DNA from: a virus
Taxonomy: Duplodnaviria; Heunggongvirae; Uroviricota; Caudoviricetes
Length of the DNA: 64,000 nucleotides
Strand: one strand, 5' to 3'
IMG/VR virus record: IMGVR_UViG_3300035208_002606
A program made the translations under genes and the position numbers. This document shows, one piece after another, positions 1 to 64,000 of the stretch. Under the pieces are notes generated by a model. It was not told the origin of the DNA and did no database searches. It saw only the letters and a program-made list of their open reading frames with translations. How positions within the stretch are numbered: the stretch's first letter is position 1; each line of letters opens with the position of its first letter.

Positions 1-1
1 G

Positions 2-1027
2 GGGATAACGGGGTCAGGAAAAAGTTACATTGCCCAAAAAATATCTGAAGAACTAAACATTCCTTATCTAGATTTTGATGCTATGTATGACTATTCTAAT
101 ATCAACACATCTTATGAAAAAGAATTTTTAGACACACTACCAAAACAATTTATTATCGATGGGATACCATATATCAATCAGTACGATTCATTTAATGAAT
201 ATAAAAATAATAACGAAGTAATTATTATTTGTTTGATTCAAAGTGATATAAACAAATGGATTAAAAATATCGTCAATAAATCTTATTTTATAAGTGCCAA
301 CGTCCATTTTGAAAAAGACCATCTGTATAATGCTTGGATATATCTATATACCAAAGGATTGCAAATATTATCCCCAATGTATTTTTATGATAATAGTATG
401 AATAAAGTTTTGGGTTTGGAAGAATTTAATAATATTAAAATACAAGCAATGGCAGAAATACAAAAACTCAAAGAAACCAATACACATATTTTAAAACACT
501 ATATTGAAAATCTACCTTATGTCCCCCTTCGTAATTTTCAAGATATCGAATGCATCAATTACGAAGGATTCTCAAAATCATGGAAAACGTGGGACACAAT
601 AAAATCATTCGTAGATTGGAAAGATAAAACCATTGTTGACGTTGGCCCCTTTCATGGATATTTCTCTTTCAAAGCAGAACAGGCAGGAGCAAAAAAAGTA
701 TATGGTTTAGAAATAGACCCCGCTATTCTAGAAACCGCCAACATCATAAAAAAAATAATACAAAGTAAGGCAGAGTTTTCCTTATGGGACGGAACAACAC
801 CTACCCCACAGGCAAACATCGCTTTGGTTTTAAATGTCTTTCACCATGTAAAGGACAAAGAACTCTTGCTCCAAAACATAAAGGCCAAAACTGCCATTTT
901 TGAAGTCAAAGAACAACAAATGGAATTGGTTAAAAAATATTTTAATATTTTAAAACAAGAAAAATCACATCGGATTGATTTGGACACGAACCTTTACAGA
1001 CACGTTATATTAGGAGAAAAAAAATGA
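2..1027 (+). CDS. P-loop kinase / class I SAM-methyltransferase fusion (5' end outside window)
   Basis: Frame is open from window start: GITGSGKSYIAQ Walker A precedes the listed M; C-terminal IVDVGPFHGYF...VYGLEIDP SAM-MTase motif I. Confidence 0.5.
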   Translation, partial: GITGSGKSYIAQKISEELNIPYLDFDAMYDYSNINTSYEKEFLDTLPKQFIIDGIPYINQYDSFNEYKNNNEVIIICLIQSDINKWIKNIVNKSYFISANVHFEKDHLYNAWIYLYTKGLQILSPMYFYDNSMNKVLGLEEFNNIKIQAMAEIQKLKETNTHILKHYIENLPYVPLRNFQDIECINYEGFSKSWKTWDTIKSFVDWKDKTIVDVGPFHGYFSFKAEQAGAKKVYGLEIDPAILETANIIKKIIQSKAEFSLWDGTTPTPQANIALVLNVFHHVKDKELLLQNIKAKTAIFEVKEQQMELVKKYFNILKQEKSHRIDLDTNLYRHVILGEKK

Positions 1028-2085
1028 ACGGAACATTCACGGACAAAACCATCGTAATTACAGGCGGCACGGGTTCACTAGGAAAAGTATTAGTTCGCCG
1101 TATTCTTGGTGAAGAAATGGGCCGGCCCAGAAAAATTATCGTATTTTCTAGGGACGAAGCCAAACAATATCAAATGCTTATGCATTACGAATCGTTAAAA
1201 AATTCAACAGAAGAAATAATATATCAGAATTATAAAAAAAGTTTACAATTTCGTATCGGAGATGTTAGGAATTATCATTCTTTAAGTTGTGTATTAAGAG
1301 ATGTTGATATTGTTATACACGCAGCCGCATTAAAAATAGTGCCAAATTTGGAAATTTTCCCTTATGAGGGAATTTTAACTAATTGTGAAGGAAGTCAGAA
1401 TATTATAACTGCCATACACGAAAATAAATTTGATATAGAAACTGTTATAGGAATTTCTACTGACAAAGCGGTTCACCCTGAAAATGCTTATGGTGCTATG
1501 AAATTATTAATGGAAAGGCTTTTAATTTCTGCTAATCTTTTTATACCAAATACAAAATTTGTTTTGTGTAGATATGGAAATGTCTTGGATTCTAGGGGTA
1601 GTGTTATCCCTCTTTTCCACGAACAAATTTTAAAAAATATACCGATAACAATTACAACAAAAAATATGACTAGATTTTTATTACCCCTTCTTAAAGGGGT
1701 TGATACCATTCACGAAACTATAAAAAATGGATTAAAAGGTGAAATAATTGTTCCGAAAGTTCCCGCTAGTAAAATACTTGACATAGCAGAACTTTTGATA
1801 GAACATAATAAAAAATTAGAGATAAAAGAAATAGGAATCAGACAAGGTGAAAAAATAAATGAAATTTTAATATCAGAAGAAGAAGCACCAAGAACATATG
1901 AAACCAATGGATACTATCATATACAACCGATGCTTCCAGAATTAACAGATAAGAAATTGTATACAAATATATTAAAACAAGAATATTCTTCTAAAGATTT
2001 TGTTATGAGTAAAAAAGATACGAAAAAATTATTAGAAGAGAATCACCTTTTATATAATAAAGATTATTATGAAAATAATAAATAA
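1024..2085 (+). CDS. UDP-GlcNAc 4,6-dehydratase-like SDR (PseB/FlaA1/CapE family)
   Basis: N-terminal KTIVITGGTGSLGK Rossmann motif typical of FlaA1/CapD/PseB; start overlaps stop of upstream gene (ATGA). Confidence 0.65.
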   Translation: MNGTFTDKTIVITGGTGSLGKVLVRRILGEEMGRPRKIIVFSRDEAKQYQMLMHYESLKNSTEEIIYQNYKKSLQFRIGDVRNYHSLSCVLRDVDIVIHAAALKIVPNLEIFPYEGILTNCEGSQNIITAIHENKFDIETVIGISTDKAVHPENAYGAMKLLMERLLISANLFIPNTKFVLCRYGNVLDSRGSVIPLFHEQILKNIPITITTKNMTRFLLPLLKGVDTIHETIKNGLKGEIIVPKVPASKILDIAELLIEHNKKLEIKEIGIRQGEKINEILISEEEAPRTYETNGYYHIQPMLPELTDKKLYTNILKQEYSSKDFVMSKKDTKKLLEENHLLYNKDYYENNK

Positions 2086-2147
2086 TAGTGAAGGACAGGG
2101 GATGCAACCCTTTCTAGAACACCTCGATTGTTCTAGATTACTTCACT
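2075..2147 (+). promoter_or_regulatory. conserved structured leader upstream of GIY-YIG gene (AATAATAGTG motif + nested hairpins)
   Basis: agtgaagg...cttcact outer helix, gggatgcaaccc palindrome, tctagaaca/tgttctaga hairpin. Confidence 0.5.
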
Positions 2148-2175
2148 TATATTTGGCTTATCGAGGAGGCTAAAG

Positions 2176-2895
2176 ATGAATCAAAAACTTGGAACAATTT
2201 ATATTGCTACCAATCTAGTCAATGGAAAGCAATATGTGGGGCAGACAACAAAAAATTTAAAAAGAAGAATACGAGGACATAAAAATAAACGAAATTATCC
2301 TATTTCTAATGCAATCAAAAAATATGGCATCGAAAATTTCAAATGGATTTCTTTTTCTTGCCCCGAAGAAGACTTGGATTGGCAAGAAAGTTTTTTGATA
2401 AAAGAGTTGAATACATTGGCTCCTTATGGGTATAATCTTGAAACGGGTGGAAATAAAAATAAACATTTACATAAATCAACAAGAGAAATAATGAGTATCA
2501 ATATGATAAAAAGATTGAGAAATAAAAAAAATCATCCTATGTTTGGAAGAAAAAGAAAAGAAGAAGAAAAACCATATAAATTAACATTAGAAATAGCCCA
2601 ATTAATAAGACAAAGAGTTAAAAATGGAGAAAAAGAAATAGATATAGCAAAAGAATATAATGTTCATAGGAAAACCATTTCTAAAATAAAAAACCATAAA
2701 ATTTATATTATTGATGGGGAAAATAAAATATTTAATAATTATGGTAATAGAAAATTAACCAATAACGAAATAACCACAATAAGAAAAAAGATTTCAAATA
2801 AAGAAAAACAGAAAAATATTGCTAAAGAATATAATGTTGGATTTTACACCATTTCTGCTATAAAAAATAATAAAAGTTATATAGGAGAAATATAA
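2176..2895 (+). CDS. GIY-YIG homing endonuclease with C-terminal repeated HTH modules
   Basis: GTIYIATNLVNGKQYVGQT...R..H...YGYNLETGG GIY-YIG core; two IAKEYNV...TISKIKN repeats. Confidence 0.8.
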   Translation: MNQKLGTIYIATNLVNGKQYVGQTTKNLKRRIRGHKNKRNYPISNAIKKYGIENFKWISFSCPEEDLDWQESFLIKELNTLAPYGYNLETGGNKNKHLHKSTREIMSINMIKRLRNKKNHPMFGRKRKEEEKPYKLTLEIAQLIRQRVKNGEKEIDIAKEYNVHRKTISKIKNHKIYIIDGENKIFNNYGNRKLTNNEITTIRKKISNKEKQKNIAKEYNVGFYTISAIKNNKSYIGEI

Positions 2896-3806
2896 TGAAT
2901 TCAAAAATCGCTATTCTTGGTAGTTCAGGAATGTTGGGCCACCAGGTTGCCAATTATTTTTACAGGCATTACTACCCTGCCGACCTGACATTTTTCGCAA
3001 GGAACATAGACAGCAAGAAATGGCAGGGAGTGGAGACAGTTGAATTGGACGATGATTGGTGTGCTTTGCACGATATCAACAAATACGATTATATTATCAA
3101 CTGTATCGGAGTTATTAATCGCCGTATTGACGAAAAAGACCCGTCAAGCAGAATTAATGCTTTTATCGGCAATGTTTCCCTACCGTATTATCTCGCACGA
3201 AAAGTGGAAGGCACGAACACACAAATCCTGCAAATTTCAACCGATTGCGTATTCAACGGCAAAGAACCTTTGGCACTTACGGAAGTGACCCCACATAACG
3301 CAACGGATTGGTACGGCAAAACAAAGAGTCTTGGGGAAGTCGTATCCAAAAATTTCCACCATATTCGCACTTCCATTATCGGCAGGGAAGAGCCGCCGAA
3401 TCGTAGGTCGCTGTTGGAGTGGTTCCTGCATTTGGAGCAGGGGGCCGAGGTCAATGGTTTTGTCAATCATTTATGGAACGGCACAACTACGCTAGAGTTC
3501 GCCAAACTTTGTTTCTCCATCATCACCAATAATATAGACATGCCCCTCGTTCACCACTTTGTCCACATCGATATCGTTACCAAATATGGAATGCTCAAAA
3601 CCTTTGCCAAAGTATTTGATAGGCCCGATATCAAGATAAATCCTTACGAGACTGAACCCGTATATAAGGCATTGACCACTCTAAGTCCGAACCTTAATGC
3701 CGAACTAGTAGCGTCAATAGGATATAAAAAACCGACATTTGAAAATTTATTATGGGAGTTAAAGAATGAAACAGAAAATTCTAGTGTGTTTGGGTACGAG
3801 ACCTGA
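2895..3806 (+). CDS. RmlD/CapF-like NAD(P)-dependent sugar-nucleotide reductase
   Basis: N-terminal KIAILGSSGMLG Rossmann motif; position after dehydratase in operon. Confidence 0.5.
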   Translation: MNSKIAILGSSGMLGHQVANYFYRHYYPADLTFFARNIDSKKWQGVETVELDDDWCALHDINKYDYIINCIGVINRRIDEKDPSSRINAFIGNVSLPYYLARKVEGTNTQILQISTDCVFNGKEPLALTEVTPHNATDWYGKTKSLGEVVSKNFHHIRTSIIGREEPPNRRSLLEWFLHLEQGAEVNGFVNHLWNGTTTLEFAKLCFSIITNNIDMPLVHHFVHIDIVTKYGMLKTFAKVFDRPDIKINPYETEPVYKALTTLSPNLNAELVASIGYKKPTFENLLWELKNETENSSVFGYET

Positions 3807-4830
3807 AATAATACGTTTATCTCAAATCATTTTCAAACTTAAACAAGTGGCTGATGTGGTGGTGGTCAATACTAACCAAAACTTTGACCCCAAATTGAAC
3901 GAAAACTTTTTACAAGAATTGGGTATACATATCGACCATAACCTGAACGCTAGAGGGACTTTTTCCGAACAATGTGCGGGAATTTTTATGGGGATGGAGC
4001 ATGTTATTACCCAAGAGAAGCCGCATAAGTTCCTTGTACTTGGGGACACCAATTCAGGACTTGGGGCCATCATTGCAAAGAAAATGGGAATACCCGTCTA
4101 TCATTTGGAAGCAGGAAACCGTTGTTTCGATGATGCTGTTCCCGAAGAAGTAAACCGCCGTGTTATTGACCATTGTTCCGATATTCTCATGCCGTATACC
4201 GAACGAGCAAAAGAGAATTTAGTTGTAGAAGGGATTCCCCGCCAACGTATTTATATTATTGGCAACCCCATCTTTGAGGTTATCAATCATTATACTTCCA
4301 AGGCTAGACAAGACAGAGTTTGGAAAAAACCATATTATCTTATTACCCTTCACCGTTCGGAAAATGTGGACAATGAAGAACGCTTCGCAAGATTCCTTCA
4401 TCTTTTCACAACCTTTGCGGAATTACACAAGGATACCGATGTAATTGTCAGCACTCACCCGCATACAAGGCTGAATATGACCAAGATGGGAATAGCAATG
4501 GATACAATGCCAAAAAATTTAATATTTTCTGAACCATTTGGGTTTACGGATTTTATTAATCTTGAATTGAACGCCAAAATGGTATTTACGGATTCAGGAA
4601 CAGTTCAAGAAGAATGTTCCATTCTTAAAGTTCCCAACATGACCCTTAGGACGACAACTGAACGCCCCGAAACAATTGAGAGCGGCTCCAATATTTTAAT
4701 GAATCAGGATTTTGACCTGATGAATAACGAATATTTCCAAATGGTGACAGGAAGCCCTCCATCAGGATATTTGGATGAAAATGTCAGCGATAAAGTCGTA
4801 CGAATAATTTTAGGGCATTATCAAAAGTAA
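3766..4830 (+). CDS. UDP-N-acetylglucosamine 2-epimerase (WecB/CapG family)
   Basis: MKQKILVCLGTRPEIIRLSQII matches WecB N-terminus (FGTRPEAIKMAP); HLEAG, DSGT motifs. Confidence 0.7.
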   Translation: MKQKILVCLGTRPEIIRLSQIIFKLKQVADVVVVNTNQNFDPKLNENFLQELGIHIDHNLNARGTFSEQCAGIFMGMEHVITQEKPHKFLVLGDTNSGLGAIIAKKMGIPVYHLEAGNRCFDDAVPEEVNRRVIDHCSDILMPYTERAKENLVVEGIPRQRIYIIGNPIFEVINHYTSKARQDRVWKKPYYLITLHRSENVDNEERFARFLHLFTTFAELHKDTDVIVSTHPHTRLNMTKMGIAMDTMPKNLIFSEPFGFTDFINLELNAKMVFTDSGTVQEECSILKVPNMTLRTTTERPETIESGSNILMNQDFDLMNNEYFQMVTGSPPSGYLDENVSDKVVRIILGHYQK

Positions 4831-4845
4831 TTTTTATTACACTCT

Positions 4846-4856
4846 GTGGTATAATA
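4846..4856 (+). promoter_or_regulatory. extended -10 promoter TGTGGTATAAT
   Basis: TGnTATAAT 18 nt upstream of RBS. Confidence 0.5.
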
Positions 4857-4873
4857 GATACTAGGAGGAAAAA

Positions 4874-5296
4874 ATGAATGTATACACCGACAACATGAAC
4901 TACTTTCAAAAGTTGATTCATGTATCCAAACAAAAACTTCAGAAGAAGTACGGTTGTTTCGCTGACTGCTCAGAAATGAGAGAGTACACCACATTGGTGT
5001 TCTACGACAAGGCAAGTAAAATTGCCCGTTTCGAAGTGGCAATCGTTCACCCCAAAAAGGACAGATTCAGCCGTGCGGGTGGTCGTGAGGAAGTACTGAA
5101 GCATCTCGCAAATGAAAAGGGATTTATGACTGTTGACCTGAGTGAGATGATGAAGGACGTAACCCCGGAATACGAGAAAAAAATCGTGTCCCACCTGTTG
5201 AGTGATTTCACCCATGAAATCATACCGAGGAGACTTTTCGGCAAACAGGTGAAACTTGTACCAACTTCTGAAGTAGCAGAACCCGAACAGAAGTAA
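4874..5296 (+). CDS. hypothetical protein
   Basis: ORF with RBS aggaggaaaaaATG downstream of extended -10 promoter. Confidence 0.5.
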   Translation: MNVYTDNMNYFQKLIHVSKQKLQKKYGCFADCSEMREYTTLVFYDKASKIARFEVAIVHPKKDRFSRAGGREEVLKHLANEKGFMTVDLSEMMKDVTPEYEKKIVSHLLSDFTHEIIPRRLFGKQVKLVPTSEVAEPEQK

Positions 5297-5883
5297 TGTT
5301 TACGGTAGGGTCTGTTCAATTTGAATGTGAGCGGGTATTCCCACCGGAATACCCTGCTCATGCTATTAATTCAGAAAGAGTTTTTGAAGTTCCTCTGTTG
5401 AAATATTATGTCAATAAGTTTAGTAATCATCCTAATTTCATAGAAGTTGGGGCTTGTTCCAAACACTTCATGCCCGTGTCTCACCCAATTTACGATGCTC
5501 AGGAAAAGGGTGCAATCAACGAGTTCGCAGAAAACCTGAAATACGAAGGCAAAAATGTACTCTGCATCTCTACGATTGAACACATCGGTGCTGGACACTT
5601 CGGACTCCCTTATCAACCCCTTCATGCCATCACCGTCCTGAACATGATTCTCGATGCGGAAACCTATCTCATCACCTTTCCCATTTTTCAGAATACTCTG
5701 CTAGATTACTATGTTCGCAACATTATCCAAAACCTAATTCCTTTAAATGTCAAGACCGCATCACGAGATGTGGACAACAATTGGAAAGTGGACGCTAAAA
5801 ATAATTTCGACTACAAGTACGGAACTCCTTATCCCTACGCAAACGGAGTCTGTATAATTACGAACCTTCCTGAGTTGGTTTAA
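5296..5883 (+). CDS. hypothetical protein
   Basis: ORF, stop/start overlap with upstream gene. Confidence 0.45.
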   Translation: MFTVGSVQFECERVFPPEYPAHAINSERVFEVPLLKYYVNKFSNHPNFIEVGACSKHFMPVSHPIYDAQEKGAINEFAENLKYEGKNVLCISTIEHIGAGHFGLPYQPLHAITVLNMILDAETYLITFPIFQNTLLDYYVRNIIQNLIPLNVKTASRDVDNNWKVDAKNNFDYKYGTPYPYANGVCIITNLPELV

Positions 5884-5895
5884 ATAAATAACAGT

Positions 5896-6102
5896 ATGAA
5901 GTTCAAAATAGTGGGTACAGGCTCGAACGCCAATTATGATTATCGTAAATATAAAAGACTAGCCCCACCAAAAAGAGAAAAATCTATCCCTGATAAAGAT
6001 TTAATAATAAACAAAGGCGCATCAAATACACAAGCAAATAAATCACAAGATGAATATTTTTATAAAGGGAAACCTTTCCAAAGCGATAAACCACATGTGT
6101 GA
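5896..6102 (+). CDS. hypothetical small protein (MKFK start)
   Basis: 68 aa ORF beginning MKFKIV. Confidence 0.3.
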   Translation: MKFKIVGTGSNANYDYRKYKRLAPPKREKSIPDKDLIINKGASNTQANKSQDEYFYKGKPFQSDKPHV

Positions 6103-6111
6103 TTCCAATAA

Positions 6112-6186
6112 AAACAATAAATAATAGTGAAGGACAGGGGTTGCAACCCTTTTTGAAATGCTCACTCCATTTCAAATCACTTCACT
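6112..6186 (+). promoter_or_regulatory. conserved structured leader upstream of HNH gene
   Basis: Same architecture: agtgaagg...cttcact, gggttgcaaccc, ttgaaatg/catttcaa. Confidence 0.5.
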
Positions 6187-6198
6187 TTAAAATTCAAT

Positions 6199-6948
6199 TT
6201 GAGTGAGGAGTTGAAGATGAACCAAAAATATTCCACAAAAGAAAGAAAAGAAGCAAGAAGAAAAAATCAAAAAAAATACAACCAGAAACATAGAGAAGAA
6301 AGAAAAAAATATAAAAAAGAATACGACCAAAAACATAAAGAAGAAAGAAAATTAAAGGGTAAAGAATATTATCAAAACAATAAAGAAAAAATATCATTAC
6401 AGCGAAAAGAATATCGTAAAAATCACAAAAAAGAAATAAAAGAACATTATCAAAAAAATAAAGAAAAAATATTACAAAAGAAAAAAGAATATCGTAAAAT
6501 ACATAAAGAAGAAATAGACACATATAATAAAAAATATAGTAAATGCCATAAAGAAGAAAGGAAAAAATACGATAAGGAATATCGAAAAAAACATAAAATA
6601 AAACGTAATAAAAATAGAAATGCGAAATTAAAAACTGACATTAATTTTAAAATTGCCTTTAATTTACGAACCAGATTACGTTCAGCAATCAAAAATAACC
6701 AAAAAGTAGGTTCCGCAGTCAGAGATTTAGGTTGTACTATTCCCGAACTTAAACTTTACTTAGAATCGAAATTTCAAGACGGAATGTCTTGGAAAAATTA
6801 TGGTTATTGGGGTTGGCATATAGACCACATAATTCCTTTATACTCCTTCAATCTTCAAAATAGAGAAGAATTCTTAAAGGCCTGTCATTATACAAACCTT
6901 CAACCGATGTGGGCCGAAGAAAATTTTAAAAAAGGAAAATACATATAA
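6199..6948 (+). CDS. HNH homing endonuclease with Lys/Arg-rich repeat N-terminus
   Basis: C-terminal GWHIDHIIPL...N....HYTNLQPMWAEENFKKG HNH motif; RBS gagtgaggagttgaagATG. Confidence 0.8.
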   Translation: MSEELKMNQKYSTKERKEARRKNQKKYNQKHREERKKYKKEYDQKHKEERKLKGKEYYQNNKEKISLQRKEYRKNHKKEIKEHYQKNKEKILQKKKEYRKIHKEEIDTYNKKYSKCHKEERKKYDKEYRKKHKIKRNKNRNAKLKTDINFKIAFNLRTRLRSAIKNNQKVGSAVRDLGCTIPELKLYLESKFQDGMSWKNYGYWGWHIDHIIPLYSFNLQNREEFLKACHYTNLQPMWAEENFKKGKYI

Positions 6949-6959
6949 TTCCCAACCCC

Positions 6960-6988
6960 TTGACAAACACTACCAAGTGTGATATAAT
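6960..6988 (+). promoter_or_regulatory. consensus sigma70-type promoter TTGACA-17-TATAAT with TGTG extension
   Basis: ttgacaaacactaccaagtgtgatataat. Confidence 0.6.
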
Positions 6989-6994
6989 ACTATC

Positions 6995-7699
6995 ATGGAA
7001 AAACTGAAAATGGAAAAACTGAATATCCCGGGCCTTGTTTGTCCCATTTGCAATAAAAGGCTGATAAAAACCTCCCACGTTGCCATTGTAGACAGGAATA
7101 CCATTATCCATTTCGGAGCCAAATGTTTCATCACTTATATTGCAAAAACCCAAGAGCATCTTCCTGAAAAAAAGAGGGACAGGGTCAGCAAGTACGATTA
7201 CCTTTATTACTTCACCGCAAATTATGAAAAATCCAACAAGGCCATCACCGAAGCCGAATATATCAATTACCAAAAGCAGTTCACCAATGTCTTTCTTATG
7301 TTGGAACCCGTGGCCCTAAGGAAACAAATCAGGGACAGGATTTGGGGTTTCGTAGGGAGAAAACTCGCCAAAAATCTTCAGTATCTTCACGCCCTGAATA
7401 AAATTTACAACGACAACAAGGAGCGTTGGAGACCCAACGGTTTTCAGCCGACATTCATTTCATCCGTTTCCAATCAGTTTAAAACCAAGGGGTATTTGAG
7501 CAAAAAGCAATGGCAACTCGTTCAAGACCTTGTCGAAAGGAATATTAAACAGGAAGATAGACATTATCTTTATACCTCTCTTTCAGATTCAGACGATATT
7601 GCCAACCTTATGCTCCCCGACAAACTCCGTTGGTTGCAGAGCAGGAAAAGTTTTTATGCCATGTACAATCGGGAGCATGGAATTCCCGAAGAGGAGTAA
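6995..7699 (+). CDS. hypothetical protein (CPIC zinc-binding N-terminus)
   Basis: 234 aa ORF downstream of consensus sigma70-like promoter at 6960-6988. Confidence 0.5.
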   Translation: MEKLKMEKLNIPGLVCPICNKRLIKTSHVAIVDRNTIIHFGAKCFITYIAKTQEHLPEKKRDRVSKYDYLYYFTANYEKSNKAITEAEYINYQKQFTNVFLMLEPVALRKQIRDRIWGFVGRKLAKNLQYLHALNKIYNDNKERWRPNGFQPTFISSVSNQFKTKGYLSKKQWQLVQDLVERNIKQEDRHYLYTSLSDSDDIANLMLPDKLRWLQSRKSFYAMYNREHGIPEEE

Positions 7700-7702
7700 A
7701 GA

Positions 7703-7975
7703 ATGAAAATAATTTGGTATGGTTTATTATTTATCCCTAGTAATCGTCTTTTGGGATTTTCTACAATGTCAAACCCCGAAGATGGAGAATGTATTGGGGT
7801 TATGTTTACTCTTGATTTATATTCCGATAATATTTGGTTAGTGTCAAAACAAGAAATTGCAGAAAGAGCAAGAACAACAAATACCTCATGGTATAATGCA
7901 GGATATGATAGCCCCGAAAATACTTTTAATTCTAAAGACTTAAAAGTCGTCCAAGTGGAGATAGAAGTCAAATAA
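7703..7975 (+). CDS. hypothetical protein
   Basis: 90 aa ORF, RBS gaggagtaaagaATG. Confidence 0.35.
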   Translation: MKIIWYGLLFIPSNRLLGFSTMSNPEDGECIGVMFTLDLYSDNIWLVSKQEIAERARTTNTSWYNAGYDSPENTFNSKDLKVVQVEIEVK

Positions 7976-8040
7976 AAAGCACTAAATAAAAGTAGATGAA
8001 ACTAGTAATTATTGAAAAACTTAAAACGCAGGACTAAAAT

Positions 8041-8670
8041 ATGGCCGAAAAAAAATATTTTACCAAGGAAGAAAAAAAATTAGCACAAAAAGAAAACTAT
8101 AAAAAGTGGTACGAAAATCATAAAACAGAAAGAAAAGCAAAAGATAATAAACGGCGCAGGGAATACTATCAAAATCATAAAGAAGAGCGATTATTATACG
8201 CAAAAGAATATCGTGAAAATCATAAAGAAAAAGGAAAAAAATACAATAAAAATTGGAGGACTGAACATAAACAAGAAATAAAAATAAAAAGAAAAGAATA
8301 TTATCAAAATCATAAAGAAGAGAGAAATAAATATACTCTTAATAAATTGAAAAATAATATTAATTTTAAAATAGCAAATAATTTACGAAATAGATTACGC
8401 CAAGCCTTAAAAGATAATCAAAAATCAGGTTCAGCAGTTAAAGATTTAGGATGTTCTATCCCCGAACTTAAAACCCATTTAGAATCCAAATTTCAAGACG
8501 GAATGACTTGGGATAATTGGTCTCCTACAGGTTGGCACATCGACCATATCAAACCTTTGGCTTCTTTTAATTTAATTAACAGAAAAGAGTTTTTAAAAGC
8601 AAATCATTACACAAATTTGCAACCAATGTGGGCTGAAGAAAACTTTAAAAAGGGGAAAAATGCAATTTGA
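8041..8670 (+). CDS. HNH homing endonuclease (paralog of 6199-6948)
   Basis: GWHIDHIKPLASFNL...HYTNLQPMWAEENFKKG; same Lys-rich N-terminal repeats. Confidence 0.8.
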   Translation: MAEKKYFTKEEKKLAQKENYKKWYENHKTERKAKDNKRRREYYQNHKEERLLYAKEYRENHKEKGKKYNKNWRTEHKQEIKIKRKEYYQNHKEERNKYTLNKLKNNINFKIANNLRNRLRQALKDNQKSGSAVKDLGCSIPELKTHLESKFQDGMTWDNWSPTGWHIDHIKPLASFNLINRKEFLKANHYTNLQPMWAEENFKKGKNAI

Positions 8671-9865
8671 AATTTTAGAAAAATTAGAAGTAAATTTAAA
8701 TAAAGAAATTTCTTTATTTGATTATATTAAAGACAAATCATTTGAGCAAATAAAAACAGATTTATCGCAAGACCCCCTTAATATTAAAACACAAGAAAAA
8801 GAAAATTTATATTTATTAAAGTACTCTCAAATCGACTCCGACTTTTCGTACAGAATCGTACGCCAATGCAGGGGGATTATTCTAGAGAAAGGTACGAACA
8901 AAATCGTGGCCTACCCCTTCGACAAATTCTTTAACATTCAGGAAGGACATGCCGACAAGGTGGACTTCGGGACGGCATCAATTCAGGAGAAAGTGGACGG
9001 CAGTATTATCAAGGTCTATTACTACGACAACAAGTGGAATATTGCGACCAACGGCACAATCGATGCGAAGGATGCTGAAGCCACGGACACGCTGACGGAT
9101 AAAAAGTACAACTTCCACGACTTGTTCTTGGACGGCATCGAAGAGCAGGGCATCACCTTTCCCGAACTGACGAAGAAGATGAACCCTGACTTGACTTATA
9201 TCTTTGAACTCGTTCACCCCGTCACCCGTATCGTTGTCAAATACGAAAAGCCGGGGATTTATCTCATCGGCATCCGCAACAACAAGACGGGAAAGGAAAT
9301 CGACACCTTTGACGAGTCGGATGAGACGGTTAAGGATATTACGGGCTTGGGAATCAAAAGACCCAAGACCTATCAGTTCGCTTCAACAGAGGAAATGATT
9401 GCGGCGGCAGAAAAACTCACGAAGGATGAAGAGGGATATGTCGTTCGAGACAAGGAATTCCGCAGGGTCAAGGTGAAGAGTCCCCTCTATCTTAAATTGC
9501 ATTATCTCAAGGCCAACAACGAATTGACCCCGAAGCACTTCATCGAACTCATTCAGCAGAATGAGACGGACGAGTTCTTGGGGAGTTTTCCTGAGTACAA
9601 GCCGAAGGTTGACGATATTCGCAACAGGATTTTTCGATACATCGAAACGGCGCAGAAAGATTGGCAAGACCTCTACAAACTCTTCGGGCCTGAGTTCAAA
9701 TCCCGCAGGGAATTTGCCGAAGTTGCGAAGAAGACCACGAACTCAGGAGCGATGTTTAAAGCGTTGGACGCTTTTCAGAAAGGTGAGACAGATATCAATA
9801 AATTTATCCATAAATACATTATGGAGATGCAAACGGACAGGCTGTTGACAGCAATAGGAGTGTGA
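8660..9865 (+). CDS. ATP-dependent RNA ligase (Rnl-type nucleotidyltransferase)
   Basis: IQEKVDGSIIKVYY KxDG motif I; size and context (next to CCA/Pnk genes). Confidence 0.6.
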   Translation: MQFEILEKLEVNLNKEISLFDYIKDKSFEQIKTDLSQDPLNIKTQEKENLYLLKYSQIDSDFSYRIVRQCRGIILEKGTNKIVAYPFDKFFNIQEGHADKVDFGTASIQEKVDGSIIKVYYYDNKWNIATNGTIDAKDAEATDTLTDKKYNFHDLFLDGIEEQGITFPELTKKMNPDLTYIFELVHPVTRIVVKYEKPGIYLIGIRNNKTGKEIDTFDESDETVKDITGLGIKRPKTYQFASTEEMIAAAEKLTKDEEGYVVRDKEFRRVKVKSPLYLKLHYLKANNELTPKHFIELIQQNETDEFLGSFPEYKPKVDDIRNRIFRYIETAQKDWQDLYKLFGPEFKSRREFAEVAKKTTNSGAMFKALDAFQKGETDINKFIHKYIMEMQTDRLLTAIGV

Positions 9866-9887
9866 ACATGGGAGAAGGTGGCAGTAA

Positions 9888-10148
9888 ATGGTATGGACAG
9901 CAGAGAAACAGAAACAACTTCGCGCTCTTGGGTTCGAATATGTCAAAGACTCCGACAAATGGATTAGGCATTGCCCCAATCACGATGAGTTCGTCAGGGC
10001 AACGGCAGAGTTCCTCTATTGGTTCGATACCGAAAACAAGAACGGCAGCTATGTCCGTGGGAGCAATCGATGGCCCATCATGCACTTTGATGCTTTGGTA
10101 ATTTTTTTGAGGGCATTGAGATATTTGGAGAAGGAGATAGGGGAATGA
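9888..10148 (+). CDS. hypothetical protein
   Basis: 86 aa ORF; its 3' end is part of a 48-bp segment duplicated at 10386. Confidence 0.4.
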   Translation: MVWTAEKQKQLRALGFEYVKDSDKWIRHCPNHDEFVRATAEFLYWFDTENKNGSYVRGSNRWPIMHFDALVIFLRALRYLEKEIGE

Positions 10149-10165
10149 AATTAAGAATAGTTGAA
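10118..10165 (+). repeat. 48-bp direct repeat copy 1 (gene 3' end plus RBS plus start of next gene)
   Basis: gagatatttggagaaggagataggggaatgaaattaagaatagttgaa identical at 10386-10433. Confidence 0.8.
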
Positions 10166-10387
10166 AAAGATTTTAAAGTAGGACAATGGGTGATTTATCG
10201 AAAAGGAAGCAAGTTGGGTGAAGAACAAATGGGCATGGTTAAAAGTTGGAATGATAAATTTATTTTTGTGGTTTTTCAATGTAATGGTGAATGGGATAGA
10301 TATTTTGATTATATGTCCCAAGCCTGTAACCCCGAAGATTTAACTATAGTTCCTGAAGGTGCTTTTAAATCTTATCCTGTAAAATGA
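10145..10387 (+). CDS. hypothetical protein (MKLRIVE start)
   Basis: ORF, ATGA overlap. Confidence 0.45.
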   Translation: MKLRIVEKDFKVGQWVIYRKGSKLGEEQMGMVKSWNDKFIFVVFQCNGEWDRYFDYMSQACNPEDLTIVPEGAFKSYPVK

Positions 10388-10433
10388 GATATTTGGAGAA
10401 GGAGATAGGGGAATGAAATTAAGAATAGTTGAA
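10386..10433 (+). repeat. 48-bp direct repeat copy 2
   Basis: Identical to 10118-10165. Confidence 0.8.
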
Positions 10434-10748
10434 TCTTCTTATGAGGAATTATTTAAAGACTTTGAAAAACAGATAGAAACTAAACCCTTTAAAAATATAG
10501 ATAAAGAAACATGGGCAACAATACAATTAGAGGGAATAGACGAAGAGAAAGAAAAATTTGAACCTGAAGAATATTCCTTTATCGAATTAGATATTCCCAA
10601 TACAGACAAAGAAGAATTGAAAATAATGAACGATAATGTTGTGGAAAAATACAATCAATTTGATATAATTTTGAAGGCCACTTTTTCCAATCTTATAGAC
10701 CTGATAGACTATGAAAAAGGCAATGTGAAAATTATAAAAATAAAATGA
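10413..10748 (+). CDS. hypothetical acidic protein (MKLRIVE start, duplicated initiation region)
   Basis: ORF begins inside second copy of the 48-bp repeat. Confidence 0.45.
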   Translation: MKLRIVESSYEELFKDFEKQIETKPFKNIDKETWATIQLEGIDEEKEKFEPEEYSFIELDIPNTDKEELKIMNDNVVEKYNQFDIILKATFSNLIDLIDYEKGNVKIIKIK

Positions 10749-11113
10749 AATTTAAACTCCTTCCAAAAAACTATCCCACCAAAGAAGGCGGCTCCTGCAT
10801 GCTTGCCGCAGAAATCATGACGGCTAAACTCTTGAAAAGGGGCATCAAGAATTTCAAGGTGAAGGAAGGTTGGGTTCTTGTTGGGCCTAACGAAGAGGAA
10901 CTAGCCCACACTTGGATAGAGTTTGATAACGGAGAAATTTTAGACCCCACAATAGAACAGTTCGGACATCCCCACGAAATAGAATACGGAGAAGTAAAGG
11001 AAGAATTTACCCCTGAAGAATATTTAGAGGCGTGTGATTTTTACGGTGCGGAAGAAGAGTGGAGTAAATGGGGATTTGACAGGTACGGGAAAAAATATAA
11101 GGGTGCGGAATGA
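10745..11113 (+). CDS. hypothetical protein (MKFKLL start)
   Basis: ORF, ATGA overlap. Confidence 0.5.
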   Translation: MKFKLLPKNYPTKEGGSCMLAAEIMTAKLLKRGIKNFKVKEGWVLVGPNEEELAHTWIEFDNGEILDPTIEQFGHPHEIEYGEVKEEFTPEEYLEACDFYGAEEEWSKWGFDRYGKKYKGAE

Positions 11114-11610
11114 AATTTAAACTTCTTGAATCTTTGGAACAGGATGCTTTGAAGTACAAAACACCTGAAGAATTTGCAAATAAACACGCCGACAATGTTT
11201 GGATTCATTCGACTGACGCTAAAAACTTTGATAAATTTAATACATCAGAAGTTTGGTTTGAATATGATGCCTTAGGGGGATACGGAGATAGAGAAATAGC
11301 CATCCATTACGAAATAAAAAAACCATTCGTAACTTCATCGGACGAATTTATCCATCAAGATTTTCACATAACGGCAGAAGAAGCAAGAAAAAATAAAGAA
11401 TTATATCATTCTTGGGGTGGAGAAGCAAATCCTGAATCCTTTGAAAAAATGAGAAAATTGGGGTATGAAACTTTGATAGACGATGAGGGATTTTGTGCGT
11501 TATATCCAAATAAAGTAACAATAATAGCACACAGGGCAAAATGGAAAAACGGAGACTTTGACAGGAAAGGCATGCTTATTAAGTTTTGGAAGAAAGCGCA
11601 TGCAAAATAA
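11110..11610 (+). CDS. hypothetical protein (MKFKLLE start)
   Basis: ORF, ATGA overlap. Confidence 0.5.
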   Translation: MKFKLLESLEQDALKYKTPEEFANKHADNVWIHSTDAKNFDKFNTSEVWFEYDALGGYGDREIAIHYEIKKPFVTSSDEFIHQDFHITAEEARKNKELYHSWGGEANPESFEKMRKLGYETLIDDEGFCALYPNKVTIIAHRAKWKNGDFDRKGMLIKFWKKAHAK

Positions 11611-11716
11611 AGAATTCACCCCAAATTGCCCCTAGAACACCCAAATTCCTTGCCAGAATCGTTTAAGAGGCGTTTTCTCCCCGCTTTCGCATAAAAACCC
11701 CAATTCCGTTACAAAG

Positions 11717-11727
11717 TGTGGTATAAT
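11717..11727 (+). promoter_or_regulatory. extended -10 promoter
   Basis: gtgtggtataat. Confidence 0.5.
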
Positions 11728-11745
11728 TGAAATGGAGAAGAAAAA

Positions 11746-11930
11746 TGAATTATATTTGCAATCATTCAGAAACCTGTGAAAACACAAATTGCATGCATCA
11801 CAGGATTCACGATTATTCGGACGATTATTGCCACCCCACATTCTGCCCTGTCATAGGGAAGAATGTCAGGTGCGTAACTTTACCTGAATTAGTAATTACT
11901 ACCCCTGACGATGTTGTCGTAGGGATGTAA
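11746..11930 (+). CDS. Cys/His-rich small protein
   Basis: MNYICNHSETCENTNCMHHRIH...; downstream of TGTGGTATAAT promoter at 11717-11727. Confidence 0.4.
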
Positions 11931-11949
11931 AAATAAAAAGGAGGATACA

Positions 11950-12147
11950 ATGCCAAGAGGAGACAAAACGGGTCCAGAAGGAAGAGGCCCAAGAACAGGA
12001 AGAGGGGCAGGAAACTGTTCACCCACTACAAGTGATGTTTCGGCTCCCCCACGCCCACGCAGGGGGCTTGGAATGGGGAGAGGAATGGGTCAAGGCCCAG
12101 GGCCGAATCGTTCAGGCAGAGGACTTGGACGAAGAAGCGGACGCTAA
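11950..12147 (+). CDS. Gly/Arg/Pro-rich small basic protein
   Basis: 65 aa RGRG/GRGxG-rich ORF with strong RBS aaaggaggatacaATG inside a short GC-rich island. Confidence 0.4.
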   Translation: MPRGDKTGPEGRGPRTGRGAGNCSPTTSDVSAPPRPRRGLGMGRGMGQGPGPNRSGRGLGRRSGR

Positions 12148-12159
12148 TTTGTAACAAGG

Positions 12160-12170
12160 TGTGGTATAAT
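12160..12170 (+). promoter_or_regulatory. extended -10 promoter
   Basis: gtgtggtataat. Confidence 0.5.
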
Positions 12171-12209
12171 AAGAGTGTAAAATTCATCATAGGAGGATGA
12201 ACGATAAAA

Positions 12210-12458
12210 ATGGCAAAAACGATTAAGGAAAAGGTAATCAACAGGATTACCAACGCAGAGAAGAAGAGAGTTGGGCGCAAGACGCTGTATGTCATGCCGC
12301 ACAAAGACCTTCTTCGGCTTTCGAAGGCTGAGGATTCCGCAACCCGCCGGCTTCGGGAGATGGCTGAGGAATTTCGAGGAAAGGGAAATCCACAGCCAAT
12401 CAATATCGTGGGTGAACACCTACATATTGAGCCTTCGTTCGTAAAGTGGTTGCAGTAA
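12210..12458 (+). CDS. hypothetical protein
   Basis: RBS taggaggatgaacgataaaaATG; followed by rho-independent terminator. Confidence 0.45.
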   Translation: MAKTIKEKVINRITNAEKKRVGRKTLYVMPHKDLLRLSKAEDSATRRLREMAEEFRGKGNPQPINIVGEHLHIEPSFVKWLQ

Positions 12459-12482
12459 CCCCCTAACGCAACCATGACTTCA

Positions 12483-12517
12483 GGGCGCACCTTCCAACGG
12501 TGCGCCCTTTTTATTTT
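12483..12517 (+). terminator. rho-independent terminator
   Basis: gggcgcacc-ttccaa-cggtgcgccc followed by tttttatttt. Confidence 0.65.
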
Positions 12518-12545
12518 AAAGTGATAAATAAAGGTAGAGGTTAAA

Positions 12546-12908
12546 ATGGAATTCACTTTACTTGAAACAACATACACAATGGGAATGTGTGATGCCTATG
12601 CAATTGCCCTGCATCAAATATATGGCTATCCATTATATGTAATTTATGGTGTATATAAAGATGAGGACGATGAAGAAAATATGGAGCCTTGTCATATTGT
12701 TGCTAAAAAAGGAAACAAATATCTTGATGTGAGAGGAGAACGCACTAAAGAAGAACTGCTAAAGAATTGTGTTTTTATGAATAAAGTATTTAAGGTGAAA
12801 TTCATTGAGACTAGCGAAGAAGAGGCTAGATATATTTTCACTTCAGAAGGTGTTTCTAGTGCCGATATCGTAAAAGCAAAAAAGGAAATATTAAAAAATG
12901 GAATTTAG
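12546..12908 (+). CDS. hypothetical protein (MEFTLLE start)
   Basis: ORF with RBS. Confidence 0.5.
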   Translation: MEFTLLETTYTMGMCDAYAIALHQIYGYPLYVIYGVYKDEDDEENMEPCHIVAKKGNKYLDVRGERTKEELLKNCVFMNKVFKVKFIETSEEEARYIFTSEGVSSADIVKAKKEILKNGI

Positions 12909-14286
12909 AAATTTCGGTGATGTACCGCCGCAAGCCTTGGAAATCGCACAAGTCCTGAATGACGCAGGATACGAAGCCTATTTGGTAGGCGGCTGTGTCA
13001 GGGATATTATGCTAGGCAAAGAACCTAAAGATTGGGATTTCGCAACAAGCGCAACCCCAAAGGAAACCGAACGAGTCCTAACGGAAGCGGAAATCAAGAA
13101 CTACGACAAGGGTGCGGAGTATGGAACTTGGGCGGCTATCATAGACGGCGAAGAATTTGAAATCACGACCTACCGTCTAGAGGCAGACTATTCCGATGCC
13201 CGTAGGCCAAAAGCCGTTTCTTTCTCCAAGGGCATCAAGGAAGACTTGGCCCGTAGGGACTTGACGGTGAACGCTATGGCATTTGACCCGCTGACGGGTG
13301 AGATTATCGACCCCTTCGGCGGTCAGGAAGATTTAGAACGGGGACTTATCAAGGCAGTCGGGAGGCCTGAGGAAAGATTTCATGAGGACGCTCTACGCCT
13401 GATGAGAGCCGTCCGCTTTGCCTCCCGTTACGGATTTGATATAGACGAAGACACGAAGAAAGCGATAAAGAGAAACGCAGAGAGGTTACGATATGTTTCA
13501 GCCGAAAGAATTCGTGATGAACTCAATGGGATTTTGCTGACAGAGAAACCGTCCGTGGGGTTACAACTCCTTCACGACTTGGGCTTGCTGAAAATTGCTT
13601 TGCCCGAAGTAGATATTTTGGATACGGTTCCACAGCAAAGCCCTTGGCATCACAAGAATGTTTTCGGACACACTCTCGATGTCGTAGATAATTCTCCCGC
13701 CCGTGCGGATGTCAGGTGGGCAACCCTCTTGCATGACACGGGAAAGGAGAAGGCTAGGGTCAGGGACGAGACGGGTCGAGACCGCTTTATCGGTCACGAC
13801 TTAATATCCGCAGAAATTGCGGAAGTCGTTCTCAAGCGTCTGAAGTTTGACAACTCTACGGCAAATAAAATTGTTAAGTTGATTGCCCTGCATCAAGCAG
13901 AGCCGAAGAAGCGCAACAAAATAAAACATTTTATTCGGCACTTGGGTGTTGAAAATCTAGAGGATTGGAAGGCCATGCGGCTTGCAGACATTACGGCCCA
14001 CAAGCCCGAGAAAGTTGAAGCAGGAATGGCAATCCACGGAGAACGGGTCAAGACCCTGGACGATATTCTTGCCAAGAACGAGCCGTATATGATTTCGCAG
14101 TTGGATATCAACGGAAACGAGTTGAAAGAAGTCGGGGTTCCTGCTGGACCCATAATGGGAAAAGTCCTGAGGGGATTATTGGACTTGGTGATTCAAAGCC
14201 CTGAAAAAAATCAAAAGGCTTTCCTGAGGAATTGGGCCAAAAATAATTGGCAGAGGATTCAGAAAGAGATAAATAGTGGTAGATGA
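12898..14286 (+). CDS. cca: CCA-adding tRNA nucleotidyltransferase with HD domain
   Basis: YLVGGCVRDIMLGKEPKDWDFATSATP head-domain signature; WHHKNVFGHTLDVVD...LLHDTGK HD motif. Confidence 0.8.
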   Translation: MEFRNFGDVPPQALEIAQVLNDAGYEAYLVGGCVRDIMLGKEPKDWDFATSATPKETERVLTEAEIKNYDKGAEYGTWAAIIDGEEFEITTYRLEADYSDARRPKAVSFSKGIKEDLARRDLTVNAMAFDPLTGEIIDPFGGQEDLERGLIKAVGRPEERFHEDALRLMRAVRFASRYGFDIDEDTKKAIKRNAERLRYVSAERIRDELNGILLTEKPSVGLQLLHDLGLLKIALPEVDILDTVPQQSPWHHKNVFGHTLDVVDNSPARADVRWATLLHDTGKEKARVRDETGRDRFIGHDLISAEIAEVVLKRLKFDNSTANKIVKLIALHQAEPKKRNKIKHFIRHLGVENLEDWKAMRLADITAHKPEKVEAGMAIHGERVKTLDDILAKNEPYMISQLDINGNELKEVGVPAGPIMGKVLRGLLDLVIQSPEKNQKAFLRNWAKNNWQRIQKEINSGR

Positions 14287-15374
14287 AATTTAAGGTCGTA
14301 GATTTACCCCAAGGCGTTCAGACAATCGGTAACGTGCTGAACAAGAACGGATTCAAAGCCTATGTCGTAGGCGGGGCCGTACGAGACTATTTGCTTGGCA
14401 GACCCCCTAAGGATTGGGACATTGCGACCTCCGCAAAACCTGAAGATGTCATGCGAATCTTCGAAGGCATGGACTTCAAGATTTGGCCTATGGGACAAAA
14501 GTACGGCATCGTAAAAGTTCAAGCCGGCACGGACGATTACGATATCACAACCCTTCGCAAGCGCATATCTTTCGAGGGCGGGAAATCGCAAGTTGCCGAA
14601 TATTCAGACAGCATTGAAGAAGACTTGGCGTTCAGGGACTTGACCATCAACGCCCTGGCCATCGACATTCAGACAGGAGAAATTATCGACCCTCACGGCG
14701 GTCAGGAAGATTTAAAAAATGGTATCGTTCGGGCAATTGGAGACCCTGACGAACGCCTGAAGGAAGGGCCGATTCGTTCCCTTCGTGCGATTCGCTTCGC
14801 AGTCAAGTACAATTTCAAGTTAGACCAAGAAACGGCAAACACCATCAAGCGGCATGCTTCCGAATTAAAGATGGTCGCAGGGGGGCGCATCAAGCGGGAA
14901 CTTAATACGATGCTCCTGCTTGACGATGCATCGAGAGCGTTGCGGATGTTGCGGGATACGGGCGTTGCAAGAGCATTGTTTCCCGAAGTAAATTTGGACG
15001 AAGCGATAGAAAAAATCAACGACCTTCCGAAGAATCTTGAAGAGCGGTGGGCTGAAATTTTAAAGGACACGGGAAAGGGTGAAAAAATCTCCACCGCAAT
15101 CGCAAGGCAAATCATGCGCCGTCTTGGATTCGTGCTTGCGGAAATCGAAAAGGTCAACAGGCTGATTTATTCCAAGGGCGAACAGAAATTGACGGCAGAC
15201 GATTTGGATATCACGGAGAAGGAACTTCAAAAATTGGGAATTACGCCTGAAGAAATGGAGACGATAAAAACCCAACTCATCAATCTGATTGTATTCCGGC
15301 CTGAGAAGAACAAGAACTCCATCCTGAAGAACAGGGTGAAGAAGTGGAAGCAAGGGGTTGCGATAGAAAAATGA
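14283..15374 (+). CDS. tRNA nucleotidyltransferase / poly(A) polymerase head-domain paralog (no HD domain)
   Basis: YVVGGAVRDYLLGRPPKDWDIATSAKP; RDLTINALAID; paralog of upstream gene. Confidence 0.75.
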   Translation: MKFKVVDLPQGVQTIGNVLNKNGFKAYVVGGAVRDYLLGRPPKDWDIATSAKPEDVMRIFEGMDFKIWPMGQKYGIVKVQAGTDDYDITTLRKRISFEGGKSQVAEYSDSIEEDLAFRDLTINALAIDIQTGEIIDPHGGQEDLKNGIVRAIGDPDERLKEGPIRSLRAIRFAVKYNFKLDQETANTIKRHASELKMVAGGRIKRELNTMLLLDDASRALRMLRDTGVARALFPEVNLDEAIEKINDLPKNLEERWAEILKDTGKGEKISTAIARQIMRRLGFVLAEIEKVNRLIYSKGEQKLTADDLDITEKELQKLGITPEEMETIKTQLINLIVFRPEKNKNSILKNRVKKWKQGVAIEK

Positions 15375-15937
15375 AATTCACAATAGCAGAAGACAAGGGC
15401 GACAAAATCTTTTATATGGCAGTCGGCATCAGCGGGTCGGGGAAGTCAACTTATCTCAACAAGATTTTTACACCTGATATCATTGTCGAACCTGACGCAA
15501 TTCGCAGGGAAATGACGGGTTCCGTATCTGACCAAAGTCAAGACGCTTTCGTATGGCGTGAGGCGGCAAAAAGAATAAATGAAAAATTACAGGAAGAACC
15601 TTATACAGCAATTCTTGACGCTACTAACACGGTGAGTAGATATCGTAAAGATTTTTTAAAGCAACTCCCCGAAGGCACTCATACTGTTGCCTTAGTATTC
15701 ATGCCGCAAGGGACGGACGAGGAAATCGTGGACAAACTCTACAAGAGAATCCAACGAGACCTAAAAAATAAAAAAGATAGAAGCGCAGTTCCAAAGGAAG
15801 TAATCGAACGGCAATTAAGACAATTCAGGAACGGACTGCAAAATATTCAAAACCAATTTGATATGGTCGAAGAAATTCCTGTGGAATTAACAGACGAAGA
15901 CGAAATCAAGTGGTTCAACAGTACATCTTACGCATAA
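15372..15937 (+). CDS. P-loop polynucleotide-kinase-like protein (kinase domain only)
   Basis: FYMAVGISGSGKSTYL Walker A resembling T4 Pnk kinase domain; no DxDxT phosphatase domain. Confidence 0.55.
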
Positions 15938-15942
15938 CTGAA

Positions 15943-15953
15943 TGTGGTATAAT
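15943..15953 (+). promoter_or_regulatory. extended -10 promoter
   Basis: atgtggtataat. Confidence 0.5.
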
Positions 15954-15970
15954 ATTCTTAGGAGGAAAGA

Positions 15971-16297
15971 ATGAAATGGATTAGCATAAAAGACAGAATG
16001 CCAAAGGATTACCAACGAGTCTTGGCAACAGATGGAAAGGGTTATGATTTCCTGCACCTGAGTAATGAGTTCGGATTTATGGAACAACCCACAGGAGTTA
16101 AATTTTGGTGTCCTGACAACATTCATTGTTCTCCCAAGGTTAATGTTAATAAAATCACTCATTGGATGGAAGTCGAACTTCCCGAAAAGCCACCGAAACC
16201 CCTAACGGCTAAACAATTAACTAGTCTTAGAAAAAGTATGGAACAGTCTACTAAAATCGCTCATAGAATTTTAAATAAGGAGAAAAAGAAAAAGTAA
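15971..16297 (+). CDS. hypothetical protein
   Basis: Downstream of TGTGGTATAAT promoter (15948-15953) and RBS aggaggaaagaATG. Confidence 0.45.
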   Translation: MKWISIKDRMPKDYQRVLATDGKGYDFLHLSNEFGFMEQPTGVKFWCPDNIHCSPKVNVNKITHWMEVELPEKPPKPLTAKQLTSLRKSMEQSTKIAHRILNKEKKKK

Positions 16298-16701
16298 TGG
16301 ACGGCAGGATTACACCTGATAAGGTTGTGTCATTAGGAGAGAATGAGATTTTTGTGTTTGGGTCGAATCGTTCGGGAAGGCACTCCAAAGGGGCGGCGAA
16401 AACAGCGATGTACAAGTTCGGGGCCAAGTGGGGTCAAGCGGATGGATTGCAAGGTAGAAGTTATGGCATCCCCACCAAGGACCGAAATTTAAATGTGTTA
16501 AATATCGATGAAATTGAACACTATGTTCGCAAGTTCATTTCCGTTGCCAAGAAGAACCCCCAACTTACTTTCCTTGTCACAGAAATAGGTTGCGGACTCG
16601 CAAAATTCTCTCCTAAGCAAATCGCACCCCTTTTCGAAAAGGCAAAAGATGTTCCAAACATTCACTTGCCGAAAAGATTTTGGGACCAACTTACCAAATA
16701 A
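16297..16701 (+). CDS. conserved hypothetical protein, possible Rossmann-like nucleotide-binding fold
   Basis: IFVFGSNRSGRHSKGAAKTA ... GIPTKD motif; family not confidently recalled. Confidence 0.4.
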   Translation: MDGRITPDKVVSLGENEIFVFGSNRSGRHSKGAAKTAMYKFGAKWGQADGLQGRSYGIPTKDRNLNVLNIDEIEHYVRKFISVAKKNPQLTFLVTEIGCGLAKFSPKQIAPLFEKAKDVPNIHLPKRFWDQLTK

Positions 16702-16753
16702 TTTAACTTTTTCACCCCTTCAAAACCCCTAAATATCTTTAGAGGTAATCATT

Positions 16754-17191
16754 ATGCAAGAAAACTTCGACAAAATTATGGAATTTATTTTCCGTTGGGA
16801 AGGTTGGAAATCCGATGACCCTGATGATGCGGGTGGAAGAACTGTGTGGGGAATCTGTGAGAAATATTATCCCGATGATGTAGAGGCAATGTGGACCATG
16901 ACCAAAGAAGACGCTCAGGAATATGCCAAGACCATTTATCGCAGGGATTATTGGAACCGTATTCGCGGCGATGACCTTCCTGCAAAAACGGACGCTGTCG
17001 TAATGGACACTTGCGTTAATATGGGTCACATCTTTGCAGAAAAAATCAGCCATTATGATACCTTTACCGCAATTGTCGAGCGAATCAAACGGTACACGGA
17101 AATTGCGAAGGTCGGGAATAATATCAAGTTCCTGAGGGGCTGGATTCGTAGGGTTATTGATTTATATTATTTTATTAAACAGAATTTTTAG
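16754..17191 (+). CDS. GH108-like lysozyme domain protein
   Basis: WEGWKSDDPDDAGGRTVWGICEKYYP matches GH108 EGG...D.GG.T..GI signature. Confidence 0.55.
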   Translation: MQENFDKIMEFIFRWEGWKSDDPDDAGGRTVWGICEKYYPDDVEAMWTMTKEDAQEYAKTIYRRDYWNRIRGDDLPAKTDAVVMDTCVNMGHIFAEKISHYDTFTAIVERIKRYTEIAKVGNNIKFLRGWIRRVIDLYYFIKQNF

Positions 17192-17322
17192 ATTTGCATA
17201 AAAAATACAATTTTTCATTCATTGTAAAAAAACTGCAATTTTTCATTTTAAATAAAATAAAATCATAAATAGCAGTACGAAAGAAAAAACGACACACGAA
17301 AAGTTACGAAATAAAAACGGAG

Positions 17323-17333
17323 TGTGGTATAAT
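17323..17333 (+). promoter_or_regulatory. extended -10 promoter driving tRNA cluster start
   Basis: gtgtggtataat ends 17 nt before tRNA-Pro. Confidence 0.55.
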
Positions 17334-17350
17334 ATCGGTGTGAGTAATTA

Positions 17351-17426
17351 TCGGGGTGTAGCGCAGTTGGTAGCGTATCTGCTTTGGGAGCAGAGAGTCG
17401 GAGGTTCGAACCCTCTCACCCCGACC
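17351..17426 (+). tRNA. tRNA-Pro(TGG), CCA encoded
   Basis: Acceptor cggggtg/caccccg, anticodon loop tttggga, T-arm ggaggttcgaaccctct; 10 nt downstream of extended -10 promoter. Confidence 0.7.
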
Positions 17427-17448
17427 ATTTTTAAAAAGTTCGCAAAGG

Positions 17449-17478
17449 ACTTGACAAGTAGAAATTAGCATGTTATAC
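17449..17478 (+). promoter_or_regulatory. sigma70-type promoter TTGACA-18-TATACT
   Basis: cttgacaagtagaaattagcatgttatact. Confidence 0.45.
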
Positions 17479-17675
17479 TTGTCACGGATGATATGACCTA
17501 GCAGGATGCGGGTCTTAGGTTGTTTGACATTTTGGTTTTGTGGTTTTTGTGAAGTGGGGCCGGTAGTTTCCCGGTCTTGTATCGGGATGGTATCGCCCCC
17601 GCTTCTTTTTCCTGAAGAGGGTCGATACTCTTTTCGGTGCAGTTAGATGCATCGGGAGTATCGCCCCTCTTCATA

Positions 17676-17935
17676 ATTCAGCGGCGGTGTGGAAGGACAC
17701 ACTAGGAGAGTGAGTGAGGACAGGCCTGACTACGGGTTAGCGGAACAACCGCTCCTTCGGGTTCTCCTGAAATGGAGATTGAATGTCTGAAGATATCCCA
17801 ATAAGAAATGCTCAAAGCGTGAGTGGTGTTAGAAAAAAGTAGGTTTACCGCTCTAAGGCACGGCAATTTAATATTTGCATGCTTACATACGCAACGGAAG
17901 TCCCACAAGTAGGTATCAAGTCCTACCCGCTGAAT
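17676..17935 (+). ncRNA. family-E tRNA-like structured RNA element
   Basis: Terminal helix attcagcgg/ccgctgaat; 5' hairpin gtgtg-GAAGGA-cacac; 3' hairpin gtagg-tatcaagt-cctac; U-tail. Confidence 0.4.
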
Positions 17936-18029
17936 TTTTAATCTAACCGCTTCGCCGTTGTGCGGCCTCCTGAAACATGGAAAAACAACGGCACTTGCAA
18001 TATTACTTCTTAATACTTTACTTTTATAT

Positions 18030-18105
18030 GGGGCCGTGGCAGACAAGTAGGTGCGTCTCGTTGTCAGCGAGGAATATGGGGGTGCGATTCCCCTCGACCC
18101 CGCCA
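18030..18105 (+). tRNA. tRNA-Asp(GTC), CCA encoded, non-canonical D/T loops
   Basis: Acceptor ggggccg/cgacccc, anticodon stem tctcg/cgagg, loop ttgtcag, T-loop tgcgatt, D-loop lacks GG. Confidence 0.45.
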
Positions 18106-18304
18106 AGCATTATTACGATGGGTTTTACAGCGTTAGGGCCATCATAAAAACAAGAAACTGTACTGAGGAGGGTTTTTCCGTGTTGTGCCTCAATAAAAAG
18201 AAACGGACTTTGCACTTTTTGTTCGTTACCAAGTGTAACGAACCCACAGAGGTTTCGTTCGCCTGAACCCGTCTGACGAATCAGGCGAAGATTATATCTC
18301 ACCT

Positions 18305-18456
18305 ATCAGCAGGTGGAAGGACACCGCATCGTGGAAGAGGAACTACTTTCCAACATCGGAGAGAAGCCCCTGGCCTCAAGACTAGGCAGTAGAATTCATG
18401 GGTCCATCACGATGGCTACATCTGAAGGAGTCAGCGGGTGTCGAGTCCCGCCTGAT
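18305..18456 (+). ncRNA. family-E element
   Basis: atcagc.../...cctgat termini; ggtg-GAAGGA-cacc hairpin; 3' hairpin gcggg-tgtcgagt-cccgc. Confidence 0.35.
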
Positions 18457-19111
18457 TGGTTATTAGTTAAGGTTTTCGGTGAACCTCCTAAGGTCGTACA
18501 GCGACCAAGGGTTATCGTACGTAAAAACCGAATTGGAATAGAGTAGGTTGGGGAAAGACGCCTAGGGTCTCCTGACCGAATTGGCTTTTGTGTCGTTGTG
18601 CCGCACCCACTTGATATCGTGGGCAGAGAAAACAACGGCTTGGAGTTCTTTGCCGTTATCCACCAATTCCATCGGCAGATAGGGTTGGTATTAAAAAATC
18701 AACGGCTTCCAATTTGATTTTACTGATTCTTTAAAAGAATCGGAAAACATAAAATGAGGCTTTCCGTTGTGCCATCCATCACCAAGTACCTAGAGTCGGG
18801 TTAATGGGAAAACAACGGGTTTCATTTTATTATCCTTGTTGTCCTTTATTGAGGTTAGCGGTGAGCCGCAAGAAGTGGTACTCGGAACTCCAATCCTAGC
18901 ACCTATGCTTGAAAAACCGCTGAGGTCAATGGCATTAATTTAGCAATGTATATATTGAGGCGAGAACGGGAGTAGAAATTGGGTTCTCCCTAATTCTGAC
19001 CTATTCCCATTCTCACTTCAAGCATTACTATCGCAGGAGGGAGGTCAATATCTCAGGTGGTTTCATATGCCATCTTAAAGTCGTGTAACTCGGCTTCCTG
19101 CTAGAAAATTA

Positions 19112-19188
19112 TCGCAGAGTATCCTAGTGGCTAAGGAATGAGTTTCATAAACTCGGAGCCGAAGGTTCGAATCCTTCCTCTGCGACCA
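19112..19188 (+). tRNA. tRNA-Met(CAT), CCA encoded
   Basis: Acceptor tcgcaga/tctgcga, loop ttcataa, T-arm gaaggttcgaatccttc. Confidence 0.7.
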
Positions 19189-19198
19189 AAGCAATTTT

Positions 19199-19287
19199 AC
19201 CGAAGGACGGTAGCCCCGTTTCCGCAAGAATAGGCATCGGCTAGCAAAACTATTCCATAGGAATGAGAGTAGCCTCTCATCTTCGGT
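19199..19287 (+). ncRNA. family-E-like element (divergent)
   Basis: accgaag/cttcggt termini, 3' hairpin tgaga-gtagcc-tctca, T-tract. Confidence 0.3.
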
Positions 19288-19294
19288 TTTTTAT

Positions 19295-19365
19295 GGCCCT
19301 ATCGGCTAATAGTAGGCCGCTTCCCTTTCAAGGAAGAAACGTCGGAGCGTAACCGGCTAGGGCTA
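19295..19365 (+). tRNA. tRNA-Glu(TTC)-like, non-canonical T-loop agcgtaa
   Basis: Acceptor ggcccta/tagggct, anticodon stem cttcc/ggaag, loop ctttcaa. Confidence 0.45.
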
Positions 19366-19378
19366 CTTAATTTTTTTC

Positions 19379-19449
19379 GTCCCTATCGGCTAATAGTAGG
19401 CCACTTCACTCTCAATGAAGAAACCTCAGAGCGTAACTGAGTAGGGATA
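19379..19449 (+). tRNA. tRNA-Glu(CTC)-like, tandem paralog of preceding
   Basis: Acceptor gtcccta/tagggat, loop ctctcaa, T-arm ctcag-agcgtaa-ctgag. Confidence 0.45.
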
Positions 19450-19466
19450 CTTAGCAATTTTATGTA

Positions 19467-19610
19467 TGGAGCGGGTCTTGAAAAACACAAGAACGTCTCG
19501 GAAAATAGGGGTTGAAGGCACCCCAACGATACGGGTAACGAAAAAAGGAGCAGTAGCCCTTTACAACCTATAAAGGGGACTTCCTTATGGGTGAAATTCC
19601 CATCGCTCCA
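19467..19610 (+). ncRNA. family-E-like element (divergent)
   Basis: tggagcg/cgctcca termini, 3' hairpin atggg-tgaaatt-cccat. Confidence 0.3.
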
Positions 19611-19623
19611 CTTGCAATTTTAT

Positions 19624-19751
19624 GCGCGGGGTCCGATTGGGTGACATTCCCACGAACTAGTTTCGCCATCAGGGAGTGATGCCCCAAAGTGGTGCAACGA
19701 AAAAGGTGAGGAAATCGCATCCCTTTAGACGGTGGAACTCCGTCCCTGCGC
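19624..19751 (+). ncRNA. family-E-like element (divergent)
   Basis: gcgcgggg/ccctgcgc termini, 3' hairpin gacgg-tggaact-ccgtc. Confidence 0.3.
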
Positions 19752-19765
19752 TTTTAAATTTTTAA

Positions 19766-19836
19766 GCCCGATTAGTTTAAAAGTAAAACGCAATCCTGAT
19801 AAGGTTGATACGGTGGAGCGTTACCATCATCGGGCA
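19766..19836 (+). tRNA. tRNA-Ile(GAT), non-canonical class
   Basis: Acceptor gcccgat/atcgggc, AC stem caatc/ggttg, loop ctgataa, T-loop agcgtta. Confidence 0.45.
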
Positions 19837-19840
19837 TTTA

Positions 19841-19925
19841 TGCCGTAGTAGTCTAGCAGCAATGACAGCAGACTGTAAATCTGCCCCTCGTAAGAGGTTC
19901 GTAGGTGCGAGTCCTTCCTGCGGCA
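19841..19925 (+). tRNA. tRNA-Tyr(GTA), class II, non-canonical T-loop
   Basis: AC arm gcaga-ctgtaaa-tctgc, variable hairpin cctc-gtaa-gagg, acceptor gccgtag/ctgcggc. Confidence 0.5.
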
Positions 19926-20253
19926 CTTTGTTTTGTTCTTTAGTCAGTCCACCTTGAGAGAGATACGCTTCAGCGGCTCTCTAAGTTTTGTCCGTCTTTA
20001 TTAGACAGATGGGCTTGTGGACGCTTTAGAATTCGTTGGCGGTGTGTAGGGCGTGTAGTTTTGAATGCGACTAGACAAACGGATGCCCTATGTCAGCGAA
20101 GATAAATTATAATTAGATATTAATTAGAATGGGAACCTTAGGGCGTTGAATTGTGTCGCAGGGTCAATTGCTCTAAGGGGATGAGTTTGGATTAACGGGC
20201 GGTGGAGCCGACCATTGTTTAGGCGTTGAAGCCGCCCGAAATTTTTGTCGTGT

Positions 20254-20324
20254 AGCCGCATAAGTTAAAGGCAAACTGGTTCACTTATAATGGACTCATC
20301 CTAGTTCGATTCTAGGTGCGGCTA
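20254..20324 (+). tRNA. tRNA with anticodon TAT (Ile-like)
   Basis: Acceptor agccgca/tgcggct, D-arm agtt-aaaggca-aact, loop cttataa, T-arm cctag-ttcgatt-ctagg. Confidence 0.4.
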
Positions 20325-20574
20325 GTTTTGTATTATCCAAAGGGAATGAATGGACGGAGTAATTAACCGAAAGTTTATTTTCCTTTGAATGAGATAAAGG
20401 GAGTCTAGATTCCCTTTTGAAGAGGATACCCTTTCGTCTAGTGGTTAGGACGGCGGCGCATTGCCGTTAACTTGGGTTCGAATCCCAACAGGGTTTTAGG
20501 ATGGCGGTTTGGGAGTTCATCTGTCTAGACAGAAGAATGTAAGTCCGTCTCCCCTCTTCTTTTTTATTTCAAAG

Positions 20575-20585
20575 TGTGGTATAAT
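20575..20585 (+). promoter_or_regulatory. extended -10 promoter upstream of tRNA-Ala
   Basis: gtgtggtataat. Confidence 0.55.
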
Positions 20586-20593
20586 AGAAGTAT

Positions 20594-20669
20594 GGGCGAT
20601 GGGACTGCTTGGGGTGGTCGCCTCACTTGCAATGAGGATATCAGGCGAGTTCGAATCTCGCATCGTCCA
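20594..20669 (+). tRNA. tRNA-Ala(TGC)
   Basis: Acceptor gggcgat/atcgtcc, AC arm cctca-cttgcaa-tgagg, T-arm gcgag-ttcgaat-ctcgc; extended -10 promoter 9 nt upstream. Confidence 0.65.
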
Positions 20670-20721
20670 CATTTTGAACCTAAATATTTTTCAAAACACT
20701 AAATAATAGTAAAGGTTCAAA

Positions 20722-21783
20722 ATGAAACAACGGCAAGGGATGAGTTATTCTGAGGCGGGGAAATTAGGAGCAAAAATAGGTTGTGAAATTGTTCAAAACA
20801 AATGGCAAAAAATTATCAAGGAATATGATAAAAACCCAAATCATTGTATAGTTTGTAATAAATCATTATCTTATTACAAACGTAATAAACAATTTTGCGG
20901 TTCTTCTTGTTCAGCAACTTATAATAACCAACATAGATTTTTTAAACCATCGGAAGATAAAAGAACAAAAATAATAAAATGTGCTAAATGTGGGAAAGAA
21001 ATAGAAGAAAATATTAGAGCAGGAAAAAATACAAAGTGCAGTAATTGTAAAACACAAATAAAAACAATAAAAATTATCAAAATAAATGGCAAAGAAACAA
21101 AAATTATAAGAAAAATAAGAAATCCTAAAATTCCAAAATTATGTAAATATTGTGGTCAGGAAAAATGCTTACGTCCTGATATATGTAGAAAACATCAATT
21201 ATTTCCAGCATTGATAAATTATTTCGGACTTAATAAATCTAAAATAGGAACAATTGATTTTTATGAAGAATTTGATAGAATACGAAATAAACTCATTGAG
21301 GAATATATAAATCAAAAAAGGAGTCTTGTTGAATTAAAGGAAAAATATAACCACCACGATATAAGAAATTTTAACAAACTTTTTGATAGTTTAAAAATTC
21401 CTAAACGAAATAATTCTGATTCCGTAAGAAATGCGGTTTTTAATGGTCGATATAAATTACCATCAGCACAATATCCATATAAACACGGTTGGCATACAAC
21501 TTGGGATAACAAAAAAGTTTTTTATCGTAGTTCTTACGAATTAGATTATGCAAAAGAACTAGATAAACAACAAATAGAATACGAAATGGAAAAATTAAGG
21601 ATACTTTATTGGGACAGCCAAAGACAAATACAACGAGTGGCAATTCCCGACTTTTATTTACCCAAGCAAAATAAAATAGTAGAAATAAAAAGTCCGTGGA
21701 CTTTGGACAAACAAAATATGAAGGATAAGGAAAAAGCATATAAAGAACACGGATATGTATTTGAATTAATTGTTGGAAAATAA
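20722..21783 (+). CDS. PD-(D/E)XK-family endonuclease with N-terminal Cys-rich zinc-finger region
   Basis: C-terminal ...IPDFYLPKQNKIVEIKS (PD...E-x-K); multiple CxxC pairs N-terminally; paralog at 23883. Confidence 0.5.
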   Translation: MKQRQGMSYSEAGKLGAKIGCEIVQNKWQKIIKEYDKNPNHCIVCNKSLSYYKRNKQFCGSSCSATYNNQHRFFKPSEDKRTKIIKCAKCGKEIEENIRAGKNTKCSNCKTQIKTIKIIKINGKETKIIRKIRNPKIPKLCKYCGQEKCLRPDICRKHQLFPALINYFGLNKSKIGTIDFYEEFDRIRNKLIEEYINQKRSLVELKEKYNHHDIRNFNKLFDSLKIPKRNNSDSVRNAVFNGRYKLPSAQYPYKHGWHTTWDNKKVFYRSSYELDYAKELDKQQIEYEMEKLRILYWDSQRQIQRVAIPDFYLPKQNKIVEIKSPWTLDKQNMKDKEKAYKEHGYVFELIVGK

Positions 21784-21787
21784 TCGC

Positions 21788-21858
21788 GCCCCACTAGTTC
21801 AATAGCAGAACGCATCACCTGTAATGATGATATGCGGGTGCAATTCCTGCGTGGGGCT
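21788..21858 (+). tRNA. tRNA-Thr(TGT), C33, non-canonical T-loop tgcaatt
   Basis: Acceptor gccccac/gtggggc, D-arm gttc-aatagca-gaac, AC arm catca-cctgtaa-tgatg. Confidence 0.45.
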
Positions 21859-21863
21859 TTTTT

Positions 21864-21935
21864 GCACACTTAGTTCAATCAGTAGAACATGACCCTCGTA
21901 AAGTCGAAACAGCGGAGCATAACCGTTAGTGTGCT
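21864..21935 (+). tRNA. tRNA-Thr(CGT), non-canonical T-loop agcataa
   Basis: Acceptor gcacact/agtgtgc, D-arm gttc-aatcagta-gaac, loop ctcgtaa. Confidence 0.45.
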
Positions 21936-21947
21936 TTGAAATTTCAT

Positions 21948-22018
21948 GCCGCCGTAGTTCAATGGCAGAACGCTTGTTCGGTAAACAAGAGACAATTGTT
22001 CGATTCAATTCTGCGGCT
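21948..22018 (+). tRNA. tRNA-Thr(GGT)
   Basis: Acceptor gccgccg/ctgcggc, AC arm cttgt-tcggtaa-acaag, T-arm aattg-ttcgatt-caatt. Confidence 0.55.
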
Positions 22019-22112
22019 CCACATTTACATCTATCTCATCTACCATAATCGTGTGTGGCGATTACTGAGAGTAGAAAGAGTTGGGCCATCGTTATGCGTT
22101 GGCCTTTCTGAT

Positions 22113-22207
22113 ATCGACAGAGGCATAAACAATTCAAAATTTATGTCGCATCCTTCGTTTGGGTGCAAGCGTGGTACGTTAGTGTCGGGTTACGCCGACC
22201 TGTCGAT
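22113..22207 (+). ncRNA. family-E element (short)
   Basis: atcgacag/ctgtcgat termini; 3' hairpin gtcgg-gttacg-ccgac. Confidence 0.35.
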
Positions 22208-22220
22208 TTTAATTATGATA

Positions 22221-22417
22221 ACCGACAGCGGCGTGGAAGGACACGCAAGACGAGGTTGTGAATGCTAGGAACTGCGGAATTGTCCACCGCTATCCTTGGC
22301 CTCTTGGTGATGCCCTATTTAATCGGGATGAACTCCGTAGAGAAGCATCATAAGCCCATGAAATGACATGGAACCAAGTGAGAGCATTCTAGTGGGTGTC
22401 GAACCCCACCTGTCGGT
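22221..22417 (+). ncRNA. family-E element
   Basis: accgacag/ctgtcggt; gcgtg-GAAGGA-cacgc; 3' hairpin gtggg-tgtcgaac-cccac; tttttta tail. Confidence 0.4.
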
Positions 22418-22435
22418 TTTTAGCATTTCATAATA

Positions 22436-22603
22436 ACCGCTAGCGGCGTGGAAGGACACGCCCATTATCTAATGAACATCTTAGGCCTAGCCCTTACAGG
22501 TTCGGGATGCGGTTGACGACCACATTGGCTGTGAGTAGGGAAGCAAATGGCAGGGGTAATTACCTGAAAATCTAGGAGTAGGTGTCGAATCCTACCTAGC
22601 GGT
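22436..22603 (+). ncRNA. family-E element
   Basis: accgctag/ctagcggt (compensatory change vs neighbours); gcgtg-GAAGGA-cacgc; gtagg-tgtcgaat-cctac. Confidence 0.4.
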
Positions 22604-22621
22604 TTTTAATTTGATTTTACA

Positions 22622-22801
22622 CTTGACAGCGGCGTGGAAAGCAGACACGCAGTTCATAGTGTGGGAAAAACTTTGGGTTGCAAATGAAAGCATCCTCCCG
22701 AGGACAAGCCCACATGGAAAGGAATGGAAACATTCTGGAATGCGAGGAGTAAGGCAGTAATAAGGGCATCGTAGAGTCGGAGTAGCGTCCGAACTGTCAA
22801 G
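22622..22801 (+). ncRNA. family-E element
   Basis: cttgacag/ctgtcaag; gcgtg-gaaagcaga-cacgc; 3' hairpin tcgga-gtagcg-tccga. Confidence 0.4.
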
Positions 22802-22832
22802 TTTATTTTGCAATTTTAAGAAGGAGGAAAAA

Positions 22833-23258
22833 ATGAATTATCGAAAAAAAGCATTTGAAGCATATCCCCATAAATGCGCTGTATGTGGATATGATAAATA
22901 CCCAGTACTTTTAGAAGTTCACCATAAAGATAAAAATAGGATGAACAATAATTTGGAAAATTTAGTAATTTTATGTATAACACATCACATGGAATTCCAT
23001 CTAGACCGTTTATGGTTAAATAGGAATAAACAGCGCATAGGTATTAATAAAGCAAAAAAACAAGGAAAATATAAAGGTAGGAAAAAGAAATTAACACATG
23101 AAGATTTAATGATAATAAAAGAAAGACTTCTAAATGGAGTAAAAAAAGCAAAAATTGCTAGAGAATTTAAAATTTCTAGAGCAACTTTATATTCATATAT
23201 TGGGTCTTGGGAAGTTACTGTAACTAGGACTATTACTGAAAAAAACATGCTCCCATGA
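22833..23258 (+). CDS. HNH endonuclease with C-terminal resolvase-type HTH
   Basis: CAVCGYD...EVHHKDKNRMNNNLENLVILCITHHMEFH; C-terminal GVKKAKIAREFKISRATLYSY HTH. Confidence 0.7.
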   Translation: MNYRKKAFEAYPHKCAVCGYDKYPVLLEVHHKDKNRMNNNLENLVILCITHHMEFHLDRLWLNRNKQRIGINKAKKQGKYKGRKKKLTHEDLMIIKERLLNGVKKAKIAREFKISRATLYSYIGSWEVTVTRTITEKNMLP

Positions 23259-23420
23259 TGTAATAGACAGCAACATACGCTTCGAACGTATGAGTTCGGG
23301 TGCAAATCCTGATGGGAGTGCTAGCATTATTAGATGGTGATAGGGGGCAACACCAACAAGTGCAGAACAGTCCGCTTCGAAAGAAGAAAGGAACATGACG
23401 GCTTGCTAAAGTCCCCTTTA

Positions 23421-23493
23421 AGCGAATTTGATGTAACAGTTAGCATCTGACCTTGCCAAGGTTAGCGTAAGGGTGCGAATCCCTTAATTCGCT
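23421..23493 (+). tRNA. tRNA-Gly(GCC), non-canonical T-loop tgcgaat
   Basis: Acceptor gcgaatt/aattcgc, D-arm gatg-taacagttag-catc, loop ttgccaa. Confidence 0.5.
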
Positions 23494-23499
23494 CTTTAT

Positions 23500-23584
23500 G
23501 ACAAGATGGCAGAGCGGTTTATTGTGGCAGTCTCGAAAACTGTTGGGTGTAACAGCCCCGAAAGTTCGAATCTTTCTCTTGTCG
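23500..23584 (+). tRNA. tRNA-Ser(CGA), class II
   Basis: Acceptor gacaaga/tcttgtc+G73, AC arm gcagt-ctcgaaa-actgt, long variable arm, T-arm gaaag-ttcgaat-ctttc. Confidence 0.65.
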
Positions 23585-23590
23585 AAGTAT

Positions 23591-23664
23591 GCACTCGTAC
23601 CGCAGAGGTTTAACGGGGCGGTCTGCAAAACCGTTATTCATTGGTTCGAATCCAATCGAGTGCT
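23591..23664 (+). tRNA. tRNA-Cys(GCA)
   Basis: Acceptor gcactcg/cgagtgc, loop ctgcaaa, T-arm attgg-ttcgaat-ccaat. Confidence 0.65.
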
Positions 23665-23678
23665 TTTTGAAATTTTAT

Positions 23679-23746
23679 GCGGGTATCGTCCAATAGTAGG
23701 ACTTCAGATTTCCACTCTGAAAATCTCGGCGCACATCCGGGTATCC
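23679..23746 (+). tRNA. tRNA-Gly(TCC), non-canonical T-loop
   Basis: Acceptor gcgggta/tatccgc, D-arm gtcc-aatagta-ggac, AC arm tcaga-tttccac-tctga. Confidence 0.45.
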
Positions 23747-23763
23747 GCTCTTTTATTATTTTA

Positions 23764-23838
23764 TGGCCTTGTGGCGCAACTGGATAACGCGTTGACCTGT
23801 TAAGTCAAGGATTGGTCGTTCAAATCGACTCAAGGCCG
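23764..23838 (+). tRNA. tRNA-Asn(GTT)
   Basis: Acceptor ggccttg/caaggcc, AC arm ttgac-ctgttaa-gtcaa, T-loop ttcaaat; followed by T9 run. Confidence 0.65.
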
Positions 23839-23882
23839 TTTTTTTTTGACTTGAACCTTTATCAAAAACAATAAATATAGTT

Positions 23883-24875
23883 ATGAGAAAGGTTCGAAAC
23901 AAACATATATGTAAAAACTGTCAAAAAGAATTTATTCCCAAACAAGAAGCATTTTATAAATTTTGTTGTCAATCGTGTGCGGCTACTTATAATAATCAAC
24001 ATAGAATTTTTAAACCATCAGAAGACAAAAGAACAAAAATAATAAAATGCGCTAAATGTGGTAAAGAAATAGAAGTAAATATTAGGTCTGGTAAAAATAC
24101 AAAATGTGCCGATTGCAAAGAATATGTAAAAATTATCATCCCATCTACTAAAGGAAAAAGGTGGATAAAAAAGAAAACAATAAGAAATCGTAAAATTTAT
24201 CCATGTAAATATTGTGGGCAAGAAAAATGTTTACGGCCTGATATTTGTAAAAGATATCGTTTATTTCCTCGGCTTATAAAATATTTTGGATTGGACGAAA
24301 CCAAAATAGGAACAATTGAAATTTATGAAGAATTTGACCGCATAAGAAATAAACTCATTGAGGAATATTGGGACAAATTAACACCAATGGGTGATATTTG
24401 TAAACAATATAATTATTATGATAATGTTAGTAATTTTGCCTTTATTTTTAAATACCTAGACATCCCAAAAAGAACCCTTTCCGAAGCAGTAAGATTAAAT
24501 ATCAAAAATGGCAAATGCGTATCAACCCAAATAAACAACCAACGACCATATAAACACGGTTGGCACACTACTTGGGATAACAAACAGGTTTTTTACAGAA
24601 GTTCTTACGAATTAGATTATGCAAAAGAACTAGACGAACAAAAAATAGAATACAAAATGGAAAATCTTCGAATCCTTTATTGGGATAGCCAAAGACAAAT
24701 ACAACGAGTGGCAATTCCCGACTTTTATTTACCCAAGCAAAATAAAATAGTAGAAATAAAAAGTAAATTTACTTATAACGAACAAAATATGAAAGATAAA
24801 TTTAAATTTTATAAAGAACATGGATATAAAGTTAAACTAATTTTAGAACATAAAGAAATATTTATAGATTCATAA
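23883..24875 (+). CDS. PD-(D/E)XK-family endonuclease with N-terminal zinc-finger region (paralog of 20722-21783)
   Basis: Same C-terminal block ...YKHGWHTTWDNK...RVAIPDFYLPKQNKIVEIKS; CxxC pairs. Confidence 0.5.
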   Translation: MRKVRNKHICKNCQKEFIPKQEAFYKFCCQSCAATYNNQHRIFKPSEDKRTKIIKCAKCGKEIEVNIRSGKNTKCADCKEYVKIIIPSTKGKRWIKKKTIRNRKIYPCKYCGQEKCLRPDICKRYRLFPRLIKYFGLDETKIGTIEIYEEFDRIRNKLIEEYWDKLTPMGDICKQYNYYDNVSNFAFIFKYLDIPKRTLSEAVRLNIKNGKCVSTQINNQRPYKHGWHTTWDNKQVFYRSSYELDYAKELDEQKIEYKMENLRILYWDSQRQIQRVAIPDFYLPKQNKIVEIKSKFTYNEQNMKDKFKFYKEHGYKVKLILEHKEIFIDS

Positions 24876-24889
24876 TATGTTTTTATGTC

Positions 24890-24973
24890 GCTGAAGTGGT
24901 GGAAAGGTTTACACGCCGTCTTGAGGTGGCGGTGTCGAAAGGCATGAGCGTTCGAATCGCTCCTTCAGCACCA
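24890..24973 (+). tRNA. tRNA-Leu(GAG), class II, CCA encoded
   Basis: Acceptor gctgaag/cttcagc, loop ttgaggt, T-arm gagcg-ttcgaat-cgctc. Confidence 0.65.
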
Positions 24974-25096
24974 ATGTAATATTAATGAATGGTGATAAGC
25001 GAATGGTCGCCAGGTCGCACCTGAGTAGGTTCGATTCCTACGATTGCCGTGGTCGGTGCGGGGTTCGATTCCCCAATCGCCATTCATTCTTTTTAT

Positions 25097-25169
25097 GGCA
25101 AGGTCGCTTACGTGGTCATAGCGTCCCGCTGAAGACGGGAAAATGGGTGTTCGATTCACCCCCTTGCCA
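25097..25169 (+). tRNA. tRNA-Phe(GAA)
   Basis: Acceptor ggcaagg/ccttgcc, AC arm tcccg-ctgaaga-cggga, T-arm gggtg-ttcgatt-caccc. Confidence 0.65.
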
Positions 25170-25203
25170 TCGTCTATTTTACTAAATACTGTTAGAGGAC
25201 GAT

Positions 25204-25704
25204 ATGAAATTTAGAAAAGTAGAAGAATTATCCGATATCGAAATGATGAATAAAACTTCACGCCCTGATGATTATACATCGGTAACGACAAAGTTTATTC
25301 TTAGCACATTCAAACCCGAACAAGGTTTGACTTTCTTGGATTACGGAGCAGGAAAGAAGGCTACCCAAACAAAAAAATTATTGGAAGCAGGATACGATGT
25401 TACTGCTTATGAAATGGGTGGCAACGTAACTGAATTACATGATAAAAACGCATTAAATAAAAAATACGATGTCGCCTTCGCCTCTAATGTTTTGAATGTT
25501 CAACCAACAATGACATTAATCCGTCAAATGCTTGTAGAAATGAGCCTATCTTCAAAAAAATATATCATTATGAACTACCCAAGTTCACCTAGAAAGTTTA
25601 GAGACCATTTTATCAACAACAAAGAAATGAAAAAAATTATCGAAGATAACCTTGAGGGGGAAGTTAAAGTTTACCCCAACACAATTTTCGTTTATCAAAA
25701 GTAA
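25204..25704 (+). CDS. small class I SAM-dependent methyltransferase-like protein
   Basis: LTFLDYGAGKK motif I, acidic YE post-I, DVAFASNVLN motif; embedded in tRNA cluster. Confidence 0.5.
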   Translation: MKFRKVEELSDIEMMNKTSRPDDYTSVTTKFILSTFKPEQGLTFLDYGAGKKATQTKKLLEAGYDVTAYEMGGNVTELHDKNALNKKYDVAFASNVLNVQPTMTLIRQMLVEMSLSSKKYIIMNYPSSPRKFRDHFINNKEMKKIIEDNLEGEVKVYPNTIFVYQK

Positions 25705-25716
25705 TTCAAATTTTTT

Positions 25717-25799
25717 GCCGGGGTGGTGTAATGGCAGACACAGCAGACTCAAAATCTGCCGCTCGTATGGGCGTGTGGGTTCAACTCCCTCTCCCGGCA
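25717..25799 (+). tRNA. tRNA-Leu(CAA), class II
   Basis: Acceptor gccgggg/tcccggc, D-arm gtgt-aatggcag-acac, loop ctcaaaa; paralog of tRNA at 29184. Confidence 0.6.
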
Positions 25800-25806
25800 T
25801 TTTCAT

Positions 25807-25877
25807 GGAGTCGTATTTCAACGGAAGAAGGGCTGACTCTTAATCAGTAGATGTGGGTTCGATTCCCGCCGACTTCA
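25807..25877 (+). tRNA. tRNA-Lys(CTT)
   Basis: Acceptor ggagtcg/cgacttc, AC arm gctga-ctcttaa-tcagt, T-arm gtggg-ttcgatt-cccgc. Confidence 0.5.
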
Positions 25878-25892
25878 TTTGCAATTTTATAT

Positions 25893-25963
25893 GGGTCTAT
25901 ATGTCAACGGTAGACGAGTGGGCCTTTAACCCAAAGATGGGGGTTCGATTCCCTCTAGACTCA
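25893..25963 (+). tRNA. tRNA-Lys(TTT)
   Basis: Acceptor gggtcta/tagactc, loop cctttaa, T-arm ggggg-ttcgatt-ccctc. Confidence 0.5.
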
Positions 25964-25971
25964 TTTTTTAT

Positions 25972-26044
25972 GCCCTGTTAGTTCAATTGGACAGAACACA
26001 TCCCTACGAAGGATAAAATGGGGATTCAAATTCCTCACGGGGTA
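25972..26044 (+). tRNA. tRNA-Arg(ACG)
   Basis: Acceptor gccctgt/acggggt, D-arm gttc-aattggaca-gaac, loop ctacgaa, T-loop ttcaaat. Confidence 0.6.
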
Positions 26045-26067
26045 CTTTCTAAAAAATAAATAATAGT

Positions 26068-26385
26068 ATGCAAAAGAAGGTATATCTATTATGGTGGATT
26101 TTATTCGTCAATATCTTGGATATAATCGTAACCTATTATGCATTTCATAACGAATTGCCCGTAAAAGAAATAGGCCCATTGGGGGCAAGCAACTCCGCAC
26201 TCATCTTCGGGTCATTGTTTAATTTGTTTGTTATTTCCCTTTGTTATTATATTGTTAAAACATACAAAAAAACAAAGGCACTAATGTTCAGAATTTTTTC
26301 AGGATTGATTCTTTTTTGGGCAGTATTCGATACCGCCGTAATCATCAATAATTTTTGGGTGATTCTTCAAGTCCTGCGGGGTTAA
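26068..26385 (+). CDS. small integral membrane protein
   Basis: 105 aa, three hydrophobic segments. Confidence 0.4.
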   Translation: MQKKVYLLWWILFVNILDIIVTYYAFHNELPVKEIGPLGASNSALIFGSLFNLFVISLCYYIVKTYKKTKALMFRIFSGLILFWAVFDTAVIINNFWVILQVLRG

Positions 26386-26451
26386 TTCAGCGGCTAGAAT
26401 GTCGGTCCTACAAACCGAACATCGGGGGTTCGAGTCCCTCACCCCGCACCA
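26376..26451 (+). tRNA. tRNA-Val(TAC), CCA encoded
   Basis: Acceptor gcggggt/accccgc, AC arm tcggt-cctacaa-accga, T-arm ggggg-ttcgagt-ccctc. Confidence 0.6.
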
Positions 26452-26469
26452 TTTTTCACTAAATAACAG

Positions 26470-27049
26470 TATGAAGTTCAAAATCATGGAATACAACAAA
26501 GACATTTACAATCAGCGTCCCGACACTTCGGGAAAGTTCAACAGGGGTGCTTATCGTGAGCCTACATTCAACAGGGAGAAGGATTACAAAGAATCGAAAG
26601 CATCTGAATTGGAAGTGCGTGAGTATTTTATTTCCAAGGGGTTCGAGTTCGTGAAGGAAGGCGGCATCATGTACGATGCCATGTTCAAGTGTACGAAGGA
26701 GCCTTTTAATCTTGAAGGTTGGGAAGTCAAGAAATATTGGACTGCCGAAGTCAAGGAAAGTTTCAAATCGCAACTCACGGGAAATGTCCCGATAGAATAT
26801 CAACAGCACGGGCATCCGACAGGAGTGGCGCAGACACAGGCAGATTTTTGGGTTGAAAAAATTCACGAGCCTAGCGGAAAAATATCGTTCGTGATAATGT
26901 GGACGAAAGACCTGAGAAAAATGATAGCAGAGAAAAAATATTTCAGGACTGCCTCAGGCGGCGACCCCGGAAGCGAAAGTTTGGTCTATCTTTTTAAAGT
27001 AGATGTGTTCAAACAACACGGAAAAATCCTAGACATTAAGACTTATTAG
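26470..27049 (+). CDS. hypothetical protein (MKFKIME start)
   Basis: ORF; first in-frame ATG at 26399 overlaps the tRNA, so start placed at MKFK ATG. Confidence 0.45.
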
Positions 27050-27143
27050 GGAAGATGGCAGAGCGGTTTAATGCATCTGCCTTGAAAGCAGACAAGGGTG
27101 CTAATACCATCCTTCAGGGGTTCGAATCCCTTTCTTCCCGCCA
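27049..27143 (+). tRNA. tRNA-Ser(TGA), class II, CCA encoded
   Basis: Acceptor gggaaga/tcttccc+G, AC arm tctgc-cttgaaa-gcaga. Confidence 0.65.
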
Positions 27144-27146
27144 TAT

Positions 27147-27231
27147 GAAAAGATGGCAGAGTGGACGATTGCATCCGCTTGGAAAGCGGAAGGGCATAAC
27201 AGCCTCAGAGGTTCGAATCCTCTTCTTTTCG
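27147..27231 (+). tRNA. tRNA-Ser(GGA), class II
   Basis: Acceptor gaaaaga/tcttttc+G, AC arm tccgc-ttggaaa-gcgga, T-arm agagg-ttcgaat-cctct. Confidence 0.65.
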
Positions 27232-27237
27232 TTTTAC

Positions 27238-27325
27238 GGTGAGTTGGCAGAGCGGTTGAATGCGGCATCCTGCTAAGATGTTGGGTGTAACAGCCCCGCA
27301 AGTTCGAATCTTGCACTCGCCGCCA
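27238..27325 (+). tRNA. tRNA-Ser(GCT), class II, CCA encoded
   Basis: Acceptor ggtgagt/actcgcc+G, loop ctgctaa, T-arm gcaag-ttcgaat-cttgc. Confidence 0.65.
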
Positions 27326-27329
27326 TTAC

Positions 27330-27403
27330 GCCCGTGTAGCCTAAGGGATGAGGCAACTGACTTCTAATCAGTTCTTATGGGAGTTCGAGTCTCTCCACGG
27401 GTG
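27330..27403 (+). tRNA. tRNA-Arg(TCT)
   Basis: Acceptor gcccgtg/cacgggt, D-arm gcct-aagggatg-aggc, AC arm actga-cttctaa-tcagt. Confidence 0.6.
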
Positions 27404-27411
27404 CTTGTATA

Positions 27412-27481
27412 GGGCCGTAACCCAATGGTTAGGGTCGTGGGCTTTGAACCCATTTATCTTCGTTCGAGTCGAAGCGGCCCT
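27412..27481 (+). tRNA. tRNA-Gln(TTG)
   Basis: Acceptor gggccgt/gcggccc, loop ctttgaa, T-arm cttcg-ttcgagt-cgaag. Confidence 0.55.
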
Positions 27482-27491
27482 GCATTATTTT

Positions 27492-27664
27492 ATCGACAGC
27501 GGCGTGGAAGGACACGCGAACCGAATCATGGGGGCAACGGACACCTGGCATGCCCCGATATCGCCCAGGATGTTTACTCCTAAATCGGGTAGGGCGAAGC
27601 ATAACACGCGGCGTTGCGGGACGCCGACCCATGATGTAGCCGGTATCAAGCCCGACCTGTCGAT
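27492..27664 (+). ncRNA. family-E element
   Basis: atcgacag/ctgtcgat; gcgtg-GAAGGA-cacgc; internal atcatgggg/ccccatgat helix; abuts tRNA-Arg(CCT). Confidence 0.4.
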
Positions 27665-27671
27665 TTTATTA

Positions 27672-27742
27672 AGCCCCTGTAGCGTAATGATAGCGCACAG
27701 GTTTCCTAAACCTACGGTCTAAGTTCGATTCTTAGCAGGGGT
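27672..27742 (+). tRNA. tRNA-Arg(CCT)
   Basis: Acceptor gcccctg/caggggt, loop ttcctaa, T-arm ctaag-ttcgatt-cttag; abuts 3' end of an E element. Confidence 0.45.
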
Positions 27743-27753
27743 ACGAATTATTT

Positions 27754-27826
27754 TAGCCGTTTGGTGAAATAGTTATCACATCTGCCTCTGAAGCAGATAT
27801 TCTTAGTGCGAATCTAGGAGCGGCTG
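27754..27826 (+). tRNA. tRNA-Gln(CTG), non-canonical T-loop tgcgaat
   Basis: Acceptor agccgtt/agcggct, D-arm gtga-aatagtta-tcac, AC arm tctgc-ctctgaa-gcaga. Confidence 0.5.
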
Positions 27827-27832
27827 TTTATA

Positions 27833-27906
27833 TTGGGTGGTAAGTCAATAGAAGACGCGTAGTATCGGAAACTACGAGTTGCGAGTGCAAGTCTCGCTCA
27901 CCCAAT
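27833..27906 (+). tRNA. tRNA-Pro(CGG), non-canonical T-loop tgcaagt
   Basis: Acceptor ttgggtg/cacccaa, AC arm gtagt-atcggaa-actac, T-arm gcgag-tgcaagt-ctcgc. Confidence 0.5.
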
Positions 27907-27989
27907 TTTTATGTTGACCGTAGCCAAGACAGCGAACGGCGATGCAGAACGCATCAGTTTAGGGGTGCAACCCCCTTCGGTCAACTCAT

Positions 27990-28061
27990 GGTGAGTGTAG
28001 TTCAACAGTAGAACGCCCGACTGTGAATCGGGGAATGCAAGGGCAGCACTTGTCACTCACC
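27990..28061 (+). tRNA. tRNA-His(GTG) with encoded G-1
   Basis: g|gtgagtg...cactcac|c (G-1:C73), D-arm gttc-aacagta-gaac, AC arm cccga-ctgtgaa-tcggg; unusual T-loop. Confidence 0.55.
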
Positions 28062-28067
28062 CCAAAT

Positions 28068-28150
28068 GCTGATATGGTGTAATTTGGTAGCCACGCTAGT
28101 CTTAGGAACTAGTCCTTAATTGGGTGTGGGTTCGAGTCCCTCTATCAGCA
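28068..28150 (+). tRNA. tRNA-Leu(TAG), class II
   Basis: Acceptor gctgata/tatcagc, AC arm ctagt-cttagga-actag. Confidence 0.6.
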
Positions 28151-28157
28151 CATTTAT

Positions 28158-28244
28158 GTCGATATGGCGCAAAGGGAGACGCAACGGTTTCAGAAACCGT
28201 CCGTTGGTCAACAGCGGCTATAGGTTCAAATCCTATTATCGGCA
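28158..28244 (+). tRNA. tRNA-Leu(CAG), class II
   Basis: Acceptor gtcgata/tatcggc, AC arm acggt-ttcagaa-accgt, T-arm atagg-ttcaaat-cctat. Confidence 0.65.
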
Positions 28245-28451
28245 CTTGTATTTTAATTTTTAAGGGAGGATATATGAAATGAAAATGAAAATCGAAACTC
28301 GTGGGACTCTTCCAAAGCGGAGTAGGAGACATTGGATTTTTACAATTTTTCCATCAATCTCATTATGTTATATTAAGCATGATAGTTTCAACATAGATAT
28401 GCGTTGGTTATTTTGGTCGTTAGAAATTCTTTTATTTTTTAAGGAGCAAGA

Positions 28452-29198
28452 ATGAAGAAAGATGACATCGGTAACAGAATGAAATCTGCATACGAGAACA
28501 GGACACGAATCTGTCTTCCCCGTAGGACAAACATCATCATCCGTATTGACGGCAAGGCGTTCCACTCTTATACCCGTGGAATGAAGAGGCCGTTTGATGA
28601 TGGGTTCATGGGAGACATGGATACAACTGCGGCCTACCTCTGCAAGAACATTCAGGGGGCTAAATTTGCGTTCGTGCAGTCAGACGAAATTTCAATCCTT
28701 CTGACCGACTACGACAAAATCACAACGGACGCATGGTTCGACAACAACGTGCAAAAGATGGCAAGTGTGTCAGCAAGTATGGCAACGAGAGCCTTCAATG
28801 AGGCAAGAATGAATAGAATTATTCGAACAGGAGAGGGGGAAATGAAGTGGGCAGAGTTCGACAGCAGGGTATTCCAAATTCCTGAGTGGCACGAAGTCGA
28901 GAACTACTTCATTTGGAGACAGCAGGACTGCGTTCGCAACAGTATTCAATCTGTTGCTCAATCCCTCTACTCTCACAAGCAACTCAACGGCAAAAATACG
29001 AACGAGATGCAGGAAATGATTTTCCAAAAGGGAATCAATTGGAACGATTACGACCCCAAGTACAAGAGGGGTCGAGCAATTGTGAAAGAGGAATACATTG
29101 GCGATTCGGCAGTTCCGCGCCATCGTTGGAAGTCTCAAGGTTGCCCTGTTCTTACGCAAGCAAGAGACTTCATTAAGTTTACAGCCGGGATGGTGTAA
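28452..29198 (+). CDS. Thg1-like protein (tRNA-His guanylyltransferase family; 3'-5' nucleotide addition / tRNA 5'-end repair)
   Basis: TNIIIRIDGKAFHSYTRGMKRPFDDGFMGDMDTTA...FAFVQSDEISILL matches the Thg1/TLP catalytic core; 3' end overlaps tRNA-Leu(TAA) by ~15 nt. Confidence 0.7.
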   Translation: MKKDDIGNRMKSAYENRTRICLPRRTNIIIRIDGKAFHSYTRGMKRPFDDGFMGDMDTTAAYLCKNIQGAKFAFVQSDEISILLTDYDKITTDAWFDNNVQKMASVSASMATRAFNEARMNRIIRTGEGEMKWAEFDSRVFQIPEWHEVENYFIWRQQDCVRNSIQSVAQSLYSHKQLNGKNTNEMQEMIFQKGINWNDYDPKYKRGRAIVKEEYIGDSAVPRHRWKSQGCPVLTQARDFIKFTAGMV

Positions 29199-29269
29199 TG
29201 GTAGCCACAGCAGACTTAAAATTTGCCGCTCGTATGGGCGTGTGGGTTCAAGTCCCTCTCCCGGCACCA
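29184..29269 (+). tRNA. tRNA-Leu(TAA), class II, CCA encoded
   Basis: Acceptor gccggga/tcccggc, loop cttaaaa; near-duplicate of tRNA-Leu(CAA) at 25717. Confidence 0.65.
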
Positions 29270-29270
29270 C

Positions 29271-29345
29271 GGGTCAGTCCGTTAATGGTTAAACGGTTGG
29301 TCTCCAAAACCAATCCTGGAGGTTCGAATCCTTCCTGACCCGCCA
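29271..29345 (+). tRNA. tRNA-Trp(CCA), CCA encoded
   Basis: Acceptor gggtcag/ctgaccc, D-arm ccgt-taatggttaa-acgg, AC arm ttggt-ctccaaa-accaa. Confidence 0.7.
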
Positions 29346-29393
29346 TTGTCTTATCAACCACAAAACCAAAATGTGAAGCAATCTGCTTCAAAG

Positions 29394-29404
29394 TGTGATA
29401 TAAT
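29394..29404 (+). promoter_or_regulatory. extended -10 promoter
   Basis: gtgtgatataat. Confidence 0.5.
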
Positions 29405-29439
29405 AAGTATGAAGGAAAATTTAATAAGGAGAAGAAAGA

Positions 29440-30024
29440 ATGAAAGAATTAAACAACGAAACAATTATAGTAACAAGTAAAAAATTAACAAGAGATATTC
29501 GTAGACTTATCAGAAATGCACAAAAACAACACGATGAAAATATAAAAGAATGGAAAACCTCTCCATTTTATAAATTAAAGGCAGGATTACCCATAAAAGT
29601 AATAGGTGAAACAATAGGAGAAGGAATATTCAAATTAATGCTTAACCAATTAAAGATTAAATATAAAAAGAATCCAAATAATGATTTAATTATATATGAA
29701 GGCAACAAAGAAGAGTCTACAGAAATTAAATTTAGCACTAGGGGTAAAAAAAATAAAAACGGAAACTTCTGCATTTTATATAATCAATGTAGACTAGAGG
29801 AAAATGTTGACACTTTTCATTTTATGAATGTTTTTCCAGAAAATTATATTGATATTTGGAAAATTTCTAAACAAGAATTCGAAAAATATTTAGAATCACA
29901 CCCCAAAGAAAAAATTATTCCAAAAAGTTCAAAAATAAAAAATGAAAAATTTATTCAATTTAAAAATTTTAATGATACATGGGATTCTTCTGTTTTTCAT
30001 CATAAATATCGGATTATACTTTAA
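29440..30024 (+). CDS. hypothetical protein
   Basis: 194 aa ORF downstream of extended -10 promoter (29399-29404); ATGA-coupled to radical SAM gene. Confidence 0.45.
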   Translation: MKELNNETIIVTSKKLTRDIRRLIRNAQKQHDENIKEWKTSPFYKLKAGLPIKVIGETIGEGIFKLMLNQLKIKYKKNPNNDLIIYEGNKEESTEIKFSTRGKKNKNGNFCILYNQCRLEENVDTFHFMNVFPENYIDIWKISKQEFEKYLESHPKEKIIPKSSKIKNEKFIQFKNFNDTWDSSVFHHKYRIIL

Positions 30025-31250
30025 TGCACCTTCTTCTAATTGAACCTGATATTGATGTAATTTTGAAGCAGAAGAGTTTATTCAAAACAGAAAAGAAAAA
30101 GATTAGAGAATCAAAAGTTATTAAATACATCGCCCCAAATTTGGCAATGCTCAAATGGGCAACTTGGGCAGAAAATAACGGACATACTTATCAATATGTA
30201 ATAGGGAAAAAACATATTTTCCAAAAAGAACCCGACCTTATTTTGATAAGTTGCATATTTTCTTTTTACTCGAAAGAATATACAGACATCATTAATTATT
30301 ACAGAGAGACCTTTAGAAATGCCAAATTTATAATTGGCGGGGCATTTCCAACCCTCAATCCCGAATGGTTTAAAGCCAAATTTCCTTATGCCGAAATTCA
30401 TCAGGGTATTCGTCCCGAAATAGAAGACTTAGTTCCAAATTATGCAGTCACCCCTTGGTCAAAAAAAATCATCGGCTACGCAAGCCGTGGGTGTGTCAAC
30501 GCTTGCAAATACTGTGCCGTTTCCAAATTGGAAGGCAAAATGCGCTCTTTCCCGACAATCAGACCGATGATAGAAAAGGGAATAAAAGAAATCGGCAATC
30601 CCACAGGCATTGTTCTTTACGACAATAATTTTACCGCCCACGAATACTTCGACAATATTTGTGACGAGTTGGAAGAGTTTGGATTGCCCGTCGATATTCA
30701 CGGATTGCACGTTTCCGCTTTCAACGAACACCACGCCGAAAGATTTGCAAGGTTGAAATGGGGCGCACAGCACGAAGCAGGAACGGCATACATGCGATTC
30801 TCGTTCGACTTCGTGGGATATCAACCCCACATTCACAGGGCGTTAAAATTGGTGGAGAAACACAAAATCAAGGCGGCATTTTTTTGTTATATGCTCTTCA
30901 ATTGGGTTGACAGTCCCGATGATTTTTGGAAGCGCATCGTACAGGCACAGGAAATGACGGACGATGTCAGCAGAACCATTTTCCTGTTCCCCCAACGCTT
31001 TGAACCTCTCGACTCCCTAGAACGCAACAAGTTCGTAGGAACCAAATGGGACAAGGAGTTAGTCGCAGGGGTTGTTAAACTTTACACTTTCATGCACGGG
31101 TTCCTGCCCGTCACGACCTCTCACAATATCTTTAATTGGATTGGATATACGAAGGAAGAGTTCTTCGACAACGCAAGGAAATTCGCAACGGATAAAACCT
31201 TTAAACTTGTCAAGAAAAATGGGGACCCACCGAAGACCTTTAAATTGTAA
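30024..31250 (+). CDS. B12-binding-domain radical SAM protein
   Basis: CVNACKYC (Cx3Cx2C) radical SAM cluster motif after an N-terminal B12-binding-like domain. Confidence 0.65.
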   Translation: MHLLLIEPDIDVILKQKSLFKTEKKKIRESKVIKYIAPNLAMLKWATWAENNGHTYQYVIGKKHIFQKEPDLILISCIFSFYSKEYTDIINYYRETFRNAKFIIGGAFPTLNPEWFKAKFPYAEIHQGIRPEIEDLVPNYAVTPWSKKIIGYASRGCVNACKYCAVSKLEGKMRSFPTIRPMIEKGIKEIGNPTGIVLYDNNFTAHEYFDNICDELEEFGLPVDIHGLHVSAFNEHHAERFARLKWGAQHEAGTAYMRFSFDFVGYQPHIHRALKLVEKHKIKAAFFCYMLFNWVDSPDDFWKRIVQAQEMTDDVSRTIFLFPQRFEPLDSLERNKFVGTKWDKELVAGVVKLYTFMHGFLPVTTSHNIFNWIGYTKEEFFDNARKFATDKTFKLVKKNGDPPKTFKL

Positions 31251-31498
31251 AATGGTCAGAAGATTGACAGAGGACGAACGAGAGTGGTTGAGAAAAAAGC
31301 AGAATTGTGGATGATTCTCCACCCCGAATATCAAGAAAGCCAATTGCGAGAACCCCCGCCGACTTGCGAAGAGTTGGGTTGTAAATATTACAAACATTGT
31401 TCAGGAGAACTTTTGGCAGAATTTACTCTTCCTTCTGTTGCTCCTGCGTGTTTCGGGTTTCTTTGGCCCAAAGATAAAGACATTAGATTGTAACAACT

Positions 31499-31509
31499 TG
31501 TGGTATAAT
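31499..31509 (+). promoter_or_regulatory. extended -10 promoter
   Basis: cttgtggtataat. Confidence 0.5.
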
Positions 31510-31537
31510 ATAAGCAAGAGCGAAGGAGGCTCAAAGA

Positions 31538-32491
31538 ATGATTGGAATTTGGTTATTGGGACTTACAGTAATCGGTCTTATTGTGGCAGTTATCGGTGGG
31601 ATAGTCTACAAGGTTAATTCCGACTCCGAAGGCGCAATGGGGACTATGGTAGTGGGAATTATTATGTTCCTGCTTTTCGGCATCCTCTTCGGATTGCGGT
31701 GCTTCACCGTTATCGATGCGGGAGAAACTGGCGTTCAGGTGATGTTCGGCAAGGTTCTTGATAAGACGCTGACGGAAGGCCTGAGTAGCAAGAACCCGTT
31801 CGCATCCGTGGATAAGTACAATATTCAGTTACGTGAAACCACGATGGATATCAAGGACGGAAATCATCTTCAGGCATTGACCGCCGACAAGTTAGCCGTC
31901 AAGATTGAAGCAACGATTTGGTGGAAGATTATCAAAGAAGATGTTAAAATGATTCGGCGGGAAATCTCTGATGATGCCGATGATATTGCCGACATGATTA
32001 CTTTCCCCTCTATACGTTCAGCAGTTAGGGACGCATCGGTTTATTACACCTTTGAGGAGATTACCTCTGTCAAGGGCCGTACTGAATTGACTGCCAAAAT
32101 TGACGAAATCCTGATTCGTCTGACCAAGGGTAAGGGAGTAGTCATCGACAATGTACTAATTCGTAATGTTGTTCCTGAAGATAAGCGAGTAACTCAGGCT
32201 ATCGGTAGAAAACTTGAACAGCAACAGCAACTTCAGGCAAAGGAATACGAATTGAGCAAGGCTCAAATGGATGCCAAGATTCGTATTCAGAACGCTGAAG
32301 GTATTGCTTCAGCACAGCACATTATTGACAAGACCCTCACGCCTGAATATCTTCAGTTCGAGGCCATTCAAATGATGAAGGAAGTGGCACACAGCCCCAA
32401 TTCCACCTTCGTCTTTGTCCCCACCCATCAGGGTGAAATAGGGATGCCGATGGTGTACAGTCTGAAGGATTTCCAAAAAACCAAAAAGTAA
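31538..32491 (+). CDS. SPFH/band-7 (stomatin/prohibitin-like) membrane protein
   Basis: N-terminal TM helix then FTVIDAGETGVQVMFGKV SPFH signature; promoter at 31504-31509; terminator after. Confidence 0.7.
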   Translation: MIGIWLLGLTVIGLIVAVIGGIVYKVNSDSEGAMGTMVVGIIMFLLFGILFGLRCFTVIDAGETGVQVMFGKVLDKTLTEGLSSKNPFASVDKYNIQLRETTMDIKDGNHLQALTADKLAVKIEATIWWKIIKEDVKMIRREISDDADDIADMITFPSIRSAVRDASVYYTFEEITSVKGRTELTAKIDEILIRLTKGKGVVIDNVLIRNVVPEDKRVTQAIGRKLEQQQQLQAKEYELSKAQMDAKIRIQNAEGIASAQHIIDKTLTPEYLQFEAIQMMKEVAHSPNSTFVFVPTHQGEIGMPMVYSLKDFQKTKK

Positions 32492-32492
32492 A

Positions 32493-32531
32493 AGGGGGTG
32501 ATTATCCATCACCAAGGGGTTCTTCGGAACC
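32493..32531 (+). terminator. rho-independent terminator (double hairpin)
   Basis: ggtgat-tatcc-atcacc then ggggttc-ttcg-gaacccc-ttttt. Confidence 0.6.
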
Positions 32532-32560
32532 CCCTTTTTATTTGACAAGTAAATAATGAT
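32532..32560 (+). promoter_or_regulatory. TTGACA-17-TATAAT promoter
   Basis: ttgacaagtaaataatgatgtggtataat. Confidence 0.55.
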
Positions 32561-32576
32561 GTGGTATAATTAAGGC

Positions 32577-32768
32577 ATGAAAAGAGTAATTAAATTTGTT
32601 TGGGGTTGGGCATTATTTGCGGAAGGGTTTATGTGGCAATATATCGTTAATAGTAATATTATTAAAAACAAAAAACTTCAAGAAAAAATGGGTTTTCGTT
32701 CTTTGTGTGTATCAATTGTAGCGGCTAATTTACTGACAGATGGTTGGGCGTTTCCTTGGGCTAGATAA
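32577..32768 (+). CDS. small hydrophobic protein
   Basis: 63 aa ORF after TTGACA-17-TATAAT promoter. Confidence 0.3.
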   Translation: MKRVIKFVWGWALFAEGFMWQYIVNSNIIKNKKLQEKMGFRSLCVSIVAANLLTDGWAFPWAR

Positions 32769-33342
32769 TCATTTCGGGCATATCGGGAACTTTTAAAACT
32801 TTTAAATCCGCTCCCTTTCTCAAAAGACCCACCATATTAATAAAATCATTAACCTCTTTCGAATGATTCATGACATATTGATTAAGTATTTTCGCTTTTT
32901 CCATAAAACTAAGTTCTTTAGTATCTATTTTTTTTAATGTGGTTAATATTTTTTTGAATCGTTCATCTTGTGCAACTGCCGGTCTACCATTCATGATATC
33001 TTTAAATTGAGTTAATGCCGCAGGAAAAGATGCCTGAATACTTTCCAAAAGAAATTCAATCTCTTCCCTTGTGCCGTACTTCTGAATATCTTCCCAAGCC
33101 CCGCTTCTTGTTTTTTTCATCCCCATATCACGCATCATTTGATTACGAATACGAGACTCTTTATTTTTTTTTCTTGACCGTCTCCTATCTCGACATTCAG
33201 GACAATTGGGAGATTCTTCCAAGTGATTTCGTACGGCTTCAGCCCATTCTTCATATTCTTCTGCGAAAGCCAACACTTTTTTTCCAGGATAAGAAACGCC
33301 TGTTACATCAGTAATATGTTTTTGCCATTCAAGTTTAGTCAT
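32761..33342 (-). CDS. hypothetical protein
   Basis: 193 aa ORF in minus-strand block next to terminase. Confidence 0.45.
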   Translation of the reverse strand: MTKLEWQKHITDVTGVSYPGKKVLAFAEEYEEWAEAVRNHLEESPNCPECRDRRRSRKKNKESRIRNQMMRDMGMKKTRSGAWEDIQKYGTREEIEFLLESIQASFPAALTQFKDIMNGRPAVAQDERFKKILTTLKKIDTKELSFMEKAKILNQYVMNHSKEVNDFINMVGLLRKGADLKVLKVPDMPEMII

Positions 33343-33361
33343 CTTCTGCTCCTATCCTTAT

Positions 33362-35284
33362 TTATCTTTTCCTGACGAACCCTTTAAATGAATTCCACAT
33401 GCTCGTCACATCACCCATATCTTTCATCTTTATTTCATCGTATTGCAACGGAACATCGTCACCCGACTTCAACTCTTCCATATTCTCTTTTTCCAACTGT
33501 TGACGAAAGGCTTCTCTGCCTGTTCGTGCGGAGTTAGCGGCGAGAACCGCCTCCAAATATTGTTGCTCCCTTGTTTTCCCCGTTTCCAACAAAGGAGTAA
33601 TGGCGAGAACATCGTCCATTCGGTTTCTGTCCGACAGCATCCACGAAGCAAATTTCAAAGCCGCCACAAGGTCGAAATGACTCGTACCGTCATATTGGTC
33701 ATGCTTAATATTTTCCTTACCCTTCTTGTCCTCAAACAGCCGCATCTCTTCCAAAAGATAAGGGTCGAAAACTCTGAGGTCGCTTTTGTCCACAAGCGTC
33801 TTGAGATTGTTCTTCAACTCGGCATTGTTACGCCTGTCAGTTTTCATTCCCCACGGAATATATCCCCTCTTCTTTGCCCCTGAGACCGAACGATAAGTCC
33901 TACGCTTCAAGTAGGCTAACATCTTCTCGTTATTCCCCGAAAATTTGTCCACCAAAATCTGCTTGAAGAATTCATTCTTCCTAGAAAACTCATTATTCAT
34001 GACCTCTTCGATAAGGTTCTCGAATCGTACGGAAAAAATCCTGCCAACTTCGTTGATTTCAAAAATCAGGAACCACTTGTCGTTCAGTTGCGTTATCAAA
34101 AACTTAAAAACAAAAGTAAAAAAATCATCGGGCAAAGTCTTGGAGTGCATCCATTGAAAGGCTTGGCGCACGACATATTTGTTAAGGTCTAACTCCGTGT
34201 CAGCATGTTCCTTGTAAACCGACAGCCCCACAACCGTTGAGAAGTTCTCACCCTTACCTTCCGACATATCAATACCAACAAGGAAGGATTGGTCTCCCAC
34301 TTGGTCGTAAATCTTTATTGGCTCCCCTTCCCAACCCTTAGGACTCCATTCCCAAAGCGGAGGTTGCCAAGTCATTCTCGCAATAATATCCTGATTGAAG
34401 AATCGGGCCACACCCGCCTGAATCTCAAATGAGTTGTCGAACTCTTGGGCGAAACGCTCCCGCCCGTTCTTACCGCCTACGGAGAGGTCACGAATCGTCT
34501 GTTCCTTCCACTTCTCGTCCCTGCCGATGCCACGAGGGTCAACATCCCGCCAATTAATTTTCTCCAACAGCCACTTCGGGTCGTAATCGGGGTTCTTCTC
34601 CCCGTTAATCGTCTTCTGTGTCTTGCGCCACAAATCGTAAAATAAATCTTTACCTTGTGGTGTAGATGAAACAATCAAGCCGCCGTCCATCGACTGCATG
34701 ATGGGATAGTTGGAGGTCCAGAACTCGGATTGAACTTCCTGTGTAGGCAACCACGCAAACTCGTCCAAATAGAGAAGCGTCAAAGATTCTGAACGCAATC
34801 CTGACTTGCTCGTGGCGGCGCAGAAAACGATACTGCCGTCTTCCAATTCCAACTCGAATTTGCTGTCGCTGACTGCGGACGAAAGACGAAACATTGCGGG
34901 AAGTTTTTCGTACATCCCCGAAAATCTACGGAAAATCTTACGAGCATTATCCTTCTTGTTTGCAAGGATGCCGACATTAGCGGAGTTCGTGAAGGTGATA
35001 AGCCACAAAATAAAAACAAGAACTAGAGTGGTCTTGGAGGACTGTCGGGGCGAAAGCAGAACGATGAAATGCTTGCGCCAATTGTCCTGAAGGTCTCTCA
35101 GGATTTTTTTCTGCTTGGGGTATATAACCTCTCCGAAGTTTAGCCAACCTTTGCCAGGTTCAGGGTTAAAAATCTTGACGTACTTGACAAACTCTAAAAT
35201 GTCATCGGCACACTTTGCAAAAATCTCCAACTCTTCCTGGGTCAGAGTCGGCAGAGGTGCGCGAGTTACTGTTCTTCCTGCCAT
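33362..35284 (-). CDS. terL: terminase large subunit
   Basis: IVLLSPRQSSKTT Walker A typical of terminase ATPases, LYLDEFAW Walker B, 640 aa. Confidence 0.65.
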   Translation of the reverse strand: MAGRTVTRAPLPTLTQEELEIFAKCADDILEFVKYVKIFNPEPGKGWLNFGEVIYPKQKKILRDLQDNWRKHFIVLLSPRQSSKTTLVLVFILWLITFTNSANVGILANKKDNARKIFRRFSGMYEKLPAMFRLSSAVSDSKFELELEDGSIVFCAATSKSGLRSESLTLLYLDEFAWLPTQEVQSEFWTSNYPIMQSMDGGLIVSSTPQGKDLFYDLWRKTQKTINGEKNPDYDPKWLLEKINWRDVDPRGIGRDEKWKEQTIRDLSVGGKNGRERFAQEFDNSFEIQAGVARFFNQDIIARMTWQPPLWEWSPKGWEGEPIKIYDQVGDQSFLVGIDMSEGKGENFSTVVGLSVYKEHADTELDLNKYVVRQAFQWMHSKTLPDDFFTFVFKFLITQLNDKWFLIFEINEVGRIFSVRFENLIEEVMNNEFSRKNEFFKQILVDKFSGNNEKMLAYLKRRTYRSVSGAKKRGYIPWGMKTDRRNNAELKNNLKTLVDKSDLRVFDPYLLEEMRLFEDKKGKENIKHDQYDGTSHFDLVAALKFASWMLSDRNRMDDVLAITPLLETGKTREQQYLEAVLAANSARTGREAFRQQLEKENMEELKSGDDVPLQYDEIKMKDMGDVTSMWNSFKGFVRKR

Positions 35285-35287
35285 TGT

Positions 35288-35620
35288 TTATTTCCTAGCC
35301 CCTTTCACCAAAGTCAGAATCGATTCCTTCGAGCCTTTGATTTCGTTGGGATTTGTTTGCCCCTGCTCGTCCAATTCCAACAGAGCATTGATTTCATTTT
35401 CGATATCATTGCGAGTCCTGAGCATCGTATTGATTTTATCCAACAAGGACGCAATTCCCGCCAAAGTTTGTCTGCCTTCTACTTTGCCTTTGTTTTCCTT
35501 AAACAATGCACCGAACTCTGAAGTCGTGATGTCATACAACAATGCGGATTTCTCTAAAGTATCATTGATTTCGTCAAGTGTCTTTTTCTTTTCGGCTATC
35601 TTTTCGTCAAGAGTCTTCAT
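35288..35620 (-). CDS. coiled-coil protein
   Basis: 110 aa, heptad-like LDE/LEK repeats. Confidence 0.45.
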   Translation of the reverse strand: MKTLDEKIAEKKKTLDEINDTLEKSALLYDITTSEFGALFKENKGKVEGRQTLAGIASLLDKINTMLRTRNDIENEINALLELDEQGQTNPNEIKGSKESILTLVKGARK

Positions 35621-36096
35621 TATCTCTCCTCATACATATTCTCTATATTGACTTCATGAAAATTTAAACTAGGGTTTTTCTTTTTAGCCAATAAAAACAT
35701 CTTTTTAACAAGTTCATCCACTTCTTCAGTACCTTCTAATTCGTACGACTCTGCCAAATAAAAATCTAGGGACTTCCCAAATCTTTGAACAGCAAGCCCA
35801 TGATAAAGATTCTTTGGATTGACATGCCAATCATATCCCAAATTACTAAACAATCCCCTATCTTGTAAAACGCCTAACAAAGTATCGTGAATCCATTCTG
35901 AATAAACAACCCCTTCTCCATCTTCCTGCCATTTTGCTTCCACATAAAGGTTTCCTTTGGGGTCGATAATTCCACGATTCCCCCTTGACTCATCTTTCCC
36001 ACGAAGTTCCTGAGGGGTCGGATTTATATAGATATAATAAGTCCCGTTACCCTCTTTGAAGGCATCAAGAACTTTTTCTAATATTTTAAACTTCAT
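35620..36096 (-). CDS. hypothetical protein, paralog family A (MKFKILE start)
   Basis: Alignable with 36102-36632 product (NPT.QEL..K..S..NR.IID..G.LYVEAKW..., LAKKKNP). Confidence 0.5.
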   Translation of the reverse strand: MKFKILEKVLDAFKEGNGTYYIYINPTPQELRGKDESRGNRGIIDPKGNLYVEAKWQEDGEGVVYSEWIHDTLLGVLQDRGLFSNLGYDWHVNPKNLYHGLAVQRFGKSLDFYLAESYELEGTEEVDELVKKMFLLAKKKNPSLNFHEVNIENMYEER

Positions 36097-36101
36097 TTAA
36101 T

Positions 36102-36632
36102 CTAAAACTCCCAATGGATTTGATTTTGATGGAATCTTAAAAATGGGTTCTTCTTTTTTGCCAATTTGTATAAAGCGTCAATCTGCTTTTCAACATCTTC
36201 AAAAGATACTCCCTCTATATCAGTATCTTCCCAACCGCCATAAGACTCGCTTAAATAAAAATCAAAAGTATCTCCCTTTCTTTGAATACACACGCCTTCT
36301 TTTAAAGAATTGAAATTGACATGCCATTCATCGGTCATTTTTTCACAAATTCCCAACTTTTGAAGTTCTGTCAATAAGTGTTCGTGAATAATATCAGATT
36401 CGTCAGCAACAGATTTATTTATATTACTGACATAATCGGCCCCCAACCATTTTGCTTCCACATATAAGTCTCCGTGTTTATCGATTATGGCCCGATTCCA
36501 TTTGGAGTCTTCTTTGGATTTTAATTCTTGGGATGTTGGATTTTTGTAAATGAAGTAGTGTCCCTGCTCATTGGCTGTCCAAGGAGTAAAAGTAAAACTG
36601 CTTAACACACTTTCTAAAACTTTAAACTTCAT
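36102..36632 (-). CDS. hypothetical protein, paralog family A (MKFKVLE start)
   Basis: Paralog of 35620-36096. Confidence 0.5.
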   Translation of the reverse strand: MKFKVLESVLSSFTFTPWTANEQGHYFIYKNPTSQELKSKEDSKWNRAIIDKHGDLYVEAKWLGADYVSNINKSVADESDIIHEHLLTELQKLGICEKMTDEWHVNFNSLKEGVCIQRKGDTFDFYLSESYGGWEDTDIEGVSFEDVEKQIDALYKLAKKKNPFLRFHQNQIHWEF

Positions 36633-36970
36633 TTACCTAAGTGATAATCTTCCCAATCGTCCTTCGACCAAAAATCCTGCTCGGTCCATCTCCCAATCGG
36701 GCATTCTCCTATGTCATCAGGACAGACAGTAATATTTCCATCACCATCTTCATAAGACTGTTCTATTTCTTCCTGATTTTTTCCTTTTGAGGGTAAGCCA
36801 TATGTACAAAAATAATCCCCTTTATAAAATTTTCGATATTTACATCCTTCAGCGGCATCTTCCTTAATTGCGAACTCGTCTATATCTCCACCTTCTCCCC
36901 ATTCGCCAGGAAGGTCTACCATATGATTGCCATGATAAATATTTTTTTCCTCTGATATTTTAAATTTCAT
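36629..36970 (-). CDS. hypothetical protein (MKFKISE start)
   Basis: 113 aa ORF, overlap-coupled. Confidence 0.45.
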   Translation of the reverse strand: MKFKISEEKNIYHGNHMVDLPGEWGEGGDIDEFAIKEDAAEGCKYRKFYKGDYFCTYGLPSKGKNQEEIEQSYEDGDGNITVCPDDIGECPIGRWTEQDFWSKDDWEDYHLGK

Positions 36971-36971
36971 T

Positions 36972-37391
36972 TTACACCTTCATAGAAGCCCCCGACTCCT
37001 TGCTTTTTTCATCTTCATCATCATCCTTCTCAGAAGCATCATCTCCACTTTTATCCTCATCCTCTTTATCTTCCTTCGAATCTTTGTCAGCATCTTCACC
37101 CCCTTTTACTTCCGCTCCTTCCTTCTTTCCTTCCTTCTCTCCTCCCTTTTCCATTTTGGCTAGACGGGTATAATAATCAGATATGCCTTCACTTAAATGG
37201 TCTAAAGCAATACGTTTAGCAATATCTTTATTTGTAGTATGTTCCATCTCTACCGCAATACCCATTTCTAATTCTTTTGGGTCTACGTCAGATTCTGATA
37301 TTTTTTTTTCATACGCCTTACCCGCATTAATAAAAACTTTTTCAAAATCAAGGTCTTTTAAATTAAAGGATTCTACTATTTGAAATTTCAT
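36972..37391 (-). CDS. hypothetical protein with highly acidic C-terminal tail (MKFQIVE start)
   Basis: C-terminal D/E/K-rich low-complexity tail. Confidence 0.45.
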   Translation of the reverse strand: MKFQIVESFNLKDLDFEKVFINAGKAYEKKISESDVDPKELEMGIAVEMEHTTNKDIAKRIALDHLSEGISDYYTRLAKMEKGGEKEGKKEGAEVKGGEDADKDSKEDKEDEDKSGDDASEKDDDEDEKSKESGASMKV

Positions 37392-37394
37392 TTT

Positions 37395-37883
37395 TCATTC
37401 TCCTGTATATTTATAAGGCTTATCCCATTCCCCAATATTCACATCCACATACCAACCGACATCAAAATAATCAGTCTGTATATCACTATTATCATGATTA
37501 CCCATATTCATAGCCGGAATTACTTCCGTCAAAAAATCTTTCGCTTCATCAGTAAAATGGTCTTTAAAATGATAAACATTTACTTGAATATATCCCCTCT
37601 TTTTATCATTCTCTATTGCATTCTTTTCTATATCTTGATATCGGGTATTCCATGTAGAAGGAGAATAATTACTCATAAAATCAATTTTACCCTCACGAAC
37701 GGTCAACACAAGGGTAAAATGATGGCGTATACGAAGTGTTCCCTTTACCCCATATTTGTTACAAATTTTTTTTACATTTTCTGCAATTTTCTTTTTTTCT
37801 TCTTGCCCAATATATGCTTCTATCAAAAAATCAAATTCATCTTCCGTTGCGTATTTTTTAACATCTTCTTTTGTTAATTTCAT
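37395..37883 (-). CDS. hypothetical protein
   Basis: Start set at MKLTKED (second Met of track ORF 37395-37916) which carries the MK(F/L) pattern. Confidence 0.4.
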   Translation of the reverse strand: MKLTKEDVKKYATEDEFDFLIEAYIGQEEKKKIAENVKKICNKYGVKGTLRIRHHFTLVLTVREGKIDFMSNYSPSTWNTRYQDIEKNAIENDKKRGYIQVNVYHFKDHFTDEAKDFLTEVIPAMNMGNHDNSDIQTDYFDVGWYVDVNIGEWDKPYKYTGE

Positions 37884-37894
37884 TTTCTCATCTC

Positions 37895-38503
37895 CTATAA
37901 ATATTTGCCCGTCCAACCTTTATGATGGTTTCTTTGTCCCCGAAGAACTTTACATATATTTTCTTTCGTCAAATCGTATTTTTTACAAAAAGGAACATAA
38001 CAAGATAATAAATATTCTTTTCCTTCGGGGGAAATTAAAAGAACAGGTTTTGCTGATGGATTTTTCTCGCCTTTCATTCTTATGCTCATTTCAGGACGAT
38101 TTTTACCATAATATCTATGTTGTTTTCCTTTTTTAAATTCTGTATTTGGTGATAAATGTTTCCCTTGTTTTTTCTCACTCATTACTTTTTTACTTTTATC
38201 AGAAAAACTATAACCATTTATTCCTTCTCCACCATTTGTAAGATTATATCCATTGGGGTGCTTACTATTTTTTTCTTTTATCCATAAAACTTCTAAATAA
38301 TTAATTTTATTAATATCTGAAATATTTTCAACAAGAACACTTCGTTCAAAATTTTCTACTCCGTATTTTTTAATTGCTCGTTTAATATAAATTCCCGACC
38401 CCCAATAGTTTGTCTGTTGGAATTCTTCTTTAGTATCACATTTAGAATATTGTCCTACATAGGGTTTATTATTGATTTTGTTTTTAATTTCGTATATAAT
38501 CAT
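37895..38503 (-). CDS. GIY-YIG homing endonuclease
   Basis: IIYEIKNKINNKPYVGQ ... R ... YNLTNGGEG. Confidence 0.75.
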   Translation of the reverse strand: MIIYEIKNKINNKPYVGQYSKCDTKEEFQQTNYWGSGIYIKRAIKKYGVENFERSVLVENISDINKINYLEVLWIKEKNSKHPNGYNLTNGGEGINGYSFSDKSKKVMSEKKQGKHLSPNTEFKKGKQHRYYGKNRPEMSIRMKGEKNPSAKPVLLISPEGKEYLLSCYVPFCKKYDLTKENICKVLRGQRNHHKGWTGKYL

Positions 38504-39204
38504 CAGAAGTTTCCGAAAGGATTTTGGTCAGGTGTATAAGTATGCAATTCCTCACACTTATCTTCAACTCCACCCGCCACATTTCCTGCATTAGCCGTTC
38601 CATCAGGATTAAGTCCAGGATTCGGTTCCCCAGGAATTGGGTCTTGGGGCAACTGCTGTTCATCAGGCAACCACCCCGGCTCGACAATATCCTTAGCCAC
38701 GGTTTCGTCTTCATTGCCAAGTTGAAATATCTTAGCCGTAATTTTCCAAGTCAGTTTTTTCCCCCAAAAGTTAGCATCCGTATCAACCTTATTCACAACC
38801 TCAAACATCAAGCCGATGTGTTCAATATAAAACAAGTCACCAATCTGCGGGGCATCAACCTTCGTAGTTTCCGTCCAATAAGTTTTTTCAATGATAAGAT
38901 TAACTTCGTCAAGAACCTGAATACCGTACTTTTGGTTCTCAATGACTTCGTCCAAATACTGAAAAACTGCTTTAATGGAAACTGGGCGGCTCCACTTCTT
39001 GTCCCCCTTTTCCAAGAAAATAGGGTCCATGCCAATGGAGGAATCCTGCAATCTGTACCAATTAACATATAGGCCACCCACCTTGTTGAACTCTTGAAGA
39101 TAACTTATGATGGTCTTCGTATCCTGCTTTTCATCCTTATGGAAATAGTCAAAGTCTAACGGCCTTTCCGTGTCGAAAGAATCAGGATGGTCTATGAATG
39201 ACAT
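38503..39204 (-). CDS. hypothetical protein
   Basis: 233 aa ORF. Confidence 0.45.
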   Translation of the reverse strand: MSFIDHPDSFDTERPLDFDYFHKDEKQDTKTIISYLQEFNKVGGLYVNWYRLQDSSIGMDPIFLEKGDKKWSRPVSIKAVFQYLDEVIENQKYGIQVLDEVNLIIEKTYWTETTKVDAPQIGDLFYIEHIGLMFEVVNKVDTDANFWGKKLTWKITAKIFQLGNEDETVAKDIVEPGWLPDEQQLPQDPIPGEPNPGLNPDGTANAGNVAGGVEDKCEELHTYTPDQNPFGNF

Positions 39205-39214
39205 GCTTCACTCC

Positions 39215-39853
39215 TTACATATGGTCATCACACCTACGATATTTTTGTTTTGTTTCATCTAAAAGTTCCTGACCATTATTAAGACAAATCATTTCCGTCA
39301 TAAATAATTGTAAAAAATCCACCGCCGCGGCGATAATTTTTTGTCGCTTGCAATTATCAGTAGTAAAAAAAATTTTTTGTATAATTTTATTAAATCTATT
39401 GGTATTGTGTTCGTGAATGTTATAATATTTACTTGTTAATTCTTCACCAATTAATTGAGCCATTCGTATTTTACAATATTTTGCTCCGCTAAATAAATGG
39501 TCTTGGAAATTTTTATAATCATTAATATCATCAAAATCTAAACCCAATAAAAAATCTACAATAAGTTGAATATAGGAATCACTTTTCATAATAGCAACGG
39601 GTTTTAAAAAATCACCCATAAGATTTACATAATAAGATTGAATATTTTTCATTTTTTTTCTTACTTCTTCATCATCTTTTTCATTTTTTACGTAAGCCGA
39701 TAAATCGTCTACTTTTACTCCTACATTCTTTACTGTTTTTTGTAATGACCCTATCGCTTTTTTAGATTTCCATCCAGGAATAGAGGAAAGAGCAGCAACA
39801 AGAACAGAAGAACCACCTGTAATCAAAGCAACCAATGCAGTTTCGGGCAACAT
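39215..39853 (-). CDS. hypothetical protein with N-terminal TM anchor
   Basis: 212 aa ORF; first gene of minus-strand block. Confidence 0.45.
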   Translation of the reverse strand: MLPETALVALITGGSSVLVAALSSIPGWKSKKAIGSLQKTVKNVGVKVDDLSAYVKNEKDDEEVRKKMKNIQSYYVNLMGDFLKPVAIMKSDSYIQLIVDFLLGLDFDDINDYKNFQDHLFSGAKYCKIRMAQLIGEELTSKYYNIHEHNTNRFNKIIQKIFFTTDNCKRQKIIAAAVDFLQLFMTEMICLNNGQELLDETKQKYRRCDDHM

Positions 39854-40162
39854 CGAAATCCTCCTTTTTAATAAAACACCCTCAATAGTATTTATGGATT
39901 TTATCGCATCTTATGATATAATTAAGGTAGAAGGATAAAATGGCAAAATCACAAACGCTCACCCGCAATATTCAAATAAAACGCACACCCCGCTTATACA
40001 AATACAACGCTAGAATGATACAGAAAGTCAAGCCCAACACGAAAAAGGAATACAGGCGCAAGCACGACAAACAAAACCTGTCCCGAAATTGGGACAAATA
40101 GGGGCCAAATAGGGGTTAAAATCTTGGCAACGAAAATGCTTTCCTATTCATAGGAGGTAAAG

Positions 40163-40810
40163 ATGAAAAAACTTCTTTTAACAATTATTTTAAGTGTGTT
40201 TGCTCTGAGCGGGTGTTCGATGGTATATTCAACTCCGCAATATGGCGAACCTTATGAGGCAGACTTCGCCTATTTGGACAGGTACGAACTAGTGAATTGG
40301 AATGCCGCAGAATATGGGGCCATTCAATATTCCTATTACGATTACGACAGAGTGTTCATCGTCATTTACGGAAATCGTATCTACATCATACCCTACGAAT
40401 ATTTTTACCGTTACATCGAACCGTATTTCAGGGGTCGCATCATTTGGCGTTCGTACGATTACCTAGCAAATTATTGGGGTTATCATTACTACAATAATCT
40501 GTGGAACTATTGGTACTATCGCCATCATCGTCCGCATTGGAGACCGCATCGGGATTGGTACTTCCACCACAAACGCACCAACAGGAACGATAGAATCGTC
40601 ATCCGCAAAAATGAGATTGATGGGCATCGTCCCGTTCGTCCCCCTGTTTACACCCCCAAACCCAATTCGACAAGCGGAGAAAGAAGGGTCTATACCCCAA
40701 GACACAATTCGACAAGCGGAGAGAGAAGGGTTTATACCCCAAATTCTTCCGCTAGAAGCCGTTCATCGTCAGGCACACAAAATAACAGAGCGGTTAGAAA
40801 GAAAAAGTAA
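40163..40810 (+). CDS. lipoprotein, Tyr/Trp/His/Arg-rich with C-terminal tandem repeat
   Basis: Signal peptide plus lipobox LSGC; aromatic-rich core; tandem repeat STSGERRVYTP x2. Confidence 0.55.
   Translation: MKKLLLTIILSVFALSGCSMVYSTPQYGEPYEADFAYLDRYELVNWNAAEYGAIQYSYYDYDRVFIVIYGNRIYIIPYEYFYRYIEPYFRGRIIWRSYDYLANYWGYHYYNNLWNYWYYRHHRPHWRPHRDWYFHHKRTNRNDRIVIRKNEIDGHRPVRPPVYTPKPNSTSGERRVYTPRHNSTSGERRVYTPNSSARSRSSSGTQNNRAVRKKK
40655..40745 (+). repeat. tandem ~45-bp coding repeat inside lipoprotein gene
   Basis: caattcgacaagcggaga(a/g)agaagggt(c/t)tatacccc twice. Confidence 0.6.
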
Positions 40811-40877
40811 AATTCACTACAGAGTATGGTATAATGGAAGCGGAGGCAATCTCCGCTTCTTTTTTAAAGAGCGGGGC

Positions 40878-40906
40878 TTGACAGGTGTGAAAAAGTGTGC
40901 TAAAAT
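40878..40906 (+). promoter_or_regulatory. TTGACA-17-TAAAAT promoter (second TGGTATAAT at 40827-40835)
   Basis: cttgacaggtgtgaaaaagtgtgctaaaat. Confidence 0.45.
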
Positions 40907-40912
40907 GGGGTT

Positions 40913-41164
40913 GTGAACAAAAAGAATAATAAGATGTCCCTGCGCCCGTCCTACAAAATCAAGAGAATCAGCGAGACCAAGTTCGAGGTCTACAACTACG
41001 AAAACGACAGCACCTACACCGTAGAGCGCAAACCCAAGACCTTTAAGTCAGGCAAAACCTACCTGATTTGGCAATGCACCTGTCCTTCCTATCAAAAGTG
41101 GTCATGGAAGACCCATTCCTGCAAGCATCTCGATATGCTGAGAGATACGGGGGATATTAAATAA
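40913..41164 (+). CDS. hypothetical protein
   Basis: 83 aa ORF after promoter 40878-40906. Confidence 0.4.
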   Translation: MNKKNNKMSLRPSYKIKRISETKFEVYNYENDSTYTVERKPKTFKSGKTYLIWQCTCPSYQKWSWKTHSCKHLDMLRDTGDIK

Positions 41165-41174
41165 GGAGAACATA

Positions 41175-41372
41175 ATGATTAGAAAGGTCAAGAGAATCGA
41201 GATTACGAAGTGTTGGGACTGCCCTTTCGCCAACAAGAAGAGTTGCGCCGCCAACTACGAAATTATCCTGAAGAACAAGGAAACCATGCACGAAGATTGC
41301 CCCCTGAAGAGAATGAGTTTTATTATTCAGGAGAAGGAAAATAAAAAGGAGAAAAAGAATGAAAATCGCTAG
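41175..41372 (+). CDS. small Cys-containing protein
   Basis: 65 aa, CWDCPF...CPLK. Confidence 0.35.
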   Translation: MIRKVKRIEITKCWDCPFANKKSCAANYEIILKNKETMHEDCPLKRMSFIIQEKENKKEKKNENR

Positions 41373-42039
41373 TTTCGATGTTGATGCACAGAAAGGATTT
41401 ACGCCTCTCAGTCCTGACGAACTGCCCGTGCAGGGCGGGGATGAAATTGTCGAAGAACTAAACGCTCAGGCAAAACTTGCCGATTATCGTGTGGGGTCGA
41501 AAGACTGCCACCCGCCGAAAGCGTTGTGGACTGCCGATGCGGAGCATCCTCAGTTCAGCCCTGTGGAAAATGGGGGGCCGAATGTTGACATTCATTGGAA
41601 CGCTCATTGCGTTGTCGGCACGAAGGGAAACGAACTGCTTGACGGACTCCCGAAGGTCAGCGAGTATGATTACTTCGTGTTCAAGGGCATTGAGCCTGAC
41701 CTTCATCCTTACGGGGCTTGTTATCACGACATGGAGGAGAAACTTTCCACAGGCGTGATTGAGTGGCTGAAAAGCAGAGAGGTTAAGATTGTAATCGTGG
41801 GTGGTCTCGCTTACGATTACTGCGTCAAGACCACGGCAATTCAGTTGCGAAAGGCGGGATTTATCGTTATCATCAATGGTAATGCCACTCGTGCCATTTC
41901 CCCCGAATCGGAAAAAGAGGCTCTTGCCGAAACGCACCGACTCGGCGTCGGAACGATTTACGGCGGGTCGGAAAATGTTAAGAATTGGCTGAAGTCGATG
42001 GGACATTTTTTTGAAGCGATGGAAGAGTGGAGGGGATAA
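41359..42039 (+). CDS. pncA: nicotinamidase / isochorismatase-family hydrolase
   Basis: DVDAQKGF...GGDEIV...WNAHCVVGTKG...VIVGGLAYDYCVKTTA nicotinamidase pattern. Confidence 0.7.
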   Translation: MKIASFDVDAQKGFTPLSPDELPVQGGDEIVEELNAQAKLADYRVGSKDCHPPKALWTADAEHPQFSPVENGGPNVDIHWNAHCVVGTKGNELLDGLPKVSEYDYFVFKGIEPDLHPYGACYHDMEEKLSTGVIEWLKSREVKIVIVGGLAYDYCVKTTAIQLRKAGFIVIINGNATRAISPESEKEALAETHRLGVGTIYGGSENVKNWLKSMGHFFEAMEEWRG

Positions 42040-43226
42040 TGTATCATATCATCGAAAGCCTACTTGATACGGACACCTATAAATTTTCGATGCAACAAGC
42101 CGTTCTGCATCAGTTCCCTACGGTGAATGTTCGCTACAAGTTCAAGTGCCGTAACAAAGGTGTTAAGTTCACTATGGAACAGTACAGAAAGATTGAACAG
42201 GAAATCAATCACCTTTGCACCCTGCGCTTCTCCGAAGACGAACTGCGTTATCTCGGAAGCATCTATTTTTTCAAGACTGACTTCATCGACTTTCTGCGGA
42301 ATTTTCAGTTGCAAAGAAAATACATTGCCGCTCTGCTGATGGACAATGGTGAATTATGCATTGTTATTGAAGGCCCGTGGCTTCACACGATTCTGTTCGA
42401 GACCCCTGTTCTCGCAATCGTGAATGAGGTCTACTTCGACAACGGACACGGAATACAGGAAATGGTCGCGGGAACAAATAAATTTTTTAAGAAAGTGGAA
42501 ATCGTCCGCAACAATTTCGGCAACAATGCCAACACTTTCCAATTTGCCGACTTCGGCACTCGGCGTAGATACAGCACAGGTTGGCATCGAACCATCGTCC
42601 AAACCTTTGTTGAAAAAATCCCGAACCAATTCATCGGCACTAGCAATGTCCTGTTTGCGAAAATGTTTAACACCAAGCCGATAGGAACGATGGCGCACGA
42701 GTGGATTCAGGCAGGACAGGCCTTGACGGATATCAGGAACAGTCAGAAGTTCATGCTCCAAAAGTGGGCTGACGAATACAGGGGAGACCTTGGAATTGCC
42801 CTGAGCGACACGCTAGGCCTTGATGTATTCCTGCGGGACTTTGACGGCTACTTTGCCAAACTCTTTGACGGCGTTCGACAGGACAGCGGAGACTCCTTTG
42901 AAGCGGGTGATAAAATCATCAAGCATTACGAGAAACTCCGCATCGACCCCCGCACAAAAACCATCGTCTTCAGCGACAGTCTCGACATTCCCACGGCAAT
43001 TTCCCTTTATAACCACTTCAGTTACCGCATCAAGGTGTCCTTCGGCATCGGCACGAACCTGACGAATGACTTGGTACGGGAGCCGCTTAACATCGTTATT
43101 AAAATGACACATTGCAACGGTCAGCCTGTCGCCAAAATTTCTGACAACGAAGGCAAGGGGATGTGCGAGAACGAAACCTACTTGAAGTTCTTGAAGAGTG
43201 TTATTAACAAGCCTCTTGACAGGTAA
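42027..43226 (+). CDS. pncB: nicotinate phosphoribosyltransferase
   Basis: N-terminus IIESLLDTDTYKFSMQQAV closely resembles E. coli PncB; 399 aa. Confidence 0.75.
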   Translation: MEGIMYHIIESLLDTDTYKFSMQQAVLHQFPTVNVRYKFKCRNKGVKFTMEQYRKIEQEINHLCTLRFSEDELRYLGSIYFFKTDFIDFLRNFQLQRKYIAALLMDNGELCIVIEGPWLHTILFETPVLAIVNEVYFDNGHGIQEMVAGTNKFFKKVEIVRNNFGNNANTFQFADFGTRRRYSTGWHRTIVQTFVEKIPNQFIGTSNVLFAKMFNTKPIGTMAHEWIQAGQALTDIRNSQKFMLQKWADEYRGDLGIALSDTLGLDVFLRDFDGYFAKLFDGVRQDSGDSFEAGDKIIKHYEKLRIDPRTKTIVFSDSLDIPTAISLYNHFSYRIKVSFGIGTNLTNDLVREPLNIVIKMTHCNGQPVAKISDNEGKGMCENETYLKFLKSVINKPLDR

Positions 43227-43244
43227 ATTTATTTGTGATATAAT
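43216..43244 (+). promoter_or_regulatory. TTGACA-17-TATAAT promoter
   Basis: ttgacaggtaaatttatttgtgatataat. Confidence 0.55.
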
Positions 43245-43264
43245 ACAGGATAAGGAGTATAAGA

Positions 43265-43471
43265 ATGATTGATATGACTTTAAAGGGTGTTTGGTGGTGG
43301 GGTTATCTCCACTCCAACGGCACGATTCAGGTCAAGCGGTGGTGGGGAGACCACGCCGATTATACAAGGGACTGCGAAGGAAATCCCTTCGTTCGTGCAG
43401 TAATCAAGCCGTTTCCCGCTGAAAGTTGGGACGCCGCCTACAAAATCATTTCGATGCAATTGAGAGGTTAA
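43265..43471 (+). CDS. hypothetical protein
   Basis: 68 aa ORF after promoter 43216-43244. Confidence 0.35.
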   Translation: MIDMTLKGVWWWGYLHSNGTIQVKRWWGDHADYTRDCEGNPFVRAVIKPFPAESWDAAYKIISMQLRG

Positions 43472-43473
43472 AA

Positions 43474-43725
43474 ATGACTGATAGGGAATGGAATAAAATC
43501 AGGCTTCTCAGCATAATCAATCCTGATATTGACCCCGATAAACTGAGCAAGTATTTCTGCTCGAATTGCAAAAAGTATTTTGATTGTGATATCATCAGGG
43601 GTTACGCAACAGAAACAATGGTAAAAGGAAGAAAAGAGAACACAATCAAGTTTAAGCAGAAAGGGAGAGAATATCACATCTACAAATGTTTTAAGGAGAA
43701 GGAAGATGAGAACAAAAAAAATTAA
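43474..43725 (+). CDS. hypothetical Cys-containing protein
   Basis: Start at MTDREW with RBS gagaggttaaaaATG. Confidence 0.35.
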   Translation: MTDREWNKIRLLSIINPDIDPDKLSKYFCSNCKKYFDCDIIRGYATETMVKGRKENTIKFKQKGREYHIYKCFKEKEDENKKN

Positions 43726-44371
43726 AACGGAGGAAACGATGGACGAGACCCCGAAGCGCAAGCGTGGCAGACCCCGCAAGGTGGTAGAAACCAAGAAAGA
43801 GGCCGTAGTAGTGGTTACGCCGAAAAAGCGTGGCAGACCCCGCAAGGAAGAGGCCATGGCAGTTGCACCGAAGAAACGTGGCAGACCCCGCAAGGTGAAA
43901 GAAACCAAGGAAGAAACCAAGGAAGAAACCCTTCACAAGGTTGCCAAACTCGGCAAGCGCAAACGCAATCAGGCAATCGAGCAGATGGCAATCGAAAAGA
44001 TTAACAAGAAGGTTCGTCGCAAGAACGGAAGTCTCGGCAACGGCGAGTCCCACGGAGAAGTTGTTTCGGTTACAACCTTCGGATTCCGTGACGAAGACAT
44101 TATTGCAGGGCCGAACAAAATGCCCGAAGGTCGCCGCATCTTTTTGGAGAATGAGGCCAAGCGTCTTGCGGAGCCGAAGCCGAAAGTAAAAATTCCCAAC
44201 CTTCCCAAAACCGAACTGAACCGCTACATCAGGCGGCTGAAGGAACGGGGCATCAAGCCGATGAACATCAAAGTCATCGAGAACACTCCGCAGTACTTCC
44301 GCATCGAGTTTAACGACGGCGCGAATGGGCCACTCACGACTTGCGGTCATGTCAAGGGGTGGGACCTATGA
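43706..44371 (+). CDS. AT-hook DNA-binding protein
   Basis: Three KRGRPRK AT-hook motifs in N-terminal third. Confidence 0.5.
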   Translation: MRTKKIKTEETMDETPKRKRGRPRKVVETKKEAVVVVTPKKRGRPRKEEAMAVAPKKRGRPRKVKETKEETKEETLHKVAKLGKRKRNQAIEQMAIEKINKKVRRKNGSLGNGESHGEVVSVTTFGFRDEDIIAGPNKMPEGRRIFLENEAKRLAEPKPKVKIPNLPKTELNRYIRRLKERGIKPMNIKVIENTPQYFRIEFNDGANGPLTTCGHVKGWDL

Positions 44372-44679
44372 AATTTTCCTTCGTTGATTTTGTCTTGAAT
44401 AAATTTGAAGCAGAGGCCGAAGGTGCTGACAAAGGCAAAGTAAATTTGTTGACAGCAATGAATATGGGGTGGCTTGTACCCACTTCTTCTTATGGAATTG
44501 CTCACCTTTTTGAAATCGACCCCTCTTCCATCTTTGGTTTTGCCCTGTTGCTTTTTATGGCTTTGCTTTTATTTCACCCTATTAAATTTTGGCATGTCTG
44601 CCGTTTTTTGAATGAAGTCGAAGAGGAAGAGAACCCCAAATCACGTAAGCATGAAACACAAAACCATAAAGAGGGCTAA
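44368..44679 (+). CDS. small membrane protein
   Basis: MKFSFVDF start with RBS; two hydrophobic segments. Confidence 0.4.
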   Translation: MKFSFVDFVLNKFEAEAEGADKGKVNLLTAMNMGWLVPTSSYGIAHLFEIDPSSIFGFALLLFMALLLFHPIKFWHVCRFLNEVEEEENPKSRKHETQNHKEG

Positions 44680-44789
44680 ATGGTGGTGTAGTGGGTGTGA
44701 CGGGGCCATCGTTCCCGTAGGTAAGAAATGCCCCCGATGCGGCAGGAAAAATAGGCAAATAGGAAATGTTGGAAAAACCAAGAAAAGGC

Positions 44790-44818
44790 TTGACAAGTTC
44801 GAAAAAATTTGGTATGAT
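44790..44818 (+). promoter_or_regulatory. TTGACA-17-TATGAT promoter
   Basis: ttgacaagttcgaaaaaatttggtatgat. Confidence 0.5.
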
Positions 44819-44835
44819 TAAAGTGAGGAGAACGA

Positions 44836-45435
44836 ATGAACATAATGATTTCCAACATCTGTGATGCCTTCAAGAGCAAGGCCGTGGGTTCCAAGGTCAG
44901 GCGGCAGTATCATAAGGCCTTCATGAAGGAATTGGAGAAGGCCATCCGTAATCACGATTGGGACTCTGACCTTGTGAAGGGTCAGACGGTTCTCGACCTT
45001 CCGCACAATGTCGCTTCGATGGTTTCCCCCGGAACTTGGTTTCGTCCTAGTGGCATGGCCCGTGTCGAAGATTATGTCCTGCGGGTGTATCGCAACAGGG
45101 CGGGTGTAAGCCTGAAGCGTAAGGCCAAGATGAAGTCCGACAATGTTTCCGTTGTTGTGTACACGAAGGACGGATATCGCAACGACCCCGACTTTGACGA
45201 ACACGATATTGAGGGTGTGCGCTTCAACAAGTTCTTCGGCAAGAGAGACGGTTATGTCCTTGTTGCAGTTCTTGGGAATCCTTCGTGGAGTAAGTCAACC
45301 GTTTCGTATTCCCGCTTCGTCAAGAATCTTGCGGGTGCGAACAATTCGTACAAGGTCATGACCAAGGACGAACTCGTTGACCTTGCGAAGAAAGTGGTCG
45401 AGCATAACGACAATTTCATGGGAGTGGCTGACTAA
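44836..45435 (+). CDS. hypothetical protein
   Basis: Promoter 44790-44818 and RBS gaggagaacgaATG. Confidence 0.5.
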   Translation: MNIMISNICDAFKSKAVGSKVRRQYHKAFMKELEKAIRNHDWDSDLVKGQTVLDLPHNVASMVSPGTWFRPSGMARVEDYVLRVYRNRAGVSLKRKAKMKSDNVSVVVYTKDGYRNDPDFDEHDIEGVRFNKFFGKRDGYVLVAVLGNPSWSKSTVSYSRFVKNLAGANNSYKVMTKDELVDLAKKVVEHNDNFMGVAD

Positions 45436-45436
45436 A

Positions 45437-45510
45437 AACACTAAATAATAGTGTAGGGACAAGGTTCGCAACCCTTTTGAAAAGCCACGCCTTTTCAAAT
45501 TACCTACACT
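45437..45510 (+). promoter_or_regulatory. conserved structured leader upstream of HNH gene (covarying copy)
   Basis: agtgtagg...cctacact outer helix (compensatory to copies 1-2), ggttcgcaacc, ttttgaaaag/cttttcaaa. Confidence 0.5.
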
Positions 45511-45536
45511 AAAATTTGACTTGCGTGGGGGTTAAA

Positions 45537-46073
45537 ATGTCAAAGAAAAAGTATTTTACGGAAGAAGAAAAAAAGAAAGCCAAACAAGAATATGATAAAA
45601 TATATTGTAAAAAATATAAAGAAATAAGAAACAAAAAAGCAAAAGAATATTATCAAAAACATAGAGAAAGATATTTAGAAGAAAAAAGAAAGTATCGTAA
45701 AACACATTCAAAAGAAATAAAAGATTATCGTAATAAAAGAATGAAAACTGATATTAAATTCAAACTTATTTGTTATTTACGAAGCAGATTAAGTGTTGCT
45801 GTTAGAAATAATCAAAAATCAGGTTCCGCAGTCAAAGATTTAGGTTGTTCTATCCCTGAACTTAAAATTTACTTAGAATCTAAATTCCAAGTAGGAATGA
45901 CTTGGGAAAATTGGGGAATCAATGGCTGGCATATAGACCATATTATTCCTTTGGATTCCTTCAATCTACAAAACAAGGACGAATTTCTAAAAGCCTCTCA
46001 TTATACCAATCTCCAACCAATGTGGGCTGAAGAGAATTGGGAAAAAGGTAATAAAATAATACTTGACAAATGA
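45537..46073 (+). CDS. HNH homing endonuclease (third paralog)
   Basis: GWHIDHIIPLDSFNL...HYTNLQPMWAEENWEKG; preceded by structured leader. Confidence 0.75.
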   Translation: MSKKKYFTEEEKKKAKQEYDKIYCKKYKEIRNKKAKEYYQKHRERYLEEKRKYRKTHSKEIKDYRNKRMKTDIKFKLICYLRSRLSVAVRNNQKSGSAVKDLGCSIPELKIYLESKFQVGMTWENWGINGWHIDHIIPLDSFNLQNKDEFLKASHYTNLQPMWAEENWEKGNKIILDK

Positions 46074-46097
46074 AAATAAAAGGAGTATAATATAAAT

Positions 46098-47306
46098 ATG
46101 GTTAAATTAATCAAGTCCCTAGAGAACGAGCCTAGCACCAACAAGAAAATTGAACTGCTGAAAAACTTCAAGGATAAAAAACTCTTGAAGGAAGTCCTGT
46201 TCTATACTCTCAACCCCGAATTCAACTACTACATCAAGAAACTGCCGAAAATGGTAACGGGTGTTGGAGCGTTCGATGCGGGTTGGAATTTATTTAAGGC
46301 GCATCTTAATAAACTGAACGCTAGAAAAGTTACAGGCAATGAAGCAATTGAGCAGACGGTGAAATGGTTTGAAGCGTTTAATCCCGAAGCCCAAGACCTC
46401 TGCAAGCGCATCCTGTTTCGTGACTTGCGTTGCAATGTCTCCGACAAGATTGCGAACAAGGTTTTTCCGAAACTGATTCCTGAGTTCAAGGTGCAGTTGG
46501 CGAACAAGTACGACCCCAATAAAAAGTACAAGAACGAAAAGTGGGCGGCGAATAGAAAACTTGATGGATTAAGGGCCGTCTTCAAAAATGAAAAACTATG
46601 GACAAGAAACGGCAAAGAAATTTTTGGGTTTAACCACATTATTAAGGAATTAAAAACTCTTGGTAAATTTGATTTGGTGGATGGGGAACTTTATAGCCAC
46701 GATTTAGGATTCCAAACTATTCAAGGATATGTTCTTTCTCACAAAAATATCAATGAAAATGAAAAAAAGAAAATATTCTATAATATTTTTGTCCTTCTTG
46801 ATAAAAATACAACTACTCAAAAAATGATTGAAAAAATCAATTCACTTGACAAGAAGAATTCCTTCAATTATCTTAAATTCGTACAGTATGAAATCATTGA
46901 TAATGATTTTGAAAAAATCAAAGAACTTGATAAGAAATATGTAGAAGAAAAATTTGAAGGTGTAATGTTGCGCTCTATGGATACTGTTTATGATTTTAAG
47001 AGAAGCGATGCCTTATTGAAATACAAATCATTCAAAGAAGAATCGCTAAAAATTATTAATATTGTTGAAGGAGTAGGAAAATATAAAGGAAAACTCGGAG
47101 CCTTTGTTTGTGAAGGTAAAGTTGAAAAACACAATATCAAAACTGAAGTTGGAAGCGGATTCTCTGACGAACAACGAGAAGAGTTTTGGAACGATAGGAA
47201 ATCGTTAATTGGTAAATTAATTTCTGTGAAATATCAAAATTTATCAGACGATAACTCTTCTTTAAGATTTCCAATCTTTCTTGGTTTTCAATTAGACCGC
47301 CAATGA
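46098..47306 (+). CDS. ATP-dependent DNA ligase
   Basis: NRKLDGLRAVF KxDGxR motif I; ~400 aa phage-type ligase. Confidence 0.7.
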   Translation: MVKLIKSLENEPSTNKKIELLKNFKDKKLLKEVLFYTLNPEFNYYIKKLPKMVTGVGAFDAGWNLFKAHLNKLNARKVTGNEAIEQTVKWFEAFNPEAQDLCKRILFRDLRCNVSDKIANKVFPKLIPEFKVQLANKYDPNKKYKNEKWAANRKLDGLRAVFKNEKLWTRNGKEIFGFNHIIKELKTLGKFDLVDGELYSHDLGFQTIQGYVLSHKNINENEKKKIFYNIFVLLDKNTTTQKMIEKINSLDKKNSFNYLKFVQYEIIDNDFEKIKELDKKYVEEKFEGVMLRSMDTVYDFKRSDALLKYKSFKEESLKIINIVEGVGKYKGKLGAFVCEGKVEKHNIKTEVGSGFSDEQREEFWNDRKSLIGKLISVKYQNLSDDNSSLRFPIFLGFQLDRQ

Positions 47307-47320
47307 AAATAAGGACAGAT

Positions 47321-47493
47321 GAAAAATAAATTAGCACCCTGCCCCAAATGCGGAGGCGAGGTTAGTATCGAAATCGAAGATGCCGACTATCCCTGCTACG
47401 AATATGTCGTGTGTAAAAAATGCGGGTTCCAAAAAATGTATCATTTTGGTAACGGCATGTTTCGGTGGAACAAGGAATTTGAGGATAAATAAA
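47321..47493 (+). CDS. zinc-ribbon small protein
   Basis: CPKCGG...CKKCG, 57 aa, not in ORF track. Confidence 0.35.
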
Positions 47494-47702
47494 TGCTTAT
47501 CGTTAAAGTGTTCGTGAATGAGGAACAGATTGACGAATTGTACATCCACAATGTTACAGGAGACATCCGCAAGACAATTCACGAATACGAAATCTGCAAG
47601 CCCGACTTGAGAAAGGAAACAACCATCAAGCACCGCCGTTCTGATGGGTGGATGCCGTTGGTTCGCAAAGTGTTGGGGTATCTTATCAAGAGGGAGAAGT
47701 GA
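47493..47702 (+). CDS. hypothetical small protein
   Basis: 69 aa ORF, ATGA-type coupling. Confidence 0.35.
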   Translation: MLIVKVFVNEEQIDELYIHNVTGDIRKTIHEYEICKPDLRKETTIKHRRSDGWMPLVRKVLGYLIKREK

Positions 47703-47918
47703 AACCCTTAACCTTTGACGAAAGATTGAAATTGATACGCAAGGTAAACTTGTGGATAAAACTTCATACGGGAATAAAATGGGGACTTCGGAGGCGAGGA
47801 AGAGTGGGTTGTCTCTCTTGTCATCATGCACCGCCATGTCTCTATGACCCCACTTGGGGTCAAAAAATGGGATTTGTTTTTAATGGCATTTGCTTCGGAT
47901 TCCTGTGGCCCAAAGACA

Positions 47919-48341
47919 ATGAATAAACAAATAAAAACTGCCAAGAGAAGGCGCAAGTATTACACGATGAAAAAGAAAAAGGAAGACCGCACCAAACTTT
48001 ATGACCGCATTCGTTTTCTAAAAACTTTTAACAAGGTTGATGAAAAGGGAAATGTCCTGATTCCTAGCAGATATTATCTCCCTTTTGTCAAAGCAATCAA
48101 CTGTTATTCCTGCAAATATTTTATTAAAAACACAATGCCAAAAGATTGTGAGCATTACGACCCTATCTATCTTCGTTTAGAGGATGTAGAAAAAGACAAT
48201 TCTAAAAAAATCAACCCTATTTGGGAACTCAGATGGTTTTGTAAAGGTCACGAGTTCAGGAAACGCTTGGTTCGTAGAAAATACAGACCCTTTGAAACGC
48301 CCTTGACAAGTCCCAAAAGGTGTGATATAATCAAACCATGA
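47919..48341 (+). CDS. hypothetical basic protein
   Basis: Start placed at MNKQIKTAKRRRK. Confidence 0.35.
   Translation: MNKQIKTAKRRRKYYTMKKKKEDRTKLYDRIRFLKTFNKVDEKGNVLIPSRYYLPFVKAINCYSCKYFIKNTMPKDCEHYDPIYLRLEDVEKDNSKKINPIWELRWFCKGHEFRKRLVRRKYRPFETPLTSPKRCDIIKP
48303..48331 (+). promoter_or_regulatory. repeated consensus promoter CTTGACAAGTCC-N-GTGATATAAT (copy 1)
   Basis: ttgacaagtcccaaaaggtgtgatataat. Confidence 0.6.
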
Positions 48342-49288
48342 ACGAAAAACTATTTGCTGAACAGGGAAAAGTGCTTGAGTACCGTGTGGGTTCGCACCTG
48401 TACGGAACCAATACTCCGACCTCTGACGAAGATTACAGCGGCGTGTTTGTCGCTCCTGAAGAGTACTACCTTGGGCTTAACAGCGTGGAAGAGGTTGACC
48501 TCTCCGTTGTTTCCAAGCGTGAGGACGGCAAGAACAATCCCGATGCTGTTGACCGCAAACTCTACGAGTTCCGCAAGTTCGTGAGGCTCTCTCTAGAGAA
48601 TAATCCGAATGTCGTGGAGCAGTTGTTCGTAAACGAGCCGAACCTGTTGTTCGCTAACGATTTCGGGCGGGAACTGCTCTCACACCGTCATATGTTCCTG
48701 CACCGTGGATTGAAGCACAAGTTTCTCGGCTACGGATTCTCGCAGAAGCACAAGATGATAATTAGGACGGACAAGTTCTACGAACTCAAGAACGCTTTGG
48801 ATTGGATGAAGGAATTTAACAAGCCCGAACTCTACATGGTGGAGTTAAAGGACAAGCAACTGCCGTTCATGATGTTCAAGCAGAAGCATGTTACGATAGG
48901 AGACCTTGACTTCGAACTCACCCGTCAAATGCGGTGGGTGCAGAAGAAGGTTGAAGAGAGGCTCTCCAAAGTCGGCAACCGCAAGGAACTTTACCTGAGC
49001 AAGGGTTACGATACCAAGTTCGCTTCGCACTTCCTTCGCTTGCTGATGGAAGGAATGGAACTGCTTGAGACGGGAGACCTTCAGTTCCCGCTTCGGGACA
49101 GGGAACTCGTTCTTGAAGTTAAGGAAGGCAAGTGGAATCTGAACGAAGTTCTTAAACTTGGAGACGAAGTCGAGAAATGGGTTGAAAAACTCAGCGAGAA
49201 AAGTCCGCTTCCGTCTCGGCCCCGATTTGATGAGGTCAATCGTCTTGTCGTGGGAATGCTCAAAAGGCATTTTCATTACGAAGTGTGA
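48338..49288 (+). CDS. Pol-beta-superfamily nucleotidyltransferase
   Basis: RVGSHLYGTNTPTSDEDYSGVFVAP (GS..G...SD.D) nucleotidyltransferase fold signature. Confidence 0.55.
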   Translation: MNEKLFAEQGKVLEYRVGSHLYGTNTPTSDEDYSGVFVAPEEYYLGLNSVEEVDLSVVSKREDGKNNPDAVDRKLYEFRKFVRLSLENNPNVVEQLFVNEPNLLFANDFGRELLSHRHMFLHRGLKHKFLGYGFSQKHKMIIRTDKFYELKNALDWMKEFNKPELYMVELKDKQLPFMMFKQKHVTIGDLDFELTRQMRWVQKKVEERLSKVGNRKELYLSKGYDTKFASHFLRLLMEGMELLETGDLQFPLRDRELVLEVKEGKWNLNEVLKLGDEVEKWVEKLSEKSPLPSRPRFDEVNRLVVGMLKRHFHYEV

Positions 49289-49294
49289 TATAAT
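49284..49294 (+). promoter_or_regulatory. extended -10 promoter
   Basis: gtgtgatataat. Confidence 0.45.
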
Positions 49295-49309
49295 AGAAGG
49301 AGAGGAAAA

Positions 49310-49519
49310 ATGCACGAAACAAAAAAGAAAGCCCCAAAGGGTAAATATCGGGTAATCGGCGTGGATATGTTTAGTCACGAAGATTATTTGGTAGGAGATT
49401 ATGCAACCCGACTGAAAGCCATTCATGTCGTTGACGAGAAAAAAAAGAAAGCACAAAGTCAAGGGAGTCTGCCCGACAGGTATTACGCGTACAACGACAA
49501 AGGCGAGTGGATTGGATAA
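49310..49519 (+). CDS. hypothetical protein
   Basis: Promoter 49289-49294, RBS aggagaggaaaaATG. Confidence 0.4.
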   Translation: MHETKKKAPKGKYRVIGVDMFSHEDYLVGDYATRLKAIHVVDEKKKKAQSQGSLPDRYYAYNDKGEWIG

Positions 49520-49803
49520 TGGATAAATTCAAGAAAGTCAAAACGGCAAAAAGAACAAGAGTTAAATTTGCCCGTCTGCAAGTTACGAATACTTATGTCG
49601 GATATCAATGCCCCCATTGCGGGGTGTTATATTGCAACGGTGGCCCAAAGTTAAATGTCACCCGATTTCGTTGTGAAAGGTGTGATAATGAAATTATTGT
49701 AGACGGTCAGGATGAGTTATCTTACGATGATTTAATGGACGGGAACTTTCACAAAGTAATCCCACAACAGGCACAAATGTGGAAAGTTGTTAAAGGAGAA
49801 TAA
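49507..49803 (+). CDS. zinc-ribbon protein
   Basis: CPHCG...CERCDNE. Confidence 0.4.
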   Translation: MDWIMDKFKKVKTAKRTRVKFARLQVTNTYVGYQCPHCGVLYCNGGPKLNVTRFRCERCDNEIIVDGQDELSYDDLMDGNFHKVIPQQAQMWKVVKGE

Positions 49804-49806
49804 AAA

Positions 49807-50118
49807 ATGATTAACAGCGAAATTTATTATCCAAATGATGCACTACATCGGGTGGAACAAATGCCTGATGGAATAAACCGACATGATGTTTTAATGGGGC
49901 GGCTGTTAATCAAAAATGCGAGGAAAAAAATGAGGCAAATTGAAATTAAAAAATCTGATAGTCTTGGATACGATGAATGGTGGGTTGAATCTTGGGCTTG
50001 CCCAAACCCTAAGTGTGATTACGGCAGTATTCTTCCCGATGATAAGTACTGTGGTGGATGCGGAAAAAAAATAAAATGGATTGAAGATAAAGAGGAGAAG
50101 AAAAATGAAAACCGTTAA
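49807..50118 (+). CDS. zinc-ribbon protein
   Basis: CPNPKCDYG...CGGCGKK. Confidence 0.4.
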   Translation: MINSEIYYPNDALHRVEQMPDGINRHDVLMGRLLIKNARKKMRQIEIKKSDSLGYDEWWVESWACPNPKCDYGSILPDDKYCGGCGKKIKWIEDKEEKKNENR

Positions 50119-50266
50119 GAAGGGTAAAGAAATTCGGCGTGTGCGTGAGAAGATGGCTAGCAAGATGGTGTTCGCTGAAGGATGGGCTTACTGTCCCAAG
50201 TCGGAGTATAAGGACAAGGTTGTCCCCGTTAGTGTTGAACCTGAAGAGGAAAAGGAGAAGAAATAA
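50105..50266 (+). CDS. hypothetical small protein
   Basis: 53 aa, RBS aggagaagaaaaATG. Confidence 0.3.
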   Translation: MKTVKKGKEIRRVREKMASKMVFAEGWAYCPKSEYKDKVVPVSVEPEEEKEKK

Positions 50267-50267
50267 A

Positions 50268-50537
50268 ATGCAAGAATCTAAATCCGACCCTTGGTTTCCT
50301 GTAGAGGGACACTCAGGAGTTAAACCTGTAATGGACGAGGAAACTGCCCTCTCCAAAATGACCCCTGCTCAAAAGGAGCAGTTGGAAAAACTGAAAAAGG
50401 CTTACGAAGATAAGATTGCCAATCTTCGTAGAAACGCCAACCTAAAATTGATGGCGCAGGAAAAAGCCGCCGCCAAGCGCAAAAAGGCCGAAAAGGTTGC
50501 CAAGAAACAGAGGAAGATTAACAGGAGAAAGAAATGA
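50268..50537 (+). CDS. hypothetical Lys-rich protein
   Basis: ORF. Confidence 0.4.
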   Translation: MQESKSDPWFPVEGHSGVKPVMDEETALSKMTPAQKEQLEKLKKAYEDKIANLRRNANLKLMAQEKAAAKRKKAEKVAKKQRKINRRKK

Positions 50538-50706
50538 TAGATTTTGGATACAGTAATTATTTAACCAAACGGAAACAGGGTGAGTGTTGGCAACTTTCAA
50601 CACCTTATTTTTATTTTTTCCGTTTCCCAAAAAGTTGTTTCTTTCTTGGACTGTCTTTCTTTTTCTTTGAGGCATATATAAAAATTAATAAAAAGGAGAA
50701 AGGGGA

Positions 50707-50901
50707 ATGATGACTCTAAATGATATTGAAACTAAGCAGTCCGAACTGCTGAAGAAAGTAGAAGCCCTCTTTGCAAACAAAAACAGGACGCAGAGGGAAA
50801 TGGACGAACTGCACGATGAAATTCGTAAGTTCGAGAAGGAGAAGGCTTCAATTGTTTACAAAACCCTGATGGATGAAACCATCGATTCCAATATTAAATA
50901 A
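50707..50901 (+). CDS. hypothetical coiled-coil small protein
   Basis: RBS aaaggagaaaggggaATG. Confidence 0.4.
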   Translation: MMTLNDIETKQSELLKKVEALFANKNRTQREMDELHDEIRKFEKEKASIVYKTLMDETIDSNIK

Positions 50902-50909
50902 GGAGAAAG

Positions 50910-51461
50910 ATGTCCGACAAGAAAGACAAACTGAAGGAAATTGAAGAGGCTCGGCGCAAGGCTTGGAAAGCGTTTCAAAAACTCAACTTCGACAAACTGA
51001 CAAACGCACAGAGAGTGGAACAAATTCAGGAACTCTACGGCGTAATGTCGCTCTCTGAACCTGTTGACGAAACTGAAGTCCCGTTTGACTTTTGGACGGA
51101 ATACGAGAACACGGAAGAAATCAAGGATATCAAGAAATTTAAGGACTATGTCGCCAACACCCTTAAAAATCTTCCTACCAATCCTACGAAGGAATCGTGG
51201 CTTGACAGGGAACGGGGAATCATCTCCAACATGAAGAGGGAATGGAAAGCCAAGGTCGAGCCGTTCAAGGACGAGCGCAAGTTGAAAAAGTTGATGGAAG
51301 AGAAGATTAACGAACTGCTCCAAGGCGGCAAGAACAATTTCTCTGTCAACTACAACAAGACGATAAAAAAGATGGTTGAAAATATTGAGGAGACCCTTTA
51401 TCAACCCACTCGCAAGGAGATTGAGAAGATTGAAACGGAGATTAAAAAGAGGACAGCATGA
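50910..51461 (+). CDS. hypothetical protein
   Basis: 183 aa ORF with RBS. Confidence 0.45.
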   Translation: MSDKKDKLKEIEEARRKAWKAFQKLNFDKLTNAQRVEQIQELYGVMSLSEPVDETEVPFDFWTEYENTEEIKDIKKFKDYVANTLKNLPTNPTKESWLDRERGIISNMKREWKAKVEPFKDERKLKKLMEEKINELLQGGKNNFSVNYNKTIKKMVENIEETLYQPTRKEIEKIETEIKKRTA

Positions 51462-51621
51462 AAAAAATTAATAAGCAATGGGGTATTATTGGTTTTTATT
51501 TGAGTTTTATTTTGATAGGAACGGCTATGCAATATAGTTGGACTATGAATGGTTGGAATCTTCTGCTTGTCTTGTTTCCCGCCTTTCTCGGAACATTCAT
51601 CATAACAACAGGAAAATAATA

Positions 51622-52119
51622 ATGGAAATTGCAACCCTGTATAACCTAGACGATATTTTTTATAGGGTCAAAAATAATCAAACGGCTTTTTGGGTAGTAC
51701 ACAATATTCTAATTTCAGGCGCAGGGCAAAAAATTATTTACGAAGTCATAAATCCTGAGAAACAAACAACCGACACCATAGAAGAAAAAAAATTACAAGA
51801 AATGGTGAATAGAGGGGAATTATACAGGAGCATTGAGGGGGTTCGAGAGGCACTAAACAAGTCTGTAGAAAAAACGATTGAAGGTTTGGAAAACGCTAAG
51901 AAAAAGTTTTTAAAGGCAAAACTAAAGCGAACCCTTCATGGCAAACCACGCAAGGTAAATGAATCCGCAGATTCTATACAGAAAAAAATATCTCCCCCTG
52001 AAGAGGACGCTATTGACCCTGACCCCAATCCTATCCTTTTGAATAGAAAATGGACAAAAAAACTAATAAATGAATTTTACAAACGAGAAAAAGAGGAAGA
52101 GGATTTTCCTAATTTCTGA
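51622..52119 (+). CDS. hypothetical protein
   Basis: Start MEIATLYNL. Confidence 0.45.
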   Translation: MEIATLYNLDDIFYRVKNNQTAFWVVHNILISGAGQKIIYEVINPEKQTTDTIEEKKLQEMVNRGELYRSIEGVREALNKSVEKTIEGLENAKKKFLKAKLKRTLHGKPRKVNESADSIQKKISPPEEDAIDPDPNPILLNRKWTKKLINEFYKREKEEEDFPNF

Positions 52120-52128
52120 TAAATAAAG

Positions 52129-52830
52129 ATGATGGAAGAAGAAGTTAATTACGGTTGGATTTATTTGTTTACGGTCAGTAACAGGGGATATGTTGGTCAG
52201 GCTGTGAACTTAAAACAAAGGTTTAGAGTACATTTTAGACTTAAAAAACCCAATCCCTATTTTCACAACTCTTTACGAAAACACTTTTCTAACCCCGAAA
52301 GTTCCTTCAAAATTTTAGAGTGTTGGAAAAGAAACGGCAGGACTTTAGAAGAATTTAAAAATTTATTGGATACTAGGGAAATTTTTTGGATTAATGATTT
52401 AAACACCTTCGACCTTAAACAGAAGAATGGCTGGAATTTAACAAAGGGCGGGGGTGGAAGTTTAGGATACATACCAACAGAAGAAACTAGAAATTTAATG
52501 GGCGAAAAACGGATAAAATATTTACAAGAACATCCTGAAAAAATGAAAGGGGAGTATCACCCGTGGTGGAAAAGGAGACATCTTGAAAAAACCAAAAAAT
52601 TACAATCAGAAAAACGAATAAAATATTTACAAGAACACCCAAAAGCAAAAGAAAAATTGGAAGGGGAAAATAACCCAAATGCCAAATTAACAAAACAAAA
52701 TGTAATTGAAATTAGAAAATTAATAAATGAAAACAAACTAACTAGGAAAGAAATTTTTACTCATTTTAATATTTCTAAAAAACAGTTTTACAGAATAAAA
52801 AATTATGAAAGTTGGGAAAATTTAAAGTGA
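52129..52830 (+). CDS. GIY-YIG homing endonuclease with NUMOD-like repeats
   Basis: GWIYLFTVSNRGYVGQA...R..H; repeated EKRIKYLQEHPE modules. Confidence 0.75.
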   Translation: MMEEEVNYGWIYLFTVSNRGYVGQAVNLKQRFRVHFRLKKPNPYFHNSLRKHFSNPESSFKILECWKRNGRTLEEFKNLLDTREIFWINDLNTFDLKQKNGWNLTKGGGGSLGYIPTEETRNLMGEKRIKYLQEHPEKMKGEYHPWWKRRHLEKTKKLQSEKRIKYLQEHPKAKEKLEGENNPNAKLTKQNVIEIRKLINENKLTRKEIFTHFNISKKQFYRIKNYESWENLK

Positions 52831-53339
52831 AATTTAAGAAAATAAGAATTTTAATAGTAGCCGATTTTGATGATACACTAGCGACTACTGATGCTAAAAT
52901 CAAAATTCCAAACAAAGGCCTAGCCCTATCAACGCAGGAATTTGCCGATTATCAAATCAAACCCGATGATAAACTCGACCTGTCTGATTTTGAGAAAGGG
53001 GGATTGATTAATCCGAAACCTACTAATTTTTTAAAAACTGCCTTCCGCAAAATTGTGGGAGGCGAGTCGGATATTATGATTTTAACCGCAAGGCCCAACA
53101 CAAACGGAATCCGTGACTTCCTATCAAAATGGGTAGACCCCGAACGCTTGATTATTGTAGGTGGGAAAGAGGGAGCCACGGGAGAGGAATTGGCAGCACT
53201 AAAAAGAAATGCAATCCTTTCCCGATTAGATGATTACGATGATGTTCGTTTTTACGATGACTCCGAAAGAAATATCGAAGCCGTTAAATCTTTAAACCAT
53301 CCGAAAATTAAAACCCAACTCGTTAAAATCAAACGATAA
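52827..53339 (+). CDS. HAD-superfamily phosphatase-like protein
   Basis: ILIVADFDDTLATT DxDxT motif; GTG start would give MKFKKIRIL. Confidence 0.5.
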   Translation: MKFKKIRILIVADFDDTLATTDAKIKIPNKGLALSTQEFADYQIKPDDKLDLSDFEKGGLINPKPTNFLKTAFRKIVGGESDIMILTARPNTNGIRDFLSKWVDPERLIIVGGKEGATGEELAALKRNAILSRLDDYDDVRFYDDSERNIEAVKSLNHPKIKTQLVKIKR

Positions 53340-53678
53340 TTAAGCCTTTGGCGGTGTTCCTTTTGCAGGAGCCGTAGGAGCGGGTTGTGCTGACTTCTGT
53401 GCAGGAGCCGCAGGAGCCGCAGGAGCCGCCTGAGCGGGTTGTTCCTTGGGTGCTTGTTGCCCTTTCATAGCGTCCTGAATAGTTTTCGTTATAGTTGGAA
53501 CTATTTTTTCATTCACCATTTTTTCCAAAATGGAATATGCGGCTTGAGCCATTTGTTCAGGGCTTTGAGCCGCTTCTGCCTGTTGTGGTGCGGCCTGTTG
53601 GGGCGCGGCCTGTTGTTGTGGTGCGGCAAGCGGGTCAGGGCGTTGAACTAGTTCTCTTAATATTTTTGCTTTTAACAT
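53340..53678 (-). CDS. Ala/Gln/Pro-rich low-complexity protein
   Basis: Minus-strand ORF with RBS ggtaggag; convergent with flanking plus genes. Confidence 0.4.
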   Translation of the reverse strand: MLKAKILRELVQRPDPLAAPQQQAAPQQAAPQQAEAAQSPEQMAQAAYSILEKMVNEKIVPTITKTIQDAMKGQQAPKEQPAQAAPAAPAAPAQKSAQPAPTAPAKGTPPKA

Positions 53679-53723
53679 ATTTCGACTCCTACCACTATTT
53701 ATTATTTTCCTCTCATTCTGTGT

Positions 53724-53768
53724 TATAATTATAAGGGGCTTGACAAGTCCAAAAAATTATGTTATCAT
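53724..53768 (+). promoter_or_regulatory. tandem promoters: TGTGTTATAAT then CTTGACAAGTCC-17-TATCAT (copy 2)
   Basis: tgtgttataat...gggcttgacaagtccaaaaaattatgttatcat. Confidence 0.5.
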
Positions 53769-53785
53769 GGTCTTGAGGTAATAAG

Positions 53786-54241
53786 ATGTCAAAAAGACTT
53801 TTGAGTGAAGAGACGGCTCTGAGGAAGATTGAACTCTCCCTGAAGTTGCAGGGTAAGACATTCAAGCCCGATTTTATCGGTTGCCAACATTGCAAGTTCT
53901 GTTGGGGGAATCGGAATGACCAACCCCGATGGGTTCGTAAGTATAGATATCCTTGGGACCAAAAACCCGGAGACCCGCCCGAAAATCCCAAGCCTGAGAA
54001 ATACGGTTGGAACTGCGCTTTATATAAAAATACTCCCTACCATGCTTACTTGCGTTTCAAGGTGGTTCGTTATAATGCCGAAGGGGTACAAATTCCTAGA
54101 AAGCCTTGGTACGATGAAAAAGCGGGTCATTGGACTTATAGCCCCACCAACGGCGAGTACGATAAAATGGTTCTCGTGTCCTCAGGGTCTAATTGGAGAT
54201 ACAGCATTTGTAAGCGGTTTGAGGCTTGCCCCCCTAGATAA
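53786..54241 (+). CDS. hypothetical Cys-containing protein
   Basis: After tandem promoters 53724-53729 and 53740-53768. Confidence 0.45.
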   Translation: MSKRLLSEETALRKIELSLKLQGKTFKPDFIGCQHCKFCWGNRNDQPRWVRKYRYPWDQKPGDPPENPKPEKYGWNCALYKNTPYHAYLRFKVVRYNAEGVQIPRKPWYDEKAGHWTYSPTNGEYDKMVLVSSGSNWRYSICKRFEACPPR

Positions 54242-54243
54242 AA

Positions 54244-54620
54244 TGAGCGAAGAGAAAAAGGAAATCCCGCACTACAAAGCCGATAGAGAGACCATCGAAC
54301 TCTACAAGGAAATGAAAAAGATAGGGGTGCAGAAATTCCGTGAAATGTGGGGTCAGGGGATGCTTGACCAATTTAAGGAACTGATGGCTGAAGAGCGAAG
54401 ACTCTTCCCCATCAAAAATAAAATCCTGCTTCAGGGTAAGTTAAAGTACGATTACCCGATGTGTGAAAAGTGCGTTCATTGGGGCGGGGCAAGTGCAGGG
54501 TCAACCCGTTGCCCCTACGATGATTTGGAGAAAAATATATTGTTTGAAAAAAACGAAATATCGCAGAACCAATTCCCTATTGAACTCTGCGAAAAATTTG
54601 CTTGGAAAAAAGATGAGTAG
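54244..54620 (+). CDS. hypothetical protein
   Basis: ORF within larger track ORF; start at MSEEKKEI. Confidence 0.4.
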
Positions 54621-54624
54621 GGGC

Positions 54625-54653
54625 TTGACAAGTCCGTTTTGGCGTGATATAAT
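54625..54653 (+). promoter_or_regulatory. repeated consensus promoter (copy 3)
   Basis: gggcttgacaagtccgttttggcgtgatataat. Confidence 0.6.
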
Positions 54654-54680
54654 TAAGGTATGAAAGGTAAGGAGGAAACA

Positions 54681-54998
54681 ATGATAACTGACGAACGCAA
54701 GAAAGAGATTGATATGATGTTTGAGAAGTACGTTGGGCCTTTGCTGAATAGCACCAAGTTCGTTGAAGACCTTGCTTATCTTTGGGTCAGATGGCAGGAC
54801 GAAGGGAAGTACGAAGGTTGGGCGGGTTATGAAGAGGTACTCAAACGCCATGTTCCCAAAGACTGTACGTTCGTCCGCTCTACGAAAAGGCCAATGGGTC
54901 TTGTGTATCGTGTGCCGAAAATTTCTCGCCCTATTCATATTTTCGGAAAGGCCCGTGGCAATGACTTGCAACTTATAGTTAAGGTATTGAACGCCTAG
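54681..54998 (+). CDS. hypothetical protein
   Basis: After promoter 54625-54653; RBS aaggaggaaacaATG. Confidence 0.4.
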   Translation: MITDERKKEIDMMFEKYVGPLLNSTKFVEDLAYLWVRWQDEGKYEGWAGYEEVLKRHVPKDCTFVRSTKRPMGLVYRVPKISRPIHIFGKARGNDLQLIVKVLNA

Positions 54999-55001
54999 GG
55001 C

Positions 55002-55030
55002 TTGACAAGTCCTTTTTGGCGTGATATAAT
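55002..55030 (+). promoter_or_regulatory. repeated consensus promoter (copy 4)
   Basis: gggcttgacaagtcctttttggcgtgatataat, identical core to copy 3. Confidence 0.6.
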
Positions 55031-55053
55031 TAAGGTATGAATAAGGAGAACAA

Positions 55054-56358
55054 ATGAGCGACAAAGCAATGACGGTTCAGGACAAGATGACTTATGCGAA
55101 GGTCAGGTTGCTGATTCGCCACAAACTGTTCGGACTGCTTCTGCTTGACTTCCCCCTGAGGGAAGCCGTTGCAAATAGCGGTATCGACACGATGGCAACT
55201 GACAATGTCAACATCTTTTATCATTCCCCTTGGGTTAAGAAACTGACCAAGAATCAGACCATGACCGTTGTTCTGCACGAAATTCTCCATATCATGCTCA
55301 AGCACTTCATGCGCTTCGACCTGAAGAATATCAAAACGCAGGAAGAGAGAATGATGGTCAACTACGCTCTCGACTATGCCGTCAACTCCATCATCATCAA
55401 CGAAATGATGCCCCATGACAACCTGTTGGAACTGCCGACCCCTCACCTGTACGATGAAAAGTTCAAGGGCATGAATGCCGAGAAAATTCTCGAAATCCTG
55501 AAGAAAGAGAAGAAAGAAAATCCTGAACAGCACAAAGAGCGTTTCGGTGGTGCGGGTTCAGGTGAGGGTCAGGAACAGTTCGACAATCACGATATTTCTT
55601 CGGAAGGGACTCAGGAAAATGTAAAGGCCAAGAAAGCGTCTACGGGCAAGTCGCTGAAAGACCAAATGGGCGACATCGACAAGAAAATCTTTAAGGCCTC
55701 TTCGGGCCTGTCCGCAAAAGAGAAGGGTGAAGTTCCTGCCGACATGCAGAGGCTCATTGACGAATACCTTGAGGAACTTGAGGGTCATGTCGATTGGCGG
55801 CGTTTCATTCGCCGCAAGTTGCAGGAAATTGGCAAGGGTCAGTACACGACCTCTCGTTGCAATCGTGCCTACATGCCGTACGGGTTCTATTTTCCGGGTC
55901 AGACGGGTGCAAAGGCTAAGGTCGCTCTCGCCCTTGATACCTCAGGCTCCATCAGCAACGAAGACATCACGGAGTTCTTGGTTGAACTGCGTTCGATGCT
56001 CCGCATGATGCCCGGGCTTGAAATCGTTCTGTACGGTTGCGACTCCGACATTCACGGCATGGCCCGTATCAAGGGGCTGAAGAATTTCCGCAAGAGCGTG
56101 GGAAATGTCCTGACGGGCGGCGGCGGCACTTCGTTCATCCCCGTCTTCAAGGACTTGGCTGAGAACAAGGACAGGGACATCAAAGCCCTGTTCTACTTCA
56201 CGGACGGCTACGGCGACCAAAATCAGATTCAGGATGCCGTTCCGAATTTCAAGTGGGAAACCTTTTGGGTTTTGCAGAAGGAGAACCGCAGAATGGATTT
56301 CCCGTTCGGCAAGAAGGTCATCATTTGGGACGAGAAAGGGAAGCAGGAAGAGGAGTAA
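55054..56358 (+). CDS. metallopeptidase-like (HExxH) plus von Willebrand A domain protein
   Basis: VVLHEILHIML HExxH; C-terminal ALALDTSGSISNED MIDAS-like motif of VWA. Confidence 0.6.
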   Translation: MSDKAMTVQDKMTYAKVRLLIRHKLFGLLLLDFPLREAVANSGIDTMATDNVNIFYHSPWVKKLTKNQTMTVVLHEILHIMLKHFMRFDLKNIKTQEERMMVNYALDYAVNSIIINEMMPHDNLLELPTPHLYDEKFKGMNAEKILEILKKEKKENPEQHKERFGGAGSGEGQEQFDNHDISSEGTQENVKAKKASTGKSLKDQMGDIDKKIFKASSGLSAKEKGEVPADMQRLIDEYLEELEGHVDWRRFIRRKLQEIGKGQYTTSRCNRAYMPYGFYFPGQTGAKAKVALALDTSGSISNEDITEFLVELRSMLRMMPGLEIVLYGCDSDIHGMARIKGLKNFRKSVGNVLTGGGGTSFIPVFKDLAENKDRDIKALFYFTDGYGDQNQIQDAVPNFKWETFWVLQKENRRMDFPFGKKVIIWDEKGKQEEE

Positions 56359-56360
56359 GC

Positions 56361-56630
56361 ATGAACATCGAAAATTTGACCGAAAAAGACAAAGGGCGTG
56401 AAGTTATCTACACTCACCCCAAAGTCAAGAAAGGTAAAATTGAATTTGAAAAGAAAGAAGTCGGGCGGCTCATGGGTTGGAACGATACGACCCTCTTCAT
56501 CCGCTTCGGGATTGAAAACCTTGACGATATTTCTTTGAAGGCCTTTTTTCATCGTCATGGCGCTCAAGAACATTTCACGGGTTGCCCTGTTGACCCTGTT
56601 CGTGTGGAATTTAAAAACGAGGAGGAATAA
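56361..56630 (+). CDS. hypothetical protein
   Basis: 89 aa ORF. Confidence 0.4.
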   Translation: MNIENLTEKDKGREVIYTHPKVKKGKIEFEKKEVGRLMGWNDTTLFIRFGIENLDDISLKAFFHRHGAQEHFTGCPVDPVRVEFKNEEE

Positions 56631-56632
56631 AT

Positions 56633-57079
56633 ATGGGACTTGATATGTATTTGAAGGCTAACCGTTTTATGTGGAGTTCGTCTGATGAGGACGAAAAACT
56701 TAATGCCAAACTTACAAAGGTCTTGGGTCTTAAAGATGTCCGAGTCAGCGATATCAATTGTGATGCCGCATATTGGCGAAAGGCCAACGCCATCCACAAG
56801 TGGTTCGTTGATAACTGTCAGGACGGCAAAGACGAGTGTCAAGAGACCGAAATCACTAGGGAACAGTTGGTCGAACTCCGAGACCTTTGTGTAAAGGTTC
56901 GGGATAATCACGACCTTGCGCCGAAACTGCTTCCCACGCAAGGGGGATTTTTCTTCGGGGATACATCGTATGGTGACGATTATTTTGAAGATGTCGAAAG
57001 CACCATCAAGCAAATTGATGAGGCTCTTGAAAAATTCCCCGAAAAGAATTGGTACTTCCGTTATCATTCAAGTTGGTAA
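56633..57079 (+). CDS. hypothetical protein
   Basis: 148 aa ORF with RBS. Confidence 0.45.
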   Translation: MGLDMYLKANRFMWSSSDEDEKLNAKLTKVLGLKDVRVSDINCDAAYWRKANAIHKWFVDNCQDGKDECQETEITREQLVELRDLCVKVRDNHDLAPKLLPTQGGFFFGDTSYGDDYFEDVESTIKQIDEALEKFPEKNWYFRYHSSW

Positions 57080-57106
57080 AAGCATAGAAAAGCACAAAGA
57101 GAAGAA

Positions 57107-57307
57107 ATGAACGAGAATCTGACTTTACGAGAAAAGAAAATGTTAAGAATCATCGAAGGGGTCATCAACGGCTTCTACGATGCGAAAATGGGCAGAGAGT
57201 TCCGCAAAACCATTCATGCGATTGACGAGGCTCTTGCGGAAGTCGGAATTGAGAGGACGGATAAAGACAAGAAGGTGGAGGCCGATAATGAAAATAGCAT
57301 TAGTTAG
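57107..57307 (+). CDS. hypothetical protein
   Basis: 66 aa ORF. Confidence 0.4.
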   Translation: MNENLTLREKKMLRIIEGVINGFYDAKMGREFRKTIHAIDEALAEVGIERTDKDKKVEADNENSIS

Positions 57308-57710
57308 AGTTCACACCGAGGAGCGGTACGATAATGGCGGGTTTGATGAAGTCTCATTGAGCAATTACATCACGGATTTTACTGAAGTCACTCAGGAAGA
57401 GTATCAGGCTCTCAGAGAGTTCACCTTCGAATGGAATCACAAAGCCAAACGGGGAGACGGGCAACGCCTTATCTTAGTCGAGGACGAATCAGAAAAACTC
57501 CCAAAGACGATTGCCGAAGCGATGGAGTTCGCCGTCAAGAAAAAGGCAGAATGGGCAGCAGAACAAAAACGGTTGGAGAAAGAACGCCTAAAGCGTCAGC
57601 GCAAGGCCGAAGAAAAGAAAATGAAAAAGAAGGATAGCGAAGTTGCCGCTCTCGCCGCCAAGGTGGAATTCTACAAGGCCAAGATTAAGGAACTGAAAGG
57701 AGAGAAGTAA
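57288..57710 (+). CDS. hypothetical protein with Lys/Glu-rich C-terminus
   Basis: Start MKIALVRVH. Confidence 0.4.
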   Translation: MKIALVRVHTEERYDNGGFDEVSLSNYITDFTEVTQEEYQALREFTFEWNHKAKRGDGQRLILVEDESEKLPKTIAEAMEFAVKKKAEWAAEQKRLEKERLKRQRKAEEKKMKKKDSEVAALAAKVEFYKAKIKELKGEK

Positions 57711-57892
57711 TGAAAATTTTAGCCTGTCCGTTCTGCGGATGCGAAGAGGGAGAAATTGTTATCATCGATTGCGCTGACCGTGAAGGAACTCCGCAAGTTG
57801 TCAAGTGTGTTGAATGCGGAGCGCAGGGGCCGTTTGGGTACACAATGGAAAAGGCAATTGCATATTGGGAAGAGAGATTTAAGGAGAAATAA
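57710..57892 (+). CDS. Lar-family-like zinc-ribbon protein (possible restriction alleviation)
   Basis: LACPFCGCEEGEIV...VKCVECG pattern resembling Lar family. Confidence 0.4.
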   Translation: MKILACPFCGCEEGEIVIIDCADREGTPQVVKCVECGAQGPFGYTMEKAIAYWEERFKEK

Positions 57893-58231
57893 ATGATAAT
57901 CTTTTCGGGGATACTTGCAATAGTGGCATGGTTCGGTTTCATTATTACCGATACTTCCAAAGAGTTTAATCTCCTTTATGGAATGCTGTTGGCTATATGG
58001 TTCGCTCTGATGGCGATTCATCAAAAGATTGAAAATAAAAAGGAGGAATAAAATGATGAAACTACAATCAATTGACGAAGTGCTTAAAGGGATTATGAAC
58101 AGTAAGCCCGTAAAAAAAACGAAGGAAGAGCAGGAGGAGATTGAAGATATTCTTCGGCAGTTGCGGGAGATGGGCGGGTTCATGGAGATTGAGATTCCGT
58201 ACGCTAAAAAGAAAACAAAGGAGAAATAAAA

Positions 58232-58483
58232 ATGACAGGCATCGCTATTTTTTTTATGGTTGTTAATCTTCTAGTGGGTATATATTGTGGTCTGTTGCTA
58301 TTGAATCATTCACGGATTCGCAAGCACCTGAAGGTTATGATGAAAAACGGAATAGAATATTTTCCAAAGCACATTGCAACCTTCATCCATGAACATCCAA
58401 ACTATCATTGGTTTTTATGGGAACTTGTTGAACTTAAAGGTATGCTAGAAGACTTTGTCAACACCCATCTCAAGGAGAACTAA
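58232..58483 (+). CDS. small membrane protein
   Basis: 83 aa with N-terminal TM helix. Confidence 0.4.
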   Translation: MTGIAIFFMVVNLLVGIYCGLLLLNHSRIRKHLKVMMKNGIEYFPKHIATFIHEHPNYHWFLWELVELKGMLEDFVNTHLKEN

Positions 58484-58834
58484 ATGAATTGTGCAAGATG
58501 CGGTCAATCAGATGAAACCCAAATGGTTATGTGGCAAGAAATAAGGTCAGAAAAATGGCAAAGAATTATGGATAAACTTTGCAACTACTGTATTTGGGAA
58601 TTAAGACATAATAAAAATTATAAAAATATACGCATTGTTAAAAAAGAAACAAAAGAGATTTTAATTCGTGAAATTGATAAACTATGGACGGGTCTTTGTA
58701 AAACGCATAAGAAAACGGAAAGAGAAAAATTTATTTCAAGAGTACTTCGTATTGTCGAGCGACCATATACCCTAACTGTTTCTTTTCTTGTTGAATTGCG
58801 AAACGATTTAAAAAAGGAGATTACTAAATGCTAG
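58484..58834 (+). CDS. zinc-binding protein
   Basis: CARCGQ...CNYC. Confidence 0.4.
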   Translation: MNCARCGQSDETQMVMWQEIRSEKWQRIMDKLCNYCIWELRHNKNYKNIRIVKKETKEILIREIDKLWTGLCKTHKKTEREKFISRVLRIVERPYTLTVSFLVELRNDLKKEITKC

Positions 58835-59190
58835 CATCAATTCAAAGAATTCTTGAAGTCAAACCTGTCGAGAACGCTGACTCGCTCGACAAGGTTTATG
58901 TTTTGGGTTGGCAAGTGGTGGTGAAGAGGGGAGAATTTAAGCCAAATGACCTGTGCGTATATATCGGTATCGATACTATCGTACCCGCCAGACCTGAGTT
59001 CGCATTTCTTGCGAAGGAAAAATTTCGAATTCGTACCAAAAAATTTAGAGGGGCATTATCACAAGGATTGTGTTTACCTTTAACTGTGTTGAAAAATTAT
59101 GGACAATTTTTAAATGAAAATGGGGATTTATTTTTTATCCCCAATCAAGATATTGAAAAATTAGTAGTACAACACATAGAAAAACCATAA
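58828..59190 (+). CDS. hypothetical protein, possibly N-terminal module of the downstream ligase-like enzyme
   Basis: 120 aa ORF immediately upstream of nucleotidyltransferase ORF. Confidence 0.4.
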   Translation: MLASIQRILEVKPVENADSLDKVYVLGWQVVVKRGEFKPNDLCVYIGIDTIVPARPEFAFLAKEKFRIRTKKFRGALSQGLCLPLTVLKNYGQFLNENGDLFFIPNQDIEKLVVQHIEKP

Positions 59191-59202
59191 ATAGAGGAAT
59201 AA

Positions 59203-59931
59203 ATGAAAATAAAAATTAAAGAAGGATTATCTTTAGATATTATACTTAACACCAAACACTACGAGAAGCCTGTTCCTAACGAAGGATTTAATCAGGGAGA
59301 CACGAAGGGCAATTGGCCCCCGTACTTCCCGCACACGGACGAAGAGCGGATTCAGAATGTTCCTGAGATTCTTGACGAACTGAGGGGCAAGTCCTACATC
59401 ATCACCGAAAAGTGTGACGGAACTTCCTGCACGATTTTCTACAACCGTGGTGAGTTCGGGGTCTGCTCCCGCAATTTCGAGAAGAAGGATTCCGAAGGGT
59501 CGGCATATTGGCAAGTCGTTCGCAAGTACGACTTGGAGAACAAACTTAAAAAATTCGGCCCGAATATTGCGATTCAGGGGGAATTGTGCGGTCCAGGGAT
59601 TCAGAAGAACAAGTTGGGATTGAAGGAACTCGACCTGTTCGTGTTCGACATTTACGATATTGACGATGGAAAGTACATGGCATGGCCCAAGCAGAACAGT
59701 TACATTCTTTCCCTAGGGCTTACCAAAGTTCCCATTGTTGAGTTCGGAGAGGGGTTCCATTACACCTTGGAAGAACTCTTGGAGAAAGCGAAAGGTCAGT
59801 ACGCAGGAACGAACAACCACCGAGAGGGGATTGTTGTTCGGGCAATGTACGGAGACTTTTCCGAAAAGATGCGGAGCCGTATTAGTTTCAAGGTTCTTAA
59901 CAATGAATTTCTGCTGAAGGAAGGGGAGTAA
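59203..59931 (+). CDS. RNA-ligase-like covalent nucleotidyltransferase (second ligase)
   Basis: ITEKCDGTS motif I (KxDG), GELCG motif III, REGIVVRA motif IV, SFKVLN motif V. Confidence 0.55.
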   Translation: MKIKIKEGLSLDIILNTKHYEKPVPNEGFNQGDTKGNWPPYFPHTDEERIQNVPEILDELRGKSYIITEKCDGTSCTIFYNRGEFGVCSRNFEKKDSEGSAYWQVVRKYDLENKLKKFGPNIAIQGELCGPGIQKNKLGLKELDLFVFDIYDIDDGKYMAWPKQNSYILSLGLTKVPIVEFGEGFHYTLEELLEKAKGQYAGTNNHREGIVVRAMYGDFSEKMRSRISFKVLNNEFLLKEGE

Positions 59932-60177
59932 ACGATAAATAATATCGGAGCAAGACAATGATGATAATCAGGCATATGCTTTACAAAGAGGTCGAGGATT
60001 ACGATGCTTACGACTTCTACCTGATGAAATCCCGTTGTACTTGCGAGAAAACTTTTAAGACCATCGGCATCGAAAAGGGAGCGAACAGTCAGGAGATTCG
60101 CAAGCAGTTCAAGCAGACAATTCCAACAAACAACATCCACCCGAAACAAGTGGTATCGTTGTACTCAGGAGGCTGAA

Positions 60178-60465
60178 ATGGGAACCTATCAAGAGCGCGG
60201 CGAAGAACGGAAACCGATGTGGATTGTGTACACGACAGAGGGCATCGAAGAGTTCAGCAAGTCGATTCTCAAGGCCGCTGAAATGGAAGGCATCAGTCCA
60301 ATACTGACTAGGGAACTAGTTGCAGTCAAGCACTATCCTAGCACCTTCTATCTTATCAACCTGAGCATCGACCAAGTTTTGAAGAGCCTAGGGGAGACCA
60401 TGCCCCATCTGCTTCCCCCTATCAGGGAAAGCAAACCTAGAGAGAAGAAGATAGCAAAGAAATAA
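60178..60465 (+). CDS. hypothetical protein
   Basis: 95 aa ORF. Confidence 0.4.
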   Translation: MGTYQERGEERKPMWIVYTTEGIEEFSKSILKAAEMEGISPILTRELVAVKHYPSTFYLINLSIDQVLKSLGETMPHLLPPIRESKPREKKIAKK

Positions 60466-60667
60466 AAGAAGGAGAGTTAAGAATGATACGAACAATAATA
60501 GGTGCAATGTTTAAAGTCTTCCCGTTCGTTTTGGTATTATCTTTATACCTTGACACATTTAATCTTCCATGTTGGTTAGAACTAATAATCTTTCTTGGTA
60601 TGATTCTTTTCAATGCTGTAATTATGAGCATTGGTGAATATATAGAATCAAATTAGGAGAGTGAAAA

Positions 60668-60919
60668 ATGAAAGATAAAAAACCTGTATTCTGTGTAAAA
60701 TGTAAGTATTCAAGGGGCATACGGTTCGGAGGCGCGGGCATAGAAGAATGTCACCATCCCGAAAATTGTGATACGTATAACAACTATGCTAGGCCGTATA
60801 AGCAATATCTAAATGACCCTAGAGACTTGAATAAGAATAACGATTGTAAATGGTACACCCCTAGGCTGAAAATACTTACCACGATTGTTAAATTTTTTAA
60901 AACAAGGAGTCAAGAATGA
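60668..60919 (+). CDS. Cys-rich small protein
   Basis: CVKCKYS...CHHPENCD. Confidence 0.4.
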   Translation: MKDKKPVFCVKCKYSRGIRFGGAGIEECHHPENCDTYNNYARPYKQYLNDPRDLNKNNDCKWYTPRLKILTTIVKFFKTRSQE

Positions 60920-61218
60920 GCAAAGAAATGGTAAAGAGGATTTTCAGAATTTTCCTGATGGTGGTATTCGTCTTTTTCTTTTTCGGTTGTGACGAAATCG
61001 AAAGGATGGAAAAGGAACAGGAACAGGAAAAGATTCAGATGGAGAAGAACGCCTCATGGCTTTCCGTCCAAATCCTTTTAAAAAAAGACGGCATAAAATT
61101 TTATCTTGTCAAGGATACTAGAGAAAATGTAGACTATCTTCTCGTTTATTCTCCCGATAACGACACCATGTCCCTCACCAAAATGGAGAAGAACGAAAAG
61201 GAAGAATACGGGTACTAA
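60916..61218 (+). CDS. secreted/membrane small protein
   Basis: N-terminal hydrophobic segment. Confidence 0.4.
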   Translation: MSKEMVKRIFRIFLMVVFVFFFFGCDEIERMEKEQEQEKIQMEKNASWLSVQILLKKDGIKFYLVKDTRENVDYLLVYSPDNDTMSLTKMEKNEKEEYGY

Positions 61219-61427
61219 GGTTATCCCAAGAACCCAACCATGAGCAGTATCAACCCTAGAATGAACTGCAAGAACTTAACTTCTATATCTTCAAGCGTGA
61301 AAAGTCTGTCCCTTATCAGCAGGGTGAATATCGAGGACTTGCACAGCACCGCCCCCGTCAAAACCAAAATACCCTTAACTAACAATATTGAAATGTCCAT
61401 ATTACTATTTATCCCTAGGAGCAAGGT

Positions 61428-61973
61428 ATGAGTTGCATTTGGGTCAATTTTGACAGCCAAAAATACTTGGAATATTTCCCCCGTACGAGTTCGTGGGTGA
61501 ACTCCTACCGCCCTTATCTCCTGCAAGCGTTGGAGTTGACAGGGGGCGGGAATGTCCTTGAAATGGGAGTCGGGAATAATTCCTCACCCTTTCTAAGGCG
61601 ATACTGCAAGGAGCATGGTCGTGCGCTTTATTCCTACGATAATGACAGAGAGTGGGCGCATAAGTTCGATGCCTGTTGTGTTGGAGAACAGGCCGAAGAT
61701 TGGGAACGTAGCGATTACGCCATGCGTAACTACACCGTGGCATTCATCGACCACTCGCCACCCTTCCACCGTCCGATTGCAGTCCGAAACCTCTTGAACA
61801 AGGCTAGCATCTTTGTCATTCACGACACTCAGCCCTCACACAATTTTGTCTACAATCTCGACACCATCTTTTCGCTGTTTAAATATGTTGACCATTACTG
61901 CGAAGAAGAATCTTGGGCAACTATATGCTCCAACTTCTATGATGTAACGAGGCCTCCACATGAAAGACGATAA
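61428..61973 (+). CDS. putative SAM-dependent methyltransferase-like protein
   Basis: VLEMGVGNNSSPF Gly-rich motif I-like; RBS aggagcaaggtATG. Confidence 0.4.
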   Translation: MSCIWVNFDSQKYLEYFPRTSSWVNSYRPYLLQALELTGGGNVLEMGVGNNSSPFLRRYCKEHGRALYSYDNDREWAHKFDACCVGEQAEDWERSDYAMRNYTVAFIDHSPPFHRPIAVRNLLNKASIFVIHDTQPSHNFVYNLDTIFSLFKYVDHYCEEESWATICSNFYDVTRPPHERR

Positions 61974-62220
61974 GTACAAATTGTGGAAGGTGCTACATCC
62001 TCAAGAATTCCATTGTCATTACTGCCGCAAGTCTACAACATTGCCGGGTTGTCCTTTATTAGTAAAGGGGGTGGTTACTCGTTATAAAGACATTGATTAT
62101 AAGAATTGCAGGGAGTTTTTAAAACCCGAAAATTATAGAGTGCCTGATGTCATGCCCCGTTTGGGCGATGCGGGAATTTTTTACACTCCATATATTCCTG
62201 TGCAAATAATAAAGAAATGA
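61960..62220 (+). CDS. hypothetical protein
   Basis: 86 aa, CHYC. Confidence 0.4.
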   Translation: MKDDKYKLWKVLHPQEFHCHYCRKSTTLPGCPLLVKGVVTRYKDIDYKNCREFLKPENYRVPDVMPRLGDAGIFYTPYIPVQIIKK

Positions 62221-62450
62221 TACCCGAATCCTGTCCCCTTTCCAATAAAGAAAGATTCAAGGTGGTGATGAACCTGAAATGTAAACTGCAAGGGCAAAGT
62301 GCTGTGGAGTTCCAAACAGAGTGTAAGAACTGCTCTTTTAATTATTACAATTACCAAAAAAAAATAATAGAAAGATTAATAAGTGAGTTGGCTAAGAATG
62401 ATAAAGCCCCTAAAAAGATTGTGAGCCTTAGTAAAGCGAGAAAGAAATGA
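62217..62450 (+). CDS. MIPxSCPL zinc-ribbon paralog 1
   Basis: MIPESCPLSNKE...C..C...C..C. Confidence 0.5.
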   Translation: MIPESCPLSNKERFKVVMNLKCKLQGQSAVEFQTECKNCSFNYYNYQKKIIERLISELAKNDKAPKKIVSLSKARKK

Positions 62451-62710
62451 TACCCCAATCCTGCCCCCTAAACGACAAAAGCAAGTTGTACGTCACCCTG
62501 CACACGGAGTGTAAGTTTACAAAAGAGGGAGAGGAACCCTTCACCGAAATGTGCAAGGGCTGCCCCTTCAACCCCGAAGTCATAGAGGAAAAACGAATGT
62601 CAGGACTGACAGTTAAAGACTATAAAAGTATTTTTGATGATTATCTAGGCCTTCTTTTCACACAAGAAGAAAAGAAACTCATAAAAGCAATAGCGGATAT
62701 GGACGAATGA
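62447..62710 (+). CDS. MIPxSCPL zinc-ribbon paralog 2
   Basis: MIPQSCPLNDKS. Confidence 0.5.
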   Translation: MIPQSCPLNDKSKLYVTLHTECKFTKEGEEPFTEMCKGCPFNPEVIEEKRMSGLTVKDYKSIFDDYLGLLFTQEEKKLIKAIADMDE

Positions 62711-62922
62711 TACCGAAAAACTGTAGCCTCACGAACAAGGAGAAACTCTATGTCATTCTCCATGCCGAGTGCAACTTTTATTTTGACAGCGACATGAACA
62801 CCGAAGCCTGTATAAAATGCCCCTTCAACGGGGCATTTTATTCAAAGATAGAAAGGCTAGCAAATCAGGGAGTAACCTTTGATGCCGAGACTCAATTCTA
62901 CCTGAAGGGGAGAAAGAAGTGA
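62707..62922 (+). CDS. MIPxSCPL zinc-ribbon paralog 3
   Basis: MIPKNCSLTNKE. Confidence 0.5.
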   Translation: MIPKNCSLTNKEKLYVILHAECNFYFDSDMNTEACIKCPFNGAFYSKIERLANQGVTFDAETQFYLKGRKK

Positions 62923-63167
62923 TACCCCAATCCTGCCCCCTGAGCGACAAAGATAAACTCAAAGTGGTGCTAAATTTAAAATGTTATTTTGCCCTTTCCA
63001 CCGATAAGCCTCTTAATGAATACGAAACTTGGTCTTGCAGGGGTTGTTCCTTTACTCGTACTTTTCAAGAATGGATGTTGGATAGATATAACGAAGGTAA
63101 GGTTTTTGACCACCAAACCACCAACTACATCAAAGAGTATCTTATTTTTAAAGGGAGAAAGAAGTGA
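62919..63167 (+). CDS. MIPxSCPL zinc-ribbon paralog 4
   Basis: MIPQSCPLSDKD. Confidence 0.5.
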   Translation: MIPQSCPLSDKDKLKVVLNLKCYFALSTDKPLNEYETWSCRGCSFTRTFQEWMLDRYNEGKVFDHQTTNYIKEYLIFKGRKK

Positions 63168-63415
63168 TACCCAAATCCTGCCCCCTGAACGACAAGTATA
63201 AGTTAAGGGCCAAACTTCATCAGGAGTGTATATTCGCAGGAACTCGTCTGCTAGACGGAGTAAATCTCTGTCAAGACTGCTACTATTACAAAAAGATGCA
63301 AGAAAGGTGTTATGAAGTAAATCCCGACAACATAAGAAAGACCCTAGAGGAACTGCGGAAAGACCGGGGGCTTCCCAACATTCCTATATATCCGCACCAC
63401 ACAAACAATAAATAA
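63164..63415 (+). CDS. MIPxSCPL zinc-ribbon paralog 5
   Basis: MIPKSCPLNDKY. Confidence 0.5.
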   Translation: MIPKSCPLNDKYKLRAKLHQECIFAGTRLLDGVNLCQDCYYYKKMQERCYEVNPDNIRKTLEELRKDRGLPNIPIYPHHTNNK

Positions 63416-63423
63416 GAGTAGGA

Positions 63424-64000
63424 TGAAATTTAAACTTGTAGAAGGCGTGTCCAATTTTAATAACTCCCTGCGGCAGGATGTCGTAGAGTTCTTCGAAGAG
63501 AAGTGGAAGGAGTGCAAACGAAAAAGAAAAGCGGGAACATGGGTATTCGACAAAACATACAAAGACGACAAAACAGGAAAAAATGTAGAGGTTGTCGTTA
63601 TTCTCCAAGCCAAAAGAGACCGATACACAAAGAACTCCCATGTTAAGTCGATGGTAAATGCCAATCAATACGGCAGTCTTGTCATGGCGTATATCTTTCT
63701 GAACCTGACGCAATTAGAAGACTTCAAGGCCAAATACGAAAGATACTATTCCATGCTGTCGTACCTTGAACACGAACTCACTCACATCAGCCAAAAAATA
63801 AACAAGTCGCTTCAGAACAGAAAAACCTCCTTTAAGTCATACATAAACACTCATGCCGATTGGCCCGTGGAAAAGGAAGCCGAATTGGTCTCGCTCTTCA
63901 GCCTGATAAAAAGATACACTCCCGTTTTTGCGTCACGATTTTTCTTCAGCCATGTTCCCTATTGGAACAACATAGGATTCGGGTATAAGACCTTCCTGAA
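63424..64000 (+). CDS. hypothetical protein (MKFKLVE start), 3' end outside window
   Basis: Open frame to window end; absent from ORF track because no stop. Confidence 0.45.

Follow-up and report, generated by a model that had tools for sequence, protein, structure and literature searches.

A structured leader RNA that appears to be an undescribed translation brake carried by mobile nuclease genes

Three nuclease genes in the window (the whole stretch of DNA that was analysed, 64,000 nucleotides of the viral record IMGVR_UViG_3300035208_002606) are preceded by what an initial annotation, made from the letters alone, described as copies of one structured element of ~75 nt. What is this element, and what does it do to the genes that follow it? 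We identified a folded leader RNA of ~95 bases upstream of all three genes. That the element is real is strongly supported, and it appears to be a translation brake, apparently undescribed, that mobile nuclease genes carry with them.

Anatomy of the leader in the window

All three copies are intergenic and on the + strand, spanning positions 2079-2178, 6118-6219 and 45442-45539 (Table 1). The ORFs upstream of them stop at 2085, 6102 and 45435, and the only overlap is between the first ORF's stop codon and the box at the start of copy 1.

From 5' to 3', the leader consists of the box aaaaCAnTAAATAATAGTG, helix P1, the nucleotides GAC, helices P2 and P3, the nucleotides UUA, the 3' arm of P1, a linker and hairpin P4. 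P1 has 5-9 bp, and its 5' arm overlaps the final bases of the box. P2 (AGGGG(U)/(A)CCCUU, 5-6 bp) passes without any linker into P3, which has 7-10 bp and a loop of 6-7 nt. The junction 3' of P3 reads UUA, or UCA in two copies. The linker between P1 and P4 is A/U-rich, single-stranded and 0-12 nt long, and P4 itself has 2-9 bp; in the window copies it has 8 bp and ends 0-1 nt before the AUG.

ViennaRNA predicted the three-way junction and P4 in all three window copies, and the 65-nt cores of the three fold as a three-way junction with z = -3.4 to -3.8 against dinucleotide shuffles. Covariance model matches in the window were limited to these copies, with E-values from 1e-15 to 4e-18. A candidate fourth copy near 51615 (AATAATAATG ... 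GCAACCCTG) was rejected, as it lies inside a coding sequence and is not matched by the covariance model.

Much of this anatomy had been recognised in the initial annotation. The box that it reported before all three genes (AATAATAGTG) is present there, as is its outer helix, AGTGAAG/CTTCACT in copies 1 and 2 and (TA)GTGTAGG/CCTACAC(TA) in copy 3. Its central near-palindrome corresponds to a GGG..GCAACCC hairpin, and the inner hairpin, said to differ in sequence from copy to copy while keeping its pairing, was confirmed as a hairpin of 9 bp. Its boundary has to be moved: rather than ending at the outer helix, the element continues via the 8-bp P4 hairpin to the start codon. The starts given for the GIY-YIG gene (2176) and for the HNH gene at 45537 were right, whereas that of the other HNH gene was misplaced at 6199, a TTG inside the leader; this gene starts at the ATG at 6217. 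The P4 hairpin, the loop-loop pairing and the general nature of the box had not been noticed.

Table 1. Coordinates of the leader copies and of the nuclease genes downstream of them
Feature	Position	Strand	Details
Copy 1 promoter-like box	2079..2089	+	TAAATAATAGT; T4-type late-promoter core nTAAATA matched; predicted +1 = G2090
Copy 1 three-way junction	2087..2147	+	P1 2087-2093/2141-2147; J12 GAC 2094-2096; P2 2097-2101/2108-2112, loop ATGCAA; P3 2113-2121/2129-2137, loop CCTCGAT 2122-2128; J31 TTA 2138-2140
Copy 1 P4 hairpin	2152..2174	+	arms 2152-2159/2167-2174; loop ATCGAGG 2160-2166; Shine-Dalgarno GAGGAGG across loop and 3' arm; ATG 2176
HEG1, GIY-YIG homing endonuclease, 239 aa	2176..2895	+	Pfam PF01541; PHROG homing endonuclease
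Copy 2 promoter-like box	6118..6128	+	TAAATAATAGT
Copy 2 three-way junction	6126..6186	+	P1 6126-6132/6180-6186; J12 6133-6135; P2 6136-6141/6146-6151, loop TGCA; P3 6152-6160/6168-6176, loop CTCACTC 6161-6167; J31 TCA 6177-6179
Copy 2 P4 hairpin	6193..6215	+	arms 6193-6200/6208-6215; loop GAGTGAG 6201-6207; Shine-Dalgarno GAGGAG; ATG 6217
HEG2, HNH-type nuclease, 243 aa	6217..6948	+	WHIDHIIPL...NLQPMWAEEN; phrog_1035
Copy 3 promoter-like box	45442..45452	+	TAAATAATAGT
Copy 3 three-way junction	45449..45511	+	P1 45449-45457/45503-45511; J12 45458-45460; P2 45461-45466/45470-45475, loop CGC; P3 45476-45484/45491-45499, loop CCACGC 45485-45490; J31 TTA 45500-45502
Copy 3 P4 hairpin	45515..45536	+	arms 45515-45522/45529-45536; loop GCGTGG 45523-45528; Shine-Dalgarno GGGGG; ATG 45537
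HEG3, HEG2 paralogue, 178 aa	45537..46073	+	WHIDHIIPL...NLQPMWAEEN; phrog_1035

Covariation among relatives and complementarity of the loops

Scanning for the conserved P2 region as an exact pattern, we retrieved 19 viral stretches and 29 metagenomic ones; the samples were of freshwater, sediment and groundwater. One small contig binned to a Syntrophomonadaceae MAG was retrieved as well. The covariance model R1, built from 13 copies, added more divergent copies on the same contigs and no extra copy in the window. Pattern and covariance-model searches, the latter a step that the initial annotation had proposed, led to 32 distinct complete copies in viral and metagenomic contigs.

In an alignment of these 32 copies (A5), we observed double changes in 31 of 38 pairs, which bears out the earlier suggestion of a co-varying RNA structure. 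The covariation score was 0.589 compared with 0.185 in shuffles, none of 500 of which reached it, and was 0.06-0.12 when partners were slid by 1-3 columns. A5 was hand-registered to the structure, with P1 trimmed to 6 bp and the register then kept by MAFFT. Because the alignment was fitted in this way, its figure of 99.5% paired holds by construction and is not independent evidence. Independent of the fitting are an RNAalifold run, the non-cognate control described below and a comparison of copy 1 with its orthologue. On a plain, unfitted MAFFT alignment (A2), RNAalifold recovered P1, P2 and P3, the only helices covered by this check, and 12 of 20 pairs were compensatory. The orthologue of copy 1, L046, is 93% identical to it and carries seven substitutions within helices: four make up two compensatory double changes, three are transitions to G-U and none disrupts a pair.

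In divergent copies, P2 pairs have changed in a compensatory manner, from GGG/CCC to GAG/CUC and from G-C to U-A, and the loop of P2 is variable (AUGCAA, UGCA, GAUA, UUGGCC and CGC). Across the 32 copies, P1, P3, P4 and the kissing loops drift freely, whereas hardly any change is seen in the P2 stem or the junction nucleotides. G-U pairs are found only in the + strand sense, and the constraint therefore acts on RNA.

The loops of P3 and P4 belong together. In each window copy, the entire P3 loop is Watson-Crick complementary to the P4 loop (loop sequences in Table 1). The P4 loop carries the 5' part of the Shine-Dalgarno sequence and the 3' arm of P4 the remainder, a division shown by each window copy and by almost every one of the 32. 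In every one of the 32 distinct and complete copies, the P3 loop has its complement in a segment just 5' of and overlapping the Shine-Dalgarno, with 29 different P3 loop sequences among them. Cognate complementary runs averaged 6.34 nt, which is 98% of the loop, against 3.46 nt for 986 non-cognate loop/leader combinations that were searched with the identical procedure. All seven kissing pairs in A5 co-vary, each through two to four Watson-Crick types and without G-U. In the outlier L004/L012, the loop complement lies 25 nt upstream of an ATG without a Shine-Dalgarno.

No known RNA family matched the leader. Rfam 15 at gathering thresholds returned 36 tRNAs and nothing else in the whole window, and gave no match in region 2070-2200 with permissive filters at E ≤ 10. 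A tRNA-like element was ruled out: it would lack a T arm and have an 'anticodon' stem of 9 bp, and the tRNA model had no match at E ≤ 10. Searches of 50,697 GenBank phage records, by megablast of window positions 1000-9000 and by blastn of the copy-2 leader, gave no real match. We found no description of the element in literature searches; it could, however, be included without a name in a bulk catalogue that lists more than 10,000 viral RNA motifs (PMC10690425).

Cassettes, their mobility and their promoters

The association of the leader with nuclease genes was exclusive, as a nuclease gene or its remnant lies downstream of every copy examined. Across copies, at least five nuclease families without relation to each other are represented: GIY-YIG, alone or with NUMOD3; KYFTEEE-type HNH; classical HNH (PF01844) and Endonuclease_7; HNH_3 with AP2; and DUF7487 with DUF559. 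The HEG1 stop overlaps the start of the next gene at 2895, and a perfect DNA ligase promoter (TTGACA-17-TATAAT) overlaps the last codons of HEG3, where its -35 hexamer lies.

Comparing flanks with endonuclease-free relatives, as the initial annotation had recommended, we observed that leader and gene are absent together, in keeping with its idea of a leader that travels with a mobile unit. At the DNA ligase locus of L052 and L053, found on 223-kb and 169-kb contigs with ligases 72% and 65% identical, the stop of the upstream gene is followed directly by the ligase, with neither HEG3 nor leader; the insert in the window corresponds to 45436-46062. One of these ligase-locus relatives has another leader and a GIY-YIG gene just downstream of its ligase. 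A further relative, L055, is without HEG2 and without its leader. At the ligase and RNA-ligase loci of related phages, the leader is present only where a nuclease gene is. For an empty-site comparison at copy 1, relatives of the gene at 2895-3806 were sought, and none were found.

The leader is not a property of the HNH protein family, as it occurs at only two of 80 viral loci with HNH homologues, both on contigs already known to carry it. These counts indicate that it is a module of certain cassettes and phage lineages instead of one protein family. GIY-YIG or HNH ORFs that are present in some relatives and absent from others are what is expected of free-standing homing endonuclease cassettes, and the cassettes here meet this description, with nuclease activity and homing being inferred. 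A group I intron with an endonuclease ORF was rejected: the flanking ORFs are separate and complete, the neighbours in relatives are intact, and no intron model matched.

The box is a general promoter-like motif of this phage and is not specific to the leader. TAAATAAnAGT occurs at ten + strand sites in the window and at none on the - strand, always directly upstream of a gene; an ATG follows immediately at three of the sites, and six other + strand genes without a structured leader are also preceded by it. Its (A/C)TAAATA core matches the T4 and Aeh1 late promoters, which are located at -12/-13 to -6 (PMC1524935). With T4-type spacing, the rule from the same source that was used for copy 1, the predicted +1 is the purine that follows AGT, located at P1 or 1-3 nt into its 5' arm, a position based on motif spacing only. 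Because the predicted +1 of the window copies falls 1-3 nt inside P1, this helix may be only 4-6 bp long in transcripts of the cassette's own. A second promoter type, without the box, has -10 hexamers (TATAAT, TATAGT or TAAAAT) 5-7 nt before P1 in L002, L003, L020, L034 and L039. The phage box and the sigma-70-like hexamers are unrelated, and both place the predicted start at P1. With a box or a -10 hexamer upstream of P1, the whole structure is therefore predicted to be transcribed. On the - strand, the structural operon is preceded by ATAAATACTATT. The phage's large terminase shares 25-29% identity with its counterparts in T4-like and related myoviruses.

Scans of the leaders predicted no sigma-70 promoter inside them and no terminator. 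A terminator or attenuator was accordingly rejected, there being no T-run 3' of the hairpins. An internal promoter in the P1-P4 linker, by T4-type logic, was also discarded: the linkers share only TAAAT with the box and lack AGT, the sigma-70 scan was empty, and copies of the sigma-70 type have no usable -10 hexamer there. A leader peptide starting from the AUG in the P2 loop was likewise rejected, since copy 3 has no start codon there, frame and stop are not conserved, and the P3 arms change compensatorily at all codon positions.

Mechanism, alternatives and precedents

A structure that buries the Shine-Dalgarno points to translational control. The initial annotation had left translational and processing control side by side; our analysis supports the former, with the function inferred. 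We propose that the leader is probably a cis-acting translational repressor within a self-contained nuclease cassette of promoter, leader and ORF. Transcription would start within a few bases of the P1 5' end, and the RNA would fold into a compact three-way junction of P1, GAC, P2 stacked directly on P3, and UUA. The ribosome-binding region, ~10-15 nt after P1, would form the weak P4 hairpin, with the Shine-Dalgarno in its loop and 3' arm, and a kissing complex or pseudoknot would arise from pairing of the 6-7 nt P3 loop with the entire P4 loop. This kiss would clamp the Shine-Dalgarno so that 30S subunits rarely bind. A potentially toxic nuclease might thus be made only in small amounts or under certain conditions.

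Mean energies are -2.6 kcal/mol for P4 alone, -7.6 kcal/mol for the kissing duplex, -18.7 kcal/mol for the junction core and -8.9 kcal/mol for the pairing of Shine-Dalgarno and anti-Shine-Dalgarno. As the kissing duplex is far stronger than P4 alone, it supplies most of the occlusion, and kiss and P4 together come to a total comparable in magnitude to ribosome binding. Kissing interactions are beyond the folding programs used, so stability and geometry are estimates. The evidence is computational only: repression is inferred from anatomy and the start sites from motif spacing.

A fixed brake does not explain why the junction (GAC, UUA) and the P2 stem are strictly conserved, since a single hairpin would be enough for occlusion, and a choice between a fixed brake and one that some factor releases via the junction rests on inference. 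The leader could instead be a true switch, either a riboswitch or an element responsive to a protein of phage or host, with GAC, UUA and the P2 stem of the three-way junction as the site at which the small molecule or protein would bind. Such binding would alter P1 stability or P3 orientation, making or breaking the P3-P4 kiss and timing the nuclease to a signal such as replication state or nucleotide pools. This would suit a junction and P2 stem that stay near-invariant while the other helices and the kissing loops drift, and a P1 that is short and marginal, as in many aptamers. The kiss and P4 together amount to about -10 kcal/mol, close enough to the value for Shine-Dalgarno pairing to suggest a poised equilibrium, and one leader shared by at least five unrelated nuclease families fits a common external signal better than autoregulation. 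Still, we consider a switch unlikely. A binding pocket would have to be made from just six unpaired junction nucleotides, the P2 loop is variable, Rfam has no aptamer match at E ≤ 10 and the associated genes give no metabolite hint. Nor was a conserved, mutually exclusive alternative helix found: the search, in which pairing between the 3' arms of P3 and P4 was one candidate, gave only low-complexity A/U matches in few copies. A new, horizontally spreading class of RNA switch dedicated to selfish nucleases is a doubtful proposition on present data; its junction would sense a signal from cell or phage, such as a metabolite, a protein or the stage of infection, and its loops, free to evolve yet always matched, would be a private address against cross-reaction between copies in the same genome.

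Two further readings fit the data less well. RNA stability or processing might be the main role, with occlusion of the Shine-Dalgarno secondary, which we judge very unlikely. The 5'-terminal structure would then guard against 5'-end-dependent decay, or the message would be matured or destroyed by RNase III or RNase E, acting either on the A/U-rich linker or on the ~22-24 bp formed by coaxial stacking of P3, kiss and P4. P1 does lie at the predicted 5' end in two promoter contexts, the linker is single-stranded and rich in A/U, and RNase E processing has been reported near T4 segB and segG and Aeh1 mobE (PMC2988022). A pure stabiliser, however, would not need a P3 loop partner that is always Shine-Dalgarno-proximal and at a fixed distance from the AUG, and the placement of the remaining Shine-Dalgarno in the P4 3' arm also speaks against it. 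It is scarcely credible that the element acts at the level of DNA, as a recombination or homing target or a promoter/operator, or that it is an independent small ncRNA or ribozyme. Although a conserved 21-mer (GGACAGGGGWTGCAACCCTTT) is common to cassettes with unrelated ORFs and could offer homology for cassette shuffling, and the box overlaps the P1 5' arm, the helices are kept by compensatory changes and by G-U pairs, which would be A-C on the other strand. The structure continues unbroken into the Shine-Dalgarno and AUG, no terminator after the junction and no internal promoter are predicted, and no known ribozyme or ncRNA family matches.

For a leader that represses translation in cis, the closest functional precedent is provided by the structures that sequester the ribosome-binding sites of I-TevI, I-TevII, I-TevIII, segB and Aeh1 mobE and regulate these genes (PMC2988022). 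There too, a cis-acting RNA buries the Shine-Dalgarno of a nuclease gene in a large T4-related phage, a late-type promoter adjoins the structure, and the nuclease ORF contains promoters of host genes that lie downstream (PMC2988022), as HEG3 does that of the ligase. The T-even structures are, however, simple gene-specific hairpins without shared sequence, which are bypassed via a late promoter inside the hairpin, whereas the leader is a conserved multi-helix element common to at least five nuclease families and different phage lineages. A late promoter that omits the inhibitory 5' arm was not found here, the predicted starts placing the leader's promoter upstream of the whole structure.

Fully complementary kissing hairpins such as ColE1 RNA I/RNA II (7-nt loops) and HIV TAR-TAR* (6-nt loops) are very stable. 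Like the leader, they involve two hairpins with loops of 6-7 nt that are complementary over their full length. Those hairpins are engineered or work in trans, their roles being replication control or use as model systems, whereas both loops of the leader lie in one mRNA and the second holds the Shine-Dalgarno. Loop-to-loop interaction of two 5' leader hairpins, controlling access to a Shine-Dalgarno in or near the second, is also a property of Guanidine-II (mini-ykkC). In that riboswitch, invariant ACGR tetraloops hold the ligand and kissing turns expression on. The leader does not have such loops: its 6-7-mers, with their many different sequences, are kept only complementary, without a ligand site, and it has a three-way junction in addition.

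The purine riboswitch resembles the leader in its three-way junction, short P1 at the mRNA 5' end, conserved junction nucleotides and loop-loop contact. In the purine aptamer, L2 kisses L3 inside the aptamer via conserved bases, whereas the hairpin kissed by P3 lies outside the junction, and the Watson-Crick pairs between them are free in sequence; there is no sequence or model similarity. More generally, the conserved junction and the poised energy balance are compatible with a ligand riboswitch, but we derived no ligand, alternative fold or gene-function clue. In the repZ/repA genes of IncI-alpha/IncB plasmids, a pseudoknot has an activating effect on translation and requires that a leader peptide be translated. 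A hairpin loop pairs there, as here, with a segment immediately 5' of the regulated gene's Shine-Dalgarno; in the leader, by contrast, the paired segment overlaps the Shine-Dalgarno, the rest of which lies in a stem, and no leader ORF is conserved. Because loop pairing next to the Shine-Dalgarno is activating in IncI-alpha, the sign of the effect that we propose is not certain.

The general principle has been described in T-even phages. What is new is the architecture, and we found no earlier description of the element. According to a review of T4, how free-standing homing endonucleases spare the genome that carries them is poorly understood (PMC2988022). For a set of uncultured large phages, the leader would provide a concrete and testable answer, in which one portable RNA module is reused by unrelated nuclease families with two promoter types. 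It would also be an unusually clean natural case of Shine-Dalgarno occlusion by fully complementary kissing loops, documented by dozens of co-varying loop pairs. Annotation would gain a new RNA family from it, metagenome studies a marker of nuclease cassettes, and the design of orthogonal translational clamps a template.

Promoter-like boxes and sigma-70 promoters

The promoter-like box that lies 5′ of P1 in the three leaders of the window is not confined to them. In the form (A/C)TAAATAAnAGT, it also occurs on the + strand upstream of seven further genes, all of which lack the structured leader. If transcription starts at the base after AGT, the three genes whose ATG comes directly after the box would have leaderless mRNAs, and the mRNA leader would be merely 2-3 nt long at 7983 and 63409. 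The window contains seven perfect sigma-70 consensus promoters (TTGACA, 17 nt, TATAAT), all of them on its + strand with none on the - strand; these are presumably early promoters. One of them belongs to the DNA ligase gene and overlaps the final codons of HEG3, one of the two leader-preceded HNH-type genes.

Genomic neighbourhoods in the window

HEG1, the leader-preceded GIY-YIG gene, is flanked by two sugar-nucleotide epimerase/dehydratase-type genes, and with a UDP-GlcNAc 2-epimerase gene and a methyltransferase-like gene also close by, its neighbourhood is a phage sugar-modification cluster. Elsewhere, 36 tRNA genes form a block interspersed with nuclease-like genes, which either have the box upstream or lack it and in all cases are without the structured leader. 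Antisense to the two paralogues among them lie the two copies of a repeat of >100 nt (ctttttatttctactattttattttgcttgggTAAATAAAAGtcgggaattgcc...). The window also encodes an RNA-repair and tRNA-maturation set, comprising an RNA ligase, two tandem CCA-adding-enzyme-like genes and a Thg1-like tRNA-His guanylyltransferase.

Coordinates of features in the window and on other contigs
Feature	Position	Strand	Remark
Methyltransferase-like gene	83-1027
Epimerase/dehydratase-type gene	1024-2085
Epimerase/dehydratase-type gene	2895-3806
UDP-GlcNAc 2-epimerase gene	3766-4830
Box	5885	+	ATG directly after
Box	7983	+
Box	17266	+
Box	20700	+
Box	26057	+	ATG directly after
Box	26460	+	ATG directly after
Box	63409	+
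RNA-repair/tRNA-maturation set	8660-9865, 12898-15374, 28452-29198
tRNA block	17352-29342
Nuclease-like gene	20722-21783		weak DUF7487 match; paralogue of 23883-24875
Nuclease-like gene	22833-23258		HNH_3 + HTH_7
Nuclease-like gene	23883-24875		weak DUF7487 match; paralogue of 20722-21783
Repeat, two copies	21660, 24731	-
Ligase promoter	46063-46091
Decayed leader copy	L005 8603-8686
Decayed leader copy	L010 8861-8959
Leader copy and GIY-YIG gene	L052 5235-5889

Leader copies on other contigs

Two decayed copies retain an intact junction and P2 but have lost either P3 or the P4/SD partner, and neither has an intact nuclease ORF downstream; they resemble what is left of defunct cassettes (promoter, leader and nuclease ORF). 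An outlier copy, a single sequence present on several contigs (L004, L012, L031 and L035), has AGGAG/CUCCU as P1, and its loop complement, GCTGGA, lies 25 nt 5′ of an ATG without an SD. Here, the real start could be an in-frame TTG immediately 3′ of P1. In the 223-kb relative L052, a divergent leader copy (loop CCCCTAA, complement TTAGGGG) and a GIY-YIG gene are located directly downstream of the ligase gene, whereas HEG3 lies upstream of this gene in the window. The nuclease cassettes that border this conserved gene thus differ from phage to phage.

Follow-up and report, generated by a model that had tools for sequence, protein, structure and literature searches.

In bacteriophage T4, repair by the polynucleotide kinase Pnk and the RNA ligase Rnl1 counters the anticodon nuclease PrrC, and a broader RNA-repair repertoire of jumbo phages was reportedly described by Burroughs and Aravind in 2016. 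For group 2/3 jumbo phages, Iyer, Anantharaman, Krishnan, Burroughs and Aravind (2021; PMC7824862, section 3.4.9) reported tRNAs together with Rnl1/Rnl2/RtcB, Pnk, phosphoesterases, the nucleotidyltransferase RlaP, a CCA enzyme and Thg1. End healing by HD-Pnk is established (PMC6097658), and bacterial Thg1-like proteins (TLPs) repair 5'-truncated tRNAs (PMC3061083, PMC3701042). Among cultured phages, Bacillus phage PK-3 encodes Rnl1 beside a kinase-HD fusion, and its genome also has 15 tRNAs, a TLP and another ligase. Large parts of the kit are thus found in cultured phages, which also include Goe8 (a TLP near RtcB) and CcrBL9 (Pnk), and the Caulobacter phage group is among the Thg1-like, CCA and kinase match lists; Thg1-like genes are annotated in 162 phage records.

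We analyzed a 64-kb window, meaning the whole stretch of DNA under study, from the 239-kb contig of an uncultured T4-superfamily jumbo phage with about 39 tRNA genes and enzymes for mending tRNA ends and loops (Table 1). The gene set is probably best explained as a tRNA maintenance module of a known kind. Like the jumbo-phage repertoire (PMC7824862), it combines a large tRNA set with Rnl1 and a second ATP-dependent RNA ligase, a polynucleotide kinase, an HD-type phosphoesterase, RlaP, a CCA-adding enzyme and Thg1, and that repertoire has likewise been interpreted as defence of the translation apparatus. The original prediction that no described system combines these activities is thus contradicted by Iyer et al.; the overall kit has already been described for giant phages, and the novelty is a conserved triad of an HD-containing CCA-adding enzyme (CCA_HD), an HD-less paralog (CCA2) and a kinase. 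Unlike the published repertoire, the locus has two class II tRNA nucleotidyltransferase paralogs in tandem, a kinase with no fused phosphatase and an Rnl5-type ligase in two open reading frames (ORFs), while RtcB, PTH2 and a 2H phosphoesterase were not found within this window. CCA-type genes at two places occur in 1 of the 533 phage records that have a CCA-type gene. NAD-salvage genes are present in the same 64-kb window.

Table 1. Features of the tRNA-related gene set, with coordinates counted from the first nucleotide of the window
Feature	Coordinates	Strand	Family matches and remarks
T4 Rnl1-type ATP-dependent RNA ligase, 401 aa	8660..9865	+	PF09511 RNA_lig_T4_1, PHROG 562
Terminator-like hairpin, 10 bp, 8 GC, T-run	12482..12508	+	consensus scan only; between Rnl1 and CCA blocks
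CCA_HD, class II CCA-adding enzyme (predicted) with HD phosphohydrolase domain, 462 aa	12898..14286	+	Pfam, NCBIfam
CCA2, HD-less derived class II tRNA nucleotidyltransferase paralog, 363 aa	14283..15374	+	PolyA_pol head and RNA-binding domain only
Stand-alone polynucleotide 5'-kinase-type P-loop kinase, 188 aa	15371..15937	+	AAA_33 6.7e-18, PHROG 505 (Pnk), PHROG 6931
A1S_2505-family phage protein, conserved kinase neighbour	16297..16701	+	NF049995 1.7e-44, PHROG 2072
Array of 38-39 tRNA genes	17352..29345	+	all 20 amino acids; homing-endonuclease-like ORFs interspersed
Thg1-like protein, TLP type, 3'-5' nucleotidyltransferase	28452..29198	+	Thg1 and Thg1C; inside tRNA array
RlaP (RNA-ligase-associated Pol-beta) nucleotidyltransferase	48338..49288	+	PF10127 2.5e-21, PHROG 388 1.4e-62
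OB-fold N-terminal domain of split Rnl5-type RNA ligase, 120 aa	58828..59190	+	PF21189 PHA02142 OB-fold 1.4e-29
Nucleotidyltransferase domain of split Rnl5 (NgrRnl/DraRnl-type) ligase, 242 aa	59203..59931	+	PF09414 RNA_ligase 3.4e-30

All six ORFs named in the original prediction are present on the plus strand where it had placed them, profile searches assign each to the family proposed, and in alignments the catalytic residues are retained in all six; by sequence they represent a T4-type Rnl1, an HD-containing CCA-adding enzyme, its HD-less paralog, a polynucleotide-kinase-type P-loop kinase, a TLP and a second ligase. Their supposed clustering held only in part. In relatives (L007/L008, L011, L012 and L013, with 64-95% identity), CCA_HD, CCA2 and the kinase follow one another in this same order, and the TLP gene lies within the tRNA array, but Rnl1 lies 3 kb upstream of the triad, and the genes for RlaP and the second ligase stand 30-45 kb away. 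In a further relative, P0121/L094, a CCA_HD-type gene stands immediately upstream of its HD-less paralog, and the downstream fragment is short and not assignable to the kinase. Nine ORFs without known families separate Rnl1 from the CCA and kinase genes, along with a terminator-like hairpin that suggests separate transcription units.

Rnl1 matched PF09511 at 1.4e-26 (94 bits against a cutoff of 28) and PHROG 562, the family of T4 gp63/Rnl1, at 2.6e-57. Aligned to T4 Rnl1 (2C5U), it retains R54, K75/F77, the K99-x-D-G nucleophile, E159, E227-G-Y and K240/K242, while its score of 91.1 bits, below the 242-bit cutoff of the NCBIfam equivalog TIGR02308, marks it as a distant member of the family. 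The kinase has as its nearest solved relative the kinase domain of Clostridium thermocellum Pnkp (4GP7), with which it shares the P-loop GxxGxGKS/T (GISGSGKST), D-x-x-R (D-A-I-R) and DATN, and it matched the N-terminal region of NCBIfam bacter_Pnkp at 1e-10; its polynucleotide specificity is predicted from modest scores (E values of 1e-7 to 1e-14). No 3'-phosphatase domain was found on the kinase polypeptide, whose length corresponds to the kinase domain alone. Like T4, the locus encodes a Pnk-clade P-loop 5'-kinase and an Rnl1 ortholog whose catalytic residues are all present; unlike in T4, the kinase bears no HAD-type 3'-phosphatase, the two genes are not adjacent, and 3'-end healing is proposed to reside in the HD part of CCA_HD.

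CCA_HD comprises a PolyA_pol head, an RNA-binding domain, tRNA_NucTran2_2 and HD according to Pfam, and it passes the NCBIfam CCA equivalog NF009814 (292.6 versus 290 bits). All motifs are there, namely GGxVRD, DxD, BxA (R-L-E), RRD, EDxxR and ERxxxE, and the flexible loop is of normal length. Judged by these intact motifs, CCA_HD is a canonical class II CCA-adding enzyme with the corresponding predicted activity, and it is conserved with a dN/dS of 0.038. The HD domain is barely over the Pfam cutoff (26.8 versus 22 bits), and the HD part (amino acids 244-368) matches PHROG 6931 and the HD half of the PK-3 kinase-HD fusion. The HD domain of the E. coli CCA enzyme removes 2',3'-cyclic phosphate, according to PMC6961547 with reference to Yakunin 2004. 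As in HD-Pnk, known from Runella slithyformis and the PHROG 6931 phage kinase-HD fusions, an HD phosphoesterase and a Pnk-type kinase are here genetically linked to an RNA ligase; unlike in HD-Pnk, it is the CCA-adding enzyme and not the kinase that carries the HD domain, and the two genes are separated by that of CCA2. That the HD domain and the kinase both match PHROG 6931 and the two halves of one PK-3 protein points to functional linkage rather than to HD-Pnk membership, since the domains are on separate proteins.

CCA2 is 39% identical to CCA_HD, and the prediction of two CCA-adding paralogs does not extend to it, because it fails three motifs that define CCA-, CC- and A-adding enzymes. 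Motif A (GGxVRD) and the catalytic DxD are retained, and motifs A, C and E and the DxD carboxylates are invariant in orthologs. Motif D, however, reads EGPIR (EGxxR or ESxxR in orthologs) and not EDxxR, whose Asp and Arg are invariant in class II CCA-adding enzymes, with loss of the base-templating Asp; motif B reads DLAFRD in place of DxxRRD, with FRD kept in orthologs and RRD present in the other 110 scorable sequences among the 120 top homologs; and the BxA motif is lost (R-K-R). The downstream motif GRIKRE (GRxxxE) has the sRxxxE form of A-adding enzymes and poly(A) polymerases (PAPs), and the PAP motif [LIV][LIV]G[RK][RK]F, sought between motif A and the loop, is absent from CCA2, which has a CCA-like PxGxxxGxV instead. 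CC-adding enzymes are recognized by a missing flexible loop between BxA and motif B (PMC2910056), but both paralogs have a loop of normal length. CCA2 also falls short of the CCA equivalog cutoff (205 versus 290 bits), with a close PcnB score of 193 bits. By sequence criteria, CCA2 cannot be called a CCA- or CC-adding enzyme and is probably not an A-adding one. Its dN/dS of 0.046, comparable with that of CCA_HD, shows that it is under purifying selection, and its AlphaFold2 model (pLDDT 88) has a complete head-neck-body-tail fold with TM scores of about 0.6-0.69 to CCA, PAP and A-adding structures.

Taken together, these features predict that CCA2 has remained an active nucleotidyltransferase of the tRNA type, maintained by selection, with a remodelled nucleotide pocket. 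A catalytically dead tRNA-binding paralog, serving as a chaperone, a nuclease decoy or a regulator of CCA_HD, would accord with the changes in three nucleotide-pocket or primer-positioning motifs and with the preserved fold and tRNA-binding regions; it is nonetheless highly improbable in view of the low dN/dS, the invariance of GGxVRD, both DxD carboxylates and motifs C and E among orthologs, and the conservation of the substitutions themselves (F-R-D, and a small residue at the Asp site), which resembles a remodelled pocket and not decay. Less improbable, yet still unlikely, is a division of labour between CCA_HD and CCA2 as in the CC-adding/A-adding pairs of Aquifex, Deinococcus and Bacillus halodurans, with CCA2 adding the terminal A76 only. 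As in those bacteria, there are two class II paralogs per genome, one of them with sRxxxE: CCA2 and its relatives bear the small-residue forms (GRxxxE, NRxxxE, ARxxxE) that the literature ascribes to A-adding enzymes and PAPs, against ERxxxE in CCA_HD, the PcnB and CCA models score CCA2 nearly equally, and P0121, the most distant relative, retains EDxxR. But CCA_HD passes the complete-CCA equivalog with the full-length loop that CC-adding enzymes have lost, and both bacterial types keep EDxxR, RRD and BxA, all missing in CCA2. In an in vivo selection, the templating Asp of EDxxR was never replaceable, even for A-addition alone (PMC11784652), and BxA is itself implicated in A-addition. With about the same low probability, CCA2 might represent a functionally new class among the class II tRNA nucleotidyltransferases, one with altered nucleotide choice, aiding CCA_HD and the kinase at 3' ends beyond the reach of a canonical CCA enzyme, a tentative reading that rests on the change of the templating Asp to Gly/Ser, the change of the ribose-sensing Arg to Phe and the loss of BxA. 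If so, CCA2 might restore the discriminator base after tail-cleaving immunity, as Cas12a3 removes (N73)CCA, or it might service the 13-14 phage tRNAs that have non-canonical T-loop/D-loop elbows. The authors of the Cas12a3 study state that viral tRNAs cannot circumvent tail cleavage and that the means of viral resistance are unknown (PMC12851939); on the same premise, CCA2 could be such a "yet unknown means of resistance" against tRNA-tail cleavage.

The count of 38-39 tRNA genes combines 32 found by ARAGORN with 7 found by Rfam. The full set claimed for this phage holds when both methods are used, while ARAGORN alone misses His and Glu. The 3'-CCA is encoded in only 11 of the 39 tRNAs, so that ordinary maturation, and not counter-defence alone, requires a CCA enzyme. 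The TLP, whose ORF overlaps tRNA-Leu(taa) by 15 nt at its 3' end, matched PF04446 (2.6e-28), PHROG 4717 (5e-87) and the Bacillus thuringiensis TLP, BtTLP (4KGK; 8.7e-65). It is about 50% identical to BtTLP and of equal length, and it retains the RIDG and SDE catalytic carboxylates; VRNSIQS stands in place of the eukaryotic HINNLYN anticodon-recognition motif, which is missing in both proteins. Absence of HINNLYN with retention of the three carboxylates assigns it to the TLP subtype, and it differs from BtTLP in being phage-encoded and embedded in a tRNA array. No position 1-3 mismatches that need TLP editing were found in the phage tRNAs of the array, and tRNA-His (27991-28061) has an encoded G-1 facing C73, so that none of the arrayed tRNAs strictly needs the TLP for maturation.

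The second KxDG ligase does belong to an RNA ligase family, but its ORF encodes only the nucleotidyltransferase half of a split Rnl5/NgrRnl-type enzyme. This half matched residues 117-330 of Naegleria NgrRnl (5COT) at 7e-33, with KxDG, the motif III E and the motif V K retained, and TIGR02306 (DRB0094 type) at 3e-25. The OB-like and nucleotidyltransferase domains, which form one polypeptide in Rnl5 (DraRnl/NgrRnl), occupy two ORFs here, in the same frame with two TAA codons between them, and the downstream ORF has its own GAGGA ribosome-binding site. RlaP, an addition to the earlier gene list, exceeds the PF10127 gathering score (76.9 versus 23 bits).

Given the encoded enzymes, it is plausible that loop breaks are healed and sealed, that 3'-CCA is synthesized and that 5' ends are repaired on a template. 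In the proposed scheme, about 39 tRNAs would be transcribed, and CCA_HD, as its motifs suggest, would build the 3' ends of the 28 that have no encoded CCA and also rebuild eroded or cleaved CCA tails. At anticodon-loop breaks with a 2',3'-cyclic phosphate and a 5'-OH, the HD domain of CCA_HD may remove the 3' phosphate, whereupon the stand-alone kinase would phosphorylate the 5' end and Rnl1 would seal the break, as T4 Pnk and Rnl1 do; the HD-kinase partnership is supported by the kinase-HD fusion adjoining Rnl1 in PK-3. Its closeness to BtTLP suggests that the TLP may extend 5'-truncated tRNAs with the 3' acceptor strand as template, or restore G-1 of tRNA-His opposite C73, and RlaP and the two-piece Rnl5 could supply extra end-filling and nick-sealing capacity.

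Whether such repair answers only to attack bears on the original prediction of a pure counter-defence toolkit, according to which the genes would serve solely to undo what host tRNA nucleases have damaged and contribute nothing to housekeeping. T4 Pnk and Rnl1 against PrrC provide a precedent, the NAD-salvage genes would fit a phage invested in counter-defence, the jumbo-phage review reads such genes likewise (PMC7824862), and immunity that cleaves tRNA 3' tails exists (Cas12a3, PMC12851939). The exclusive form is nevertheless unlikely, because CCA addition is obligatory for the phage's own tRNA maturation irrespective of attack. The maintenance module probably has two functions, one in the everyday maturation and upkeep of the phage's tRNAs and one in withstanding host tRNA nucleases, and these are inseparable by sequence. 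T4 gp63 has a second function in tail-fibre attachment, and PHROG 562 is filed under "tail" owing to this dual role. Rnl1 could by analogy be a tail-fibre attachment factor and the kinase could have DNA ends, mRNA or a small molecule as its substrate, in keeping with its weak matches to Zeta_toxin and 6PF2K and with the position of Rnl1 in another putative transcription unit. Such roles off tRNA are very unlikely, as the ligase residues of Rnl1 are all intact, polynucleotide kinases are the top structural and family matches of the kinase, and PK-3 has the same kinase type, HD-fused, adjoining Rnl1; the kinase is, moreover, closely and conservedly linked to two tRNA nucleotidyltransferases. The A1S_2505-family protein encoded beside the kinase is likewise syntenic in L008, where it is 73% identical.

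The repair genes named in the original prediction are all present where it placed them and belong to the families it proposed, and on alignment the ligase, Pnk-like, and Thg1-like ORFs keep their catalytic residues. Rnl1, the T4-type RNA ligase, retains R54, K75/F77, K99xDG, E159, E227, and K240/K242 of T4 Rnl1; the Pnk-like protein, which shares the P-loop, the D-x-x-R general-base motif, and DATN with the kinase domain of Clostridium thermocellum Pnkp, is a kinase domain alone, without a T4-like phosphatase domain. The second KxDG enzyme is a ligase by family, but its ORF supplies a single half of an Rnl5-type enzyme, the nucleotidyltransferase domain; it aligns to residues 117-330 of the Rnl5 ligase from Naegleria and keeps KxDG and the residues of motifs III and V. 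This Rnl5/NgrRnl-type ligase is split at the domain boundary into an OB-fold ORF and a nucleotidyltransferase ORF, which share a frame with two TAA codons between them; a separate GAGGA ribosome-binding site precedes the second of these, and no suppressor tRNA or recoding for the in-frame stops was found in the window. The locus could encode a two-subunit ligase or be a decaying gene.

Features of the tRNA-repair region and its surroundings
Feature	Coordinates	Strand	Remarks
Sugar-nucleotide block	83-4830		methyltransferase, Polysacc_synt_2 dehydratase, RmlD-like reductase, UDP-GlcNAc 2-epimerase; interrupted by GIY-YIG endonuclease
Homing-endonuclease-like ORFs outside the array	2176-2895, 8041-8670, 52129-52830		around array and repair genes
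Rnl1	8660-9865	+	T4-type RNA ligase
CCA_HD	12898-14286	+	HD-domain class II CCA-adding enzyme
CCA2	14283-15374	+	HD-less paralog of CCA_HD
Kinase	15371-15937	+	stand-alone Pnk-type P-loop kinase
A1S_2505-family phage protein	16297-16701		NF049995, 1.7e-44; kept downstream of the kinase in relative L008, 73% identity
tRNA array	17352-29345
Array stretches of ~0.8-1 kb	18106-19112, 22022-22832		no tRNA, convincing ORF, or Rfam match (E = 0.1)
tRNAs with non-canonical T-loops (examples)	19295-19365, 19379-19449, 19766-19836, 21788-21858, 23422-23493, 27991-28061
tRNA-Glu and tRNA-Arg genes opening with G1.U72 (starts)	19295, 19379, 23249, 25972, 27330, 27673		both Glu, all four Arg
Homing-endonuclease-like ORFs inside the array	20722-21783, 22833-23258, 23883-24875
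ORF with SAM-methyltransferase-like motif I	25204-25704		LDYGAGK; no family match; within array
TLP	28452-29198	+	Thg1-like protein
TLP/tRNA-Leu(UAA) overlap	29184-29198		last 15 nt of TLP ORF, 5' end of tRNA
B12-binding/radical-SAM enzyme	30024-31250		just past array
TerL	33362-35284	-	T4-type large terminase
NAD salvage pair	41359-43226		isochorismatase-family (PncA-like nicotinamidase) gene, then nicotinate phosphoribosyltransferase
RlaP nucleotidyltransferase	48338-49288	+	absent from the original prediction
Rnl5-type ligase, OB-fold N-domain	58828-59190	+	PF21189, 1.4e-29; just upstream of the next ORF
Rnl5-type ligase, nucleotidyltransferase domain	59203-59931

The RlaP family is defined by its association with RNA ligases. 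T4 mends breaks that leave a 2',3'-cyclic phosphate and a 5'-OH with three activities, two of which the phage kinase and Rnl1 would cover. We propose that the third, 3'-end healing, comes from the HD domain within CCA_HD. [quoted passage not shown] In the phage family PHROG 6931, one half is matched by the HD part of CCA_HD and the other by the kinase, while the cultured Bacillus phage PK-3 encodes, directly adjoining its Rnl1, a single 340-amino-acid protein whose N-terminal half matches our kinase and whose C-terminal half matches our HD domain. Based on the PK-3 fusion, we propose that the HD domain and the kinase are functionally linked. Among about 70 window ORFs compared with Pfam, PHROGs, or NCBIfam, none was identified as a dedicated 3'-phosphatase, 2H, PTH, or RtcB gene; the nine small ORFs that separate Rnl1 from CCA_HD gave no family match in the same scans. 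We infer that the HD domain may heal 3' ends, the kinase may act on RNA 5'-OH ends, and Rnl1 may seal the tRNA.

As predicted, the phage encodes a full tRNA set once Rfam is added to ARAGORN. The latter detected 32 tRNAs and missed His and Glu, and Rfam added seven (Glu-UUC, Glu-CUC, Ile-GAU, Thr-CGU, Gly-UCC, Pro-CGG, and His-GUG), giving 38-39 tRNAs for all 20 amino acids; only tRNAs were found when the array was scanned with permissive Rfam settings. Just 11 of the 39 carry an encoded 3'-CCA, and CCA addition is therefore obligatory for maturation of the other 28, with or without host attack. Every motif expected of a full class II CCA-adding enzyme is present in CCA_HD (GGxVRD/DxD, BxA, RRD, EDxxR, and ERxxxE, with a flexible loop of normal length), which also scores above the NCBI equivalog cutoff for this function. 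Phage CCA enzymes need not be taken for "repair" genes, because here one is required to finish the phage's own tRNAs.

The prediction of two CCA-adding paralogs fits CCA_HD, which is canonical, but not CCA2, whose sequence departs from the definitions of CCA- and CC-adding enzymes and probably also from that of A-adding ones. CCA2 shares 39% identity with CCA_HD, and its AF2 model displays the full head-neck-body-tail fold (pLDDT 88). Motif A and the catalytic carboxylates are kept, while three other signatures are altered: motif B (ribose recognition) reads F-R-D rather than R-R-D, motif D (the base template) reads E-G-x-x-R rather than E-D-x-x-R, and the BxA position is R-K-R. Further downstream, CCA2 has GRxxxE, which is attributed to poly(A) polymerases and A-adding enzymes, where CCA_HD has ERxxxE. 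In an in vivo selection with the human enzyme, the templating Asp was never replaced, even when only A-addition was required (PMC11784652). Judged by published sequence criteria, the hypothesis of a split CC/A pair was rejected for CCA_HD, while for CCA2 the signs point both ways: its GRxxxE fits an A-adding enzyme, its altered motif D and BxA do not.

The altered enzyme is rare. Among the 120 best homologs from a collection of 5.8 billion proteins, only three orthologs combine FRD with EGxxR; a profile search of 1.84 billion representatives yielded no more than two clusters resembling CCA2 (753 and 421 bits), below which scores drop to 308 bits, the level of ordinary CCA enzymes, and a scan of IMG/VR with CCA2 returned distant CCA genes only. 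An ortholog in the relative L013 (64% identity) has FRD and ESxxR, whereas P0121, the relative furthest removed, has no HD domain, carries HRD, EDxxR, and ARxxxE, and may be an intermediate. Between the window and the relative L011, dN/dS is 0.046 for CCA2 (dS 0.58), near the 0.038 of CCA_HD; thus, CCA2 is maintained by purifying selection. The gene order is conserved as well: four other lineages (L007, L011, L013, and L094) have a gene of the CCA_HD type upstream of CCA2, and where a contig extends far enough (L007/L008, L011, and L012), CCA2 is followed by the kinase. Co-orientation alone is uninformative on function, since nearly all called genes from 83 to 32768 are on the plus strand. Altogether, these features indicate that CCA2 is probably a functional, derived tRNA-type nucleotidyltransferase outside the CCA- and CC-adding classes and, by its motifs, probably outside the A-adding one too. 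One metagenomic contig, L014, was left out of this comparison as an apparent assembly chimera; at 1363-2310 it joins a CCA_HD-type N-terminal half to a CCA2-type C-terminal half at the conserved DPFGGQEDL, a junction that could also stem from natural recombination of the two paralogous genes.

The Thg1-like protein aligns to the TLP of Bacillus thuringiensis (8.7e-65), keeps the RIDG and SDE carboxylates, and has no eukaryotic HINNLYN motif, which makes it a TLP. Signs that it edits the phage tRNAs were sought and not found: no tRNA has the mismatches in acceptor positions 1-3 known from amoebal mitochondria, only G1.U72 wobbles occur, and tRNA-His already encodes G-1, facing C73. The array therefore holds no obligatory maturation substrate for TLP, whose likeliest role would be templated 5'-end repair, demonstrated for bacterial TLPs (PMC3061083, PMC3701042), or G-1 restoration.

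The claim that repair of 5' ends, 3' ends, and loops had not been described alongside a tRNA set does not stand; Iyer et al. (PMC7824862, section 3.4.9) describe jumbo phages in which tRNAs occur with Rnl1/Rnl2/RtcB, Pnk, phosphoesterases, RlaP, CCA enzymes, and Thg1, and read this repertoire as defence of the translation apparatus. PK-3 encodes Rnl1, the kinase-HD protein, a second RNA ligase, TLP, NAPRTase, and 15 tRNAs together; Goe8 has TLP 3 kb from RtcB, and the kinase is present in the Caulobacter jumbo phages CcrBL9 and CcrSC. Single genes occur in many phage records (CCA-type, 533; Thg1-like, 162; Rnl1-like, 1,851), and 13 Caulobacter-phage records are common to the Thg1-like and CCA match lists. 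The toolkit as such is of an already known kind, ordinary for a jumbo phage. Two CCA-type places occur in only 1 of the 533 records with a CCA-type gene, and we could not find a description of the conserved CCA_HD-CCA2-kinase triad with its remodelled nucleotidyltransferase.

The genes had been read as a broad counter-defence against host nucleases. The functions are plausible, and the toolkit may counter such a nuclease; 28 of 39 tRNAs need CCA anyway, and maturation is at least as well supported. Immunity that attacks tRNA is a fast-growing field, with PrrC, PARIS, retron effectors, Schlafens, and, since 2026, Cas12a3, which cuts CCA tails. Cas12a3 cleaves tRNA tails at or before the discriminator, and its authors remark that how viruses might resist it is not known (PMC12851939); a phage that has both a CCA enzyme and an altered second nucleotidyltransferase is therefore a good test case. 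A link between the triad and Cas12a3 resistance is speculative, and phage CCA enzymes generally are equally good candidates. The significance of the locus rests mainly on CCA2. A compact, conserved triad adjoins a nearly complete, mostly CCA-less tRNA set and makes directly testable how phages answer attack on the universally conserved tRNA ends.

The tRNAs themselves are unusual. Non-canonical T-loops occur in 13-14 of the 39, all but two of which lack an encoded CCA: seven have G55 (TGCRAxT), and seven more, missed by ARAGORN, are the most divergent (AGCGTAA, AGCATAA, CGCACAT, GGCAGCA); in some of these the 54/58 pair is exchanged for A54/T58. Their D-loops have AAYAG instead of GG (crude Fisher p = 8e-5), a pattern suggestive of covariation at the elbow contact. 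The motif I ORF and the radical-SAM enzyme are candidate tRNA-modifying enzymes.

The window (40.4% GC) is part of a 239,128-bp metagenomic contig (ENA ERZ27247350 k141_2421955), and the same genes recur in three other samples. The source is an uncultured, deeply divergent jumbo phage: its TerL has at most 29% identity to any isolate, and a megablast search of 50,697 phage records found no relative at the DNA level. Its sugar-nucleotide block may serve surface or DNA glycan modification. The NAD salvage pair, whose NAPRTase is also present in PK-3, possibly counters NAD-depleting defences. The homing-endonuclease-like set includes two paralogous DUF7487/endonuclease-I-like genes, an HNH+HTH gene, and two GIY-YIG genes; directly upstream of Rnl1 lies an HNH gene of the endonuclease VII-like kind.

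Follow-up and report, generated by a model that had tools for sequence, protein, structure and literature searches.

Do the tRNA genes of this large phage fall into two structural classes and, if so, what is the second class and what could it be for? The window (the whole 64,000-nucleotide stretch of viral DNA that was analysed) carries at 17352-29345, on the + strand, a set of 38 solid tRNA genes, all with distinct anticodons, together with two degenerate tRNA-like genes (Table 1). The set is the union of calls by ARAGORN (32 tRNAs in the island at default settings), a search with Rfam RF00005 (36 at gathering score, and Arg-TCG only after laxer filters; the tRNA threshold is 29 bits) and a cloverleaf parse, which recovered 37/37 Rfam tRNAs and also Ala-TGC. 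The original prediction of some 37 tRNAs was correct in covering all 20 amino acids and was one gene short, having missed Arg-TCG. The CCA that it saw encoded in several tRNAs is present in 11, and the G-1 of tRNA-His is indeed encoded (27990), opposite C73. C33, which it listed with the second class, was found in Thr-TGT, Lys-TTT and Val-TAC; since the last two have a canonical elbow, C33 is a separate feature.

Table 1. Genes of the island and its surroundings (window positions). Scores are Rfam bits unless stated; R1 is a covariance model built solely from other phages' non-canonical tRNAs.
Feature	Position	Strand	Class and features	Score or match	D loop / T loop
RNA ligase, T4 Rnl1-type	8660..9865	+		Pfam RNA_lig_T4_1 1.4e-26; PHROG 562 2.6e-57	
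CCA-adding / poly(A) polymerase family nucleotidyltransferase	12898..14286	+	HD domain	Pfam PolyA_pol 3.8e-41, PolyA_pol_RNAbd, tRNA_NucTran2_2, HD	
Second CCA-adding family nucleotidyltransferase	14283..15374	+		Pfam PolyA_pol 3e-35, PolyA_pol_RNAbd	
Polynucleotide kinase-like protein	15344..15937	+		NCBIfam bacter_Pnkp kinase region 1.3e-10, well under family cut-off; PHROG polynucleotide kinase 1.6e-11	
tRNA-Pro(TGG)	17352..17427	+	canonical elbow, CCA encoded	66.4	AGTTGGTA / TTCGAAC
tRNA-Asp(GTC)	18030..18105	+	non-canonical (A18/G55), CCA encoded	39.4	ACAAGTAG / TGCGATT
tRNA-Met(CAT)	19113..19188	+	canonical, CCA encoded	62.6	AGTGGCTA / TTCGAAT
tRNA-Glu(TTC)	19295..19365	+	non-canonical, A54:T58 swap; missed by default ARAGORN	49.6; R1 73.3	AATAGTA / AGCGTAA
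tRNA-Glu(CTC)	19379..19449	+	non-canonical, A54:T58	47.2; R1 69.2	AATAGTA / AGCGTAA
tRNA-Ile(GAT)	19766..19836	+	non-canonical, A54:T58	50.7; R1 74.5	AAAAGTA / AGCGTTA
tRNA-Tyr(GTA)	19842..19925	+	non-canonical, long variable arm	48.4	AGCAGCAA / TGCGAGT
tRNA-Ile(TAT)	20254..20324	+	canonical	54.3	AAAGGCA / TTCGATT
Degenerate Met-like tRNA gene	20426..20497	+	probable pseudogene; acceptor pairs 5/7; anticodon loop CGCATTG without U33	ARAGORN only; no Rfam match at E<=1; R1 18.4	
tRNA-Ala(TGC)	20594..20669	+	canonical 18:55; G3:U70; atypical D arm, 7-nt variable loop	ARAGORN and cloverleaf scan, 21/21 pairs; not reported by Rfam at gathering score or laxer filters	
Endonuclease-like ORF, likely homing endonuclease	20722..21783	+	within island	weak matches only: DUF7487, Phage_endo_I, PHROG HNH and resolvase families	
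tRNA-Thr(TGT)	21788..21858	+	non-canonical, C33; anticodon loop CCTGTAA	55.9	AATAGCA / TGCAATT
tRNA-Thr(CGT)	21864..21935	+	non-canonical, A54:T58	44.4	AATCAGTA / AGCATAA
tRNA-Thr(GGT)	21948..22021	+	canonical in window	59.6	AATGGCA / TTCGATT
HNH_3 + HTH_7 small endonuclease ORF	22833..23258	+	within island	Pfam HTH_7 1.4e-9, HNH_3 7.6e-6	
tRNA-Arg(TCG)	23249..23320	+	non-canonical	ARAGORN; 40.8 (lax filters)	AATAGACA / TGCAAAT
tRNA-Gly(GCC)	23422..23493	+	non-canonical	50.4	AACAGTTA / TGCGAAT
tRNA-Ser(CGA)	23500..23584	+	canonical	50.9	
tRNA-Cys(GCA)	23591..23664	+	canonical in window, non-canonical in L002 and L003	58.4	
tRNA-Gly(TCC)	23679..23749	+	non-canonical, C54:C58	49.9	AATAGTA / CGCACAT
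tRNA-Asn(GTT)	23765..23838	+	canonical	57.4	
Second endonuclease-like ORF	23883..24875	+	likeness from profiles alone	same weak Pfam/PHROG families as 20722-21783	
tRNA-Leu(GAG)	24890..24973	+	canonical, CCA encoded	49.2	
tRNA-Phe(GAA)	25097..25169	+	canonical	58	
tRNA-Leu(CAA)	25717..25799	+	canonical	51.2	
tRNA-Lys(CTT)	25807..25877	+	canonical	62.2	
tRNA-Lys(TTT)	25893..25963	+	canonical elbow, C33; anticodon loop CCTTTAA	57.6	
tRNA-Arg(ACG)	25972..26044	+	canonical	55.7	
tRNA-Val(TAC)	26376..26451	+	canonical elbow, C33, CCA encoded; anticodon loop CCTACAA	62.6	
tRNA-Ser(TGA)	27049..27143	+	canonical, CCA encoded	59.1	
tRNA-Ser(GGA)	27147..27231	+	canonical	56.5	
tRNA-Ser(GCT)	27238..27325	+	canonical, CCA encoded	50.7	
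tRNA-Arg(TCT)	27330..27403	+	canonical	55.5	
tRNA-Gln(TTG)	27411..27482	+	canonical	60.9	
tRNA-Arg(CCT)	27673..27743	+	T55 with G18-A19	62.3	AATGATA /
tRNA-Gln(CTG)	27755..27826	+	non-canonical	55.3	AATAGTTA / TGCGAAT
tRNA-Pro(CGG)	27834..27905	+	non-canonical	41.7	AATAGAA / TGCAAGT
tRNA-like gene, probably non-decoding	27914..27985	+	non-canonical T loop; anticodon loop defective or 5-nt; absent from L001-L003	ARAGORN at lowered threshold only; R1 12.2, E 0.098	/ TGCAACC
tRNA-His(GTG)	27990..28064	+	non-canonical, G54:G58; G-1 and CCA encoded	49.2; none by ARAGORN, default or lowered threshold	AACAGTA / GGCAGCA
tRNA-Leu(TAG)	28068..28150	+	canonical	52.2	
tRNA-Leu(CAG)	28158..28244	+	canonical	49.2	
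Thg1-like tRNA-His guanylyltransferase / 3'-5' polymerase	28452..29198	+	within island	Pfam Thg1 2.6e-28 and Thg1C; PHROG 4717 5e-87	
tRNA-Leu(TAA)	29184..29269	+	canonical, CCA encoded	50.7	
tRNA-Trp(CCA)	29271..29345	+	canonical, CCA encoded	59.2	

Nearly all tRNAs have G18 and U55 at the elbow, the latter being where pseudouridine 55 is formed; G18 inserts between residues 57 and 58 of the T loop and is bonded to pseudouridine 55, beside the G19:C56 pair. Two classes with respect to these nucleotides were observed in the window, as had been predicted. G18 and T55 occur together in 25/25 tRNAs, and the remaining 13 all combine A18-G19 in the D loop (AATAGTA, for instance, versus AATGGTA) with G55-C56 in the T loop and have T:A, A:T, G:G or C:C at 54:58, so that the 18:55 coupling is perfect. 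The twelve non-canonical tRNAs recognised originally all belong here, Arg-TCG being the thirteenth; their D loops had been described as lacking GG, which is true and leaves out the constant A18-G19. Four related phages gave 82 tRNAs with GG/T55, 37-38 with AG/G55 and none with GG/G55 (Fisher p ~1e-28, uncorrected for relatedness). Across 80 loci found with a single A18 D-arm sequence as seed, a home-made cloverleaf scanner demanding at least 20/21 stem pairs counted the coupled types at 343 versus 146 and only 7 apparent cross-types, in sequences that are phylogenetically non-independent; cross-types in the full set were mostly A18-G19-G20 D loops. A yeast tRNA loses its activity when any one of G18, U55, U54 or A58 is mutated (PMC4117946), which explains the rarity of intermediates. 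The sequences strongly support the proposed coordinated change in D/T tertiary contacts, which would run from G18:U55 to A18:G55 with G19:C56 kept. No earlier description of an A18/G55 tRNA class was found in the literature. In other phages, a separate change of U55 to C55 with a normal GG represents a second route to the loss of U55.

We consider it probable (about 0.65) that these are 13 working tRNAs with an alternative elbow, which would most likely be of use by making them independent of host factors that recognise the D and T loops, or by hiding them from such factors. Lacking U55 and G18, and usually U54, second-class tRNAs cannot receive Psi55, m5U54 or Gm18, and do not present these nucleotides to enzymes or nucleases that read them. 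Candidate host factors would be the modification/chaperone enzymes TruB, TrmA and TrmH, or tRNases directed at the elbow or T loop. A T-loop-cleaving toxin is known (CdiA-CT E479; PMC9086364), and a D-loop base matters for cleavage by AriB (PMC12409363). Genes for tRNA repair and maturation adjoin the island, and the benefit would belong to the tRNA arms race that these neighbours indicate. Evasion of host nucleases or of modification-dependent recognition, already suggested in the original prediction, is a plausible leading candidate for the driver; the observation behind that prediction was confirmed, and its interpretation is supported in part. Against this, non-canonical tRNAs make up only a third of the island and are different ones in different sister phages, whereas a general threat to the elbow should have converted every tRNA. 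Nor was any host factor or defence gene found linked to the class, and the flanks of non-canonical loci had no proteins in common with the window.

It is also possible, with clearly lower probability, that the A18:G55 elbow is an equally good fold that drifts in and out without adaptive value: as the host supplies the same functions, phage tRNAs could pass through the single-mutant stage, with its low fitness, or acquire loop patches from neighbouring genes. From one to another of four sister phages, the same anticodon changes class again and again, both classes are mixed in the island, and the second class accounts for ~2% of the tRNAs of a control sample with an unbiased seed, all of which would fit drift. 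The switch of Val-TAC, whose acceptor and T stems are identical and whose seven differences all lie in the two loops, resembles patch transfer. However, a share of 34% in the window's phage, and of nearly 100% in some clusters, could hardly arise if drift had to carry each tRNA through a two-mutation valley, and there is a second, independent way of losing U55, as C55 with GG. A scan for one A18 D arm did not find the class in isolate bacterial genomes, although redundant tRNA genes anywhere should offer the same neutral path.

Import of the non-canonical genes as a block, from a phage lineage or cellular host whose tRNAs are all alike, appears improbable. The second class is not clade-specific: the scanner found 230 distinct, phylogenetically non-independent examples in unrelated viral contigs, and the cultured Xanthomonas phage Kintu has one, a tRNA-Gly(UCC), unannotated because tRNAscan-SE-based annotation skipped it. 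One D arm, GTTC-AATAGTA-GAAC, is found with many different anticodons across numerous unrelated phages, some contigs hold the second class exclusively, and pairs of unlike class have diverged further on average (59% identity) than pairs of like class (72%), as import would predict. Yet gene order is common to the window, L002 and L003, with the classes interleaved and no single block. Moreover, syntenic same-anticodon tRNAs (Thr-GGT, Val-TAC and Arg-TCG) switch class at 77-89% identity outside both loops, against a background of 41%; Thr-GGT, canonical in the window, has AATAGCA / TGCAATT in L002 (4922) at 89%. Conversion therefore happens in place, and different origins, raised in the original prediction, find no support as a general explanation. 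The D-arm scan gave only metagenome-assembled contigs, most with several tRNAs as in a phage array; isolate chromosomes were absent from its results.

Turning to whether the second-class genes function, all 13 scored above the Rfam cut-off (39.4-55.9 bits), on average ~9 bits below their canonical neighbours. Scores below threshold, which would have counted against the original prediction, were therefore not seen with Rfam. Default ARAGORN called 6/13, so that a standard tRNA finder overlooks about half of the class in the window. Among the 230 examples, purine 57 (230/230), G53:C61 (220/230), U8 (195), A14 (204) and U33 (206) are retained about as often as in canonical tRNAs. Asp, Glu, Tyr, Gly and His are decoded in the island by non-canonical genes alone, the anticodon sets of the two classes being complementary. 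Discriminators in the window (Gly U73; Gln G73; His C73 with G-1; Asp G73; Pro, Tyr and Ile A73) agree with bacterial identity rules, and tRNA-Glu retains U13:G22 and a 4-nt variable loop. Stems covary richly over 90 members, and Pro(CGG) has compensatory stem changes between phages with loops identical in all four related phages. The top 8 matches of R1 (54-74.5 bits) were members of the window's second class, a sign that the class is a single one and more than a local peculiarity, and some clusters elsewhere are almost wholly non-canonical (non-canonical/canonical: L109, 19/0; L083, 16/1; L025, 14/0). In view of the scores, perfect cloverleaves, conserved nucleotides, fitting discriminators, compensatory changes, sole decoders without duplicated anticodons and clusters of second class only, it is very improbable that these genes are pseudogenes, decoys or non-translational RNAs (sponges for host enzymes, or primers), even though the seven missed by ARAGORN, the lower Rfam scores, the skipped Kintu gene and the two degenerate genes of the island would suit such a role. 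Most likely they are working tRNAs that are charged and decode normally.

How could such tRNAs keep their shape? We read them as functional tRNAs whose elbow is of the riboswitch type, without the sites of Psi55, m5U54 and Gm18. The A18:G55 contact would replace G18:U55 while G19:C56, purine 57 and G53:C61 are retained, and the loop-closing 54:58 pair would thereby be free to be U:A, A:U, G:G or C:A/C:C. UGNRA and CGNRA T loops, and a GGAAG T loop in rRNA, have been described in which the intercalating base is near-exclusively adenosine, hydrogen-bonded to the sugar edge of the second loop residue, a G (bioRxiv 10.1101/2022.12.26.521914). Because T loops of these types in riboswitches and rRNA use an intercalating adenine, the L-shape is most likely kept by an equivalent contact. 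That study offers no precedent for the A54:U58 subtype; the other three of the four second-class T-loop types match its UGNRA, CGNRA and GGAAG flavours. Riboswitch T loops have ~89% U at position 54 (same study), whereas the second-class phage tRNAs often have A or G there, a difference that would also argue against neutral drift.

ARAGORN reported 32 tRNA genes between positions 17352 and 29345 of the window, every one on the + strand, and a search of the window with Rfam RF00005 returned 36 tRNAs at the gathering score, to which laxer filters added tRNA-Arg(TCG) at 40.8 bits. Our own cloverleaf parser, which fixes the stems at 7/4/5/5 bp and the T loop at 7 nt and leaves D-loop and variable-loop lengths free, recovered all 37 Rfam matches and tRNA-Ala(TGC), a gene with 21 of 21 stem pairs that was found by ARAGORN and absent from the Rfam results. 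The union of the methods comprises 38 tRNAs with 38 different anticodons, none duplicated, and covers all 20 amino acids. The original prediction of such an island with complete amino acid coverage was therefore sound, but its count of about 37 becomes 38, as tRNA-Arg(TCG) (23249-23320) had been missed. Eleven of the island genes encode CCA, and tRNA-His has an encoded G-1 (27990) opposite C73. A tRNA island as such is ordinary for a large phage like the one that the window comes from; the interesting part is a class of tRNAs with an unusual elbow.

The nucleotides G18, U54, Psi55 and C56 are near-invariant in tRNA. Compared with canonical tRNAs, 13 of the 38 genes in the window have both G18 and U55 replaced, by A18 and G55: Asp, Glu-TTC, Glu-CTC, Ile-GAT, Tyr, Thr-TGT, Thr-CGT, Arg-TCG, Gly-GCC, Gly-TCC, Gln-CTG, Pro-CGG and His. 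A coordinated change of the D- and T-loop contact nucleotides had been proposed, and the coupling in the window is complete, with A18 in 13/13 of the G55 tRNAs and G18 in 25/25 of the T55 tRNAs. The D loops of the class had been described as lacking GG; G18G19 is indeed absent, but when these loops are read in register with their canonical neighbours (AATGGCA versus AATAGCA), A18-G19 is present in all 13. Also retained are C56, a purine at 57 and G53:C61, and since both G19 and C56 are kept, the outer G19:C56 pair is intact; U8, A14, R15, A21 and U33 complete the core present in the window's non-canonical genes. Positions 1-5 of the T loop include TGCGA, TGCAA, GGCAG and CGCAC. Positions 54:58 are T:A in seven members, A:T in four (both Glu, Ile-GAT and Thr-CGT, with loops AGCGTAA, AGCGTTA and AGCATAA), G:G in His (GGCAGCA) and C:C in Gly-TCC (CGCACAT), and the nucleotides of the U54:A58 reverse-Hoogsteen pair of canonical tRNAs are therefore replaced in 6/13.

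We consider the 13 to be functional tRNAs with an alternative elbow, with a probability of about 0.8. Prediction scores below pseudogene thresholds had been named originally as a sign against this, but all 13 exceed the Rfam gathering threshold of 29 bits (39.4-55.9 bits, against 49-66 bits for the canonical genes), although they lie on average about 9 bits under their canonical neighbours and default ARAGORN misses 7 of them. Pseudogene traits, namely broken stems, loss of the core, sub-threshold scores and redundancy with intact copies, were confined to two other sequences in the island, a degenerate Met-like gene and a tRNA-like gene (see table). Within the island, Asp, Glu, Tyr, Gly and His are decoded by members of this class alone. 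The discriminator bases of the class (U73 in Gly, G73 in Gln and Asp, C73 with G-1 in His, A73 in Pro, Tyr and Ile) fit bacterial identity rules, and both Glu tRNAs retain U13:G22 and a 4-nt variable loop. Together with the complementary anticodon set and the CCA-adding enzymes encoded nearby, these bases are indirect signs that the tRNAs may be processed, charged and used in decoding. A covariance model trained only on non-canonical tRNAs from phages other than the window's (R1) had as its best eight matches in the window non-canonical tRNAs, at 54-74.5 bits, while canonical tRNAs reached at most 51.6 bits. Searched over the whole 64 kb, R1 found no further class member.

The Thg1-like protein of the window retrieved 14 loci from IMG/VR. 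The three closest (L001-L003, related phages with 74-76% identity in this protein, on contigs of 43-223 kb) share this island, with gene order and both classes preserved, and show further T loops such as GGCAGTA, GGCAGAG, AGCAAAG and TGCGACC. The 123 tRNAs of the four phages divide into 82 GG/T55 and 37 AG/G55, with no GG/G55 (Fisher p ~1e-28, uncorrected for relatedness). More distant Thg1 loci (L007, L009-L012) carried canonical tRNAs only.

To follow the class further, we scanned IMG/VR for the A18 D arm TAGTTCAATAGYAGAAC, which occurred in 82 stretches; about 55 were tRNAs, with a G55 T loop in all but one. These loci held 343 distinct GG/T55 and 146 AG/G55 tRNAs, or 109 AG/G55 without the seeded D arm. 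Apparent cross-types with G18 and G55 proved on re-reading to be mostly A18-G19-G20 D loops, and two to four tRNAs are true intermediates, having A18 together with U55. In a control of 80 loci seeded on the canonical counterpart D arm TAGTTCAATGGYAGAAC, there were 9 class members among about 406 other tRNAs (2.2%), in 8 of the 63 tRNA-bearing loci, and no G55 tRNA without AG in the D loop. Some clusters were nearly pure, with 19 class and 0 canonical members in L109, 16 and 1 in L083, and 14 and 0 in L025 (Rfam 32-64 bits). The flanks of class loci had no proteins in common with the window, except for one locus on L002's contig, and many unrelated phages are therefore involved; when every ORF of the window was compared by tblastn with about 110 loci, no protein travelling with the class was detected. 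A scan of one genome per bacterial or archaeal species for TAGTTCAATAGYAGAAC followed by a G55 T arm gave 18 matches, all on contigs of metagenome-assembled genomes and none in an isolate genome, most with several tRNAs as in a phage array.

Pooling gave 461 canonical and 230 non-canonical distinct tRNAs, counts that depend on the scanner written for this work and on loci picked out by a single D-arm sequence; the sequences are not independent samples. Among the 230, purine 57 is found in 230, G53:C61 in 220, U33 in 206, A14 in 204 and U8 in 195, and 7-nt D loops and 4-nt variable loops are preferred. The class was found for all 20 amino acids, enriched for Thr, His and Ile and depleted for Ser, Trp, Asn, Leu, Tyr and Arg. 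Four T-loop types were distinguished: UGCRA (55), AGCRU (49), GGCRG (29) and CGCRA (11). Covariation was seen at all 21 stem pairs in 90 diverse members, the percentage paired being partly set by the selection filter. Default ARAGORN detected 455/461 canonical tRNAs (99%), 112/230 of the class (49%) and 2/48 of the G:G subtype (4%); with about half of the class missed in this way, and a member omitted from GenBank, phage tRNA counts are too low.

That member is the tRNA-Gly(UCC) of Xanthomonas phage Kintu, the only true one among the cultured phages checked. It lies between the annotated tRNA-Trp and tRNA-Arg, and was found by ARAGORN with no Rfam match at the gathering score. Its presence in a cultured phage offers a tractable experimental system. 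BLAST of the 13 window tRNAs and 108 diverse class members against isolate phages otherwise returned mostly generic tRNA similarity, and the candidates Pseudomonas phage PaP1, Streptomyces phage Moab and Xanthomonas phage X1 were rejected because their loops are canonical at 18:55. The cultured 200-kb phage X1 (L100, OQ427096.1) has T loops ATCGTTA, ATCGAAA and ATCGATA, in which A54 faces T58 or A58 while GG and U55 are normal, so that variation can be limited to the 54:58 pair. A third elbow variant, normal G18-G19 with T54-C55-C56 (TCCGAAT), was seen in ten distinct tRNAs of other viral contigs (L027, L062, L079 and L084), and to judge by these sequences is a second, independent way of losing U55.

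Position 18 is the intercalating residue in tRNA, and the outer elbow face (G19:C56) is the stacking surface for RNase P, the ribosome and other elbow readers. In FMN and cobalamin riboswitches, T loops follow the consensus (YGNRA)NY, with UGNRA in 89% and CGNRA in 11%; the base intercalated between positions 4 and 5 is nearly always an adenosine, hydrogen-bonded twice to the sugar edge of the position-2 G, while tRNA T loops are set apart by U at position 2, and a distinct rRNA T loop is GGAAG (bioRxiv 10.1101/2022.12.26.521914). The phage loops are likewise of the YGNRA type followed by two further bases (UGCRA-N-U, CGCRA), which are flipped out in the riboswitch modules, the GGCRG loops such as GGCAG resemble the rRNA loop, and where a partner-loop adenine intercalates in the riboswitch modules, the phage class offers A18. 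From this match and the covariation of A18 with G55 we infer an equivalent elbow, in which A18:G55 would replace G18:Psi55, A18 would stack between T-loop positions 4 and 5 and bond to the position-2 G, and G19:C56 would hold the outer face. The known modules belong to riboswitches and rRNA, not to tRNAs. In the phage class position 3 stays C, paired to G19, and the AGCRU subtype falls outside the YGNRA and GGAAG patterns and has no precedent in that study. Single mutations at G18, U55, G19, C56, U54 or A58 abolish the function of a yeast suppressor tRNA (PMC4117946), which would explain both the rarity of intermediates and the coordinated change.

Having neither U55 nor G18, and T54 in 42% as against 96% of canonical tRNAs, the class lacks the sites of Psi55 and Gm18 and mostly also that of m5U54; Psi55 is described as the most universally conserved tRNA modification (PMC7912444). 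The class may have been driven by evasion of, or independence from, factors that read the elbow, or it may reflect neutral drift between two folds, which is the main rival. We lean towards selection over pure drift because the class share is very high in some clusters, because A or G is frequent at 54, unlike in riboswitch T loops, and because U55 has also been lost independently in the ten C55 tRNAs with normal GG. Factors that read these regions have precedents: the CdiA-CT E479 toxin cleaves the T loop between T and Psi (PMC9086364), and a D-loop base substitution (U16C) impairs cleavage by AriB (PMC12409363). Against a global threat, however, only a third of the island is converted, membership differs between sister phages, and no protein is linked to the class. 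We know of no nuclease that an A18:G55 elbow would evade. An adaptive driver of this kind is thus a tentative proposal, to which we give slightly less than an even chance. Rather unlikely, in our view, is the wider proposal that A18:G55 with a variable 54:58 pair is a widespread phage counter-measure, in which the loss of U55, U54 and G18 would make tRNAs invisible to a factor recognising the universal T-Psi-C/GG elbow and leave them competent on the ribosome. The factor might belong to the host or be a host-shutoff factor encoded by a phage; candidates are T-loop tRNases, defence effectors that read the elbow and the TruB/TrmA/TrmH machinery. If this were true, the elbow would be a mark of self and non-self in tRNA warfare, and the class a naturally occurring family of translation-competent tRNAs on which T-loop modification enzymes do not act. 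A link between phage tRNAs and host T-loop readers (TruB, TrmA, TrmH, T-loop tRNases) is open to testing, and the class could provide tRNA engineering with natural scaffolds that bypass T-loop modification.

Different origins of the two classes, the other explanation offered originally, fail as a general account, because same-anticodon tRNAs switch class while remaining 77-89% identical outside the loops, against a background of 41% for unrelated tRNAs (99th percentile 64%). The window's Thr-GGT is canonical and its L002 counterpart belongs to the second class, with 89% identity outside both loops, the class difference being G18A, U55G and G57A. The corresponding values are 83% for Val-TAC (L001 versus L002) and 77% for Arg-TCG. 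As these pairs are syntenic, the two forms interconvert in place. The Val-TAC pair differs by seven changes, all of them in the D and T loops, while the acceptor and T stems are unchanged, and looks like a copied patch. Mean identity is 59% for different-class and 72% for same-class pairs, and with this greater divergence some replacements may still have occurred.

Individual tRNAs in these phages depart from the norm in other ways. L003 has a tRNA whose TCA anticodon would decode UGA stop codons; it is built on the scaffold of Arg-TCG of L002 and could be a suppressor or a decaying copy. An L002 gene to which ARAGORN assigns a four-base anticodon may be either degenerate or a frameshift-suppressor-like tRNA, and L003 has a similar-looking gene found by Rfam only. 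The deviation of tRNA-Arg(CCT) and its L001 counterpart concerns the 19:56 pair. Instead of the near-universal U33, three tRNAs with U34 (Thr-TGT, Lys-TTT and Val-TAC) have C33, which is seen again in L002 and in 5-10% of the tRNAs from sampled phage clusters. C33 had been listed with the second class, but as it is shared with the canonical-elbow Lys-TTT and Val-TAC we rejected it as a class trait and treat it as a separate feature. C33 may be connected with nucleases that cut beside position 34; phage evaders of anticodon nucleases differ from the host tRNAs in the anticodon loop or stem of the targeted species (e.g. Lys-UUU).

The island also holds five copies of a 95-200 nt structured-RNA-like unit, which had no Rfam match in the window search. 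Its 5' part comprises the strand (A)ACCGACAG, a hairpin GCGTG-GAAGGA-CACGC and about 100 variable nt, and its 3' part a T-arm-like hairpin (GTGGG-TGTCGAAC-CCCAC), the strand CTGTCGGTT and a run of T. Compensatory changes altering both sides were found in 5/8 pairs of the 8-bp closing helix and 2/5 of the 3' hairpin, and the hairpin motif occurs 3 times against 0.05 expected. The unit looks like the top half of a tRNA (acceptor and T arm) with a terminator.

No match to the island was obtained by megablast in 50,697 phage records, and a promoter scan of the island (33 hits versus 29.5 in shuffles) did no better than shuffles. Three homing-type endonuclease-like ORFs lie inside the island, and the RNA repair and maturation kit around and inside it (see table) is unusually complete. 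In T4, Pnkp and Rnl1 restore tRNA-Lys after cleavage by the anticodon nuclease PrrC, and by this analogy the gene set suggests a phage facing tRNA damage. The radical-SAM-like gene just 3' of the island is conserved in L002 and L003, while the 194-aa ORF beside it matched only L002; a role for the radical-SAM-like protein in RNA modification is speculation.

Coordinates of tRNA genes, RNA units and protein genes in the window and in other viral records
Feature	Record	Position	Strand	Remarks
Degenerate Met-like gene	window	20426-20497		poor acceptor stem, anticodon loop CGCATTG
tRNA-like gene	window	27914-27985		good acceptor stem and T arm, defective anticodon loop, R1 12.2 bits
tRNA-Thr(TGT)	window	21788-21858		C33
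tRNA-Lys(TTT)	window	25893-25963		C33
tRNA-Val(TAC)	window	26376-26448		C33
tRNA-Arg(CCT)	window	27673-27743		G18-A19 (D loop AATGATA), normal C56
tRNA-Arg(CCT) counterpart	L001	5061-5131		D loop AATGACA, T loop TTAAACT (A56)
TCA tRNA	L003	5339-5410		acceptor stem weakened, 5/7 pairs
tRNA-Arg(TCG)	L002	5234-5305		scaffold of the TCA tRNA
Four-base anticodon gene	L002	3798-3873		'caga', implying 8-nt anticodon loop
Similar-looking gene	L003	4167-4240		Rfam only
Kintu tRNA-Gly(UCC)	PP313117.1	42678-42749		= L099 2995-3066; D loop TTATAGAC, T loop AGCGTTA
T54-C55-C56 tRNA, example	L027	808-880		
A54 tRNAs of phage X1, examples	L100	3131-3201, 3466-3537, 8633-8703		
Structured-RNA-like unit	window	22112-22806, 27492-27664		related hairpin 18437-18453
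Structured-RNA-like unit	L002	5073-5231, 9344-9479		
Structured-RNA-like unit	L003	5179-5337, 8510-8763		
T4 Rnl1-type RNA ligase	window	8660-9865		
Two CCA-adding-family enzymes	window	12898-15374		in tandem
Polynucleotide-kinase-like (Pnkp-like) protein	window	15344-15937		
Thg1-like enzyme	window	28452-29198		3'-5' polymerase
B12-binding/radical-SAM-like protein	window	30024-31250		
Large terminase	window	33362-35284	-	<30% identical to any isolate's
RlaP-family nucleotidyltransferase	window	48338-49288		

The island resembles those of T4, T5 and jumbo phages in its clustered genes, homing-endonuclease-like ORFs, tRNA repair genes and coverage of 20 amino acids, and its tRNAs share the 7/4/5/5-bp cloverleaf of canonical bacterial and phage islands (Rfam RF00005). 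Phage replacement tRNAs that deviate at conserved positions, as the class does, are known from T5 tRNA-Lys, which escapes PARIS AriB, and from anticodon-loop variants (eLife 2023 e85183), and a repair toolkit nearby is common to the known nuclease-escaping phage tRNAs and the window. Those escapes involve the anticodon stem-loop or a single D-loop base in particular tRNA species, whereas the class rebuilds a tertiary pair of the elbow in many families. In a search mostly of literature other than subscription journals, we found neither A18/G55 tRNAs nor a second class of phage tRNA elbow described. Some of G18, G19, T54, Psi55 and C56 are also missing, or the 54:58 pair altered, in functional tRNAs, namely tRNA-Pyl, metazoan mitochondrial tRNAs and eukaryotic initiator tRNA (A54:A58), whose D and T loops are reduced or idiosyncratic or which act with special partners. 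Unlike these, the phage class combines normal loop sizes and G19:C56 with two-state covariation at 18:55 across all amino acid families, and would represent a second evolutionarily accessible solution to the tRNA elbow, one otherwise used by riboswitches and rRNA.
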